A DNA stretch of 64,000 nucleotides from Squalus acanthias (Eukaryota). The translations under genes and the position numbers were made by a program. The DNA is taken from the NCBI GenBank assembly GCA_030390025.1, contig CM059437.1:76260001-76324000 (forward strand). The letters run 5' to 3'. Shown here in pieces: positions 1-64,000 of this stretch. Within the stretch, counting starts at the first letter, position 1; every line of letters starts with the position of its first letter. The notes under the pieces are model-generated. The model was not told where the DNA came from. It saw nothing but the letters and a program-made list of their open reading frames with translations, and did no database searches.

Positions 1-2598
1 GAGTTGTGTACAGACCTCCAAACAGCAGTAGTGAGGTGGGGGAGGGTATGAAACAGGAAATCAGAGGTGCGTGCAAAAAAGGCACGGCAGTTATCATGGG
101 TGACTTTAATATGCATATAGATTGGGCTACTCAAACTGGAAGCAATACGGTGGAGGAGGATTTCCTGGAGTGTTTAAGGGATGGTTTCCTAAACCAATAT
201 GTTGAGGAACCAACTCGAGGGGAGGCCATCCTGGACTGGGTGTTGTGTAATGAGGAGGGACTAATCAGCAATCTTGTGGTACGAGGCCCCCTGGGGAAGA
301 GTGACCATAGTATGGTGGAGTTCTACATTAGGATGGAGAAGGAAACAGATAAGTCAGAGACCATGGTCCAGAACTTAAATAAGGGCAACTTTGAGGGTAT
401 GAGGCGTGAATTGGCGAGGTTAAATTGGCAAGCGATATTTAAGGGGCTATCAGTGGAAGGGCAATGGCAGACATTTAGAGATCGCATGGATGAACTACAA
501 CAATTGTACATCCCGGTCTGGCATAAAAATAAAAAAGGGAAGGTGGCTCAACCATGGCTAACAAGGGAAATCAGGGATAGTATTAAAACCAAGGAAGTTG
601 CATACAAATTGGCCAGAAGTAGCAGCAAACCCGGGAACTGGGAGAACTTCAAAACTCAGCAGAGGAGGACGAAGGGTTTGATTAGGGCAGGGAAAATAAA
701 ATATGAAAGGAAGCTTGCAGAGAACATTAAAATGGACTGCAAAAGCTTCTATAAATATGTAAAAAGAAAGAGGTTAGTAAAAACAAACGTAGGTCCCCTG
801 CAGTCGGAAACAGGGGAAGTCGTAATGGGGAACAAGGAAATAGCAGATCAATTGAACAAGTACTTTGGTTCGGTGTTTACTGTGGAGGACACACACAACC
901 TGCCGGAAATAAAAGGGGTCAGAGGATCTGGTAAGAGGGAGGAGCTGAGGGAAATCCTTATTAGTCGGGAAAAGGTATTGGGGAAATTGATGGGACTGAA
1001 GGCTGAAAAATCCCCGGGGCCTGATGGTCTGCATCCCAGAGTACTTAAGGAGGTGGCCTTGGAAATAGTGGATGCATTGACGATCATTTTCCAACATTCC
1101 TTAGACTCTGGATCAGTTCCGATGGAGTGGAGGGTGGCCAATGTAACCCCTCTTTTTAAAAAAGGAGGGAGGGAGAAAGCAGGGAATTATAGACCGGTCA
1201 GCCTGACATCGGTCGTGGGTAAAATGATGGAAGCAATTATTAAAGATGTCATAACAGACCATTTGGAAAGTGGCGACATGATAGGTCCAAGTCAGCATGG
1301 ATTTGTGAAAGGGAAATCATGCTTGACAAATCTTCTGGAATTTTTTGAGGATGTTTCCAATAGGGTGGACAGGGGGGAACCAGTAGATGTGGTGTATTTG
1401 GACTTTCAGAAGGCCTTCGACAAGGTCCCACACAAGAGATTGGTGAGCAAAGTTAAAGCACATGGGATTGGGGGTAATGTGTTGACGTGGATTGAGAACT
1501 GGTTGGCACACAGGAAACAAAGAGTAGGAGTAAATGGGTACTTTTCAGAATGGCAGGCAGTGACCAGCGGGGTACCGCAGGGTTCGGTGCTGGGACCCCA
1601 GCTGTTTACATTATATATTAATGATTTGGACGAAGGGATTAAATGTAATATCTCCAAATTTGCGGATGACACTAAATTGGGAGGCAGTGTGAACAATGAG
1701 GAGGATGCTAGGAGGCTACAGAGTGACTTGGACAGGTTGGGTGAATGGGCAAATGTATGGCAGATGAAGTACAATGTGGATAAATGTGAGGTTATCCACT
1801 TTGGTGGTAAAAATAGAGAGGCGGACTATTACCTGAATGGTGGCAGATTAGGGAAAAGGGACGTGCAACGAGACCTGGGCGTCATGGTACATCAGTCACT
1901 GAAGGTGGGAATGCAAGTGCAGCAGGCAGTCAAGAAAGCAAACGGAATGATGGCCTTCATAGCAAGGGGATTTGAGTACAGGAGTAGGGAGGTGATGCTA
2001 CAGTTGTACAGGGCCTTGGTGAGGCCACACCTGGAGTATTGTGCGCAGTTTTGGTCTCCTAACTTAAGGAAGGACATTCTTGCTATTGAGGGAGTGCAGC
2101 GAAGGTTCACTAGATTGATTCCTGGGATGGCCGGACTGACATATCAAGAAAGATTGGGTCAACTGAACTTGTATCCTCTGGAGTTCAGAAGAATGAGGGG
2201 GGATCTTATAGAGACATTTAAAATCCTGACTGGTTTAGACAAATTAGATGCGGGCAGAATGTTCCCAATGGTAGGGAAAACTAGAACCAGGGGTCACAGT
2301 CTAAGGATTAAGGGGAAGCCATTTAGGACTGAGCTGAGGAGGAACTTCTTCACCCAGAGAGTGGTGAATCTATGGAATTCTCTTCCACAGAAGGTTGTTG
2401 AGGCCAGTTCGCTAAATATATTCAAAAGGGAGTTAGATATAACACTCACAACTAAGGGGATCAAGGGGTATGGCGAGAAAGCAGGAATGGGGTACTGAGG
2501 TAGCATGTTCAGCCATGAACGCATTGAATGGCGGTGCAGGCTCGAAGGACCGAATGGTCTACTCCTGTACCTATTTTCTATGTTTCTATGTTTCTATG
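1..2598 (+). mobile_element. CR1-clade LINE (HER1-like); 5' part lies outside the window; in MTFP1 intron 1
   Basis: Uninterrupted ORF2 (6..2498) followed by a CR1-type 3' UTR and three terminal TTTCTATG octamers (2575-2598). Confidence 0.95.
6..2498 (+). CDS. CR1 LINE ORF2: C-terminal part of the APE endonuclease plus reverse transcriptase (open at the window edge)
   Basis: Endonuclease motifs MGDFN, LDWVL and SDH; RT motifs KSPGPDG, YRPVSLTS, QHGF, YLDFQKAFDKV, GVPQGSVLGP and FADD; no stop in 830 aa. Confidence 0.93.
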   Translation: MYRPPNSSSEVGEGMKQEIRGACKKGTAVIMGDFNMHIDWATQTGSNTVEEDFLECLRDGFLNQYVEEPTRGEAILDWVLCNEEGLISNLVVRGPLGKSDHSMVEFYIRMEKETDKSETMVQNLNKGNFEGMRRELARLNWQAIFKGLSVEGQWQTFRDRMDELQQLYIPVWHKNKKGKVAQPWLTREIRDSIKTKEVAYKLARSSSKPGNWENFKTQQRRTKGLIRAGKIKYERKLAENIKMDCKSFYKYVKRKRLVKTNVGPLQSETGEVVMGNKEIADQLNKYFGSVFTVEDTHNLPEIKGVRGSGKREELREILISREKVLGKLMGLKAEKSPGPDGLHPRVLKEVALEIVDALTIIFQHSLDSGSVPMEWRVANVTPLFKKGGREKAGNYRPVSLTSVVGKMMEAIIKDVITDHLESGDMIGPSQHGFVKGKSCLTNLLEFFEDVSNRVDRGEPVDVVYLDFQKAFDKVPHKRLVSKVKAHGIGGNVLTWIENWLAHRKQRVGVNGYFSEWQAVTSGVPQGSVLGPQLFTLYINDLDEGIKCNISKFADDTKLGGSVNNEEDARRLQSDLDRLGEWANVWQMKYNVDKCEVIHFGGKNREADYYLNGGRLGKRDVQRDLGVMVHQSLKVGMQVQQAVKKANGMMAFIARGFEYRSREVMLQLYRALVRPHLEYCAQFWSPNLRKDILAIEGVQRRFTRLIPGMAGLTYQERLGQLNLYPLEFRRMRGDLIETFKILTGLDKLDAGRMFPMVGKTRTRGHSLRIKGKPFRTELRRNFFTQRVVNLWNSLPQKVVEASSLNIFKRELDITLTTKGIKGYGEKAGMGY

Positions 2599-3010
2599 TA
2601 ACCGCCTTATCAACTTGCCCTGCCACCTTCAAAGATTTGTGAATATGCACCCTCAGGTCCCTCTGCTCTTTCACCCCCCTCAAAATGGTACCAATTAGAT
2701 TATACTGCCCCTCCATGTTGTTTCTCCCAAAGTGCATCACATTAAATTGCATCTGCCATGTGTCTGCCCATTTCGCCAGTCTGTCTACGTCCTCCTGATA
2801 TGTTACTATCTTGCTCACGAATTACTACGTTACCAAGTTTTGTAGCAAACTTCAAAATTGCACTCCCTATACTTAAGTCCAAGTCATTTATATATAACAA
2901 GAAAAGCAATGGTCATAAGCCCGACCCCTGGGCGACCCCACTGCATACTCTCTCCAGTCAGAAAAACATCCGTTCACCACTACTCTCTGCCTCCCATCCC
3001 TTAGCCAATT
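2599..3010 (-). mobile_element. Degraded CR1 RT fragment, antisense, abutting the young CR1 tail
   Basis: Minus-strand ORF QEDVDRLAKWADTWQMQFN...QRDLRVHIHKSLKV resembles the CR1 RT C-terminus; it has frameshifts. Confidence 0.8.
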
Positions 3011-3251
3011 ACGTTGTGCTCAAACCTCAAAGTATGTAATAAATACCACTCCTAGACAGGTAGGCCCACAGCTCCAAGTGCATGCAATGTAGTAGTTGTC
3101 TCACATTTGTGCAGCAATTGATACTGCAGAAGAGAAATGTCTCAAGCTGTTTTGGGTTTTGCTCCTTTCATATTGTAGAGCACATTTTTAAAGCAAATAA
3201 TGGCAAAAAAAAATGGAAACAACAGATAAGTTAACTCTAATGAAAGGTTAT

Positions 3252-3954
3252 GGGGGAGAAATTCAGTATCGCCCCATTTGGGGCGCTAACTTTTGAAAGC
3301 TGGGAAACTTAGCGCCAGGCGCTAATGATTCCCAGCTTTTGCAAAATTTGGTGTTTGCACTCGAGGAAGGAAGTGGAGCGCTAAATCAAGTGCTCCACTT
3401 CCTTCCTGGAGCGCTAAAGGCCGCAGGCGGGGTGGTAGTGGTGCAGCGCTGCCGTGATCCGAGGCTCCTTCCCTCCCTTAAAGGGAAGGGCCATCGCTGC
3501 AGGCTCTGCATTGGGACCAGTTAGCTGGTCCCCGACGGCAGTCACGATCCGGCCCGATCAGCCCCATACACTCCAGCAGAGTGCCGGCCTGATCGATTGT
3601 GGCCCAGGAGGAATCGAAAAAATTCAATATCAGCGTTGTTAAAATTTTTCTCCTACCCGCGCCAACATCCCCTTTTATTTGCGCCTCCGAAGCTCCCGGC
3701 CTCCCGAACAACGCCTCCTGCAGCTGTCGGTGTTGTCGCCCGGCGATGCTGCAGGGGGCAGAACCGAAGTTCGGGTCCGGGGCGATGCGCACGGCAATGA
3801 CGTCACAGGAGTTCGTGGCGCTAGTGGTTACCGCCGCCGCAAACCTCCATGTCAATTTCGCGGGCGTCGGTACTATCGCCGCGCCCGGTTGAAAAACCAG
3901 TAGCGCGCCGTTAGTGCCCCCCCCGGAGGCGCTAAGGTACCGAATTTCTCCCCC
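3252..3954. mobile_element. GC-rich non-autonomous DNA transposon (probably PIF/Harbinger-type) with ~17-bp TIRs
   Basis: Left end GGGGGAGAAATTCAGTA and right end TACCGAATTTCTCCCCC are inverted repeats with one mismatch, flanked by TAT on both sides. Superfamily is inferred. Confidence 0.7.
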
Positions 3955-4214
3955 TATATACCTGAGACATTATTTTGTCTGTACAGGTGCTGCATGTTTC
4001 CAGCATTTTCTGTTTTTCTTTCAGATTTTCAGCATCTGTAGTTTTTGCTTTTTATTTATATTGAACAAATTCTAGTTTCTGATTTAAGATGTTTATCTTC
4101 CATCAAGAAACTGAACTATCTGTGTCTAAGGTTTAGTATTAAAATTCAGCAGTATAAAAAGTTACTGTGTTTTATGTGAATGTGTGCTTTCTCCTCCTAA
4201 GCAACAAAGAAATT

Positions 4215-4641
4215 GCTGTGGCTCAGTGGGTAGCACACTTGCCTCTGAGTCAGAAGGTTGTGGGTTCAAGACCCATTCCAGAGACTTGAGCGCAAAAATC
4301 TAGGCTGACACTCCAGTGCAGTGCTGAGGGAGTGCGGCACTGGCGGAGGTGCCGTCTTGCGGATGAGACATTAAACCGTGGGCCTGTCTGCTCTCAGATG
4401 GACGTAAAAGATCCCATGACACTATTTCGAAGAAGAGCAGGGGAGTTATTCCTGGTGTCCTAGCCAATAATTATCCCTTAATCAACATCACTAAAAACAG
4501 ATTATCTGGTCATTATCACATTGCTGTTTGTGGGAGTTTGCTGTGCGCAAATTGGCTGCTGCATTTCCCACATACAACAGTGACTACACTTCAAAAAGCG
4601 TCCGGTGGTCTTGAAAAGCGCTATATAAATGCAAGTCTTTC
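4215..4641 (+). mobile_element. tRNA-derived Deu-domain SINE (SacSINE1-like) with L2-type tail
   Basis: A box TGGCTCAGTGG, B box GGTTCAAG, central AAAGATCCC...GGTGTCCT.GCCAA domain, tail GCGCTATATAAATGCAAGTC; near-identical to 7085-7540. Confidence 0.8.
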
Positions 4642-5132
4642 ATTATGAAGCCGATAATGCGCTTCTGTGAGCCAGTACTCCTGCTGCGCAATGTGCACTG
4701 GCTGGTTGAATTACCTGGGGAGTGAGAGAAGCCTGAGGCCTACTGTGTTCCTGGAGCACATGGAGTGGTATAATGTGGTGGGGAAGCACCTGTGGTGCTG
4801 AGAAGGCTTGCGCACCAGTCTTGGATAAGCCTCATTAAGGCCCCAAATTTCATGCAAATTTTTTTTCTGAAACCATAATGCGCAACTTTTTCAATATTTG
4901 CCAAAAGAATGTGTTCTGCAATATGAAAGAAGCTGAAGCAGCTGGAGATTCTTTGCTCTTTTTCCCCATTGCATCTGCTTGCATTGGGAGGAAATGAAGC
5001 TTATTTCCATACAATGTTGGCAGAAGTTGCTAATATAAAATTCTACCAGTAACATGCAACTTATATTTAAAGAAACAGATGAGAAGCTCCACCGTTATCA
5101 CCATTGATGATCATGTCAGCCAAGGCAGTTAT

Positions 5133-5918
5133 GGAGGAAAATTCGGTTGGTTAGCGCCTCCCGGGGGTGCTAATGGGGCGCTAGGAACTTAGCGCCCGAG
5201 CGCGGCGCTTTTAGCGCCGTTCGCGAAATTGACCAGTCGTTTTGCGGCGGCGCTAAACACTACCGCCATGATCTCCTGCGCCCGCAGATCGTGACGTCAG
5301 TCAAGCGTGCAATGCCCCGGTAGCGCCGCAGACCGGATATTAAGTCGTGCCCACTGCCTTAGCGCCTGCCGCTAGGAACGACAGGTAGAGGGGAACGTTT
5401 TCAAGTCGGGAAGGGGCTGGGGGAGCGCTATTTAAAGGCGGGCGCTTCCTGCCTTTTCTTGTCGGCAAAATTTTTAGTTTTAACGCTGCCCTAAGGAGTT
5501 TTGGCCCTCAGCACCACTTTTGAGGTTCCTAAGCGCCAAGTTCTTTCCCTGGGCCTATCCATTAGTGCTTCCAACACAATTGCTTTTGAGGTCTCTCCAG
5601 GCCAAGATTCAAGGCTGCAATGAGCAGGGTGTGGCTGGCCAGCAAGATGGCCCCTCCCCTTTAAGAACTGGACGGCGCCAGTCTGTCTGGCTTCCATGGT
5701 AATTGGCATCGCCTGAGCTTCGGTAGCGTTCTGAGGTAGCGCTCCCTGACGCTTGCGCCTTAAGAGAGGTGTGTAGCGCCTGATTTAGCGCTCAAATCAC
5801 CTCCAAGGGCAATAGAGGCGAATTTTGCAGTTGGAGGCGATAATTAGCGCCGGGCGCTTATACTTTGCGCCCGGCCAATATTAGCACCCCAAAATAGGCG
5901 CTACTGAATTTTTCCCCC
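5133..5918. mobile_element. GC-rich TIR element related to 3252-3954, opposite orientation
   Basis: Ends GGAGGAAAATTCGG and CTGAATTTTTCCCCC; interior rich in TAGCGCC/GGCGCTA motifs shared with the 3252 element. Confidence 0.65.
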
Positions 5919-5984
5919 TTAGAGCCTGCCCAGATCCCATGATACATGACAGTGAACTTATTACATTAGTTACAGTACCTGACA

Positions 5985-6232
5985 TGAGGAGGAATTTCTT
6001 CACTCAGAATGTTGTGAATCTTTGGAATTCTCGACCCCCAAATGGCTGTGGATGCTGAGTCATTGCGTATATTCAAGGCTGAGAGCGATAGATTTTTGGA
6101 CTCTCGGGGAATCAAGGGATATGGGGCTTGGGCGGGAAAGTGGAGTTGAGGTCGATGATCAGCCATGATCTTATTGAATGACGGAGCAGGCTCGAGGGAT
6201 CGTATGGCCTACTCGCTCCTAATTCTTATGTT
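5985..6232 (+). mobile_element. 5'-truncated CR1 3' end
   Basis: Encodes RRNFFTQ..VNLW and GIKGYG, followed by a 3' UTR homologous to 2500-2590. Confidence 0.85.
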
Positions 6233-6393
6233 CTGACCCAGGATGACCAGGAGGCTGGTGGGACTAGCTATACAGAGGGTGGCTCTGTTAAACACATTTA
6301 AACATAAAGTGAGCGCAAACTGAGTTTATTTGAACAGACAGAGCTCTTTATTATAACAAAAATCTTATTTTTTTTTCTTTTTGGCCGATTAAG

Positions 6394-6521
6394 GATATGC
6401 TAATGAAGTTGGTGAAGCATTCCGGGCACTAGTACCCGTGGGCCTGGTCTGGGCCAGTTACGGGATATCAACGGCGTATGTGACAGCTGATGCAGTCGAC
6501 AAGGGGAAGAAAGCGGCTGCT
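6394..6521 (+). CDS. MTFP1: Mitochondrial fission process protein 1 (MTP18), coding exon 2
   Basis: AG acceptor at 6392-6393 and GTAAGT donor at 6522. The 128-bp exon translates (G)YANEVGEAFRALVPVGLVWASYGISTAYVTADAVDKGKKAAA, matching the MTFP1 GYANEVGEAFR motif. Confidence 0.95.
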
Positions 6522-7084
6522 GTAAGTACTGGCTTTATGCAAATGTTAACATACTGAACAATCCCACTCTGCTTACTATACGCCCATCGGTGTTACATTT
6601 TAAATTAGGGTGGTCACGAGCGCCATTCAGCACTTTCTGTTAGAAAACTACTCGGACGCCTAAGACTTAGGCACAATGTGATAGGCTGCTAGTGTGTGTG
6701 TGCCTGCTGTTCTGCACTGTGCAACCTGTCCCTGAACTGCATCACAGTAGACCCCATTTGTTAATTAAAGTTTGTCAAAGTTCACTTCAGACACAAGCTG
6801 CAGAATTGAGAATGAAATGTTGCACCCATCTGTTAGAAGATCTGCCTCTCCATTGTTTGTTTGTTGTAATAGCTTTATCGTTCCTCTGGCTAAGAGGGTG
6901 GGACAGTCCAGGGCATGTGTCTCCATGGTTGCAGATCACTAACAAGGACAGATCTAGTGGGACTTGTCCTCACAGCATTTCCTCCACTCCTTCCAATTCC
7001 TCTTCCCCCCCACCTCCGGCAAAAAAAAACTTCTGCTGAAAACCATTCTGTTTGAACAGGTTTATCTTGGCTTTCTATAGTGTC

Positions 7085-7541
7085 AGCTGTGGCTCAGTGG
7101 GTAGCACACTCGCCTCTGTGTCAGAAGGTTGTGGGTTCAAGTCCCACTCCAGAGACTTGAGCACATGAAGCTAGGCTGACACTCCAGTGCAGTGCTGAGC
7201 GAGTGCTGCACTGTCGGAGGTGCCGTCTTTTGGATGAGACGTTAAACCGAGGCCCCGTCTGCTCTCTCAGGTGGACGTAAAAGATCCCAAGGCACTATTT
7301 TGAAGAAGAGCAGGGGAGTTATCCCCGGTGTCCTGGCCAATATTTATCCCTCAACCAACATCACTAAAACAGATTATCTGGTCATTATCACATTGCTGTT
7401 TGTGGGAGCTTGCTGTGCACAAATTGGCTGCTGCGTTTCCCACATTACAACAGTGACTACACTTCAAAAAGTACTTCATTAGCTGTAAAGCGCTTTGAGA
7501 CGTCCGGTGGTCGTGAAAGGTGCTATATAAATCCAAGTCTT
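7085..7541 (+). mobile_element. tRNA-derived Deu-domain SINE (SacSINE1-like), full length
   Basis: Pol III A/B boxes, Deu-like core, L2-like tail GTAAAGCGCTTTGAGACGTCC...GCTATATAAAT. Confidence 0.85.
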
Positions 7542-8764
7542 TTTTTCCCTCTCATTTTAGGACTATTGAGGAGCTATCCATGAATTATCAGAGATTTTGA
7601 CAAGAGTATTTAAAAAAAAATTAAAATATTTTTCATTTAACAATTTTTTTGGAAGTAGTAAAGGATGGGGGCATGGTTTCTGCTTGTGGATGTGACAGTT
7701 CCATTTGCCCCCAGTTTTAAATAATTCTGTTCCAGAAAAGCAAAGTTGTGACTTCCAACAGCCAGTAGCTGGTTTGTAGGCAATTCCTATGCGCACAGGG
7801 CAACACTGTTCAAAATTTACTGTACCCCGGGTAAGATCCCCCATCTGTCAATAGGGCTTGGTCATGGTAGAAGCCAGCACTCCAACCCAGGAGTAATGGG
7901 CTGAGCAATATAAATGAACTATGAATAATAACTAGCTATGAAACATACTGCATTTATTATGTAGCAAAATACCCCCATACAATGTTTCCCTACTATAGAC
8001 TGTGTTTAGATTTTGATAGCATGTGGGAAAATACTTAAAACTGCAGAAGAAAGTTTTGAATAAAGAATGGTCAGCATATAGGAACTGTCATTCTGGAACT
8101 TTCCTTCCCACAACATTTTTAACTCATATGGAATAATGCAGCACCCAACAAGAAGTGTCAAATGTAATAATAGGCAATGTTTTATATATGTGGTGCCCAG
8201 AGGCTGGCCTGGTGATACAACTTGTTTGTGCGTTGAGTCACAGAGCTCTATCTCTGATTCCTTAGATCAGCTGGCCTACCTTTTTATAGAGAGAAGATTA
8301 AAGCCTGGGTCAGGGTCAACCCATGGGAAGTAGACAGAGGAATCGAGCGGCCTGTGTACAGGTTGCCCAAACAACCTCACAGCAAAGAAATTGAGCACTG
8401 GGGGTAGGTTATCTAGGAGAGAGTCAGCATAAAAGGAAGAAAGAGACAGGTCAGGAAGCAGTAGACAGACGCCAACTCAGCAGGAGAAAGCAATGATCGA
8501 AACCACCAACAGTAATGGAGACCTAAAGCTCATCGATTGTAAACCTCTGCAGTATGCCAAAATGTGGGGTAGCATTGAGTCTCAGCCTTCCCAGCCATCG
8601 AAGAGAACTCTTTGAGCTTAGTTTATTCCCAAGTGTAGGTCTGCCACAAGCAAGGCATTCTTTCTACTGCTTTTTAAAACTTACAAGCTGCCAAGAATGC
8701 CAATTTAAAATTTTTCTTTCAAGTGCTTCAAATGCCTAACAATCCTCACTCTACTCCCTCTTAG

Positions 8765-8997
8765 GCTCATGGAGACAAACCTGGAAAAGCTGTGACGGTT
8801 GGTGCAGCGGTGGTGGATACTTTTATCTGGCAGGCATTGGCCTCCGTTGTAATTCCAGGATTCACCATCAATCGGTTATGTGCAGCTTCTCTTTTGCTAC
8901 TGGGGAAAACTACGAGGTGGCCACTGCCTGTGAGAAAGTGGACAACCACCGCTATTGGCCTGTCTGCCATTCCAGTCATTATAACTCCCATTGACAG
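8765..8997 (+). CDS. MTFP1: MTFP1 coding exon 3
   Basis: TTAG acceptor and GTAAGA donor. The 233-bp exon reads AHGDKPGKAVTVGAAVVDTFIWQALASVVIPGFTINRLCAASLLLLGKTTRWPLPVRKWTTTAIGLSAIPVIITPID; phases fit the flanking exons. Confidence 0.96.
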
Positions 8998-9454
8998 GTA
9001 AGACCTTGTCTTGGGTGGTACAATTAAGTGTTTCAGACTTTCTAATTGGTTTAAAAAGCCAATGTGGTACATGTATCAATACCTCACTCAAAAGAACACA
9101 ACTTTTTGATGGGGGGAGGGGGGGGGTTTACTTGGTTATGCAAAGTTTTTAAACTAACTGAAAGCAACTGGAGAAAAAAGGGAAAGAATTGTGTGGCGAC
9201 CAATGTGATATCTGCTGGATGTGGGGAAGAGGAAAAATAGTGAAGGTCAGTGTATGTAGCAACGCCGTAAACATGTTTTTTCTGGATCATTTACCATGCC
9301 CTTATAGATAGCAACCAGAGTAATTCTTCTCCTATGTTTAGCTTATTGGTAACTGGTTTGCATAACTCACTTTTGATCTTCAAAATAGGAGAGTTTTAAA
9401 AACCCTTAACTTATTGAACTTCTGGAATGAGTTTGGACAGAACACATGACACAC

Positions 9455-10043
9455 TTGCGTTGTTCACTCAGCTCATCCACTGCTGAAACCCTCATCATTG
9501 CCTTTGTTACCTCTAGACTTGACTATTCCACGCACTCCTGGCTGGCCTCCCACATTCTACTCTACATAAACTTGAGGTCATCCAAAGCTCGGCTGCCCGT
9601 GTCCCAACTCGCACCAAGTCCCGTTCACCCATCACCCCTGTGCTTGCTGACCTACATCGGCTCCTGGTTAAGCAACACCTCGATTTCAAAATTCTCATCC
9701 TTGTTTTCAAATCCCTCCATGGCCTCGCCCCTCCCAATCTCTGTAATCTCCCCCCCCCCCCGAGATATCTGTACTCCTCTAATTCTGCCCTCTTGAGCAT
9801 CCCTGATTATAATCGCTCAACCATTCGTGGCCGTGCCTTCTGTTGCCTAGGCCCTAAGCTCGGGAATGCCCTCCCTAAACCTCTCCGCCTCACTACCTCT
9901 CTTTCCTCCTTTAAGACGCTCCTTAAAACCTACCTCTTTGATCAACTGCCCTAATCTCTCCTAATGTGGCTCGGTGTCATTTTTTGTCTTATAATACTCC
10001 TGTGAAGCGCCTTGGGACGCTTTACTACGTTAAAGGTGCTTTA
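9455..10043 (+). mobile_element. L2-clade LINE 3' fragment
   Basis: AETLIIAFVTSRLDY...LADLH.L...FKILILVFKSLHG...FKTLLKTYLF, with tail GCTTTATAAATACAAGTTATTGTTG; similar to 11900-12530. Confidence 0.88.
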
Positions 10044-11269
10044 TAAATACAAGTTATTGTTGTGTGGTAATAGGCAGTCTATTGTCAAACCCATTATGCC
10101 TTGTCTTTTATCCCAAGGCTATAGATTCACTGAACAATGTAGTCTCAGTGGAATTAATCAATGACTTTAATGTGAGGATAGTATGACCGACTGATTAACC
10201 TTCCACAATGGCCACTAGGGACAATGAGCCCAAGTTGTAAATTTCTGTTGTGGGTCATGAAAATGGAGGATTAAAGACCCAAAGCTTACCAGGGGGCATG
10301 GTCTTCACAATAAATGTGCTGGTGAACAGCACACTACGATCGACAGAGGATTTGTGGTCACATTTCATAATTTTTATTATGTTGAGAAAAGACAAATTTC
10401 CACAAGTAATGTATGTATAAAATCCCAATGAAGTTTATTTCTCATGAGCTTTCATCAGTACAGTTAGAAAGCTGTATTCACAAATGCATTGGAACCTCAT
10501 AACCACCATATGGAGCCCCACCCCCACTGGACTGATGATTTGGCTTTTCAAACTCGGTATGGAATCTGTTTGATATTAGAAGAAAGCTGCTATGCCTGCC
10601 AGGGAGCTGAGCTCCACAGTATGATCCAAGAACTCAGGCTTTGGTCATTTAACTTGGTGCAACCTGTAGCAAAGCACAGGCAGCAGGAAACGCTGTACAT
10701 TGCACTGCACAGATACTGGTCTGAGCATTATATCTATTATAATGGTAGTTGACATTGCTGGTCTACCAAGGTGATAACAGATTATTCTCTACTTTACTTT
10801 AGATTCAGTAAAGTTTAAGTCCTATAGACTCAGTTTACAGATTGAAGTTCAATCACTTGTACTAATATGCAGTATATAGTAAACAATCATTTACAGAAAT
10901 AGAAGCCATTGATTAGATCATGGCTTTGTGTCACAAATCATGAAACCACTTTGAGAGACCATTTTACTCCATTGTATACAGAAGGTCGAATTTAACCCTA
11001 CCCGCCAGGAAAAATCAGTTAATACCAAGCAGGTTAGTTACCCGCTCGGAACTCGCTCTTTCTCACCGCCTGCGATCTTAACCTGCAGGGTTCTGCAGGT
11101 GACTGCGGTGCTTTCCTAAAGCCGGCAGGTGCCTCATAAGTTTATGAAAATTGGAATCCTGTTAGGTCACTAGGAACCTGATTGGATTTTAACCCAGGCC
11201 TCAGTGAGGAGGCTATCCCACCAGGTGAAAGCAGGTCAGCAGCTGTTGGGAGGGATGAAGTCCCAAGGT

Positions 11270-12530
11270 AAGTCTTTTGTGACTGTGAAAAAGGTAAACT
11301 ATCCCTCCTCGTTCTTCTTGACTTGTCTGCAGCCTTTGACACGGTTGACTACTCCATCACCGTTCAGCTGGGTGGAACTGCACTCACCTGGTTCCATTCT
11401 TACCTATCTAATCATAACGAAAGAATCATCTGCAATGGCTTCTCTTCCCGCTCCCACATAGTTACCTCTGGTGTCCCCCCAAGGATTTAACCTTGGCCCC
11501 CTCCTATTTCTCATCTACACACTGCCCCTTGGCGACATCATCCTAAAACACAGCATCAGTTTCCACATGTATGCTGACGACACCCAACTCTACCTCTCTA
11601 CCACTTCTCTCGACCCCTTCACGGTCTCTAAATTGTCAGACTGCTTGTCCGACATCCAGTTCTGGATGAGCAGAAATTTTCTCCAATTAAATATTGGGAA
11701 GACCGAAGCTATTGTTTTCGGTCCCCGCCACAAACTCCGTTCCCTAGCCACTGACTCCATCCTTCTCTCTAACATCTGTCTGAGGCTGAACCACACTGTT
11801 CGCAACCTTGGTGTCATATTTGACCCTGAAATGAGCTTCCAACCACACATCCGCAGCATAACAAAGACCGCCTACTTCCACCTCCGTAACATCGCCCGTC
11901 TCCGCCCTTGCCTCAGCTCATCCGCTACTGAAACCCTCATCCATGCCTTTGTTACCTCTAGACTTGACTATTCAAACGCACTCCTGGTTGGCCTCCCATG
12001 TTCTACCCTATGTAAACTTGAGGTCATCCAAAATTCGGCTGCCCGTGTCCTAACTCGCACCAAGTCCCGTTCACCCATCACCCCTGTGCTCGCTGACCTA
12101 CATTGGCTTCCAGTTAAGCAACACCTCGATTTCAAAATTCTCATCCTTGTTTTCAAATCCCTCCATGGCTTTGCCCCTCCCAATCGCTAATCTCCTTCAG
12201 CCCCATAACCCTGAGATATTTGTGCTCTTCTAATTCTACCCTCTTGAGCATCCCTGATAATAATCGCTCAACCTTTGGTGGCCGTGCCTTCTGTTGCCAA
12301 GGCCCTAAACTCTGGAATTCCCTGCCTAAACCTCTCCGCCTCGCTACCTCTCTTTCCTCCTTTAAGACACTCCTTAAAACCTACCTCTTTGACCAAGCTT
12401 TTGGTCACCTGCCCTAATTTATCCTTATGTGGCTCAGTGTCAAATTTTTTGCCTTACAATACTCCTGTGAAGTGTCTTGGGATGTTTTACTATGTTAAAG
12501 GCGCTATATAAATACAAGTTGTTGCTGTTG
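11270..12530 (+). mobile_element. L2-clade LINE 3' fragment with partial RT
   Basis: LLDLSAAFDTVD, PQG..LGPLLFLIY, YADDTQLY and LHWLPV motifs with frameshifts; tail GGCGCTATATAAATACAAGTTGTTG. Confidence 0.92.
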
Positions 12531-12725
12531 TAAGTCAGAAACTTTCCTTTTGGGGGCCAGGAGGAGCTGCATGGCTCTGTCATTCTAGCAACAGTTGTGA
12601 ATTAAGGAAGATAAGTCTGGTAAGAAAGCGACACTCTAGGTGGATATTTTATCTTGTTCTGATGTGATTCAGTTTTCTGTGAGGCAACTTCCAGTTCATT
12701 AACACATTCCTATTACTCTTTCCAG

Positions 12726-12795
12726 GTCTGTGGACTTTCTTTTGGATTCTACATTAAGAAAGTTGTATGGAGCAGAAGAAAAGCACAAACCATAA
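12726..12795 (+). CDS. MTFP1: MTFP1 last coding exon
   Basis: Pyrimidine tract plus CAG acceptor; (R)SVDFLLDSTLRKLYGAEEKHKP* matches the MTFP1 C-terminal SVDFLLDS.LRKLY; TAA at 12793-12795. Confidence 0.94.
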
Positions 12796-15319
12796 CAAAA
12801 GGCAATTGGAATATTTGCAGTTTAAGATTTCTATACACTATAGCTTTAAATTACATTGCAAGGCAATGAACTCTCTACTCCAACTCTGGAGTCTCCATTA
12901 TAGTGGGCGTGGGGTGAAATTCCTCTTTTTTTTAAATGAAAAGAGGTAGGTGCTTGTTTTGTCTTTGTAGTTAGAAACCTGCCAGCAAAGTGTAGCAACA
13001 TGTGGCTTTCCAACACGATTTCTGCAAATACAATTTTGTTAGACAAAGAGAGGCATTCTCCTGTTTATAAGAGGCATTTCACCCCAATACTCGTATAACA
13101 ATTGAAATTAAAAAAAATTGTATAGATTTGGTCACTTATTTTCTTAACTATTTAAACATTGCAACTTAAACATCTGACCAATAACCATCTGTTTCATTAG
13201 CCACATGCTCATTTCAATCAAGGATATAAACCATCTTCTCTTGTTCTAATAATGTCAGATACTGCAGAGCAGGACTGTGGCTTGGCTGGGCTCATAGCCT
13301 ACATACAACAGGCATGGGACAGCACTCCAAAAAGATAGTAACTTACGACCAGAGCAGTTACCTAGGATCTGCTTTTTCCTGCAAGTGCAGGATAGAGCAC
13401 ATGTAAAAAGCACAATTGAATTTAACCTGTTTTATTTACATAGTCATTTCCTTCCCCTCCCCTCCTCAAAACAGCAAATGAGATTTACTTCAGGAAATAT
13501 AAAAATATCTTCTCCCATTAATCTGAGGAAGCTTGAAACTGGTCACCCTTCAGATAGGAGAACATATTCCACATCTATACAATTCTCTTTACATTAACTA
13601 CCCCATTCCTTGAAGGACTCAAGGACTTAGTGACTTCTAATGTCACTGATATTGAGTTTCACGAGCTTCCCTTAAAATACAGGTGTCAAATATACTAAGG
13701 ATGGGTTACCACTTAGATTATTGAATTGTGCACCAGCTTCCTTGATTGAATAGTGAGATGATGTACATCATAAACATGATATTTCATTGCATCATTAAAC
13801 TGGTCTGAATTTGTAGGAGGCTAACTGCTCATAATCCAACTTCTTGTGCTATCTGTGTGGGTATGCTGCTGTGTGAAGAGAGAAACAATTTAAAGAAACT
13901 GCTGCTCAGTCTCCTTGGCCTTCACACCACATTTATATCCTATGAAACATAACACTCGTGTTGCCTGGAGATAAGAATTGGATAGGTCTGCTCTGGAATA
14001 TCAACCTTTCTCTGAGAAACCAGATGGAGACCTGTGCCGCAGCATAAGTAAGGAAGCACAAAGTGGGCATCAAGCAGTTGGATGCAAAATATAGTTAGTT
14101 CAACACATTGGCAGCCAAAGTTTGATCTTTGATTTATTAGAGGCGAATTACCATGTCTGTGAGGTTTAATTGAGAAAATTACTTTCACACTAAGGATATG
14201 CAGATAGGTATACCAACTTATATTAATTCCTGTTAAAATATTAGGGTTTTCCCTGTGATAATTCTGTATGTAATTGACCTCATTCACAAAACAGAATTAC
14301 TGCTAGTAATCAATTGAGAAATATTGTTGAGACAGCATAACATTTTCATTTTACACTGGTTTTGATGCTGCATCTCTGCTGCAGGTTATGCTTCCTGTTT
14401 CAATAGGGTGCAAGAGCAGCAAAATGGAATTATATAGAGATGTCCAGTTGAAGAACTACCACTGCACAGGCACAATGGCCTCCTTGTTCTGCAATTTCTA
14501 TGATGATCTGGAGAAAATTGGCCAGAATAAAAAGAAACAAAACTATTGCTTTGCCAACATAGCGTATCTAGTAACTGGCTATAGAATGACATTGCCAATC
14601 AAAACTGAACAGGGATCCAAACATTCTTTTGGACAGAGATGGTGCCTGGTACAGTGAGAGTGGAAGAACAAAGACATAAGGGAATGTTTACATTTAATGG
14701 AAAAATCAATTCAATGAGAACAGTAATGAGGCAGTTTAATACCACAATCAACCTGGAAACAAGTCAACTGCACATATCAGTGCTGAATCATGGATAACTC
14801 AATGCAGATCCTTTATGTTGTTGCTCTTGCAGTTTCAGGGCTGACTCCAGCATAACCAAAACACTGCCACTTCACTTGTACCCAGTGTGTTAACTTGAAG
14901 CACGCCGTGAACTATGCCGAGAAACACTTATGCATGTTCAGCAGTGCACAGAGTTGAGTGAGAATGGAGCATTTTCCCAGTTGTGCGCACACACAGTAGC
15001 CTAGCTACTGGGGACAGCCTACCAGCCACAGCATGAGGGGAGGGTTGAAATTATACAGATAGTGACTGGGCTACTTTTGCATTCCATCAGCTGCAGGTGT
15101 TATACTGGAGCTGATGTGGTGCTGAGGGAATGAGAGCAAGTGATCAGAGTATTGATACTAGAGGAATTGGAACACCCTGACCTGCGATCAATTTGATGGT
15201 AGGTATACAGTAATACCAGGGTGAATTTGGTCCCAGGTTGCTGTTATGATGCTATTAGACATCTTAAAATGAATTCAAACTTGTATTTTATGAGAAAGGA
15301 ATGTTACTTATAAATGAAC

Positions 15320-15325
15320 AATAAA
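15320..15325 (+). terminator. Candidate MTFP1 polyadenylation signal (AATAAA); alternative ATTAAA at 13107-13112
   Basis: Hexamer at the end of a ~2.5-kb AT-rich stretch without obvious repeats downstream of the stop codon; usage not verifiable. Confidence 0.35.
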
Positions 15326-15749
15326 ACCATATTTTAAAGGCAGATTTGAACATACCCTAGCTGGCTAGCTAACTGAGCTGCAGCAGGAGAGAGCGCAAGA
15401 CGTTTAATATAACTGCTGCATCTTTTGGACCTGTATAAAAACAAAGCTAGCCCAATGCTAACCCTAGAATTCTCACTGTTGTACTGGCTATTTCCACCCA
15501 AGGTTGACAGCTTCACAGCGCAGCCTCGAACATTCTCAGGAGACTGAGGGTGGGAAGGATTTGGTAGCAGAATGTGTTGCGGCTTGAGAGACATTCAGAG
15601 AACCAGGATGCTGCTGCAAGCAGGCAAAGAAAATCCACAGGTGTGCGCAAACCACAGGCACAATATGCAAACTACTTTCCTATTTGCTCCAGGGTTGGTC
15701 ACAGCAATGCCCAGGAGATTAATCTTTCATTCCTACAAACTCCAAAAAT

Positions 15750-16490
15750 GAAAGCACACAGAATTGGGGGAAACCTGGCAACATGGGTTGGAACAGCCTG
15801 TAGCAGACAGAGGATAAAGGGAGCGTTCTGATTGGTGGGATGTGGTGTTCCCCAGAGATCTGTATTGAGGCCTCAGCTTTACACACTATTAAATGACATG
15901 CATTAAAGAATAGAGAGTTGTATATCAAAGTTAGGAGGGACAGCAAGTTACATAGATGGAGCAGGAAGTTAAAAGGTCATACACAGATTAAGTGACCAGG
16001 CAAAACTCTGGCTAATGGAGTTCAGTGTGGAAATGTGGGAGGTCATCCACTTTAGATCCAAGAAAGACAAATCACAAGTATTTTCTTTATAATGAGAAAT
16101 TAGGTACTCTGCAGGAGCAAAGATTTGGGTGTTTATGTAAACAATAACTAAAAGCTAATGGACAGGTACAAAAAGTAATCAGAAAGGCTACTGGAATATT
16201 GACCTGTATCTCAAGGGGGCCTGAAATACAAAGGGGAAGAGGTTATTCTGTTGTCAAAGAAGCTTGGGCAGAGCCCATCTAGAGTACTGCATTCTGTTCT
16301 GGGTACCACACTTCAGGCAGGATAGATTGACTGCTGAGGGGGGTACAGTGCCAATTTACCAGAATGATACCAAGGTTTAAATAATAACAGGTTTCACAAA
16401 CAAGCTTGCATTCCCTTTAAAAAAGATTGAGGGGTGATCTAATTGAGGTGTTTAAAATGACAAGAGGATTTGTTAGGGTAGATAGAGAAA
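15750..16490 (+). mobile_element. Old, degraded CR1 RT fragment containing the array breakpoint; its 3' part recurs at 27918, 40789 and 53248
   Basis: Remnants KAHRIGGNLATWV, GVPQRSVLRPQL and RGDLIEVFKM, with many stops and indels. Confidence 0.8.
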
Positions 16491-16499
16491 CTTCCTTTT

Positions 16500-16930
16500 T
16501 AGGGGCAATCTGGAACAAGGCTGCAGCAGGTGACATCAGCGACAGCTCCCAGTCCACCATTGTATTGGTAGGTCACCAAGAACACTTGCATCTTTCCCAA
16601 TGGACAGGTTTCCACAGTGTACCAAGTGCCATAGACTGCACTCACATTGCCTTTTGTGCACCCCATCACCATCCTGGCATCTGATTAGAAAGGGATTCCA
16701 TTCCCTTCAGCCAGCTTGTTTGTGCCCACAGGCAGCCTTCATACAGTTCTGCCTAGTTTCCTCTCAGCAGTCACTGTTCATTCATCCTCTGCCAGTTCCA
16801 TGGGCTTTATTCCAACCAGGCCATCAGGTTACAGGCTGGCCACTGGGTCAGGTTACTGGGCAGCAACAACTATCCCCTTCAGACTCGACTCAAGATTGCG
16901 GTCATGAATCGAAGCACAGCTGGCCTACAA
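16500..16930 (+). mobile_element. Harbinger/PIF transposase remnant (also at about 28560, 41860 and 53890)
   Basis: GF..VPGAIDCTHIA followed, after a frameshift, by IRKGFHS: the HARBI1-type DDE motifs GAIDCTH and NRKG.HS. Confidence 0.8.
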
Positions 16931-16970
16931 CAAAAGTCTATTTAAATGTTGCCCATTGGTCAGGGATGGG

Positions 16971-17310
16971 GTGTCAGCCTGGCTCAGTTGGTAATGTGCT
17001 CACCTCAGTCAATAGGTCATGGCTTCAAGCCACCACTTCTAGTGCAGTACTGAGTGTAATCTTATGCTAGTGAACTGAGACCCTGTCTGCCTGTTTAAGT
17101 GGTTATGAAAGATCCAATGGCACTATACAAAAGGAATGGGGGACTGTGCCTGGTCAACATTTGTCCCCTAACTAACTAACACCAACCAAATTAACTGGTC
17201 ATTACTCCAATTGCTTTTTGTTGGAGTTTGGCTGCCACTTTGCTTACATAACTACACTTAAATAATTCATTGGCTGTGAAATCCAGAGAATGAAAATGCC
17301 AGTTCTTACT
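16971..17310 (+). mobile_element. Degraded Deu-type SINE (one per unit)
   Basis: TGGCTCAGTTGG head, AAAGATCCAATGGCACT, CTGGTCATTA and TTCATTGGCTGTGAAA align by eye with 7085-7540. Confidence 0.65.
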
Positions 17311-17399
17311 TACGAATTACCCTTTCTCTCCTCTTTTCTTCCCCCACCCAACTAGTGTAGGGGCAGGAGTCATAGCTGAAAGGACTGACCAGAAAGGGA

Positions 17400-20300
17400 T
17401 GCAAGAGTAGGTTAACTTGGAAATACTGGTGACTTTTGTTGCAACATTAGATTTGACATCTGCTTGCAGCAACTGGTTACATTTAAAATGTGCTTTTTCC
17501 TAGGTGTGTGAGCATTAAATGCTCACATTTGTGTTAAACAAAATTGGGATTAATTAAAATATAACTAGTATACAATATATAGACTAACTTATCTTGTGGC
17601 AGGTATGCAACTTCAGGTGAGGGCAGACAATGATGGGCACCAGAACTCTGCCAATTGCAAAATGGCCAGCAGAGGGTGTCTGAGCAATGCATTTTCATTC
17701 TGTAAATTACCTCAATAGGTGAAGGGAAGAGAAAAGTTAGAGCCCTTTCCACACCACTCAGATGGATGAAATTGCCAATTTTGTAACAAATGTATGAAAA
17801 GGACAGAAATCAGCCCCATTAAGCCAACCTCAATGTTATCACATCCATAACTATGCCATCTCCTGGACTGGGCAAATTAAGCCCCCCTATCTGTCAGCTC
17901 GAAAAGCAGAAATACCGTGACAACTTAAGGGGAAAAAAAGGGAGTTGAGTAAAACTCCAGGAATATGCAGTGGCCCAGGATCTCAAATCACAACTAACTA
18001 TCAACTTACCTTCTACAAATCAAAATGTCCCTTTGTCAGGAACTAGTTAAATTCCTTTTTAAAAAACAAAACTGTAGAGACTCCTTACCCACTAGATCTT
18101 GAGCCTGTTTGAGGCTCTAAAAAGAAATCCTTCCTGACATTTAACTTAGGCTATGATTTTATATACATGCACACCCAGCTCAGATCATCTATCCAACAGA
18201 CGGAGGCCAAATCTATCATTTTAAAGACCTCAAATCATTTGAGGAAAGTAGGTTGGGGTGGGGAGGAAAGTTACCTAAAGGCACAAAAAGGGGTGGGTGG
18301 GTCTCCTGGTTCAAAAAGGAGAACCAAGGGCAGTTTGGATTCCATTCTGGTGCTACCCTTCCCCACAAGGCTGCTTGACCCTACTCCCAATATTGCCAGA
18401 TCCCAGCAACCCAATACTGCCAGACTGTTCCCCTCAAGACTTCTCCCGAGACTGCCTCCACTCCCAGATCCTAGGACCCCCATCCTTTGATCTCTAGACT
18501 GCATTCCTAGTGCTTCCAATCCCAGAACCACCCCTAATGTTCAGAGATATCCCGCCACAGTGTTGCCTGATCCCAAGACCCCTTTACAAATGATTGGATT
18601 TCAGGATGCTCCCAAACCCTGCCCCTCAAAATACTGCAATACTGGAGACCACCATCCCAATGCTCCTAGAATCCAAGACCACCCCCAATGCATATAGTAT
18701 CACTGGTAATACTTAGCATAACACCCCTATTTTGACCATCAACAGTGCTACAGCAGATCTGAGTGTATAGATGTTGCGCCCCCCCCCCGCCCAAAAAAGT
18801 CAAAACCTACCACATGTCCTTTTTAAACAAAGTACATATTTCTGTTGCTGCCTGTGACTCGACCAATTTAGTGCAAAAGTCAACTTTATGGTGGAATTGC
18901 TCTCCTAAAAAGTACACATTTCTTCAGTTGAACCTGGAGCTTTAAATTCACATTATAGGGACCCTGGAATGTTGAGAAGGTACTATTGGCATTCAGTTGA
19001 AATTAGACCATCTCACCTTTTACTCTGGGGTACTGAAACTGCAGATTAGTGTTAAACCCATCATATGAAAATGTTGCACTGATGCAGTCAATTATTCTTA
19101 CTAGTTGTCTGCTATATTCTTTGGGTTGGTGTTCAGAAGGGACCTTCATTTTCCAAGTGGGAGAAGGCATATGCAGAAAAATGAGTATAAATTCCAGTCA
19201 AAGGCCACATCTTTCAGTGCAAAGCATTCAGGATAGCAGCACTCACCTGAATGAATGAATCAGCTGGCTTCAACCAACCATTTTCATAAATATTTAATCT
19301 AATAAAAGGATTCAGGCCTCAAATAACTGAGTGAGTTTACACTTTATGTACCAAGTGGGTAGTTTACCAACTTTGTGCTTTTACAAATGATATTCAATAG
19401 TGCGGAGAATTAGAAAGGATTGCAAAAATCACAGGTCTTGTAGAAAATTCCGTAGAAAAGTTGAGTAAATTGGCTGATTAATGATATTGCTTGGCTGAAA
19501 TATATCAGACAAAATATGAAGCAATCAAAAATCACCTTCGTTCACCATCAAATGTTACCAAACCAGTTAATTTGTTTCTCAAACCAAGAAATCTGGAACC
19601 AGCAACTTCCACAAAAATGAACCAAAATTGCTCAAATAATTTCTGCAGTTTAAGCCACCATTTTCTTCTACTTAGTCAGTATGTACAGCCAAACCAAACA
19701 TTTATAACAAATGTGTAACAAAATGCAATCTTAACCAGGGTGTCATGTTGAATATTAGATCCGTGAAGCCAGTGTCTTTCAGCATCAGCAAGATATATTT
19801 TCACCTCACTGATGGAGTAAATTGCCTGTATTACAGCAATGAACAATCAGCTCTAGATTGCAGTGAATATTAGAAGTCACAATGTCCTGGCTTACTCCTG
19901 AGCAATATCACAGGAAAGCCACTAGTAAATAGAAAGCATCTCTTTAGTGGGCATCAAACCTTTTTTGCATTTTGAGAGACTTGTGGCAGTGTTTCAGTGA
20001 GGAGACAAGCAAGATCGAGGCCCACATGGGGTCAGACAGGATTGTCATTATTACTAGAGAGCAGAGGCTACATTCAAGTTAATTTGTAGGTAGAGAGGCT
20101 GAATGGGCTAGAGCACATTCTACTGTCACTGCATTAACTTGACTAAAAGGAGAGGTTTACTAGACAAATTCATTGACAAAATGACAGCTTGCCATTCATA
20201 TCTGGTGTTATAAAGAGATCACCTTTCATAAGATTGGAGAAGCATGTGACTTTAGCATCAGTTAGCAGGGGGTTGCCCACTATTACAGTAGCATGATAGG

Positions 20301-20650
20301 TAGGGAGGAGTTATGTTTAATACAGGAGCCACTTATACAAGGGAAGTGATACCAACCCAGAGAATCTGAATCAGACAGACGTCTACTACACTGTCAAAAT
20401 GCAGATTATAGACCAGCACACACGATATGCCATAAGCTGCAGCCCCAAAACTGGTTTGCTTTTGGAAATAGATTTTAAGCAGCTAGACATTGCTGAACAA
20501 TTGATTAAAGGAACATTACAACCAAAGGTTAAAGCCAAATTACCCATTTCAAATTGAACTAATTGGGACCTCAGACAAAGCAATGTTAACATGCAAATAG
20601 CAATCCCAATTCTCAACTGTCTCCTGTACACTATATCCAACTGTGCCGAG
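17400..20650 (-). pseudogene. Possible decayed multi-exon gene, tentatively ZP-N-repeat-like (one per unit)
   Basis: At least nine minus-strand G|GTRA donor sites, a signal-peptide-like first segment and Cys-containing fragments; reading frames are broken by stops and indels that vary between units. Confidence 0.35.
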
Positions 20651-20973
20651 GAACCAATCCAACTTTACAAGTTGCAAAAAAAGTTTAAAAACTAGACCCT
20701 AGTAATGTTGCAAGCTGGCAGCAACTAAAAGCAGTTTCCATTAGTGCAATATAAGAGCAGTTAGCTGCATTCCAGATGAACATGCTCATCAAGATCTACA
20801 CAATCATTTAAATAACCAATTTGCTTGCCAAAAGGTGGTATAGCACTATTGTATTAAGGGCCCACAGTCACTACATCAAGATAACCATCATGCAGTGTTG
20901 ATTTAGGAATACTGTACAGAACAAGCTCTTCCTAAAAATTCTGAGACCATGCACAAAATCTGCAAAATGTAGC

Positions 20974-20979
20974 TTTATT
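20974..20979 (-). terminator. Polyadenylation signal of ZP3-like copy 1
   Basis: AATAAA on the minus strand ~85 nt after the stop codon; conserved in all four units. Confidence 0.75.
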
Positions 20980-21064
20980 TGAGTCAATTACAACTGTTAG
21001 AAGTACATTTAACATCTAGGTTGGACAGCTTGCTTCAACTTTGGTAGTCCACCACCTTCAATGA

Positions 21065-24000
21065 TCAGCAGCTATAGTGTACATGCCCGATCTTCCATTT
21101 GTACAGGCTTAGGAGCAGGACCCCTAAAAAGCAAGCTAGCAGTGGAGTAGCCAAAAGCATTACTCTTTGATTCTCTGTTTAAAAAAAAGGTTGTCAGTCA
21201 AGAATTGCTCAATCAAATGTATCTACCATAAGAAATCTCAGTAATACATGGGAACATTGAAGTCAGTGTTGGGGGGGGGGGGGCGGGGGGGGGCCGCTTC
21301 TGTTACATTAGTCAGATTTTAGCCAATGGTCTGGATACTTCCACTGTTAAGAGTAATTAATGTCAAATTGGATAAGTCCCATTAGTTTAGAGTAAGAAAT
21401 GGCTTGTCCCTGACTGGATGTTTTATAGCCCTGCAAGGCAGGCATTAGCCATGGTTAGGAACAATCTTTTACAGTATCCTCATTTGAAGTACATTGCCAA
21501 TTTACCTCTTTGAATCGTGGCTGAAGTTCTGGATCCAGACTGGGCACTGTGCACTCTCAATGGACCAACTTTAATTATGTGACTAATACCAGTTTTTGAT
21601 TCTAAAAAGGAATTTAAAAAAAGTTAGCACACAAGTTCTAGAATACTGTACATTCAGCTATTTAGTTAATGGAATAGTACCTTGGGCTCGTTTATGGCGA
21701 GATTGGATAGGCTGGCAGATTGAGTTACAGCAGTCACACAGGGAACTTTGTAATGGGGCATCCAAGAGCTGCCAACTAAACAGAATTATACAAGTAACAA
21801 ACATTCTACTAGAGGGGATTTATATAAAGCTAAGAAATGGGACCTCCATTGATTAGAAGTACTAGGAAATGTCTTCCTATGATGCTTCTAGACAATAAGC
21901 ATGTCTGGAAGTTCAGTAGTTTTTGTTCATTCTCTTAATCAGCTCTACATTTGTTTCACCATCTAAGAATGCATGTAGATTATTCATAGTACCAAGTGAA
22001 TATTCTCTATTCAACTTAAGGTGGTGTAATAATTTCAGGCTTGCCAGGCACTCATTGGGTGGGGGGGGGGGGGGTTAAGAAAGAGGGATAAAATAAGCCT
22101 AGTTAAATTCAATAGGTTTTACTCCAGCTATTGTTCTAGAAAGGCACTCAAGACACCACATTAAATTTTAAAGTGATCTTTTCTTCATCTGCCCATTCAT
22201 CTACAGGGCCCACTAATCATTCAAGCTTTAATGCTGGCCAAAAAAGCCTACTCAAAAACAAAGGCACAAAGCATCTTTAAGGACACTTTTGCTACTCACC
22301 TTTCAGTTTGCTGGTCAAAAGAACATGCTTTGTGTAAAAGACTTGCATCCCAATTAGGGTCCCATACCAAAGCTTTACAGTGTATATAAATCTGTAGAAA
22401 GTGAATATTGTGCATCATTAAGTACAGTCTATGTCAATACACATCTCTTGCATAATGTCAGTATGGTTCCAAGTAAAACTCATCTTCAAAGCTGATATCT
22501 ATGACCTAGTTGTTTTGACTTATAGGGTCAGTTTATGGCCGACTTGAAGGATCCTATCTGGCATTTTATTCTAAAATCTTAATTGCAAGGAATGACTACA
22601 AATGCCACATTAAAAATCCAGATAATTTGCTCAATTTCAGTGGGGCGATTTAACAGTAGTCAAATCTAGCTTAATCAAGGTAGATGGCAATTGTGCCTTT
22701 TGGTACAATAGTATTAAGAACAAGCCAACAAGTCAGTCCATTTGAACTAGCAAAAGTTGAAGCTACATTGGAAGTGATAAGGCACCAAAAATCTTTGCAA
22801 ACAACTGTATGGAGTTACGTTACAGATCAGCTATGCCCTTATTGAAGTGGAACAGGCTGGAGGGGCTAAATAGCCTACTCCAGTTTCTAATCCAGTTAGT
22901 AGTAAAGCAAGTGGCAGAAGTCTCTTAAAATGGACAGTACCTTTAATTGTGACAGTTTGTTTTAATAGTGAACTAAGCTGATCAACTATGCTCAAAGGAC
23001 TTCAATGAGAATTGCATGTATTTTGAGAATTGCATGTATGAGTTTCACATTTATGGTGCAGAGAGGACAGCAACTCAGCATTAGATTAAAAACTTGCTTA
23101 GTGTATCTTTAATCATGCATCAAGTTTTCCAAACTTACATCAGTTTCCTCCAGACCAATGAATTTAAATGCCTGCACAACAAACTGAAGGTGTGACCCAT
23201 CACTTCTGGGCAAGTACTTGGAATTTCCAGTTTGCCCATCAACAAGACATCTATAGGAACAGGAAAAAAAAAGTTTAACCCACAACCAAGTTACTAATTT
23301 GCAAAATATCACTATCCTGTCAGCCTCATACCCATAGTTGTTTACGATGGTATAATTCTCTGGAGATTTGTCCAGTGAGCTTGTCGGGGTGGCGATACAT
23401 TCTTCCATATAGAGGCGGAGGTCCTGGTGATATGTGGCAATGACAGAGGCTTCTAGGTTAATGGAAGCGCCCAGGAAGAACACAGAATCTGGCCTTTCAG
23501 CAGTCCAATCATCTGCAGCAGGAAGTTGCATACATTATTCCAACAGTTCACAATGGTCTATAGTCAAGTATGAATGCTCACCCTTTTGCTTTAGCAACAA
23601 AACCATCAACATCTAGACTAAGCAAGAGGGGTCTGGCTATGAGAAAGCAGTTACCATAGTGTACTTGAACTACATAAACCACTTCCTTGGAGATCAAATC
23701 AGCCTATACTGCAGGGATGCAGGTCTTTCCACTAGTGGGGAATGAAGTCAGTGAACCTGCAAGGAGTTTAAAAATCAACACATCTATTCATAATTCAGAT
23801 GTCATCAGGGGCTACTAATGCAGCATGAATTGGGATCAATGCTGTGGAAGAGATGCAAGTACTGGAAAACACATAAATCCTGGGTATATATTAAAGGTGT
23901 TGTCATAACCACCACACCACTGCAAAGTGATTGCTGACTTGCAACACAAGTGTCAGCACCATTGGGTCCAAACCAGACTAGAGCAGAGCAATTTGAAATT

Positions 24001-25943
24001 CCTTCAGGAAGGAACCATCACACAGCTTGGGCTCATTGCCACATGGCGTACTTCAAGGTGATGCACGATTTGCTCATTGAGATCCCCTGGATAGTCAAAA
24101 AGGTTTCAAAATATACCCCCATGCAGCTTTTTCAGTAGCAAGAATATAGGTGTGCAGCCATGAGTAGCTCACAGTACAACTAGTTCTGCCAATTGTACAC
24201 AACTTCTTGCAACTACTGGTAGGGTAATTTAACTATAGCCTGGCAATTAGGGTCATCAACTCTGGTTGGCTGTATTCCTGGATGCATCACCACACGAGCT
24301 CCTGTCTCCACTATTGGTCACCCAACATGTCCATACTCAGTGCTCTAGCCCCACATCAGTTGCAAAGCAACTAGACCATTATCTGATTGGATGATTCTTG
24401 ACTGTCAAACAGCAGCAATATTTTTAGAACTAGTAAACAAAATGGTCAATGATTTTAAAAACATTTAACACCTCTAGGATTTTTCCATGCAGCAATGTCC
24501 TGGAGATATGAGTCATTAATTCCTGGAGACTCCAGAGCAATCTTGAGGGTTGGTAACCCACGAGATAAAATTCAATTTGGAATTAGACACCAGTTTGGTT
24601 ACTATGTGCAGTACCTCACTGTTCACCCATCATAGCATTGGTGTTTAAAGATTAAGCCATCATCCAACTTTAGAAAGCAAGACATTGATACTATACACAA
24701 GACCAACTTCCTGTGTACTCAAGGCAAGGGGTGGAAGAAAAGTAGTTCTCACTACATTTACCATGCACAGGCAAGAAACTCACTCCACAGCATGTCTTCT
24801 ACCTCCCCTAACACCACAAAACACACCACTCGTTATAGAAAAGTATCTCACCAGTCATTATTTTCATGGAAAAGACCAAGCTGCCATCTCCAGCCAGAAA
24901 CCCAGTTACCGGAAATGCTGTTGAGGGTACAGGTACTTCATCCCTAGAGAAAGAACAGGGACATTAACTGATGTGTCCAAATTCAGCCCGAGTGCTGGCC
25001 ACAGGGCAAGAGGTGGCTATTTTAAACTTGACTTTCAGCCAATGTGGGGTCAGGAGAAGCCAACAGCCACAAAGCAACTGGCCAAATACAGCAATTAAAT
25101 AGACTCAAGTGTCTGGACATTTTGTCTCATTACTCCAGACTTATTACAAAAGCAAAATACTGCAGATGCTGGAAATCTGAAATAAAACAAGAGATGCGGG
25201 AAACACTCATTGACCTGAAACGTTAAATGTTTCTCTCTCCATTGATGCTGCCGGACCTGAGTATTTCCAGCATTTTCCAGACGAGTGGTGTTAAAAACCA
25301 GCCAATAATATACACAAACTATGGAACCTACGAGGAGGCCACAGAGCAAGTTAGTAGTGACATTAAGGTTTACTGTGCTGAGTGAGAGATCCCCAGGCTG
25401 GGGTTGGATCTTACACTGGATAGCGACATTCCAGGCGAGTGCTGAGCTGCTCCATCCCAGAGGCTGGGCTGGCTTCATACTTCAGGTAGTTCCAGTAAAC
25501 CATCTCCTTATCGGTCACCTGAGAGGGGTAACAAAAAGGGAGGGTCAGAACTCCAGCCTGGAGTTAGGACAACAGCCCGAGCGGGCGGTAGAGCCTCTCA
25601 CACCCACCAGTCGGCCAGCCCGGCAATCCTGTAGTTCATACTGGAAGGAGAGGACTCGGGGGGAGCTGAAGCCTGAAGCAGGGCAGTTTCCCAGCCGGAA
25701 AGCCGAGGCCTCAACGCCAGCGAAGAAATCCAGCGATACAAACACAGTCAGGGTAGAGTTGCCGCAGGAGTGAGCGATGCCATGTTGAAGAACTGAAATA
25801 GAAAGAAAGTTAGAGCTGGAGAGGAGAGAAATGCATCAATTCAGAGCTACCGACCGTAAAAAAAAAATACAAATAAAACCTGTTTGTTGCTCGCCAGCCA
25901 CAACAACCACCAAGAACAGCACTAAACTCCCGAGACAAATCAT
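21065..25943 (-). CDS. ZP3: Zona pellucida ZP3/ZPC-like egg-coat protein, copy 1 (intact, 10 exons, 376 aa)
   Basis: Exons 25943-25880, 25792-25608, 25518-25415, 24943-24852, 23512-23332, 23250-23139, 22391-22300, 21775-21681, 21601-21506, 21174-21065; all GT-AG with matching phases, 1131 nt. Signal peptide MICLGSLVLFLVVVVAG; four ZP-N Cys; IHP LVFSMKIMTDDW; ZP-C Cys; ZP3-specific CDCCNSIC; furin site RHKR; EHP VGPLRV; TM VMLLATPLLACFLGVLLLSLY. Exact paralogue subtype unknown. Confidence 0.92.
24248..24560. mobile_element. Short hAT-like MITE in ZP3 intron 4 (all units)
   Basis: Degenerate TIRs TAGGGT(TG)TCAAC ... GTTGGTAACCC; clearest in unit 4 near 62034. Confidence 0.5.
25148..25280. repeat. 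Short inverted remnant of a common elasmobranch repeat, probably a Penelope-like terminal repeat (all units; related sequence at 3960-4050)
   Basis: AAATACTGCAGATGCTGGAAATCTGAAATAAAAC followed by the oppositely oriented GACCTGAAACGTTAA...TATTTCCAGCATTTTC. Family call is from recall. Confidence 0.45.
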
Positions 25944-25992
25944 TTTAGAGCAGGCTGGGCTACTGACTGCAGGAAAGGGGGGTCGAGAGCTG

Positions 25993-26085
25993 TTTTATAA
26001 CGAGCCCCATTAACACTCTGACACCTGCTCATTCAAGGTCATTTAAATTCCTGAGCCAAACCATCACTCGGACACTTGATCCAAT
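25993..26085 (-). promoter_or_regulatory. ZP3-like proximal promoter: TATA box, E-box, nuclear-receptor extended half-site, CCAAT
   Basis: TATAAAA (minus, 25993-25999) 50 nt upstream of the ATG; CAGGTG 26022-26027; TCAAGGTCA 26033-26041; CCAAT 26081-26085; all retained in the four copies. Confidence 0.65.
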
Positions 26086-26234
26086 TTACAGGCCCATTAA
26101 AAATCTGGAGAATGTGTGGTGATCACTCAGGAAAGCAACAAGGATTTAGCAACAGCGAGGGAAGGAGAAACACGTGGCGATTCACCGTCAGTTTTTTTTC
26201 ACTCAGCAAGGCTGAGGGGTTTATTCATTACCAT

Positions 26235-26884
26235 GGGCTAGAAATTCGGTGCATTTGCACCTCTCGGGGCACAAACGACTTCTTGCGCAGGCGCGGCGCT
26301 GCTAACGACTCCCGCTAAATTCAGCGGGAGTTTAGTGGTGGCGGTAAATGGTAGCGCCCCACTCCGTTGCGCAGGCGATGAGGACGTCATCAACGTGCGC
26401 AGAGCCCCGTTTTTGCCCCGCCTGCAAAATTGGCCGTGCCCCCTGAATCTGCGCCAGGGCGATGACAGCGACCGATTCAGGGGGCGGGAACGGAGCGGCA
26501 GGAGGCTCGCGGGTCGGTAAGTAAAGGGGAGGTGGTGGGTGGGGGAAAAAAATCATCCGACTTACTTGTCGCGGCCCGTTGCCTCTTTGAACGCGGAGTC
26601 CATGCCGCGATCTGGCAGCCTCTGATGCTGGCACGGCACCCCGCTCCCCGGTGGTCCAGGTAGGGCCCTGCAGAGTTGTGGGCTTGGGCCCTCCCCTTTA
26701 ATGAGGGGAGGAGCCCTTCCATGCGGCAGTGCTACGTGGCCCAGTGCATAGTGCTGCAGAACACACCGCCCCGATATTCAGCATTAGCGCTCTAAGAAGG
26801 AAGTGGAGCTCTTAAATTAGCGCTCCACCTCCCTCTTGGGGTGCTAAAACTGAAGTTACCGGTCGCTAATGAATTTTTCCCCCC
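26235..26884. mobile_element. GC/CpG-rich TIR element of the 3252/5133 family (also about 39155-39804 and 51714-52352)
   Basis: Ends GGGCTAGAAATTCGG and ATGAATTTTTCCCCCC; shares GGAAGTGGAGC..TAAAT..GCTCCAC with the 3252 element. Confidence 0.65.
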
Positions 26885-26895
26885 GTGTGTATTAT

Positions 26896-27821
26896 CAGGG
26901 CTGGCGTTAGGGTAAATGGCTTGGGTGAACTTGTATTTTGGCGCCTTTCTTTGAGATTAAGTATGTAGTAGTATTAGCAAAAGTTTCAGAAATAAAGCTG
27001 TAATCTCAAAAGTTTTTTTATAATTTAAATGATATAAAGCATAAAAAATAACAATATAGCTAAGTGACAATTAAACTAAACATTAAATTAAACACTAAAT
27101 TAAATAACAATAACAAATTTAAAAAACTTTGTTCATCAAGATATTTTGAACCACATCATGCTGGACAGACAGGATGGCCAGCAAAGATAGCCTGTTGTCT
27201 CCCATGGTCGATCGCAATATGTTTTTATGAGCTTCAATTTCAAGAAGCTCCGTTCGCTGCTCGCCACCGATACGGGCATGGTTAACAGGATCCTGAGTGC
27301 CATCCGTCGCCACCGATACGGGCATGGTTAACAGGATCCTGAGTGCCATCCATCGCCACCGATACGGGCATGGTTAACAGGATCCTGAGTGCCATCCGTC
27401 GCCACCGATACAGGCATGGTTAACAGGATCCTGAGTGCCATCCATCGCCACCGATACGGGCATGGTTAACAGGATCCTGAGTGCCATCGATCGCCACCGA
27501 TACGGGCATGGTTAACAGGATCCTGAGTGCCATCCATCGCCACCGATACGGGCATGGTTAACAGGATCCTGAGTGCCATCCATCGCCACCGATACGGGCA
27601 TGGTTAACAGGATCCTGGGTGCCATCCATGTGTGTGGGAACTTGCTCTTGGAACTTGAAGTTTGCTCTTCTTGTGCAGCACTACAGTCTGTTGGAAGCAG
27701 ACTTTGGATATTGCCAAGTTCTTGTCAGAGATCGACGTCGTTAATGTCAAACCCTCTTGACCACGTTGCCACCCCTGACCATGGTGCCCTGGGCGGGTGC
27801 CCACCTGTAAGGCCGGCCCTA
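26896..27821 (-). mobile_element. Internally deleted hAT DNA transposon (units 1-3)
   Basis: TIRs CAGGGCTGGCGTTA and TAAGGCCGGCCCTA; minus-strand remnant ALRILLTMPVSVASSERSFLKLKLIKT / LRSTMGDNRLSLLAILSV is the hAT C-terminal dimerisation domain. Confidence 0.85.
27262..27629. repeat. 46-bp minisatellite, 8 copies
   Basis: CGCCACCGATACGGGCATGGTTAACAGGATCCTGAGTGCCATCCRT repeated with an exact 46-bp period. Confidence 0.97.
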
Positions 27822-29723
27822 TATACTGTGACAAAAGCAGCCCATAACTATTCAACCTGGAATTTACAGAAACTTGCAGTACAATAATTGCCACAATTCT
27901 GTGCCCCAGTGTGTGCCCTGTATTGAGGCCTCAGCTTTACACACTATTAATGACATGCATTAAAGAATAGAGAGTTGTATATCAAAGTTAGGAGGGACAG
28001 CAAGTTACATAGATGGAGCAGGAAGTTAAAAGGACATACACAGATTAAGTGACCAGGCAAAACTCTGGCTAATGGAGTTCAGTGTGGAAATGTGGGAGGT
28101 CATCCACTTTAGATCCAAGAAAGACAAATCACAAGTATTTTCTTTATAATGAGAAATTAGGAACTCTGCAGGAGCAAAGATTTGGGTGTTTATGTAAACA
28201 ATAACTAAAGGCTAATGGACAGGTACAAAAAGTAATCAGAAAGGCTACTGGAATATTGACCTGTATCTCAAGGGGGCTGAAATACAAAGGGGAAGAGGTT
28301 ATTCTGTTGTCAAAGAAGCTTGGGCAGAGCCCATCTAGAGTACTGCATTCTGTTCTGGGTACCACAGTTCAGGCAGGATAGATTGACTGCTGAGGGGGCT
28401 ACAGTGCCAATTTACCAGAATGATACCAAGGTTTAAATAACAGGTTTCACAAACATAGCTTGCATTCCCTTTAAAAAAGATTGAGGGGTGATCTAATTGA
28501 GGTGTTTAAAATGACAAAAGGATTTGTTAGGGTAGATAGAGAAACTTCCTTTTTAGGGGAAATCTGGAACAAGGCTGCAGCAGGTGACATCAGCGACAGC
28601 TCCCAGTCCACCATTGTATCGGTAGGTCACCAAGGTTCTCCACACCAAGAACACTTGCATCTTTCCCAATGGACAGGTTTCCACAGGGTACCAGGTGCCA
28701 TAGACTGCACTCACATTGCCTTTTGTACACCCCATCACCATCCTGGCATCTGATTAGAAAGGGATTCCATTCCCCTCAGCCAGCTTGTTTGTGCCCACAG
28801 GCAGCCTTCATACAGTTCTGCCTAGTTTCCTCTCAGCAGTCACTGTTCATTCATCCTCTGCCAGTTCCATGGGCTTTATTCCAACCAGGCCATCAGGTTA
28901 CAGGCTGGCCACTGGGTCAGGTTACTGGGCAGCAACAACTATCCCCTTCAGACTTGACTCAAGATTGCGGTCATGAATCGAAGCACAGCTGGCCTACAAC
29001 AAAAGTCTATTTAAATGTTGCCCATTGGTCAGGGATGGGGTGTCAGCTTGGCTCAGTTGGTAATGTGCTCACCTCAGTCAAAAGGTCATGGCTTCAAGCC
29101 ACCACTTCGAGTGCAGTACTGAGTGTAATCTTATGCTAGTGAACTGAGACCCTGTCTGCCTGTTTAAGTGGTCATAAAAGATCCAATGGCACTATACAAA
29201 AGGAATGGGGGACGGTGCCTGGTCAACATTTGTCCCTTAACTAACACCAACCAGATTAACTGGTCATTACTCCAATTGCTTTTTGTTGGAATTTGGCTGC
29301 CACTTTGCTTACATAACTACACTTAAATAATTCATTGGCTGTGAAATCCAGTGAATGAAAATGCCAGTTCTTACTTACGAATTACCCTTTCCTCTTTTCT
29401 TCCCCCACCCAATTAGTGTAGGGGCAGGAGTCATAGCTGAAAGGACTGACCAGAAAGGGATGCAAGAGTAGGTTAACTTGGAAATACTGGTGACTTTTGT
29501 TGCAACATTAGATTTGACATCTGCTTGCAGCAACTGGTTACATTTAAAATGTGCTTTTTCTAGGCGTGTGAGCATTAAATGCTCACATTTTTCTGTTAAA
29601 ATTGGGATTAATTAAAATATAACTAGTATACAATATATAGACTAACTTATCTTGTGGCAGGTATGCAACTTCAGGTGAGGGCAGACAATGATGGGCACCA
29701 GAACTCTGCCAATTGCAAAATGG

Positions 29724-29991
29724 AGAAGTCTGCTTTCTTGCATCTCTGTAGATACTTGATGTCTGTTGATATGCGCGATCTTCTTGGAGATCCTCTCCAC
29801 TTTGAGCCGGTAGTTTGTGGTGTCGATAATGGCCATGATGCGGAGAGATGCAAGAAAGCAGATCTCCGCATCATGGCCACTATCGACACCACAAACTGCC
29901 GGCTCAAAGTGGAGAGGATCTCCAAGAAGATCGCGCATATCGACACAGACATCAAGTATCTACAGAGATGCAAGAACGCAGATCTCTGCAT
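29724..29991. mobile_element. 268-bp palindromic insertion with 14-bp target-site duplication, probably Penelope-like element derived
   Basis: TSD CAATTGCAAAATGG at 29710-29723 and 29992-30005; inverted arms 29729-29846 and 29863-29982; empty site in units 1 and 3. Confidence 0.85.
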
Positions 29992-31303
29992 CAATTGCAA
30001 AATGGCCAGCAGAGGGTGTCTGAGCAATGCATTTTCCTTCTGTAAATTACCTCAATAGGTGAAGGGAAGAGAAAAGTTAGAGCCCTTTCCACACCACTCA
30101 GATGGATGAAATTGCCAATTTTGTAACAAATGTATGAAAAGGACAGAAATCAGCCCCATTAAGCCAACCTCAATGTTATCACATCCATAACTAGGCCATC
30201 TCCTGGACTGGGCAAATTAAGCCCCCCTATCTGCCAACTCAGGAAAAGCAGAAATACCTTTGACAACTTAAGGGGGGAAAAAAGGGAGTGGAGTAAAACT
30301 CCAGGAATATGCAGTGGCCCATGATCTCAAATCACAACTAACTATCAACTTACCTTCTACAAATCAAAATGTCCCTTTGTCAGGAACTAGTTAAATTCCT
30401 TTTTTTTAAAAAAAAACTGTAGAGACTCCTTACCCACTAGATCTTGAGCCTGTTTGAGGCTCTAAAAAGAAATCCTTCCTGACATTTAACCTAACTTTGG
30501 CCATGATTTTATATACATGCACACCCAGCTCAGATCATCTATCAACAGACGGAGTCCAATCCTATCATTTTAAAGACCTCAAATCATTTGAGGAAAGTAG
30601 GTTGGGGTGGGGAGGAAAGTTACCTAAAGGCACGAAAAGGGGTGGGTGGGTCTCCTGGTTCAAAAAGGAGAACCAAGGGCAGTTTGGATTCCATTCTGGT
30701 GCTACCCTTCCCCACAAGGCTGCTTGACCCTACTCCCAATATTGCCAGATCCCAGCAATCCCCAATACGGCCAGACTGTTCCCCTCAAGACTTCTCCCTA
30801 GACTGCCTCCACTCCCAGATCCTAGGACCCCCCCCCCCCCGCCATCTCCATCCTTTGATCTAGACTGCATTCCTACTGCTTCCAATCCCAGAACCACCCC
30901 TAATGTTCAGAGATATCCCTCCAGTGTTGCCTGATCCCAAGACCCCTTTACGAATGATTGGATTTCAGGATGCTCCCAAACCCTGCCCCTCAAAATACTG
31001 CAATACTAGAGACCACCATCCCAATGCTCCTAGAATCCAAGACCACCCCCAATGCATATAGTGTCACTGGTAATACTACTTAGCATAACACCCCTATTTT
31101 GACCTTCAACAGTGCTACAGCAGATCTGAGTGTATAGATGTTGCCCCCCAAAAAAAGTCAAAACCTACCACATGTCCTTTTTAAACAAAGTACATATTTC
31201 TGTTGCTGCCTGTGACTCGACCAATTTAGTGCAAAGGTCAACTTTATGGTGGAATTGCTCTCCTAAAAAGTACACATTTCTTCAGTTGAACATGGAGCTT
31301 TAA

Positions 31304-31750
31304 CATAAACATAGAAACTAGGAGCAGGAGTAGGCCATTCGGCCCGTCGAGCCTGCTCCACCATTCAATACGATCATGGCTGATCATCCAAATCCAGTAC
31401 CCTGTCCCTGCTTTCTCACACAGAATCCCCATCGAGCCTGCACTGACACATATCCCACCCTATCCCCGTAACCCCACGTATTTAATTCCCCCTAACATAT
31501 CCCATCCTATCCCCGTAACCCCACATATTTAATCCCCCCCTAACACTAAGGGTCAATTTATCATAGCCAAATCAACCTAACCCGCACATTTTTGGACTGT
31601 GGGAGGAAACCGGAGCACCCGGAGGAAACCCACGCAGACACGGGGAGAATGTGCAAACTCCACACAGACAGTAACCCGAGGCCAGATTCGAACCCGGGTC
31701 CTTGGCGCTGTGAGGCACCAGTGCTAACCACTATGCCACCGTGTTGCCCA
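31304..31750 (-). mobile_element. HE1-like V-SINE (tRNA head, V domain, CR1 tail), private to unit 2
   Basis: Reverse complement of the element at 41423; interrupts GGAGCTTTAA|ATTCAC, which is contiguous in the other units. Confidence 0.9.
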
Positions 31751-33803
31751 TAAATTCACATTATAGGGACCCTGGAACTTTGAGAAGGTACTATTGGCAT
31801 TCAGTTGAAATTAGACCATCTCACCTTTTACTCGGGGTACTGAAACTGCAGATTAGTGTTAAACCCATCATATGAAAATGTTGCACTGATGCAGTCAATT
31901 ATTCTTACTAGTTGTCTGCTATATTTTGGGTTGGTGTTCAGAAGGGGCCTTCATTTTCCAAGTGGGAGAAGGCATATGCAGAAAAATTGGTATAAATTCC
32001 AGTCAAAGGCCACATCTTTCAGTGCAAAGCATTCAGGATGGCAGCACTCACCTGAATTAATGAATCAGCTGGCTTCAACCAACCATTTTCATAAATATTT
32101 CATCGAATGAAAAAGGATTCAGGCCTCAAATAACTGAGTGAGTTTACACTTTATGGACCAAGTGGGTAGTTTACCAACTTTGTGCTTTTACAAATGATAT
32201 TCAATAGTGTGGAGAATTAGAAAGGATTGCAAAATCACAAGTATTGTAGTAAATTATTGGCTGATTGCTGTATATTTCAGCCAAGCAATATCAAAAATCA
32301 CCTTCATTCACCATCAAATGTCACCAAACCAGTTAATTTGTTTCTCAAACCAAGAAATCTGGAACCAGCAACTTCCACAAAATGAACCAAAATTGCTCAA
32401 ATAATTTCTGCAGTTTAAGCCACCATTTTCTTCTACTTAGTATGTACAGCCAAACCGAACGTTTATAACAAGTGTAACAAAATGCAATCTTAACCAGGGT
32501 GTCATGTTGAATATTAGATCTGTGAAGCCAGTGTCTTACAGCTTCAGCAAGATATATTTTCACCTCTGATGGAGTAAATTGTCCATTGCTGTAATACAGG
32601 CAATCAGCTCTAGATTGCAGTGAATATTAGAAGTCACAATGTCCTGGCTTACTCCTGAGCAATATCACAGGAAAGCCACTAGTAAATAGAAAGCATCTCT
32701 TTAGTGGGCATCAAACCTTTTTTGCATTGAGAGAGACTTGTGGCAGTGTTTCAGTGAGGAGACAAGCAAGATTGAGGCCCACATGGGGTCAGACAGGATT
32801 GTCATTATTACCAGAGGCTACATTCAAGTTAATTTGTAGGTAGAGAGGCTGAATGGGCTAGAGCACATTCTACTGTCACTGCATTAACTTGACTAAAAGG
32901 AGAGGTTTACTAGACAAATTCATTGACAAAATGACAGCTTGCCAATTCATATCTGGTGTTATACTAAAGAGATCACCTTTCATAAGATTGGAGAAGCATG
33001 TGATTTTAGCATCAGTTAGCAGGGGGGGGGGGGGTTGCCCACTATTACAGTAGCATGATAGGTGGGGAGGAGTTATGTTTAATACAGGAGCCACTTACAT
33101 ACAAGGGGAGTGATACCAACCCAGAGAATCTGAATCAGACAGACATCTACTACACTGTCAAAATGCAGATTATAGACCAGCATACAAGATATGCCATAAA
33201 CTGCAGCCCCATAACTGGTTTGCTTTTGGAAATAGATTTTAAGCAGCTAGACATTGCTGAACAATTGATTAAAGGAACATTACAACCAAAGGTTAAAGCC
33301 AAATTACCCATTTCACATTGAAACCTCAGACAAAGCAATGTTAACATGCAAATAGCAATCCCAATTCTCTCCTGTACATTATATCCAACTGTGCCGAGGA
33401 ACCAATCCAACTTTACAAGTTGCAAAAAGTTTACAAACTCGACCCCTAGTAATGATGTTGCAAGCTGGCAGCAACTAAAAGCATTAGTGCAATACAAGAG
33501 CAGTTAGCTGCATTCCAGATGAGCATGCTCATCAAGATCTACACAATTTAAATAAACAATTTGCTTGCCAAAAGGTGGTATAGCACTATTGTATTAAGGG
33601 CCCACAGTCACTACATCAAGATAACCATCATGCAGTGTTGATTTAGGAGTACTGTACAGAACAAGCTCTTCCTAAAAATTCTGAGACCATGCACAAATCT
33701 GCAAAATGTAGCTTTATTTGAGTCAATTACAACTGTTAGAAGTACATTTAACATCTAGGTTGGACAGCTTGCTTCAACTTTGGTAGTCCACCACCTTCAA
33801 TGA

Positions 33804-36800
33804 TCAGCAGCTATCGTGTACATGCCCGATCTTCCATTTGTACAGGCTTAGGAGCAGGACCCCCAAAAAGCAAGCTAGCAGTGGAGTAGCCAAAAGCATT
33901 ACTCTTGATTCTCTGTTTAAAAAAAAAGGTTGTCAGTCAAGAATTGCTCAATCAAATGTATCTACCATAAGTTGTCAGTCAAGAATTGCTCAATCAAATG
34001 TATCTACCATAAGAAATCTCAGTAATATACATGGGAACATTGAAGTCAGTGTTGGGGGTAGAGTGGTAAAGAATTACCTAAATTAACAGCTAGCAATCAA
34101 TTACTATATGCTGTGAACAAGGTTATTTTAGGCCAAGAATCTATATAGGATCCAACACAATAAGAATTTAAAAATTCTACAAGTACAATTGAAGCAGTTG
34201 TCAATTTAATCTGATCAAATAGGCTTCTGCTACATTAGTCAGATTTTAGCCAATGGTCTGGATACTTCCACTGTTGTTAGGAGTAATTAATGTCAACAAA
34301 TTGGATAAGTCCCATTAGTTGAGAGTAAGAAATGGCTTGTCCCTGACTGGATGTTTTATAGCCCTTCAAGGCAGGCATTAGCCATGTTAGGAACAATCTT
34401 TTACAGTATCCTCATTTGAAGTACATTGCCAATTTACCTCTTTGAATCGTGGCTGAAGTTCTGGATCCAGACTGGGCACTGTGCACTCTCAATGGACCAA
34501 CTTTAATTATGTGACTAATACCAGTTTTTGATTCTAAAAAAGGAATTTAAAAAGTTAGCACACAAGTTCTAGAATACTGTACATTCAGCTATTTAGTTAA
34601 TGGAATAGTACCTTGGGCTCGTTTATGGCGAGATTGGATAGGCTGGCAGATTGAGTTACAGCAGTCACACAGGGAACTTTGTAATGGGGCATCCAAGAGC
34701 TGCCAACTAAACAGAATTATACAAGTAACAAACATTCTACTAGAGGGGATTTATATAAATCTAAGAAATGGGACCTCCATTGATTAGAAGTACTAGGAAA
34801 TGTCTTCCTATGATTCTTCTAGACAATAAGCATGTCTGGAAGTTCAGTAGTTTTTGTTCATGCTCTTAATCAGCTCTACATTTGTTTCACCATCTAAGAA
34901 TGCATGTAGATTATTCATATTACCAAGTGAATATTCTCTATTCAACTTAAGGTGGTGCAATAATTTCAGGCTTGCCAGGCACTCATTGGGTGGGGGGGGG
35001 GGTTTAAGAAAGAGGGATAAAATAAGCCTAGTTAAATTCAATAAGTTTTACTCCAGCTATTGTTCTAGAAAGGCACCCAAGACACCACATTAAATTTTAA
35101 AGTGATCTTTTCTTCATCTGCCCATTCATCTACAGGGCCCACTAATCATGCAAGCTTTAATGCTGGCCAAAAAAGCCTACTCAAAAACAAAGGCACAAAA
35201 CATCAAAAAAGGCACAAAACATCTAAGGACACTTTTGCTACTCACCTTTCAGTTTGCTGGTCAAAAGAACATGCTTTGTGTAAAAGACTTGCATCCCAAT
35301 TAGGGTCCCATACCAAAGCTTTACAGTGTATATAAATCTGTAGAAAGTGAATATTGTGCATCATTAAGTGCAGTCTATGTCAATACACATCTCTTGCATA
35401 ATGTACAGTATGGTTCCAAGTAAAACTCATCTTCAAAGCTGATATCTATGACCTAGTTGTTTTGACTTGGCTTATTAGGGTCAGTTTATGGCTGACTTGA
35501 AGGATCCTATCTGGCATTTTATTCTAAAATCTAAATTGCAAGGAATGACTACAAATGCCACTTTAAAAATCCAGATAATTTGCTCAATTTCAGTGGGGTG
35601 ATTTAACAGTTGTCAAATCTAGCTTAATCTCAAGGTAGATGGCAATTGTGCCTTTTGGTACAATAGTATTAAGAACAAGCCCACAGAATGGCTGCCAACA
35701 AGTCAGTCCATTTGAACTAGCAAAAGTTGAAGCTACATTGGAAGTGATAAGGCACCAAAAATCTTTGCAAACAACTGTATGGAGTTATGTTACAGATCAG
35801 CTATGCCCTTATTGAAGTGGAACAGGCTTGAGGGACTAAATAGCCTACTCCAGTTTCTAATCCAGTTAGTAGTAAAGCAAGTGGCAGAAGTATCTTAAAA
35901 TGGACAGTACCTTTAATTGTGACAGTTTTAATAGTGAACTAAGCTGATCAACTATGCTCAAAGGACTTCAATGAGAATTGCATGTATTTTGAGAATTGCA
36001 TGTATGAGTTTCACATTTATGGTGCATAGAGGACAGCAACTCAGCATTAGATTAAAAACTTGCTTAGTGTATCTTTAATCATGCATCAAGTTTTCCAAAC
36101 TTACATCAGTTTCCTCCAGACCAATGAATTTAAATGCCTGCACAACAAACTGAAGGTGTGACCCATCACTTCTGGGCAAGTACTTGGAATTTCCAGTTTG
36201 CCCATCAACAAGACATCTATAGGAACAGGAAAAAAAAGTTTAACCCACAACCAAGTTACTAATTTGGTAAATATCACTATCCTGTCAGCCTCATACCCAT
36301 AGTTGTTTACGATGGTATAATTCTCTGGAGATTTGTCCAGTGAGCTTGTCGGGGTGGCGATACATTCTTCCATATAGAGGCGGAGGTCCTGGTGATATGT
36401 GGCAATGACAGAGGCTTCTAGGTTAATGGAAGCGCCCAGGAAGAATACAGAATCTGGCCTTTCAGCAGTCCAATCATCTGCAGCAGGAAGTTGCATACAT
36501 TATTCCAACAGTCCACAATTGTCTATAGTCAAGTATGAATGCTCACCCTTTTGTTTTAGCAACAAAACCATCAACATCTAGACTAAGCAAGAGGGGTCTG
36601 GCTAGGAGAAAGCAGTTACCATAGTGTACTTGAACTACATAAACCACTTCCTTGGAGATCAAATCAGCCTATACTGCAGGGATGCAGGTCTTTCCACTAG
36701 TGGGGAATGAAGTCAGTGAACCTGCAAGGAGTTTAAAAATCAACACATCTATTCATAATTCAGATGTCATCAGGGGCTACTAATGCAGCATGAATTGGGA

Positions 36801-38863
36801 TCAATGCTGTGGAAGAGATGCAAGTACTGTGTTGTCATAACCACCACACCACTGCAAAGTGATTGCTGACTTGCAACACAAGTGTCAGCACCATTGGGTC
36901 CAAACCAGACTAGAGCAGAGCAATTTGAAATTCCTTCAGGAAGGAACCATCACACAGCTTGGGCTCATTGCCACATGGGGTACTTCAAGGTGATGCACGA
37001 TTTGCTCATTGAGATCCCCTCGATAGTCAAAAAGATTTCAAAATATACCCCCATGCAGCTTTTTCAGTAGGAAGAATATAGGTGTGCAGCCATGAGTAGC
37101 TCACAGTACAACTAGTGCTGCCAATTGCACACAACTTCTTGCAACTACTGGTAGGGTAATTTAACTATAGCCTGGCAATTAGGGTCATCAACTCTGGTTG
37201 GCTGTATTCCTGGATGCATCACCACACGAGCTCCTGTCTCCACTATTGGTCACCCAACATCTCCAAACTCAGTGCTCCAGCCCCACATCAGTTGCAAAGC
37301 AACTAGACCATTATCTGATTGGATGATTCTTGACTGTCAAACAGCACCAATATTTTTAGAACTAGTAAACAAAATGGTCAATGATTTTAAAAACATTTAA
37401 CACCTCTAGGATTTTTCCATGCAGCAGTGTCCTGAGATTCATCATTAATTCCTGGAGACTCCAGAGCAATCTTGAGGGTTGGTAACCCACGAGATAAAAT
37501 TCAATTTGGAATTAGACACCAGTTTGGTTACTATGTGCAGTACCTCACTGTTCATCCATCATAGCATTGGTGTTTAAAGATTAAGCCATCATCCAACTTT
37601 AGAAAGCAAGACATTGATATTATACACAAGACCAACTTCCTGTGTACTCAAGGCAAGGGGTGGGAGAAAAGTAGTTCTCACTACATTTACCATGCACAGG
37701 CAGGAAACTCACTCCACAGCAGGTCTTCTACCTCCCCTAACACCACAAAACACACCACTCGTTATAGGAAAGTATCTCACCAGTCATTATTTTCATGGAA
37801 AAGACCAAGCTGCCATCTCCAGCCAGAAACCCAGTTACCGGAAATGCTGTTGAGGGTACAGGTACTTCATCCCTAGAGAAAGAACAGGGACATTAACTGA
37901 TGTGGCCAGCACTCAGGCTGAATTTGGACACAGAGCAAGAGGTGGCTATTTTAACTTGACTTTCAGCCAATGTGGGGTCAGGAGAAGCCAACAGCCACAA
38001 AGCAACTGGCCAAATACAGCAATTAAATGGACTCAAGTTTCTGGACATTTTGTCTCATTACAATAGCAGAATACTGCAGATGCTGGAAATCTGAAATAAA
38101 ACAAGAGATGCAGGAAACAAACACTCATTGACCTGAAACGTTAAATGTTTCTCTCTCCATTGATGCTGCCGGACCTGAGTATTTCCAGCATTTTCCAGAC
38201 GAGAGTGGGGTTAAAAACCAGCCAATAATATACACAAACTATGGAACCTACGAGGAGGCCACAGAGCAAGTTAGTAGTGACATTAAGGTTTACTGTGCTG
38301 AGTGAGATATCCCCAGGCTGGGGTTGGATCTTACACTGGATAGCGACATTCCAGGCGAGTGCTGAGCTGCTCCATCCCAGAGGCTGGGCTGGCTTCATAC
38401 TTCAGGTAGTTCCAGTAAACCATCTCCTTATCGGTCACCTGAGAGGGGTAACAAAAAGGGAGGGTCAGAACTCCAGCCTGGAGTTAGGACAACAGCCCGA
38501 GCGGGCGGTGGAGCCTCTCACACCCACCAGTCGGCCAGCCCGGCAATCCTGTAGTTCATACTGGAAGGAGGACGACTCGGGGGGAGCTGAAGCCTGAAGC
38601 AGGGCAGTTTCCCAGCCGGAAAGCCGAGGCCTCAACGCCAGCGAAGAAATCCATCGATACAAACACAGTCAGGGTAGAGTTGCCGCAGGAGTGAGTGATG
38701 CCATGTTGAAGAACTGAAATAGAAAGAAAGTTAGAGCTGGAGAGGAGAGAAATGCATCAATTCAGAACTACCGACCGTAAAAAAAAATACAAATAAAACC
38801 TGTTTGTTGCTCGCCCGCCACAACAACCACCAAGAACAGCACTAAACTCCCGAGACAAATCAT
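33804..38863 (-). pseudogene. ZP3: ZP3-like copy 2, frameshifted in exon 2
   Basis: GACGACTC (38571-38578) replaces AGGACTC (+1 nt), giving ...SPRVVLLPV* with TGA at 38556-38558; it also carries the last-exon 1-nt deletion. The other exons are collinear with copy 1. Confidence 0.8.
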
Positions 38864-40178
38864 TTTAGAGCAGGCTGGGCTACTGACTGCAGGAAAGGGG
38901 GGTCGAGAGCTGTTTTATAACGAGTCCCATTAACACTCTGACACCTGCTCATTCAAGGTCATTTAAATTCCTGAGCCAAACCATCACTCGGACACTTGAT
39001 CCAATTTACAGGCCCATTAAAAATCTGGAGAATGTGTGGTGATCACTCAGGAAAGCAACAAGGATTTAGCAACAGCGAGGGAAGGAGAAACACGTGGCGA
39101 TTCACCGTCAGTTTTTTTTCACTCAGCAAGGCTGAGGGGTTTATTCATTACCATGGGCTAGAAATTCGGTGCATTTGCACCTCTCGGGGCACAAACGACT
39201 TTTCGCCCGGGTGCGGCGCTGCTAACGACTCCCGCTAAATTCAGCGGGAGTTTAGTGGTGGCGGTAACCGGTAGCGCCCCACTCCGTTGCGCAGGCGATG
39301 AGGACGTCATCAACGTGCGCAGAGCCCCGTTTTCGCCCCGCCTGCAAAATTGGCCGTGCCCCCTGAATCTGCGCCGGGCGATGACAGCGACCGATTCAGG
39401 GGGCGGGAACGGAGCGGCAGGAGGCTCGCGGGTCGGTAAGTAAAGGGGAGGTGGTGGGTGGTGGGAAAAAAATCATCCGACTTACTTGTCGCGGCCCGTT
39501 GCCTCTTTGAACGCGGAGTCCATGCCACGATCTGGCAGCCTCTGATGCTGGCACGGCACCCCGCTCCCCGGTGGTCCAGGTAGGGCCCTGCAGAGTTGTG
39601 GGCTTGGGCCCTCCCCTTTAATGAGGGGAGGAGCCCTTCCATGCGGCAGCGCTACGTGGCCCAGTGCATAATGCTGCAGAACGCACCGCCCCGATATTCA
39701 GCGTTAGCGCTCTAAGAAGGAAGTGGAGCTCTTAAATTAGCGCTCCACCTCCCTCTTGGGGTGCTAAAACTGAAGTTACCGGTCGCTAATGAATTTTTCC
39801 CCCCGTGTGTATTATCAGGGCTGGCGTTAGGGAAAATGGCTTGGGTGAACTTGTATTTTGGCGCCTTTCTTTGAGATTAAGTATGTAGTAGTATTAGCAA
39901 AAGTTTCAGAAATAAAGCTGTAATCTCAAAAGTTTTTTTATAATTTAAATGATATAAAGCATAAAAAATAACATTATAGCTAAGTGACAATAAAACTAAA
40001 CATTAAATTAAACACTAAATTAAATAATAACAAATTAAAAAAACCTTGTTCATCAAGATATTTTGAACCACATCATTCTGGACAGACAGGATGGCCAGCA
40101 AAGATAGCCTGTTGTCTCCCATGGTCGATCGCAATATGTTTTTATGAGCTTCAATTTCAAGAAGCTCCGTTCGCTGCT

Positions 40179-40500
40179 CGCCACCGATACGGGCATGGTT
40201 AACAGGATCCTGAGTGCCATCCGTCGCCACCGATACGGGCATGGTTAACAGGATCCTGAGTGCCATCCATCGCCACCGATACGGGCATGGTTAACAGGAT
40301 CCTGAGTGCCATCCGTCGCCACCGATACGGGCATGGTTAACAGGATCCTGAGTGCCATCCGTCGCCACCGATACGGGCATGGTTAACAGGATCCTGAGTG
40401 CCATCCGTCGCCACCGATACGGGCATGGTTAACAGGATCCTGAGTGCCATCCATCTCCACCAATACGGGCATGGTTAACAGGATCCTGAGTGCCATCCAT
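40179..40500. repeat. 46-bp minisatellite, 7 copies
   Basis: Same unit as 27262-27629. Confidence 0.97.
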
Positions 40501-41422
40501 GTGTGTGGGAACTTGCTCTTGGAACTTGAAGTTTGCTCTTCTTGTGCAGCACTACAGTCTGTTGGAAGCAGACTTTGGAGATTGCCAAGTTCTTGTCAGA
40601 GAGCGACGTCGTTAATGTCAAACCCTCTTGACCACGTTGCCACCCCTGACCATGGTGCCCTGGGCGGGTGCCCACCTGTAAGGCCGGCCCTATATACTGT
40701 GACAAAAGCAGCCCATAACTATTCAACCTGGAATTTACAGAAACTTGCAGTACAATAATTGCCACAATTCTGTGCCCCAGTGTGTGCCCTGTATTGAGGC
40801 CTCAGCTTTACACACTATTAATGACATCCATTAAAGAATAGAGAGTTGTATATCAAAGTTAGGAGGGACAGCAAGTTACATAGATGGAGCAGGAAGTTAA
40901 AAGGTCATACACAGATTAAGTGACCAGGCAAAACTCTGGCTAATGGAGTTCAGTGTGGAAAGGTGGGAGGTCATCCACTTTAGATCCAAGAAAGACAAAT
41001 CACAAGTATTTTCTTTATAATGAGAAATTAGGAACTCTGCAGGAGCAAAGATTTGGGTGTTTATGTAAACAATCACTAAAAGCTAATGGACAGGTACAAA
41101 AAGTAATCAGAAAGGCTACTGGAATATTGACCTGTATCTCAAGGGGGCTGAAATACAAAGGGGAAGAGGTTATTCTGTTGTCAAAGAAGCTTGGGCAAAG
41201 CCCATCTAGAGTACTGCATTCTGTTCTGGGTACCACACTTCAGGCAGGATAGATTGACTGCTGAGGGGGGTACAGTGCCAATTTACCAGAATGATACCAA
41301 GGTTTAAATAACAGGTTTCACAAACATAGCTTGCATTCCCTTTAAAAAAGATTGAGGGGTGATCTAATTGAGGTGTTTCAAATGACAAAAGGATTTGTTA
41401 GGGTAGATAGAGAAACTTCTAA

Positions 41423-41845
41423 TGGGCAACACGGTGGCATAGTGGTTAGCACTGGTGCCTCACAGCGCCAGAGACCCGGGTTCGAATCTGACCTCGGGTG
41501 ACTGTCTGTGTGGAGTTTGCACATTCTCCCCGTGTCTGCGTGGGTTTCCTCCGGGTGCTCCGGTTTCCTCCCACAGTCCAAAAATGTGTGGGTTAGGTTG
41601 ATTTGGCTATGATAAATTGACCCTTAGTGTTAGGGGGGATTAAATATGTGGGGTTATGGGGATAGGATGGGATATGTTAGGGGGAATTAAATACGTGGGG
41701 TTACGGGGGTAGGGTAGGATATGTGTACTGTGGGGATTAAAGCAGGGACAGGGTACTGGATTTGGATGATCAGCCATGATCGTATTGAATGGCGGAGCAG
41801 GCTCGACGGGCCGAATGGCCTACTCCTGCTCCTAGATTCTATGTT
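41423..41845 (+). mobile_element. HE1-like V-SINE, private to unit 3
   Basis: A box TGGCATAGTGG, B box GGTTCGAATC, V domain GTGTGGAGTTTGCACATTCTCCCCGTGTCTGCGTGGGTTTCCTCCGGGTGCTCCGGTTTCCTCCCAC, 3' tail homologous to the CR1 UTR at 2510-2590; absent from the other units. Confidence 0.92.
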
Positions 41846-44800
41846 TTCCTTTTTAGGGGAAATCTGGAACAAGGCTGCAGCAGGTGACATCAGCGACAGC
41901 TCCCAGTCCACCATTGTATCGGTAGGTCACCAAGGTTCTCCACACCAAGAACACTTGCATCTTTCCCAATGGACAGGTTTCCACAGGGTACCAGGTGCCA
42001 TAGACTGCACTCACATTGCCTTTTGTACACCCCATCACCATCCTGGCATCTGATTAGAAAGGGATTCCATTCCCCTCAGCCAGCTTGTTTGTGCCCACAG
42101 GCAGCCTTCATACAGTTCTGCCTAGTTTCCTCTCAGCAGTCACTGTTCATTCATCCTCTGCCAGTTCCATGGGCTTTATTCCAACCAGGCCATCAGGTTA
42201 CAGGCTGGCCACCGGGTCAGGTTACTGGGCAGCAACAACTATCCCCTTCAGACTTGACTCAAGATTGCGGTCATGAATCGAAGCACAGCTGGCCTACAAC
42301 AAAAGTCTATTTAAATGTTGCCCATTGGTCAGGGATGGGGTGTCAGCCTGGCTCAGTTGGTAATGTGCTCACCTCAGTCAAAAGGTCATGGCTTCAAGCC
42401 ACCACTTCTAGTGCAGTACTGAGTGTAATCTTATGCTAGTGAACTGAGACCCTGTCTGCCTGTTTAAGTGGTTATGAAAGATCCAATGGTACTATACAAA
42501 AGGAATGGGGGACTGTGCCTGGTCAACATTTGTCCCTTAACTAACTAACACCAACCAAATTAACTGGTCATTACTCCAATTGCTTTTTGTTGGAGTTTGG
42601 CTGCCACTTTGCTTACATAACTACACTTAAATAATTCATTGGCTGTGAAATCCAGAGAATGAAAATGCCAGTTCTTACTTACAAATTACCCTTTCTCTCC
42701 TCTTTTCTTCCCCCACCCAACTAGTGTAGGGGCAGGAGTCATAGCTGAAAGGACTGACCAGAAAGGGATGCAAGAGTAGGTTAACTTGGAAATACTGGTG
42801 ACTTTTGTTGCAACATTAGATTTGACATCTGCTTGCAGCAACTGGTTACATTTAAAGTGTGCTTTTTCTAGGAGTGTGAGCATTAAATGCTCACATTTTT
42901 CTGTTAAAATTGGGATTAATTAAAATATAACTAGTATACAATATATAGACTAACTTATCTTGTGGCAGGTATGCAGCTTCAGGTGAGGGCAGACAATGAT
43001 GGGCACCAGAACTCTGCCAATTGCAAAATGGCCAGCAGAGGGTGTCTGAGCAATGCATTTTCCTTCTGTAAGTTACCTCAATAGGTGAAGGGAAGAGAAA
43101 AGTTAGAGCCCTTTCCACACCACTCAGATGGATGAAATTGCCAATTTTGTAACAAATGTATGAAAAGGACAGAAATCAGCCCCATTAAGCCACCTCAATG
43201 TTATCACATCCATAACTATGCCGTCTCCTGGACTGGGCAAATTAAGCCCCCCTATCTGCCAACTCAGGAAAAGCAGAAATACCTTTGACAACTTAAGGGG
43301 GGAAAAAAAGGGAGTGGAGTAAAACTCCAGGAATATGCAGTGGCCCATGATCTCAAATCACAACTAACTATCAACTTACCTTCTACAAATCAAAATGTCC
43401 CTTTGTCAGGAACTAGTTAAATTCCTTTTTTAAAAAAAAAACTGTAGAGACTCCTTATCCACTAGATCTTGAGCCTGTTTGAGGCTCTAAAAAGAAATCC
43501 TTCCTGACATTTAACCTAACTTTGGCCATGGTTTTATATACATGCACACCCAGCTCAGATCATCTATCCAACAGACGGAGTCCAATCCTATCATTTTAAA
43601 GACCTCAAATCATTTGAGGAAAGTAGGTTGGGGTGGGGAGGAAAGTTACCTAAAGGCACAAAAAGGGGTGGGTGGGGCTCCTGGTTCAAAAAGGAGAACC
43701 AAGGGCAGTTTGGATTCCATTCTGGTGCTACCCTTCCCCACAAGGCTGCTTGACCCTACTCCCAATATTGCCAGATCCCAGCAATCCCCAATACGGCCAG
43801 ACTGTTCCCCTTAAGACTTCTCCCTAGACTGCCTCCACTCCCAGATCCTAGGACCCCCCCCATCTCCATCCTTTGATCTAGACTGCATTCCTACTGCTTC
43901 CAATCCCAGAACCACCCCTAATGTTCAGAGATATCCCTCCAGTGTTGCCTGATCCCAAGACCCCTTTACGAATGATTGGGAGCATCCTGAAATCCAAACC
44001 CTGCCCCTCAAAATACTGCAATACTAGAGACCACCATCCCAATGCTCCTAGAATCCAAGACCACCCCCAATGCATATAGTGTCACTGGTAATACTACTTA
44101 GCATAACACCCCAATTTTGACCTTCAACAGTGCTACAGCAGATCTGAGTGTATAGATGTTGCCCCCCAAAAAAAGTCAAAACCTACCACATGTCCTTTTT
44201 AAACAAAGTACATATTTCTGTTGCTGCCCGTGACTCGACCAATTTAGTGCAAAGGTCAACTTTATGGTGGAATTGCTCTCCTAAAAAGTACACATTTCTT
44301 CAGTTGAACATGGAGCTTTAAATTCACATTATAGGGACCCTGGAACTTTGAGAAGGTACTATTGGCATTCAGTTGAAATTAGACCATCTCACCTTTTACT
44401 CGGGGTACTGAAACTGCAGATTAGTGTTAAACCCATCATATGAAAATGTGGCACTGATGCAGTCAATTATTCTTACTAGTTGTCTGCTATATTTTGGGTT
44501 GGTGTTCAGAAGGGGCCTTCATTTTCCAAGTGGGAGAAGGCATATGCAGAAAAATTGGTATAAATTCCAGTCAAAGGCCACATCTTTCAGTGCAAAGCAT
44601 TCAGGATGGCAGCACTCACCTGAATTAATGAATCAGCTGGCTTCAACCAACCATTTTCATAAATATTTCATCGAATGAAAAAGGATTCAGGCCTCAAATA
44701 ACTGAGTGAGTTTACACTTTATGGACCAAGTGGGTAGTTTACCAACTTTGTGCTTTTACAAATGATATTCAATAGTGTGGAGAATTAGAAAGGATTGCAA

Positions 44801-46369
44801 AATCACAAGTATTGTAGTGAATTGTTGGCTGATTGCTATATATTTCAGCCAAGCAATATCAAAAATCACCTTCGTTCACCATCAAATGTCACCAAACCAG
44901 TTAATTTGTTTCTCAAACCAAGAAATCTAGAACCAGCAACTTCCACAAAATGAACCAAAATTGCTCAAATAATTTCTGCAGTTTAAGCCACCATTTTCTT
45001 CTACTTAGTCAGTACGTACAGCCAAACCGAACGTTTATAACAAGTGTAACAAAAATGCAATCTTAACCAGGGTGTCATGTTGAATATTAGATCCGTGAAG
45101 CCAGTGTCTTTCAGCTTCAGCAAGATATATTTTCACCTCTGATGGAGTAAATTGTCCATTGCTGTAATACAGGCAATCAGTGCTAGATTGCAGTGAATAT
45201 TAGAAGTCACAATGTCCTGGCTTACTCCTGAGCAATATCACAGGAAAGCCACTAGTAAATAGAAAGCATATCTTTAGTGGGCATCAAGACTTTTTTGCAT
45301 TGAGAGAGACTTGTGGCAGTGTTTCAGTGAGGAGACAAGCAAGATCGAGGCCCACATGGGGTCAGACAGGATTGTCATTACCAGAGGCTACATTCAAGTT
45401 AATTTGTAGGTAGAGAGGCTGAATGGGCTAGAGCACATTCTACTGTCACTGCATTAAGTTGACTAAAAGGAGAGGTTTACTAGACAAATTCATTGACAAA
45501 ATGGCAGCTTGCCATTCATATCTGGTGTTATACTAAAGAGATCACCTTTCATAAGATTGGAGAAGCATGTGATTTTGGCATCAGTTAGCAGGGGGTTGCC
45601 CACTATTACAGTAGCATGATAGGTGGGGAGGAGTTATGTTTAATACAGGAGCCACTTACATACAAGGGGAGCGATACCAACCCAGAGAATCTGAATCAGA
45701 CAGAAGTCTACTACACTGTCAAAAATGCAGATGAAAGACCAGCATACAAGATATGCCATAAGCTGCAGCCCCAAAACTGGTTTGCTTTTGGAAATAGATT
45801 TTAAGCAGCTAGACATTGCTGAACAATTGATTAAAAGGAACATTACAACCAAAGGTTAAAGCCAAATTACCCATTTCACATTGAAACCTCAGACAAAGCA
45901 ATGTTAACATGCAAATAGCAATCCCAATTCTCTCCTGTACATTATATCCAACTGTGCCGAGGAACCAATCCAACTTTACAAGTTGCAAAAAGTTTACAAA
46001 CTCGACCCCTAGTAATGATGTTGCAAGCTGGCAGCAACTAAAAGCATTAGTGCAATACAAGAGCAGTTAGCTGCATTCCAGATGAACATGCTCATCAAGA
46101 TCTACACAATCATTTAAATAACCAATTTGCTTGCCAAAAGGTGGTATAGCACGATTGTATTAAGGGCCCACAGTCACTACATCAAGATAACCATCATGCA
46201 GTGTTGATTTAGGAGTACTGTACAGAACAAACTCTTCCTAAAAATTCTGAGACCATGCACAAATCTGCAAAATGTAGCTTTATTTGAGTCAATTACAACT
46301 GTTAGAAGTACATTTAACATCTAGGTTGGACAGCTTGCTTCAACTTTGGTAGTCCACCACCTTCAATGA

Positions 46370-49300
46370 TCAGCAGCTATCGTGTACATGCCCGATCTTC
46401 CATTTGTACAGGCTTAGGAGCAGGACCCCCAAAAAAGCTAGCAGTGGAGTAGCCAAAAGCATTACTCTTGATTCTCTGTTTAAAAAAAAAAGGTTGTCAG
46501 TCGTCAAGAATTACTCAATCAAATGTATCTACCATAAGAAATCTCAGTAATATACATGGGAACATTGAAGTCAGTGTTGGGGGTAGAGTGGTAAAGAATT
46601 ACCTAAATTAACAGCTAGCAATCAATTACTATATGCTGTGAACAAGGTTATTTTAGGCCAAGAATCTGTATAGGATCCAACACGATAAGAATTTAAAAAT
46701 TCTACAAGTACAATTGAAGCAGTTGTCAATTTAATCTGATCAAATAGGCTTCTGTTACATTAGTCAGATTTTAGCCAATGGTCTGGATACTTCCACTGTT
46801 GTTAGGAGTAATTAATGTCAACAAATTGGATAAGTCCCATTAGTTTAGAGTAAGAAATGGCTTGTCCCTGACTGGGTGTTTTATAGCCCTGCAAGGCAGG
46901 CATTAGCCATGTTAGGAACAATCTTTCACAGTATCCTCATTTGAAGTACATTGCCAATTTACCTCTTTGAATCATGGCTGAAGTTCTGGATCCAGACTGG
47001 GCACTGTGCACTCTCAATGGACCAACTTTAATTATGTGACTAATACCAGTTTTTGATTCTAAAAAAGGAATTTAAAAAGTTAGCACACAAGTTCTAGAAT
47101 ACTGTACATTCAGCTATAGTTAATGGAATAGTACCTTGGGCTCGTTTATGGCGAGATTGGATCGGCTGGCAGATTGAGTTACAGCAGTCACACAGGGAAC
47201 TTTGTAATGGGGCATCCAAGAGCTGCCAACTAAACAGAATTATACAAGTAACAAACATTCTACTAGAGGGGATTTATATAAATCTAAGAAATGGGACCTC
47301 CATTGATTAGAAGTACGAGGAAATGTCTTCCCATGATTCTTCTAGACAATAAGCATGTCTGGAAGTTCAGTAGTTTTTGTTCATTCTCTTAATCAGCTCT
47401 ACATTTGTTTCACCATTTAAGAATGCATGTAGATTATTCATAGTACCAAGTGAATATTCTCTATTCAACTTAAGGTGGTGCAATAATTTCAGGCTTGCCA
47501 GGCACTCATTGGGTGGGGGGGGGGGGGGGGGGGGGGGAGGGGTTTAAGAAAGAGGGATAAAATAAGCCTAGTTAAATGCAATAGGTTTTACTCCAGCTAT
47601 TGTTCTAGAAAGGCACTCAAGACACCACATTACATTTTAAAGTGATCTTTTCTTCATCTGCCCATTCATCTACAGGGCCCACTAATCATTCAAGCTTTAA
47701 TGCTGGCCAAAAAAGCCTGCTCAAAAAAAAGGCACAAAACATCTAAGGACACTTTTGCTACTCACCTTTCAGTTTGCTGGTCAAAAGAACATGCTTTGTG
47801 TAAAAGACTTGCATCCCAATTAGGGTCCCATACCAAAGCTTTACAGTGTATATAAATCTGTAGAAAGTGAATATTGTGCATCATTAAGTGCAGTCTATGT
47901 CAATACACATCTCTTGCATAATGTACAATATGGTTCCAAGTAAAACTCATCTTCAAAGCGGATATCTATGACCTAGTTGTTTTGACTTGGCTTATTAGGG
48001 TCAGTTTATGGCTGACTTGAAGGATCCTATCTGGCATTTTATTCTAAAATCTAAATTGCAAGGAATGACTACAAATGCCACATTAAAAATCCAGATAATT
48101 TGCTCAATTTCAGTGGGGTGATTTAACAGTAGTCAAATCTAGCTTAATCTCAAGGTAGATGGCAATTGTGCCTTTTGGTACAATAGTATTAAGAACAAGC
48201 CCACAGAATGGCTGCCAACAAGTCAGTCCATTTGAACTAGCAAAAGTTGAAGCTACATTGGAAGTGATAAGGCACCAAAAAATCTTTGCAAACAACTGTA
48301 TGGAGTTACGTTACAGATCAGCTATGCCCTTATTGAAGTGGAACAGGCTGGAGGGGCTAAATAGCCTACTCCAGTTTCTAATCCAGTTAGTAGTAAAGCA
48401 AGTGGCAGAAGTCTCTTAAAATGGACAGTACCTTTAATTTTGACAGTTTCAGTTTTAATAGTGAACTAAGCTGATCAACTATGCTCAAAGGACTTCAATG
48501 AGAATTGCATGTATTTTGAGAATTGCATGTATGAGTTTCACATTTATGGTGCATAGAGGACAGCAACTCAGCATTAGATTAAAAGCTTGCTTTAGTGCAT
48601 CTTTAATCATGCATCAAGTTTTCCAAACTTACATCAGTTTCCTCCAGACCGATGAATTTAAATGCCTGCACAACAAACTGAAGGTGTGACCCATCACTTC
48701 TGGGCAAGTACTTGGAATTTCCAGTTTGCCCATCAACAAGACATCTATAGGAACAGGAAAAAAAAAAGTTTAACCCACAACCAAGTTACTAATTTGCAAA
48801 ATATCACTATCCTGTCAGCCTCATACCCATAGTTGTTTACGATGGTATAATTCTCTGGAGATTTGTCCAGTGAGCTTGTCGGGGTGGCGATACATTCTTC
48901 CATATAGAGGCGGAGGTCCTGGTGATATGTGGCAATGACAGAGGCTTCTAGGTTAATGGAAGCGCCCAGGAAGAACACAGAATCTGGCCTTTCAGCAGTC
49001 CAATCATCTGCAGCAGGAAGTGGCATACATTACTCCAATAGTCCACAATTGTCTATAGGCAAGTATGAATGCTCACCCTTTTGCTTTAGCAACAAAACCA
49101 TCAACATCTAGACTAAGAGGGGTCTGGCTATCAGAGAAAGCAGTTACCATAGTGTACTTGAACTACATAAACCACTTCCTTGGAGATCAAATCAGCCTAT
49201 ACTGCAGGGATGCAGGTCTTTCCACTAGTGGGGAATGAAGTCAGTGAACCTGCAAGGAGTTTAAAAATCAACACATCTATTCATAATTCAAATATCAGGC

Positions 49301-51428
49301 TACTAATGCAGCATGAATTGGGATCAATGCTGTGGAAGAGATGCAAGTACTGGAAAACACATAAATCCTGGGTATATATTAAAGGGGTTGTCATAACCAC
49401 CACACCACTGCAAAGTGATTGCTGACTTGCAACACAAGTGTCAGCACCATTGGGTCCAAACCAGACTAGAGCAGAGCAATTTGAAATGCCTTCAGGAAGG
49501 AACCATCACACAGCTTGGGCTCATTGCCACATGGAGTACTTCAAGGTGATGCACGATTTGCTCATTGAGATCCCCTGGATAGTCAAAAAGACTTCAAAAT
49601 ATACCCCCATGCAGCTTTTTCAGTAGGAAGAATTAGGTGTGCAGCCATGAGTAGCTCACAGTACAACTAGTTCTGCCAATTGTACACAACTTCTTGCAAC
49701 TACTGGTAGGGTAATTTAACTATAGCCTGGCAATTAGGGTCATCAACTCTGGTTGGCTGTATTCCTGGATGCATCACCACACGAGCTCCTGTCTCCACTA
49801 TTGGTCACCCAACATGTCCATACTCAGTGCTCTAGCCCCACATCAGTTGCAAAGCAACTAGACCATTATCTGATTGGATGATTCTTGACTGTCAAACAGC
49901 ACCAATATTTTTAGAACTAGTAAACAAAATGGTCAATGATTTTAAAAACATTTAACACCTCTAGGATTTTTCCATGCAGCAATGTCCTGGAGATATGAGT
50001 CATTAATTCCTGGAGACTCCAGAGCAATCTTGAGGGTTGGTAACCCACGAGATAAAATTCAATTTGGAATTAGACACCAGTTTGGTTACTATGTGCAGTA
50101 CCTCACTGTTCACCCATCATAGCATTGGTGTTTAAAGATTAAGCCATCATCCAACTTTAGAAAGCAAGACATTGATACTATACACAAGACCAACTTCCTG
50201 TGTACTCAAGGCAAGGGGTGGAAGAAAAGTAGTTCTCACTACATTTACCATGCACAGGCAAGAAACTCACTCCACAGCATGTCTTCTACCTCCCCTAACA
50301 CCACAAAACACACCACTCGTTATAGAAAAGTATCTCACCAGTCATTATTTTCATGGAAAAGACCAAGCTGCCATCTCCAGCCAGAAACCCAGTTACCGGA
50401 AATGCTGTTGAGGGTACAGGTACTTCATCCCTAGAGAAAGAACAGGGACATTAACTGATGTGTCCAAATTCAGCCCGAGTGCTGGCCACAGGCCAAGAGG
50501 TGGCTATTTTAAACTTGACTTTCAGCCAATGTGGGGTCAGGAGAAGCCAACAGCCACAAAGCAACTGGCCAAATACAGCAATTAAATAGACTCAAGTGTC
50601 TGGACATTTTGTCTCATTACTCCAGACTTATTACAAAAGCAAAATACTGCAGATGCTGGAAATCTGAAATAAAACAAGAGATGCGGGAAACACTCCTTGA
50701 CCTGAAACGTTAAATGTTTCTCTCTCCATTGATGCTGCCGGACCTGAGTATTTCCAGCATTTTCCAGACGAGTGGTGTTAAAAACCAGCCAATAATATAC
50801 ACAAACTATGGAACCTACGAGGAGGCCACAGAGCAAGTTAGTAGTGACATTAAGGTTTACTGTGCCAAGTGAGAGATCCCCAGGCTGGGGTTGGATCTTA
50901 CACTGGATAGCGACATTCCAGGCGAGTGCTGAGCTGCTCCATCCCAGAGGCTGGGCTGGCTTCATACTTCAGGTAGTTCCAGTAAACCATCTCCTTATCG
51001 GTCACCTGAGAGGGGTAACAAAAAGGGAGGGTCAGAACTCCAGCCTGGAGTTAGGACAACAGCCCGAGCGGGCGGTAGAGCCTCTCACACCCACCAGTCG
51101 GCCAGCCCGGCAATCCTGTAGTTCATACTGGAAGGAGAGGACTCGGGGGGAGCTGAAGCCTGAAGCAGGGCAGTTTCCCAGCCGGAAAGCCGAGGCCTCA
51201 ACGCCAGCGAAGAAATCCATCGATACAAACACAGTCAGGGTAGAGTTGCCGCAGGAGTGAGCGATGCCATGTTGAAGAACTGAAATAGAAAGAAAGTTAG
51301 AGCTGGAGAGGAGAGAAATGCATCAATTCAGAGCTACCGACCGTAAAAAAAATACAAATAAAACCTGTTTGTTGCTCTCCCACCACAACAACCACCAAGA
51401 ACAGCACTAAACTCCCGAGACAAATCAT
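46370..51428 (-). CDS. ZP3: ZP3-like copy 3: exons 1-9 appear intact; last exon either stops early (TAA 46462-46464, no TM) or uses a shifted acceptor (TGA 46370-46372)
   Basis: ATG at 51428 and same exon structure as copy 1; no frameshift seen in exons 1-9; 1-nt and 3-nt deletions in exon 10. Confidence 0.85.
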
Positions 51429-52729
51429 TTTAGAGCAGGCTACTGACTGCAGGAAAGGGGGCCGAGAGCTGTTTTATAACGAGCCCCATTAACACTCTGA
51501 CACCTGCTCATTCAAGGTCATTTAAATTCCTGAGCCAAACCATCACTCGGACACTTGATCCAATTTACAGGCCCATTAAAAATCTGGAGAATGTGTGGTG
51601 ATCACTCAGGAAAGCAACAAGGATTTAGCAACAGCGAGGGAAGGAGAAACACGTGGCGATTCACCGTCAGTTTTTTTTCACTCAGCAAGGCTGAGGGGTT
51701 TATTCATTACCATGGGCTAGAAATTCGGTGCATTTGCACCTCTCGGGGCACAAACGACTTCTTGCGCAGGCGCGGCGCTGCTAACGACTCCCGCTAAATT
51801 CAGCGGGAGTTTAGTGGTGGCGGTAACCGGTAGCGCCCCACTCCGTTGCGCAGGCGATGAGGACGTCATCAACGTGCGCAGCGCCCCGCCTGCAAAATTG
51901 GCCGTGCCCCCTGAATCTGCGCCAGGCGATGACAGCGACCGATTCAGGGGGCGGGAACGGAGCGGCAGGAGGCTCGCGGGTCGGTAAGTAAAGGGGAGGT
52001 GGTGGGTGGGGGGAAAAAAATCATCCGACTTACTTGTCGCGGCCCGTTGCCTCTTTGAACGCGGAGTCCATGCCGCGATCTGGCAGCCTCTGATGCTGGC
52101 ACGGCACCCCGCTCCCCAGTGGTCCAGGTAGGGCCCTGCAGAGTTGTGGGCTTGGGCCCTCCCCTTTAATGAGGGGAGGAGCCCTTCCATGCGGCAGTGC
52201 TACGTGGCCCAGTGCATAGTGCTGCAGAACACACCGCCCCGATATTCAGCGTTAGCGCTCTAAGAAGGAAGTGGAGCTCTTAAATTAGCGCTCCACCTCC
52301 CTCTTGGGGTGCTAAAACTGAAGTTACCGGTCGCTAATGAATTTTTCCCCCCGTGTGTATTATCAGGGCTGGCGTTAGGGAAAATGGCTTGGGTGAACTT
52401 GTATTTTGGCGCCTTTCTTTGAGATTAAGTATGTAGTAGTATTAGCAAAAGTTTCAGAAATAAAGCTGTAATCTCAAAAGTTTTTTTATAATTTAAATGA
52501 TATAAAGCATAAAAAATAACATTATAGCTAAGTGACAATTAAACTAAACATTAAATTAAACACTAAATTAAATAACAATAACAAATTAAAAAAACTTTGT
52601 TCATCAAGATATTTTGAACCACATCATTCTGGACAGACAGGATGGCCAGCAAAGATAGCCTGTTGTCTCCCATGGTCGATCGCAATATGTTTTTATGAGC
52701 TTCAATTTCAAGAAGCTCCGTTCGCTGCT

Positions 52730-52959
52730 CGCCACCGATACGGGCATGGTTAACAGGATCCTGGGTGCCATCCGTCGCCACCGATACGGGCATGGTTAAC
52801 AGGATCCTGAGTGCCATCCGTCGCCACCGATACGGGCATGGTTAACAGGATCCTGAGTGCCATCCGTCGCCACCGATACGGGCATGGTTAACAGGACCCT
52901 GAGTGCCATCCATCGCCACCGATACGGGCATGGTTAACAGGATCCTGAGTGCCATCCAT
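52730..52959. repeat. 46-bp minisatellite, 5 copies
   Basis: Same unit as 27262-27629. Confidence 0.97.
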
Positions 52960-55057
52960 GTGTGTGGGAACTTGCTCTTGGAACTTGAAGTTTGCTCTTC
53001 TTGTGCAGCACTACAGTCTGTTGGAAGCAGACTTTGGAGATTGCCAAGTTCTTGTCAGAGAGCGACGTCGTTAATGTCAAACCCTCTTGACCACGTTGCC
53101 ACCCCTGACCATGGTGCCCTGGGCGGGTGCCCACCTGTAAGGCCGGCCCTATATAGTGTTACAAAAGCAGCCCAGAACTATTCAACCTGGAATTTACAGA
53201 AACTTGCAGTACAATAATTGCCACAATTCTGTGCCCCAGTGTGTGCCCTGTATTGAGGCCTCAGCTTTACACACTATTAATGACATGCATTAAAGAATAG
53301 AGAGTTGTATATCAAAGTTAGGAGGGACAGCAAGTTACATAGATGGAGCAGGAAGTTAAAAGGTCATACACAGATTAAGTGACCAGGCAAAACTCTGGCT
53401 AATAGAGTTCAGTGTGGAAAGGTGGGAGGTCATCCACTTTAGATCCAAGAAAGACAAATCACAAGTATTTTCTTTATAATGAGAAATTAGGAACTCTGCA
53501 GGAGCAAAGATTTGGGTGTTTATGTAAACAATCACTAAAAGCTAATGGACAGGTACAAAAAGTAATCAGAAAGGCTACTGGAATATTGACCTGTATCTCA
53601 AGGGGGCTGAAATACAAAGGGGAAGAGGTTATTCTGTTGTCAAAGAAGCTTGGGCAGAGCCCATCTAGAGTACTGCATTCTGTTCTGGGTACCACACTTC
53701 AGGCAGGATAGATTGACTGCTGAGGGGGGTACAGTGCCAATTTACCAGAATGATACCAAGGTTTAAATAACAGGTTTCACAAACATAGCTTGCATTCCCT
53801 TTAAAAAAGATTGAGGGGTGATCTAATTGAGGTGTTTAAAATGACAAAAGGATTTGTTAGGGTAGATAGAGAAACTTCCTTTTTAGGGGCAATCTAGAAC
53901 AAGGCTGCAGCAGGTGACATCAGCAACAGCTCCCAGTCCACCATTGTATCGGTAGGTCACCAAGGTTCTCCACACCAAGAACACTTGCATCTTTCCCAAT
54001 GGACTGGTTTCCACAGGGTACCAGGTGCCATAGACTGCACTCACATTGCCTTTTGTGCACCCCATCACCATCCTGGCATCTGATTAGAAAGGGATTCCAT
54101 TCCCCTCAGCCAGCTTGTTTGTGCCCACAGGCAGCCTTCATACAGTTCTGCCTAGTTTCCTCTCAGCAGTCACTGTTCATTCATCCTCTGCCAGTTCCAT
54201 GGGCTTTATTCCAACCAGGCCATCAGGTTACAGGCTGGCCACTGGGTCAGGTTACTGGGCAGCAACAACTATCCCCTTCAGACTTGACTCAAGATTGCGG
54301 TCATGAATCGAAGCACAGCTGGCCTACAACAAAAGTCTATTTAAATGTTGCCCATTGGTCAGGGATGGGGTGTCAGCCTGGCTCAGTTGGTAATGTGCTC
54401 ACCTCAGTCAAAAGGTCATGGCTTCAAGCCACCACTTCGAGTGCAGTACTGAGTGTAATCTTATGCTAGTGAACGGAGACCCTGTCTGCCTGTTTAAGTG
54501 GTCATAAAAGATCCAATGGCACTATACAAAAGGAATGGGGGACTGTGCCTGGTCAACATTTGTCCCTTAACTCACACCAACCAAATTAACTGGTCATTAC
54601 TCCAATTACTTTTTGTTGGAGTTTGGCTGCCACTTTGCTTACATAACTACACTTAAATAATTCATTGGCTGTGAAATCCAGAGAATGAAAATGCCAGTTC
54701 TTACTTACGAATTACCCTTTCTCTCCTCTTTTCTTCCCCCACCCAATTAGTGTAGGGGCAGGAGTCATAGCTGAAAGGACTGACCAGAAAGGGATGCAAG
54801 AGTAGGTTAACTTGGAAATACTGGTGACTTTTGTTGCAACATTAGATTTGACATCTGCTTGCAGCAACTGGTTACATTTAAAATGTGCTTTTTCTAGGAG
54901 TGTGAGCATTAAATGCTCACATTTTTCTGTTAAAATTGGGATTAATTAAAATATAACTAGTATACAATATATAGACTAACTTATCTTGTGGCAGGTATGC
55001 AACTTCAGGTGAGGGCAGACAATGATGGGCACCAGAACTCTGCCAATTGCAAAATGG

Positions 55058-55325
55058 AGAAGTCTGCTTTCTTGCATCTCTGTAGATACTTGATGTCTGT
55101 CGATATGCGCGATCTTCTTGGAGATCCTCTCCACTTTGAGCCGGCAGTTTGTGGTGTCGATAGTGGCCATGATGCGGAGAGTTGCAAGAAAACAGATCTC
55201 CGCATCATGGTCACTATCGACACCACAAACTGCCGGCTCAAAGTGGAGAGGATCTCCAAGAAGATCGCGCATAGCGACACAGACATCAAGTATCTACAGA
55301 GATGCAAGAAAGCAGATCTCTGCAT
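55058..55325. mobile_element. Second copy of the 268-bp palindromic insertion (unit 4)
   Basis: Same site and TSD (55044-55057 and 55326-55339) as in unit 2. Confidence 0.85.
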
Positions 55326-58300
55326 CAATTGCAAAATGGCCAGCAGAGGGTGTCTGAGCAACGCATTTTCCTTCTGTAAATTACCTCAATAGGTGAAGGG
55401 AAGAGAAAAGTTAGAGCCCTTTCCACACCACTCAGATGGATGAAATTGCCAATTTTGTAACAAATGTATGAAAAGGACAGAAATCAGCCCCATTAAGCCA
55501 CCTCAATGTTATCACATCCATAACTATGCCGTCTCCTGGACTGGGCAAATTAAGCCCCCCTATCTGCCAACTCAGGAAAAGCAGAAATACCTTTGACAAC
55601 TTAAGGGGGGGAAAAAAAGGGAGTGGAGTAAAACTCCAGGAATATGCAGTGGCCCATGATCTCAAATCACAACTAACTATCAACTTACCTTCTACAAATC
55701 AAAATGTCCCTTTGTCAGGAACTAGTTAAATTCCTTTTTTTAAAAAAAAAAACTGTAGAGACTCCTTACCCACTAGATATTGAGCCTGTTTGAGGCTCTA
55801 AAAAGAAATCCTTCCTGACATTTAACCTAACTTTGGCTATGATTTTATATACATGCACACCCAGCTCAGATCATCTATCCAACAGACGGAGTCCAATCCT
55901 ATCATTTTAAAGACCTCAAATCATTTGAGGAAAGTAGGTTGGGGTGGGGAGGAAAGTTACCTAAAGGCACGAAAAGGGGTGGGTGGGTCTCCTGGTTCAA
56001 AAAGGAGAACCAAGGGCAGTTTGGATTCCATTCTGGTGCTACCCTTCCCCACAAGGCTGCTTGACCCTACTCCCAATATTGCCAGATCCCAGCAATCCCC
56101 AATACGGCCAGACTGTTCCCCTTAAGACTTCTCCCTAGACTGCCTCCACTCCCAGATCCTAGGACCCCCCTCCCATCTCCATCTTTTGATCTAGACTGCA
56201 TTCCTACTGCTTCCAATCCCAGAACCACCCCTAATGTTCAGAGATATCCCTCCAGTGTTGCCTGATCCCAAGACCCCTTTACGAATGATTGGATTTCAGG
56301 ATGTTCCCAAACCCTGCCCCTCAAAATACTGCAATACTAGAGACCACCATCCCAATGCTCCTAGAATCCAAGGCCACCCCCAATGCATATAGTGTCACTG
56401 GTAATACTACTTAGCATAACAGCCCTATTTTGACCTTCAACAGTGCTAGAGCAGATCTGAGTGTATAGATGTTGCCCCCCAAAAAAAGTCAAAACCTACC
56501 ACATGTCCTTTTTAAACAAAGTACATATTTCTGTTGCTGCCCGTGACTCGACCAATTTAGTGCAAAGGTCAACTTTATGGTGGAATTGCTCTCCTAAAAA
56601 GTACACATTTCTGCAGTTGAACATGGAGCTTTAAATTCACATTATAGGGACCCTGGAACTTTGAGAAGGTGCTATTGGCATTCAGTTGAAATTAGACCAT
56701 CTCACCTTTTACTCGGTGTACTGAAACTGCAGATTAGTGTTAAACCCATCATATGAAAATGTTGCACTGATGCAGTCAATTATTCTTACTAGTTGTCTGC
56801 TATATTTTGGGTTGGTGTTCAGAAGGGACCTTCATTTTCCAAGTGGGAGAAGGCATATGCAGAAAAATTGGTATAAATGCCAGTCAAAGGCCACATCTTT
56901 CAGTGCAAAGCATTCAGGATGGCAGCACTCACCTGAATTAATGAATCAGCTGGCTTCAACCAACCATTTTCATAAATATTTCATCTAATGAAAAGGATTT
57001 AGGCCTCATAACTGAGTGAGTTTACACTTTACGTACCAAGTGGGTAGTTCACCAACTTTGTGCTTTTACAAATGATATTCAATAGTGTGGAGAATTAGAA
57101 AGGATTGCAAAATCACAAGTATTGCTGTAAATTATTGGCTGATTGCTACATATTTCTGCCAAGCAATATCAAAAATCACCTTCATTCACCATCAAATGTC
57201 ACCAAACCAGTTAATTTGTTTCTCAAACCAAGAAATCTGGAACCAGCAACTTCCACAAAATGAACCAAAATTGCTCAAATAATTTCTGCAGTTTAAGCCA
57301 CCATTTTCTTCTACTTAGTCAGTATGTACAGCCAAACCGAACGTTTATAACAAGTGTAACAAAAATGCAATATTAACCAGGGTGTCCTGTTGAATATTAG
57401 ATCCGTGAAGCCAGTGTCTTTCAGCTTTAGCAAGATATATTTTCACCTCTGATGGAGTAAATTGTCCATTGCTGCAATACAGGCAATCAGCGCTAGATTG
57501 CAGTGAATATTAGAAGTCACAATGTCCTGGCTTACTCCTGAGCAATATCACAGGAAAGCCACTAGTAAACAGAAAGCATATCTTTAGTGGGCATCAAGCC
57601 TTTTTTGCATTGAGAGAGACTTGTGGCAGTGTTTCAGTGAGGAGATAAGCAAGATCGAGGCCCACATGGGGTCAGACAGGATTGTCATTATTACCAGAGA
57701 GCAGAGGCTACATTCAAGTTAATTTGTAGGTAGAGAGGCTGAATGGGCTACAGCACATTCTACTGTCACTGCATTAACTTGACTAAGAGGAGAGGTTTAC
57801 TAGACAAATTCATTGACAAAATGACAGCTTGCCATTCATATCTGGTGTTATACTAAAGAGATCACCTTTCATAAGATTGGAGCAGCATGTGATTTTGGCA
57901 TCAGTTAGCAGGGGGTTGCCCACTATTACAGTAGCATGATAGGTGGGGAAGAGTTATGTTTAATACAGGAGCCACTTACATACAAGGGGAGTGATACAAA
58001 CCCAGAGAATCTGAATCAGACAGACATCTACTACACTGTCAAAAATGCAGATTATAGACCAGCATGCAAGATACGCCATAAGCTGCAGCCCCAAAACTGG
58101 TTTGCTTTTGGAAATAGATTTTAAGCAGCTAGACATTGCTGAACGATTGATTAAAAAGGAACATTACAACCAAAGGTTAAAGCCAAATTACCCATTTCAC
58201 ATTGAAACCTCAGACAAAGCAATGTTAACATGCAAATAGCAATCCCAATTCTCTCCTGTACATTATATCCAACTGTGCCGAGGAACCAATCCAACTTTAC

Positions 58301-58687
58301 AAGTTGCAAAAAGTTTACAAACTCGACCCCTAGTAATGATGTTGCAAGCTGGCAGCAACTAAAAGCATTAGTGCAATACAAGAGCAGTTAGCTGCATTCC
58401 AGATGAACATGCTCATCAAGATCTACACAATTTAAATAACCAATTTGCTTGCCAAAAGGTGGTATAGCACTATTGTATTAAGGGCCCACAGTCACTACAT
58501 CAAGATAACCATCATGCAGTGTTGATTTAGGAGTACTGTACAGAACAAGCTCTTCCTAAAAATTCTGAGACCATGCACAAATCTGCAAAATGTAGCTTTA
58601 TTTGAGTCAATTACAACTGTTAGAAGTACATTTAACATCTAGGTTGGACAGCTTGCTTCAACTTTGGTAGTCCACCACCTTCAATGA

Positions 58688-61600
58688 TCAGCAGCTATCG
58701 TGTACATGCCCGATCTTCCATTTGTACAGGCTTAGGAGCAGGACCCCCAAAAAAGCTAGCAGTGGAGTAGCCAAAAGCATTACTCTTGATTCTCTGTTTA
58801 AAAAAAAAGGTTGTCAGTTGTCAAGAATTACTCAATCAAATGTATCTACCATAAGAAATCTCAGTAATATACATGGGAACATTGAAGTCAGTGTTGGGGG
58901 GGGGGGGGGTAGAGTGGTAAAGAATTACCTAAATTAACAGCTAGCAATCAATTACTATATGCTGTGAACAAGGTTATTTTAGGCCAAGAATCTATATAGG
59001 ATCCAACACGATAAGAATTTAAAAATTCTACAAGTACAATTGAAGCAGTTGTCAATTTAATCTGATCAAATAGGCTTCTGTTACATTAGTCAGATTTTAG
59101 CCAATGGTCTGGATACTTCCACTGTTAGGAGTAATTAATGTCAAATTGGATAAGTCCCATTAGTTTAGAGTAAGAAATGGCTTGTCCCTGACTGGATGTT
59201 TTATAGCCCTGCAAGGCAGGCATTAGCCATGTTAGGAACAATCTTTTACAGTATCCTCATTTGAAGTACATTGCCAATTTACCTCTTTGAATTGTGGCTG
59301 AAGTTCTGGATCCAGACTGGGCAATGTGCACTCTCAATGGACCAACTTTAATTATGTGACTAATACCAGTTTTTGATTCTAAAAAAGGAATTTAAAAAGT
59401 TAGCACACAAGTTCTAGAATACTGTACATTCAGCTATTTAGTTAATGGAATAGTACCTTGGGCTCGTTTATGGCGAGATTGGATAGGCTGGCAGATTGAG
59501 TTACAGCAGTCACACAGGGAACTTTGTAATGGGGCATCCAAGAGCTGCCAACTAAACAGAATTATACAAGTAACAAACATTCTACTAGAGGGGATTTATA
59601 TAAATCTAAGAAATGGGACCTCCATTGATTAGAAGTACTAGGAAATGTCTTCCTATGATTCTTCTAGACAATAAGCATGTCTGGAAGTTCAGTAGTTTTT
59701 GTTCATGCTCTTAATCAGCTCTACATTTGTTTCACCATTTAAGAATGCATGTAGATTATTCATATTACCAAGTGAATATTCTCTATTCAACTTAAGGTGG
59801 TGCAATAATTTCAGGCATGCCAGGCACTCATTGGGTGGGGGGGGGAAGGGGTTTAAGAAAGAGGGATAAAATAAGCCTAGTTAAATGCAATAGGTTTTAC
59901 TCCAGCTATTGTTCTAGAAAGGCACTCAAGACACCACATTAAATTTTAAAGTGATCTTTTCTTCATCTGCCCATTCATCTACAGGGCCCACTAATCATTC
60001 AAGCTTTAATGCTGGCCAAAAAAGCCTACTCAAAAACAAAGGCACAAAACATCTTTAAGGACACTTTTGCTACTCACCTTTCAGTTTGCTGGTCAAAAGA
60101 ACATGCTTTGTGTAAAAGACTTGCATCCCAATTAGGGTCCCATACCAAAGCTTTACAGTGTATATAAATCTGTAGAAAGTGAATATTGTGCATCATTAAG
60201 TGCAGTCTATGTCAATACACATCTCTTGCATAATGTACAGTATGGTTCCAAGTAAAACTCATCTTCAAAGCTGATATCTATGACCTAGTTGTTTTGACTT
60301 GGCTTATTAGGGTCAGTTTATGGCTGACTTGAAGGATCCTATCTGGCATTTTATTCTAAAATCTAAATTGCAAGGAATGACTACAAATGCCACATTAAAA
60401 ATACAGATAATTTGCTCAATTACAGTGGGGTGATTTAACAGTAGTCAAATCTAGCTTAATCTCAAGGTAGATGGCAATTGTGCCTTTTGGTACAATAGTA
60501 TTAAGAACAAGCCCACAGAATGGCTGCCAACAAGTCAGTCCATTTGAACTAGCAAAAGTTGAAGCTACATTGGAAGTGATAAGGCACCAAAAATCTTTGC
60601 AAACAACTGTATGGAGTTACGTTACAGATCAGCTATGCCCTTATTGAAGTGGAACAGGCTGGAGGGGCTAAATAGCCTACTCCAGTTTCTAATCCAGTTA
60701 GTAGTAAAGCAAGTGGCAGAAGTCTCTTAAAATGGACAGTACCTTTAATTGAGAGAGTTTCAGTTTTAATAGTGAACTAAGCTGATCAACTATGCTCAAA
60801 GGACTTCAATGAGAATTGCATGTATTTTGAGAATTGCATGTATGAGTTTCACATTTATGGTGCATAGTGGACAGCAACTCAGCATTAGATTAAAAGCTTG
60901 CATAGTGTATCTTTAATCATGCATCAAGTTTTCCAAACTTACATCAGTTTCCTCCAGACCGATGAATTTAAATGCCTGCACAACAAACTGAAGGTGTGAC
61001 CCATCACTTCTGGGCAAGTACTTGGAATTTCCAGTTTGCCCATCAACAAGACATCTATAGGAACAGGAAAAAAAAAGTTTAACCCACAACCAAGTTACTA
61101 ATTTGCAAAATATCACTATCCTGTCAGCCTCATACCCATAGTTGTTTACGATGGTATAATTCTCTGGAGATTTGTCCAGTGAGCTGGTCGGGGTGGCGAT
61201 ACATTCTTCCATATAGAGGCGGAGGTCCTGGTGACATGTGGCAATGACAGAGGCTTCTAGGTTAATGGAAGCGCCCAGGAAGAACACAGAATCTGGCCTT
61301 TCAGCAGTCCAATCATCTGCAGCAGGAAGTGGCATACATTATTCCAACAGTCCACAATTGTCTATAGTCAAGTATGAATGCTCACCCTTTTGCTTTAGCA
61401 ACAAAACCATCAACATCTATACTAAGCAAGAGGGGTCTGGCTATCAGAGAAAGCAGTTATCATAATGTACTTGAACTACATAAACCACTTCCTTGGAGAT
61501 CAAATCAGCCTATACTGCAGGGATGCAGGTCTTTCCACTAGTGGGGAATGAAGTCAGTGAACCTGCAAGGAGTTTAAAAATCAACACATCTATTCATAAT

Positions 61601-63715
61601 TCAGATGTCATCAGGGGCTACTAATGCAGCATGAATTGGGATCAATGCTGTGGAAGAGATGCAAGTACTGGAAAACACATCCAAATCCTGGGTATATATT
61701 AAAGGGGTTGTCATAACCACCACACCACTGCAAAGTGATTGCTGACTTGTCAGCACCATTGGGTCCAAACCAGACTAGAGCAGAGCAATTTGAAATGCCT
61801 TCAGGAAGGAACCATCACAGCGCTTGGGCTCATTGCCACATGGAGTACTTCAAGGTGATGCATGATTTGCTCATTGAGATCCCCGGGATAGTCAAAAAGA
61901 TTTCAAAATATACCCCCATGCAGCTTTTTCAGTAGGAAGAATTAGTTGTGCAGCCATGAGTAGCTCACAGTACAACTAGTGCTGCCAATTGTACACAACT
62001 TCTGGTAGGGTAATTTAACTATAGCCTGGCAATTAGGGTTGTCAACTCTGGTTGGATGTATTCCTGGATGCATCACCACACGAGCTCCTGTCTCCACTAT
62101 TGGTCACCCAACATGTCCATACTCAGTGCTCCAGCCCCACATCAGTTGCAAAGCAACTAGACCATTATCTGATTGGATGATTCTTGACTGTCAAACAGCA
62201 CCAATATTTTTAGAACTAGTAAACAAAATGGTCAATGATTTTAAAAACATTTAACACCTCTAGGATTTTTCCATGCAGCAATGTCCTGGAGATATGAGTC
62301 ATTAATTCCTGGAGACTCCAGAGCAATCTTGAGGGTTGGTAACCCACGAGATAAAATTCAATTTGGAATTAGACACCAGTTTGGTTACTATGTGCAGTAC
62401 CTCACTGTTCACCCATCATAGCATTGGTGTTTAAAGATTAAGCCATCATCCAACTTTAGAAAGCAAGACATTGATACTATACACAAGACCAACTTCCCGT
62501 GTACTCAAGGCAAGGGGTGGAAGAAAGAATAGTTCTCACTACATTTACCACACACAGGCAAGAAGCTCACTCCACAGCAGGTCTTCTACCTCCCCTAACA
62601 CCACAAAACACACCACTCGTTATAGAAAAGTATCTCACCAGTCATTATTTTCATGGAAAAGACCAAGCTGCCATCTCCAGCCAGAAACCCAGTTACCGGA
62701 AATGCTGTTGAGGGTACAGGTACTTCATCCCTAGAGAAAGAACAGGGACATTAACTGATGTGGCCAGCACTCAGGCTGAATTTGGACACAGAGCAAGAGG
62801 TGGCTATTTTAACTTGACTTTCAGCCAATGTGGGGTCAGGAGAAGCCAACAGCCACAAAGCAACTGGCCAAATACAGCAATTAAATGGACTCAATTTTCT
62901 GGACATTTTGTCTCATTACAATAGCAAAATACTGCAGATGCTGGAAATCTGAAATAAAACAAGAGATGCAGGAAACACTCATTGACCTGAAACGTTAAAT
63001 GTTTCTCTCTCCATTGATGCTGCCGGACCTGAGCATTTTCTGTTTTTTTGGCGTTAAAAACCAGCCAATAATATACTTCAATATACACAAACTATGGAAC
63101 CTACGAGGAGGCCACAGAGCAAGTTAGTAGTGACATTAAGGTTTACTGTGCTGAGTGAGAGATCCCCAGGCTGGGGTTGGATCTTACACTGGATAGCGAC
63201 ATTCCAGGCGAGTGCTGAGCTGCTCCATCCCAGAGGCTGGGCTGGCTTCATACTTCAGGTAGTTCCAGTAAACCATCTCCTTATCGGTCACCTGAGAGGG
63301 GTAACAAAAAGGGAGGGTCAGAACTCCAGCCTGGAGTTAGGACAACAGCCCGAGCGGGCGGTAGAGCCTCTCACACCCACCAGTCGGCCAGCCCGGCAAT
63401 CCTGTAGTTCATACTGGAAGGAGAGGACTCGGGGGGAGCTGAAGCCTGAAGCAGGGCAGTTTCCCAGCCGGAAAGCCGAGGCCTCAACGCCAGCGAAGAA
63501 ATCCATCGATACAAACACAGTCAGGGTAGAGTTGCCGCAAGAGTGAGCGATGCCATGTTGAAGAACTGAAATAGAAAGAAAGTTAGAGCTGGAGAGGAGA
63601 GAAATGCATCAATTCAGAGCTACCGACCGTAAAAAAAAATACAAATAAAACCTGTTTGTTGCTCTCCCACCACAACAACCACCAAGAACAGCACTAAACT
63701 CCCGAGACAAATCAT
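58688..63715 (-). CDS. ZP3: ZP3-like copy 4: exons 1-9 appear intact; same last-exon lesion (TAA 58780-58782)
   Basis: ATG at 63715; exon structure as copy 1; Tyr-to-Cys change in exon 5 (IATCHQDL). Confidence 0.85.
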
Positions 63716-64000
63716 TTTAGAGCAGGCTGGGCTACTGACTGCAGGAAAGGGGGTCGAGAGCTGTTTTATAACGAGCCCCATTAACACTCTGACACCTGCT
63801 CATTCAAGGTCATTTAAATTCCTGAGCCAAACCATCACTCGGACACTTGATCCAATTTACAGGCCCATTAAAAATCTCGAGAATGTGTGGTGATCACTCA
63901 GGAAAGCAACAAGGATTTAGCAACAGCGAGGGAAGGAGAAACACGTGGCGATTCACCGTCAGTTTTTTTTCACTCAGCAAGGCTGAGGGGTTTATTCATT

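Follow-up and report, generated by a model that had tools for sequence, protein, structure and literature searches.

A tandem array of a zp3f-type ZP3-family gene, with intact and altered copies, next to MTFP1 in the shark Squalus acanthias

Soluble egg-coat subunits made in the liver of fishes have no membrane anchor. From a mechanistic perspective, ZP precursors are held locked by a hydrophobic patch until cleavage at a furin site frees them for polymerisation, as described in passages of PMC8391237 and bioRxiv 2023.06.21.544075, and secretion without a membrane domain requires intact patches according to a passage of the former. Tandem amplification of ZP3 genes, which the first-pass annotation of the present locus had mentioned for teleosts, is documented there, together with pseudogenes, in passages of PMC13704971 and PMC6262864. 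Among the described paralogs, zp3f.2 is presented as a germ-cell marker in zebrafish (a passage of PMC9309457), and passages of PMC13704971 list it once per catfish genome, with a female bias of 750- and 2,000-fold in catfish gonads. ZP3.3 is placed in Neopterygii and Sauria only in the relevant passage of PMC6262864. For the egg-coat genes of cartilaginous fishes, little was found in print. In a literature search covering mainly open-access journals, a ZP3 array in sharks did not turn up, which is a weak absence; nothing appeared under the terms looked up in PMC13361971 and PMC8455134, nor were passages on the loss of the membrane domain in fish ZPs found in the literature looked up by term.

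The stretch of DNA analysed here (the window, 64,000 nucleotides of Squalus acanthias) contains four direct units of 12.1-12.9 kb, the fourth of which is cut by the window end, as revealed by self-BLAST and a four-way alignment (Table 1). Pairwise substitutions between units U1-U4 amount to 1.49-2.36% over 9.5-11.5 kb aligned, and each pair of units is separated by 34-79 indel events. Every unit carries a gene of ten exons on the minus strand, with GT-AG at all boundaries, and since MTFP1 lies on the plus strand, the ZP3-family copies and MTFP1 are convergent. This arrangement of at least four near-identical units of 12-13 kb with ten-exon genes, which had been proposed beforehand, is borne out by self-BLAST, alignment and exon mapping. 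A promoter in each unit, likewise proposed, is predicted from the same upstream motifs (presumably a TATA box, an E-box, a CCAAT box and a nuclear-receptor half-site) found in all copies, the comparison for U4 covering the 285 bp that lie inside the window. Allowing one mismatch, no oestrogen-response palindrome was detected in the 1.2 kb preceding U1-U3. The array may continue beyond U4, past the right window edge; on its left side, none of the 58 tblastn matches revealed ZP-like sequence before 15860, and exon 1 of MTFP1 was not found within window positions 1-6500. Upstream of MTFP1 exon 2, an unbroken LINE frame of 831 aa on the plus strand (3-2495), with endonuclease and reverse transcriptase, runs off the left window end; it is possibly young, and we take it to be of the CR1 type. 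In Heterodontus francisci, the orthologue of the array gene is annotated as galactosylceramide sulfotransferase isoforms X5-X8, which is probably a misannotation of merged loci and also provides a hint of synteny, as the galactosylceramide sulfotransferase gene presumably adjoins MTFP1 in human.

Table 1. Positions of the features of the array and its surroundings in the window.
Feature	Positions	Strand	Remarks
MTFP1 exons 2-4, single-copy	6394-6521, 8765-8997, 12726-12795	+	Pfam MTP18
Repeat unit U1, left-edge copy	15860-27917	+	self-BLAST, four-way alignment
Repeat unit U2	27918-40788	+	self-BLAST, four-way alignment, junction motif
Repeat unit U3	40789-53247	+	self-BLAST, four-way alignment, junction motif
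Repeat unit U4	53248-64000	+	window ends 285 bp upstream of U4 start codon
Unit junction, 25 nt identical	27904-27928; 40775-40799; 53234-53258	+	
Gene copy U1, intact, 376 aa	21065-25943	-	anchored
U1 exons 1-5	25943-25880, 25792-25608, 25518-25415, 24943-24852, 23512-23332	-	
U1 exons 6-10	23250-23139, 22391-22300, 21775-21681, 21601-21506, 21174-21065 (stop)	-	
Gene copy U2, pseudogene	33654-38863	-	also has exon-10 deletion
Gene copy U3, exons 1-9 intact	46462-51428	-	exon-10 deletion
Gene copy U4, exons 1-9 intact	58780-63715	-	exon-10 deletion as U3
U1 proximal promoter, predicted	25944-26230	-	variable sites 3/255 aligned across four copies
U1 upstream motifs, predicted	from ATG: TATA -56; CAGGTG -84; TGACCTTGA -98; ATTGG -142; CACGTG -233	-	
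U1 poly(A) signal AATAAA	20974-20979	-	also in the other three copies
Near-palindromic insertion, 282 bp	29710-29991 (U2); 55044-55325 (U4)		14-bp target duplication; U2 and U4 only
SINE-like insertion private to U2	31301-31750	-	tail matches LINE 3' end at 2475-2592
SINE-like insertion private to U3	41417-41845	+	other site, opposite orientation
46-bp minisatellite	27261-27629 (U1, 8 copies); 40178-40498 (U2, 7); 52729-52957 (U3, 5)		

The protein encoded by U1 shows, in this order, a signal peptide, ZP-N, ZP-C, a furin motif (RHKR at 303), a hydrophobic patch and a membrane helix. Pfam recognises ZP-C (E 3.8e-11) and, weakly and below the cut-off, ZP-N (E 0.0037), a module without any extra N-terminal domain. 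The furin motif followed by the patch is present at the same position in U3 and U4, and the GP core of the patch can be seen in 76 of 98 aligned rows. Twelve conserved cysteines (31, 58, 78, 114, 187, 210, 251, 269, 290, 292, 293 and 297) are near-invariant in the alignments; twelve cysteines including a C-terminal cluster represent the ZP3 pattern, and mammalian ZP3 has eight exons, compared to ten in the shark gene. A structure model of the orthologue from the sawshark Pristiophorus japonicus, not of the window's own protein, matches ZP3 structures, and the best PDB matches are chicken ZP3 and fish egg-coat ZP3 (profile search; Foldseek of the sawshark model, E 7e-21). This model, based on 98 sequences, reached a pLDDT of 85.7, an earlier one from 16 sequences being unusable (pLDDT 43); its patch forms a strand (313-325), which is followed by the membrane helix (332-370), and the orientation of ZP-N relative to ZP-C is not reliable (pTM 0.59, large rmsd).

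A query with exons 5-6 identified 11 proteins among 61 candidates, all of them elasmobranch ZP3-like, and a profile search yielded 873 proteins at E <=0.001, 150 of which were listed. The closest relative is the sawshark protein, with 90.5% full-length identity to U1, and that of Heptranchias reaches 85.6%, values that suggest a squalomorph shark. Phylogenetic trees were built with FastTree for 161 domains and with IQ-TREE for 75 hand-picked rows of these 161, the groups being taken from our own earlier tree. In the IQ-TREE phylogeny, the U1-U4 gene falls in a cartilaginous-fish clade (SH-aLRT 97), the sister group of which (SH-aLRT 97) comprises proteins from coelacanth, lungfish, Xenopus, lizards, platypus, paddlefish and gar together with teleost zp3f.1/zp3f.2; in the domain trees, the zp3f clade also takes in sturgeon and monotreme relatives. 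Taken together, the cartilaginous-fish and zp3f-containing groups stand apart from the other ZP3 rows, 32 in number and unnamed (SH-aLRT 100), which identifies the gene as a zp3f-type paralog. The phylogeny thus confirms the first-pass assignment to the ZP3 family and corrects it on the paralog: the gene does not group with canonical ZP3 (ZP3.1) but with zp3f-named proteins, with an SH-aLRT of 100 against the unnamed rows. The shark array gene is a member of an ancient paralog group of jawed vertebrates to which teleost zp3f also belongs. Our guess is that it corresponds to ZP3.3, whose ranges as given in the passage of PMC6262864 overlap this clade. An egg-coat role is likely on the basis of orthology and through the expression of the zebrafish and catfish orthologues mentioned above. 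A role of zp3f in skin or mucus was not supported: the literature passages found point to oocytes, and one match was only a primer name. The platypus and echidna members of the clade are about 720 aa long; the platypus protein is matched along two stretches, with 37% identity between its halves, and so has two ZP modules in one protein.

Exon-by-exon reading frames show that the copies are in intact, pseudogene and altered C-terminus states, in agreement with the first-pass annotation. Exon 10 of U1 is in frame as in other sharks, so that U1 represents the ancestral state. In U2, a net +1 frameshift in exon 2 (at about 38573-38571) leads to a stop (38558-38556) after 73 aa. The altered C-terminus, which had been read as part of the divergence of the copies, goes back to a single deletion of 1 bp early in exon 10, common to U2, U3 and U4, three of the four copies, and not to separate divergence. 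With the default acceptor, U3 and U4 are predicted to encode 344 aa, keeping the furin site and the hydrophobic patch and lacking the membrane helix (helix hydropathy 0.53, versus 2.43 in U1). A stop codon in the last exon is not expected to trigger nonsense-mediated decay, and since that of U3 and U4 sits there, their transcripts should not be subject to it. U4 additionally carries S327I and Y176C, the latter an unpaired added cysteine in ZP-C. In the intron preceding exon 10, U2 shows a 42-bp tandem duplication just upstream of the acceptor (33929-34013), and U1 is without 144 bp.

Regarding the origin of the array, the 25-nt junction motif occurs exactly three times, whereas 100 shuffles gave 0.00 occurrences on average. 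The decayed remnant of a LINE reverse transcriptase (15745-16483) crosses position 15860 into the unique flank and begins at the junction in U2 and U3, and the sequence on the opposite side of the junction has no further match within the window. Since only one junction side is LINE-derived, LINE-LINE homologous recombination was rejected as the origin of the first duplication, and a single founding duplication without such homology is indicated: the first tandem pair would have formed when one break inside the LINE remnant was fused to an unrelated stretch upstream of the gene, and later copies would have come from misaligned recombination. The copies are mosaics. At 55 informative sites, U1 groups with U3 in 33, with U2 in 18 and with U4 in 4, and these sites are arranged in runs: the partition switches 16 times along the unit, where shuffled sites give 29 switches (p about 0.0002). 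Over its 3' half, U1 stands apart from the other copies, and at 40 of the 93 indel loci it is set against U2-U4. This mosaic structure points to unequal crossover or conversion. As the copies exchange sequence, the birth-and-death array postulated in the first-pass annotation holds for the presence of decayed copies and not in its pure form.

Several insertions mark individual copies. The 282-bp near-palindromic one, which we take to resemble the start of a Penelope-like element, was assigned to no convincing family by Pfam, and neither was the fragment 16421-16681. The SINE-like insertions of U2 and U3 are 93% identical, and we infer that they entered the two units separately, after the mosaic had formed. 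The minisatellite is a handy copy-specific marker; next to it, at 27122-27373, lies a weak remnant of a hAT dimerisation domain (Pfam, below cut-off). In the region of introns 3-4, a block at 24903-25476 pairs U1=U3 against U2=U4 with a difference of about 5%, much above the rest, and may be an older allele or a conversion tract.

In terms of age, the branches leading to the copies measure 0-0.006 (IQ-TREE), versus about 0.04 back to the sawshark split, that is, about a tenth of that distance, which is a lower bound for the array because of conversion between copies. The youth claimed for the array is thus relative, given a divergence of about 2% and three post-duplication insertions: the array is recent compared with the split from the sawshark orthologue and is not a fresh copy-number variant. 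Absolute dating was abandoned, since the epaulette-shark rate of 7e-10 per generation (from a passage of PMC10587355) converts 1% per lineage into about 14 million generations, which looks too old, and only the relative age is retained.

We favour, with moderate confidence, the interpretation that four or more zp3f-type copies form a tandem array that was probably generated by one duplication followed by unequal crossing-over and gene conversion, and that they encode what is likely an oocyte-made subunit of the egg-coat filament. The edge copy U1 would have retained the ancestral anchor, and its product would be a standard anchored precursor at the oocyte membrane, cut at RHKR so that the patch is released and polymerisation is allowed. 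The 1-bp deletion in exon 10 would have had a single origin and spread to U2-U4 by descent or conversion. U3 and U4 would produce an anchorless version of the U1 precursor, secreted as a locked and soluble form and adding subunits once cleaved; both keep the hydrophobic patch, the feature to which a passage of PMC8391237 ties anchorless secretion. U2 would be dead, probably since recently. The locus shows that ZP genes have been amplified locally in a vertebrate other than a bony fish, and that the ZP3 paralog concerned is one that has received little study. A single genome holding anchored and anchorless versions that are nearly identical would constitute a natural test of the need for the ZP3 anchor in assembly.

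The alternative that survives best is that only U1 works, U2-U4 being dying or dead and their anchorless products not being built into the coat; we consider it unlikely. Human ZP stops between the furin site and the membrane helix are described in patients with thin or absent zona, which makes a failure of U3 and U4 to incorporate a live rival, and the mammalian membrane domain helps to regulate incorporation (both in passages of PMC8391237). The frameshift in three of four copies and the added cysteine of U4 fit such a decay, and if U3 and U4 are silent, the array would be an ordinary decaying duplication. Over exons 1-9, with the U2 frameshift codon left out, 6 nonsynonymous changes were counted versus 29 expected from the intron rate, and 8 synonymous ones versus 8.7 (omega about 0.22, p 2e-7); this depletion indicates that the copies have been under constraint during most of the time since they arose. 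The deficit recurs in the broken U2 (1 nonsynonymous versus 7.1 expected), so the selection signal lags behind the loss of function. Against decay, U3 and U4 have kept exons 1-9 intact, and the two copies differ there by 3 nonsynonymous changes where the intron rate predicts 9.7 (p=0.013), although at the local rate of the exon-10 region the expectation falls to 4.2 and the test is not significant (p=0.40). For U2-U4 at this local rate, 5 nonsynonymous changes stand against 10 expected (p=0.066), and around exon 10 their divergence is 1.28% versus 2.32% in introns (p=0.059). Selection on the copies after the loss of the anchor is thus only suggestive. The conservation of the promoters across copies also speaks against decay, as does the frequency of anchorless predicted models in the family, some of them possibly incomplete: the helix is present in 21 of 37 rows of the clade and in 28 of 61 other rows, leaving 16 and 33 without it. 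As these counts are similar inside and outside the zp3f clade, anchor loss is not special to it.

A plain dosage effect, in which U3 and U4 splice to the AG located two bases downstream and supply more of the same protein, is improbable. The shifted acceptor does yield, in both copies, an open frame of 374 aa with a restored segment that scores as a membrane helix, and a later 3-bp deletion in this stretch of exon 10 keeps the frame, so the anchor could be rescued through this weak nearby site. However, the first AG is a CAG after a T-tract and the second, 2 nt on, is a GAG; splicing generally favours the first of two nearby AGs, and among acceptor contexts GAG is the poorest. With the default site, only one of the four visible copies makes the ancestral anchored protein, which weakens the simple dosage array put forward by the first-pass annotation. 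A passage of PMC13704971 interprets the catfish arrays in terms of dosage; in the same paper, the relation between copy number and chorion thickness is nonetheless not significant (rho 0.286, p 0.493). Finally, an assembly artefact in which haplotypes or noisy reads were laid in tandem is highly improbable: although one block pairs U1+U3 and U2+U4, as expected from two haplotypes of a two-gene array, it is contradicted by three internal junctions in place of a repeated unique flank, by differences of 1.5-2.4% in all six pairs with no allele-like pair, by private insertions with target duplications, by an enrichment of CpG transitions (34 of 171), by the low share of small indels in long homopolymers (14 of 56), by the unbroken 831-aa frame nearby and by the absence of gaps in the window (zero N).

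Returning to the favoured array of anchored and anchorless copies, the comparison with related loci allows a bolder extension, namely that the zp3f locus repeatedly evolves a pair of anchored and soluble proteins (in gar, teleosts, Narcine and this shark), caught here in the middle of the switch and with the soluble copies selectively retained. This extension is tentative and rather doubtful; if true, a single lost base spread through the inner copies would turn extra genes into secreted, locked subunits. The elasmobranch ZP3-like orthologues (Pristiophorus UniRef100_UPI00398F410E, Heptranchias XP_067862415/6 and Narcine bancroftii XP_069789511-522) share the same protein layout. More than one predicted gene model was found in two of 19 cartilaginous-fish species, Heptranchias and Narcine. 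The two models of Heptranchias perlo are 99.2% alike and both anchored, and of the three of Narcine bancroftii, two stop at a common ENQ point and have no membrane helix, with RHKQ as furin motif. The patch exon is kept in these two anchorless models and skipped in the anchored one. The copies of each species group together in the tree, so the duplications look independent or homogenised. Among the cartilaginous-fish predicted models of at least 250 aa, 8 of 34 are without helix, among them three from Chiloscyllium and two isoforms from Hypanus.

Within the same clade, the gar pair XP_006640496/497 consists of consecutive models, one with and one without helix, which are 66.6% identical, and teleost zp3f.1/zp3f.2 are named as tandem duplicates, the named models having no membrane helix. 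These teleost and gar proteins are 33-42% identical to that of the sawshark and represent old, diverged duplicates, unlike the near-identical units of the shark. The ZP3/ZP4 arrays of catfish and other teleosts, according to passages of PMC13704971 and PMC6262864, likewise mix tandem copies with pseudogenes, and dosage has been proposed for them; as described there, the catfish arrays are composed of many small genes in both orientations, whereas in the shark a whole unit of 12-13 kb is repeated head to tail. Canonical ZP3 (chicken 3NK3/3NK4 and the fish filament 8BQU), for its part, shares with the shark gene the ZP-N plus ZP-C fold, the cysteine pattern, the furin motif and the patch, but shows only about 29-30% identity and belongs to a separate paralog clade.

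Follow-up and report, generated by a model that had tools for sequence, protein, structure and literature searches.

The C-terminal propeptide of ZP precursors is removed at a furin site, and a precursor that lacks the membrane helix (TM) fails to be secreted if its EHP or IHP carries a mutation as well (PMC8391237). Mammalian egg-coat proteins and uromodulin require their membrane anchor for incorporation, and no polymerisation at the cell surface is seen with uromodulin truncated behind the EHP (PMC7737619). The engineered or pathogenic forms UMOD-EHP, human ZP2 R698X and ZP1 D592Gfs*29 all have a stop between the furin site and the anchor, as do genes of the array described here, and they do not polymerise at the surface or are associated with a thin or absent zona (PMC8391237; PMC7737619). 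ZP3 of the stickleback has no TM and is made in the liver; it is functional and a main protein of the coat (PMC8362008). The chicken ZP3 precursor is a homodimer, both subunits of which may join the filament (10.1101/2023.06.21.544075). Catfish carry tandem ZP3 arrays with pseudogenes (PMC13704971; PMC6262864), and the ZP3 subfamilies ZP3.1, ZP3.2 and ZP3.3 have been defined by tree and synteny (PMC6262864).

The window analysed here, a 64-kb stretch of DNA, contains four tandem ZP3-like genes, all on the minus strand, in units of ~12.5 kb (Table 1). Since the window end cuts unit four, further copies may follow beyond 64000. Every unit has a ten-exon gene with GT-AG introns. The order in copy 1 is signal peptide, ZP-N, ZP-C, the furin site RHKR, EHP, TM and a short tail, and it is the only copy with the C-terminal TM of a membrane-anchored ZP precursor. 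Copies 3 and 4 fit the TM-less type of teleosts, having lost the TM and retained the furin site and EHP. They are thus like stickleback ZP3 in being precursors without TM (PMC8362008). Unlike the situation in stickleback, however, anchored and anchor-less copies lie adjacent to each other, with an overall identity of 98-99%; TM loss accompanies liver expression in stickleback, whereas the proximal promoter is unchanged in the array; and stickleback ZP3 is proven in the coat, whereas the short form of the array is a candidate coat protein (PMC8362008). Unlike the UMOD-EHP, ZP2 and ZP1 truncations, the short copies have a natural, anchored twin as their neighbour in the array.

Table 1. Positions of the features of the ZP3-like array, in coordinates of the window.
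Feature	Position	Strand	Remarks
Tandem array	15860..64000	.	~12.5-kb units; unit four truncated by the window end
Copy 1	21065..25943	-	Intact, 10 exons, 376 aa; ancestral form
Copy 2	33804..38863	-	Pseudogene: frameshift in exon 2 and last-exon deletion
Copy 3	46370..51428	-	Exons 1-9 intact; ENQE* end; 344 aa; stop 46464-46462
Copy 4	58688..63715	-	Exons 1-9 open; ENQE* end; 344 aa; stop 58782-58780; Y176C, S327I
AAA run, last exon of copy 1	21166..21168	-	Contains the base absent from copies 2-4
Flagged site, copy 2	33899..33915	-	Acceptor CAG; AA run 33906-33905; stop TAA 33901-33899
Exon 9, copy 2	34438..34533	-	Encodes the EHP strand; retained 5' of the new stop
Exon 9, copies 1, 3, 4	21601-21506, 47058-46963, 59378-59283	-	EHP strand
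Exon-2 lesion, copy 2	38556..38576	-	Compound, net +1 near 38574; stop at codon 74; bounds from the exon map
Exact 42-nt tandem duplication	33929..34013	.	Immediately upstream of the last acceptor of copy 2
Proximal promoter, copy 1	25944..26230	-	TATAAAA, CACGTG, CAGGTG; almost the same across the four copies
AATAAA polyadenylation signal, copy 1	20974..20979	-	Contigs stop shortly past the signal
AATAAA, copies 2, 3, 4	33718-33713, 46284-46279, 58602-58597	-	Found in all four copies

The neighbourhood of the array at 1-16000 consists mostly of repeats, and a plus-strand ORF at 3-2498 (831 aa) resembles a LINE reverse transcriptase in its motifs. Upstream of the gene, a ~46-nt repeat array (27261-27629) sits inside an apparent transposon remnant and has counterparts near 40178-40500 and 52729 in other units. 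Intron 5 measures 81 nt in copies 1 (23251-23331) and 4 (61055-61135), 80 nt in copy 2 and 82 nt in copy 3; in copy 1 it is in frame without stops, yet contigs splice it out. Intron 9 of copy 1 lacks ~144 nt at a C-rich run (21275-21300). The 42-nt duplication of copy 2 we take, from its motif, to be the likely branch-point region.

Within the window, exon 5 matches PF00100 (ZP-C) with an E value of 4.6e-12. The match of exon 2 to PF23344 is weak and below the cut-off (E 0.0037); in the Chiloscyllium orthologue P0012 the same family is found above it. The protein has the ZP-N and ZP-C module without additional N-terminal domains, as is characteristic of ZP3, and with orthologues as queries the closest solved structures are ZP3 of fish and chicken, by sequence as well as by fold. 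The structure 8BQU is that of ZP3 in a fish egg-coat filament, and the array protein shares the ZP3 fold. The ZP3-type CDCC..C cluster after ZP-C, which is invariant in the alignment and aligns to chicken ZP3, is present in copies 1, 3 and 4, as is the furin site RHKR. Matches at E <= 1e-40 come from sturgeons, turtles and a monitor lizard, with none from mammals; the sequences suggest a clade other than that of mammalian ZP3. The closest orthologue was modelled with a mean pLDDT of 67; in that model a strand at 313-325 (block pLDDT 68-75) follows the furin site, and a helix spans 335-369. The strand we take to be the EHP from its position and motif. As the strand comes before and the helix after the new stop, the short form would retain the EHP and lose the anchor.

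Orthologues named 'zona pellucida sperm-binding protein 3-like' in sharks and rays are 66-90% identical to copy 1 and match the array in Cys pattern, furin site, EHP and TM. They include those of Pristiophorus (UPI00398F410E), Heptranchias (XP_067862415.1), Pristis (XP_051888331.1) and Callorhinchus; further ones are found in Polyodon, Acipenser, turtles and Varanus. Identity to copy 1 reaches 90.5% in the Pristiophorus (sawshark) model and 86% in that of Heptranchias, which makes a shark the likely source of the window. The models of Heptranchias, Narcine and Polyodon also indicate multiple copies per genome. Thirty elasmobranch sequences were fetched and 23 aligned, seven isoforms or near duplicates being omitted. 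Most of those aligned retain the TM (17 of 23 sequences, from 16 species), whereas three of the four copies in the array end ahead of it. Chiloscyllium plagiosum (XP_043571241.1) and C. punctatum (GCC20271.1) have models, as annotation only, that stop right behind the EHP and so do not reach the TM; two Narcine bancroftii models (XP_069789522.1 and XP_069789516.1), likewise known from annotation only, end at ENQ, before the TM. Hypanus is annotated with isoforms that differ in the last exon. Three other Narcine models (P0017, P0008, P0018) omit the EHP exon yet retain the TM, which is unusual if real, and the Heterodontus orthologue is annotated as a galactosylceramide sulfotransferase isoform (P0004, P0014-P0016), two adjacent loci having likely been merged.

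The difference between the copies lies at the start of the last exon. Its acceptor motif has four matches in the window, all on the minus strand, at 21177, 33915, 46478 and 58796, after which copies 2-4 read AA where copy 1 has AAA. Exon 9 ends in phase 1, so that copy 1 continues as ENQRVMLL into the TM and copies 2-4 end as ENQE*, 38 residues past the furin site; the furin site and EHP are retained and the TM is lost. The best 19-residue hydropathy is 2.43 in copy 1, compared with 0.21 in copy 3 and 0.49 in copy 4. The last exon of these two short copies has an additional 3-nt deletion, in frame with the former TM, that takes away one Cys codon. The first-pass annotation had proposed these two endings, and motif positions and frames bear them out; it had also described the 3-nt deletion correctly, and translation agrees with its claim that the AG two bases downstream gives ESRVMLL, in the TM frame, in copies 2-4.

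Which state came first can be judged from the orthologues. The four-residue spacing of copy 1, [E/D]N[Q/H]x, is found in 14 of the 17 TM-bearing sequences, the exceptions being Pristiophorus, Heterodontus and Scyliorhinus canicula, and the ESR reading is found in none of the 17. By this comparison of sequences, use of the upstream CAG and presence of the extra A represent the ancestral state, and loss of the A the derived one, because most orthologues share the spacing of copy 1 and none reads ESR. The reverse, with copy 1 as a mutant and the +2 AG as the true acceptor, is ruled out by the alignment. Nor is the extra base of copy 1 a sequencing error, since orthologues and run X9 (see below) carry the same spacing or base. 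All 17 TM-bearing sequences have the Cys that copies 3 and 4 have lost; as it is invariant there, the former TM frame appears to have been released, not maintained. That the 3-nt deletion stays in frame might be taken to prove a maintained TM frame; we rejected this argument, the Cys being invariant and the deletion a single event.

The deletion has a counterpart in sequencing runs from outside the window. The set comprised 22 runs, none of them annotated as RNA. Four, X6-X9, are RNA-like, RNA being guessed from exon joins at GT-AG ends; they belong to one study with the tissue unrecorded. Their contigs were aligned to copy 1, and the contig depths of 7-22 were not treated as expression levels. 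Eight of the nine introns of copy 1 appear in these contigs as listed joints, and intron 1 is seen via adjoining pieces (X9 record 20). The last joint of X6, X7 and X8 contains six additional letters and rebuilds to the upstream CAG minus the A, i.e., to ENQE*; its shorter side is 30 (X6, one below the 31-letter rule), 96 and 98 letters long. X9 record 17 matches 20919-21174 gap-free, which means that the A is present and the form is that with TM. The length of this record fits exon 8 (30), exon 9 (96) and 256 letters more, and splicing at the upstream CAG is inferred from these lengths. Assembly has thus kept the path with the deletion in three of the four RNA-like runs and also in the DNA run X1, from a different study, whose record 1 spans the site without the A, all 8 gap letters being placed elsewhere. 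Since the deletion is present in an outside DNA contig as well as in spliced contigs, it is no feature of chance or assembly. A contig of X10, from another organism, extends just 4 letters past the site; it is compatible with the deletion allele and provides a hint only. With both alleles among the spliced contigs, the earlier proposal that the array encodes anchored and anchor-less precursors gains support.

The contigs are not, however, copies of the window genes. All five runs (X1, X6-X9) have a 3' UTR variant (21047/46352) missing from all four window copies; the 3-nt deletion private to copies 3 and 4 is missing from the listed pieces of all five, the RNA-like four included; and the exon-2 piece listed in three of these runs has the allele of copy 1, not that of copies 2-4. 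These results point to contigs from other haplotypes or a close relative. Deletion-bearing messages exist; the RNA-like runs are no proof that copies 3 and 4 themselves are transcribed. Contig assemblies of this kind cannot phase sites more than ~30 bases apart. Alongside the spliced contigs, X6, X8 and X9 have contigs at 21574-22329 in which intron 8, or a portion of intron 7, is retained; these represent unspliced RNA or DNA carry-over.

The derived truncation is thus real and transcribed, and the short form may have a function. Our preferred reading, to which we would give an even chance, is that the intact deletion copies yield a secreted anchor-less precursor that is tolerated and used. 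The one-base deletion in the last exon would end the frame past the furin site and EHP, ahead of the membrane helix, in messages spliced at the normal acceptor. Stop codons in a last exon escape NMD, and the message would be translated. The short precursor would probably be secreted because the signal peptide and EHP remain. It would be made in the same cells as the copy 1 product, likely oocytes, because the proximal promoters are near identical and no ERE with 0-1 mismatch was found near the copies. It would likely be tolerated, since truncation leaves the mature protein as it was and the anchored copy remains. Entry into the egg coat would most plausibly be by pairing with an anchored subunit to form the ZP3 precursor dimer, or else by extracellular cleavage as in teleosts. 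In favor of this reading we count the derived state of the deletion, the joints of X6-X8 and contig X1, the shortage of replacements between copies 3 and 4 and the silent substitutions of the contigs (see below), the retained EHP, the functional TM-less ZP3 of stickleback, the homodimer of chicken ZP3, and the TM-less models of Chiloscyllium and Narcine. The anchor-dependent incorporation of mammalian ZP proteins and uromodulin weighs against the short form entering the coat, and the death of copy 2 and Y176C in copy 4 weigh against its being tolerated and used.

The main rival is birth-and-death decay, which we find less likely. The deletion would then be a loss of function in redundant duplicates. 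The short precursor might be made and secreted without being incorporated in the coat, and the three deletion copies would represent different stages toward a pseudogene. The frameshift of copy 2 fits this explanation: with a stop at codon 74, neither the anchored nor the short form can come from that gene. The anatomy of the flagged site given in the first-pass annotation stands; the exon-2 lesion of copy 2 comes in addition to it. Decay would also account for the loss of the invariant Cys codon and for Y176C in copy 4, at a position that is Tyr in 21 of the 23 aligned sequences. Outside the array, it is favored by the requirement for an anchor in mammalian ZP proteins and uromodulin (PMC7737619), by the pseudogenes in fish ZP3 arrays (PMC13704971), and by the furin site of the two TM-less Narcine models, which is RHKQ, not RHKR.

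Against decay stands a shortage of replacement changes between copies 3 and 4. Disabling changes in the region of the mature protein are confined to copy 2, with none in exons 1-9 of copies 3 and 4. Between copies, replacement differences amount to 0.27-0.53% versus 1.4-2.5% in introns. Copies 3 and 4, both with the last-exon deletions, differ by only 3 replacement and 4 silent changes, where ~11 replacements are expected from the introns excluding the converted intron 3. This shortage has a Fisher p of 0.021 without intron 3 and of 0.0004 with all introns, and the silent rate (1.55%) is close to the intron rate (1.42%, intron 3 excluded). The direct replacement-versus-silent test for the same pair gives an omega of 0.26 and does not reach significance (p 0.075). 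All four coding substitutions listed for exons 1-9 in the RNA-like contigs are silent. As the two copies have in common the pair of last-exon deletions and also three coding sites, their separation is likely younger than the stop.

The age of the deletion bears on how these numbers are read. The last exon has no substitutions in 182 sites among copies 2-4, where the intron rate predicts 5.7 (p 0.003). The spread of the deletion may therefore be recent, possibly by conversion as the decay explanation would have it, and the signal of selection may predate it. Divergence among the same copies is nearly normal in intron 9 (9/417) and the 3' flank (14/540) compared to the other introns (103/3304), which restricts any recent conversion tract to under ~300 bases; only such a short tract could make the deletion young. 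Intron 3 (24944-25414 and equivalents) has a long run of sites that group copy 2 with copy 4; this block is likely a conversion tract, the copies exchanging sequence. Intron 3 also contains a highly repeated element near 25116-25299. The deletion would have had one origin and then spread by duplication or conversion. Its standing as the retained path in most of the RNA-like runs and in X1 also speaks against decay.

Could copies 2-4 still make anchored protein by splicing further downstream, at the +2 or +11 AG, often enough to matter and perhaps under regulation? The first-pass annotation had suggested that tandem-acceptor choice possibly sets the form; we consider this improbable. Downstream AGs are found at +2, +9/+10 and +11/+12 of the last acceptor. 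Those at +2 and +11 restore the TM frame in copies 2-4, and that at +12 keeps it in copy 1. A message spliced at a downstream AG would be free of a premature stop, hence of a trigger for degradation; the old TM frame has no substitutions in 82 sites among copies 2-4 (2.6 expected, p 0.08), and the sole deletion within it is in frame. Moreover, the residues missing from the Pristiophorus model, as annotated, are exactly the four that splicing at +12 would take out. Against these points, the upstream CAG is used in all four RNA-like runs (three as joints, one inferred from lengths), and none of the joints listed for X6-X9 is at +2 or +11/+12, in contigs of a kind that drop rare variants. The +2 and +11/+12 acceptors are both GAG, a triplet found at none of the nine acceptors in copy 1, where only CAG and TAG occur. 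The absence of ESR from the TM-bearing orthologues and the invariance of the deleted Cys also argue against rescue. The array resembles NAGNAG-type tandem 3' splice sites in having close AGs at the acceptor, but the spacing is not the usual 3 nt, the downstream AGs are GAG or AAG, and downstream use is absent among the joints listed (X6-X9). In human, the minor sites of tandem pairs are usually at least 10 times weaker and largely noise (PMC8055015). Minigene work supports scanning for the first AG, yet has cases of distal use too (PMC2875228).

A specialised soluble form of the teleost pattern, with the anchor-less copies expressed in liver or another tissue and the product transported to the egg, has equally little to recommend it in our estimate. 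Precedents are stickleback ZP1 and ZP3, which are without TM and transcribed in the liver (PMC8362008), and avian ZP1, which is liver-made (PMC6626044). At this locus, however, the ~290 bp proximal promoter is virtually unchanged, no copy being more than 2 substitutions and a few small indels away from the majority. Its TATAAAA we take to be a TATA box, and CACGTG and CAGGTG E-boxes. An ERE palindrome with 0-1 mismatch was found near none of the copies, the upstream region of copy 4 being cut by the window; one of the 18 sites with 2 mismatches in the window lies 1.46 kb upstream of copy 3. Liver secretion of the short form thus gains no support from the promoters.

Lastly, a homopolymer error (AA for AAA) or a falsely duplicated array, which a one-base difference in an A run and the false tandem duplications that assemblies can hold might bring to mind, is very improbable indeed: both alleles are found outside the window, which largely refutes an indel artefact, AAA agrees with the orthologues, and the introns differ by 1.4-2.5% between copies and have private indels.

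Returning to the tolerated and used precursor, a wider version of that reading is that sharks and rays are repeatedly losing the ZP3 anchor, the array being a first, teleost-type step that precedes a move to the liver, with an anchor-less majority riding in the dimer into the coat. We regard this extension as speculative and rather doubtful. The TM-less models of Chiloscyllium and Narcine belong to the same gene family and have stops at positions different from those of the array, the Narcine pair ending one residue short of the ENQE* stop. The differing positions indicate that the anchor losses are likely independent.

TM-less ZP3 is already known in teleosts; what is new is a mixed array with a one-base difference, together with a possible repeated loss of the anchor in elasmobranchs. 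Our search, which covered mostly papers outside subscription journals, found none on shark ZP3 anchors or on such an array, so that absence from print is not established. Nothing on TM loss was found in PMC10140178, PMC6262864, PMC13361971, PMC8455134 or PMC13704971.

Mammalian ZP proteins need an anchor to polymerise, whereas many fish ZP proteins are without one, and the origin of this change is unsettled. Anchored and anchor-less genes that are one decisive base apart and have a common proximal promoter lend themselves to a clean comparison, here in a lineage whose egg-coat genes our search found undescribed. Should the short form be mere waste, the locus is a case of ordinary decay in a young gene array. 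If the wider version of the preferred reading is true, anchor-free growth of ZP filaments could be studied in the array on a natural pair of genes that are 99% identical.
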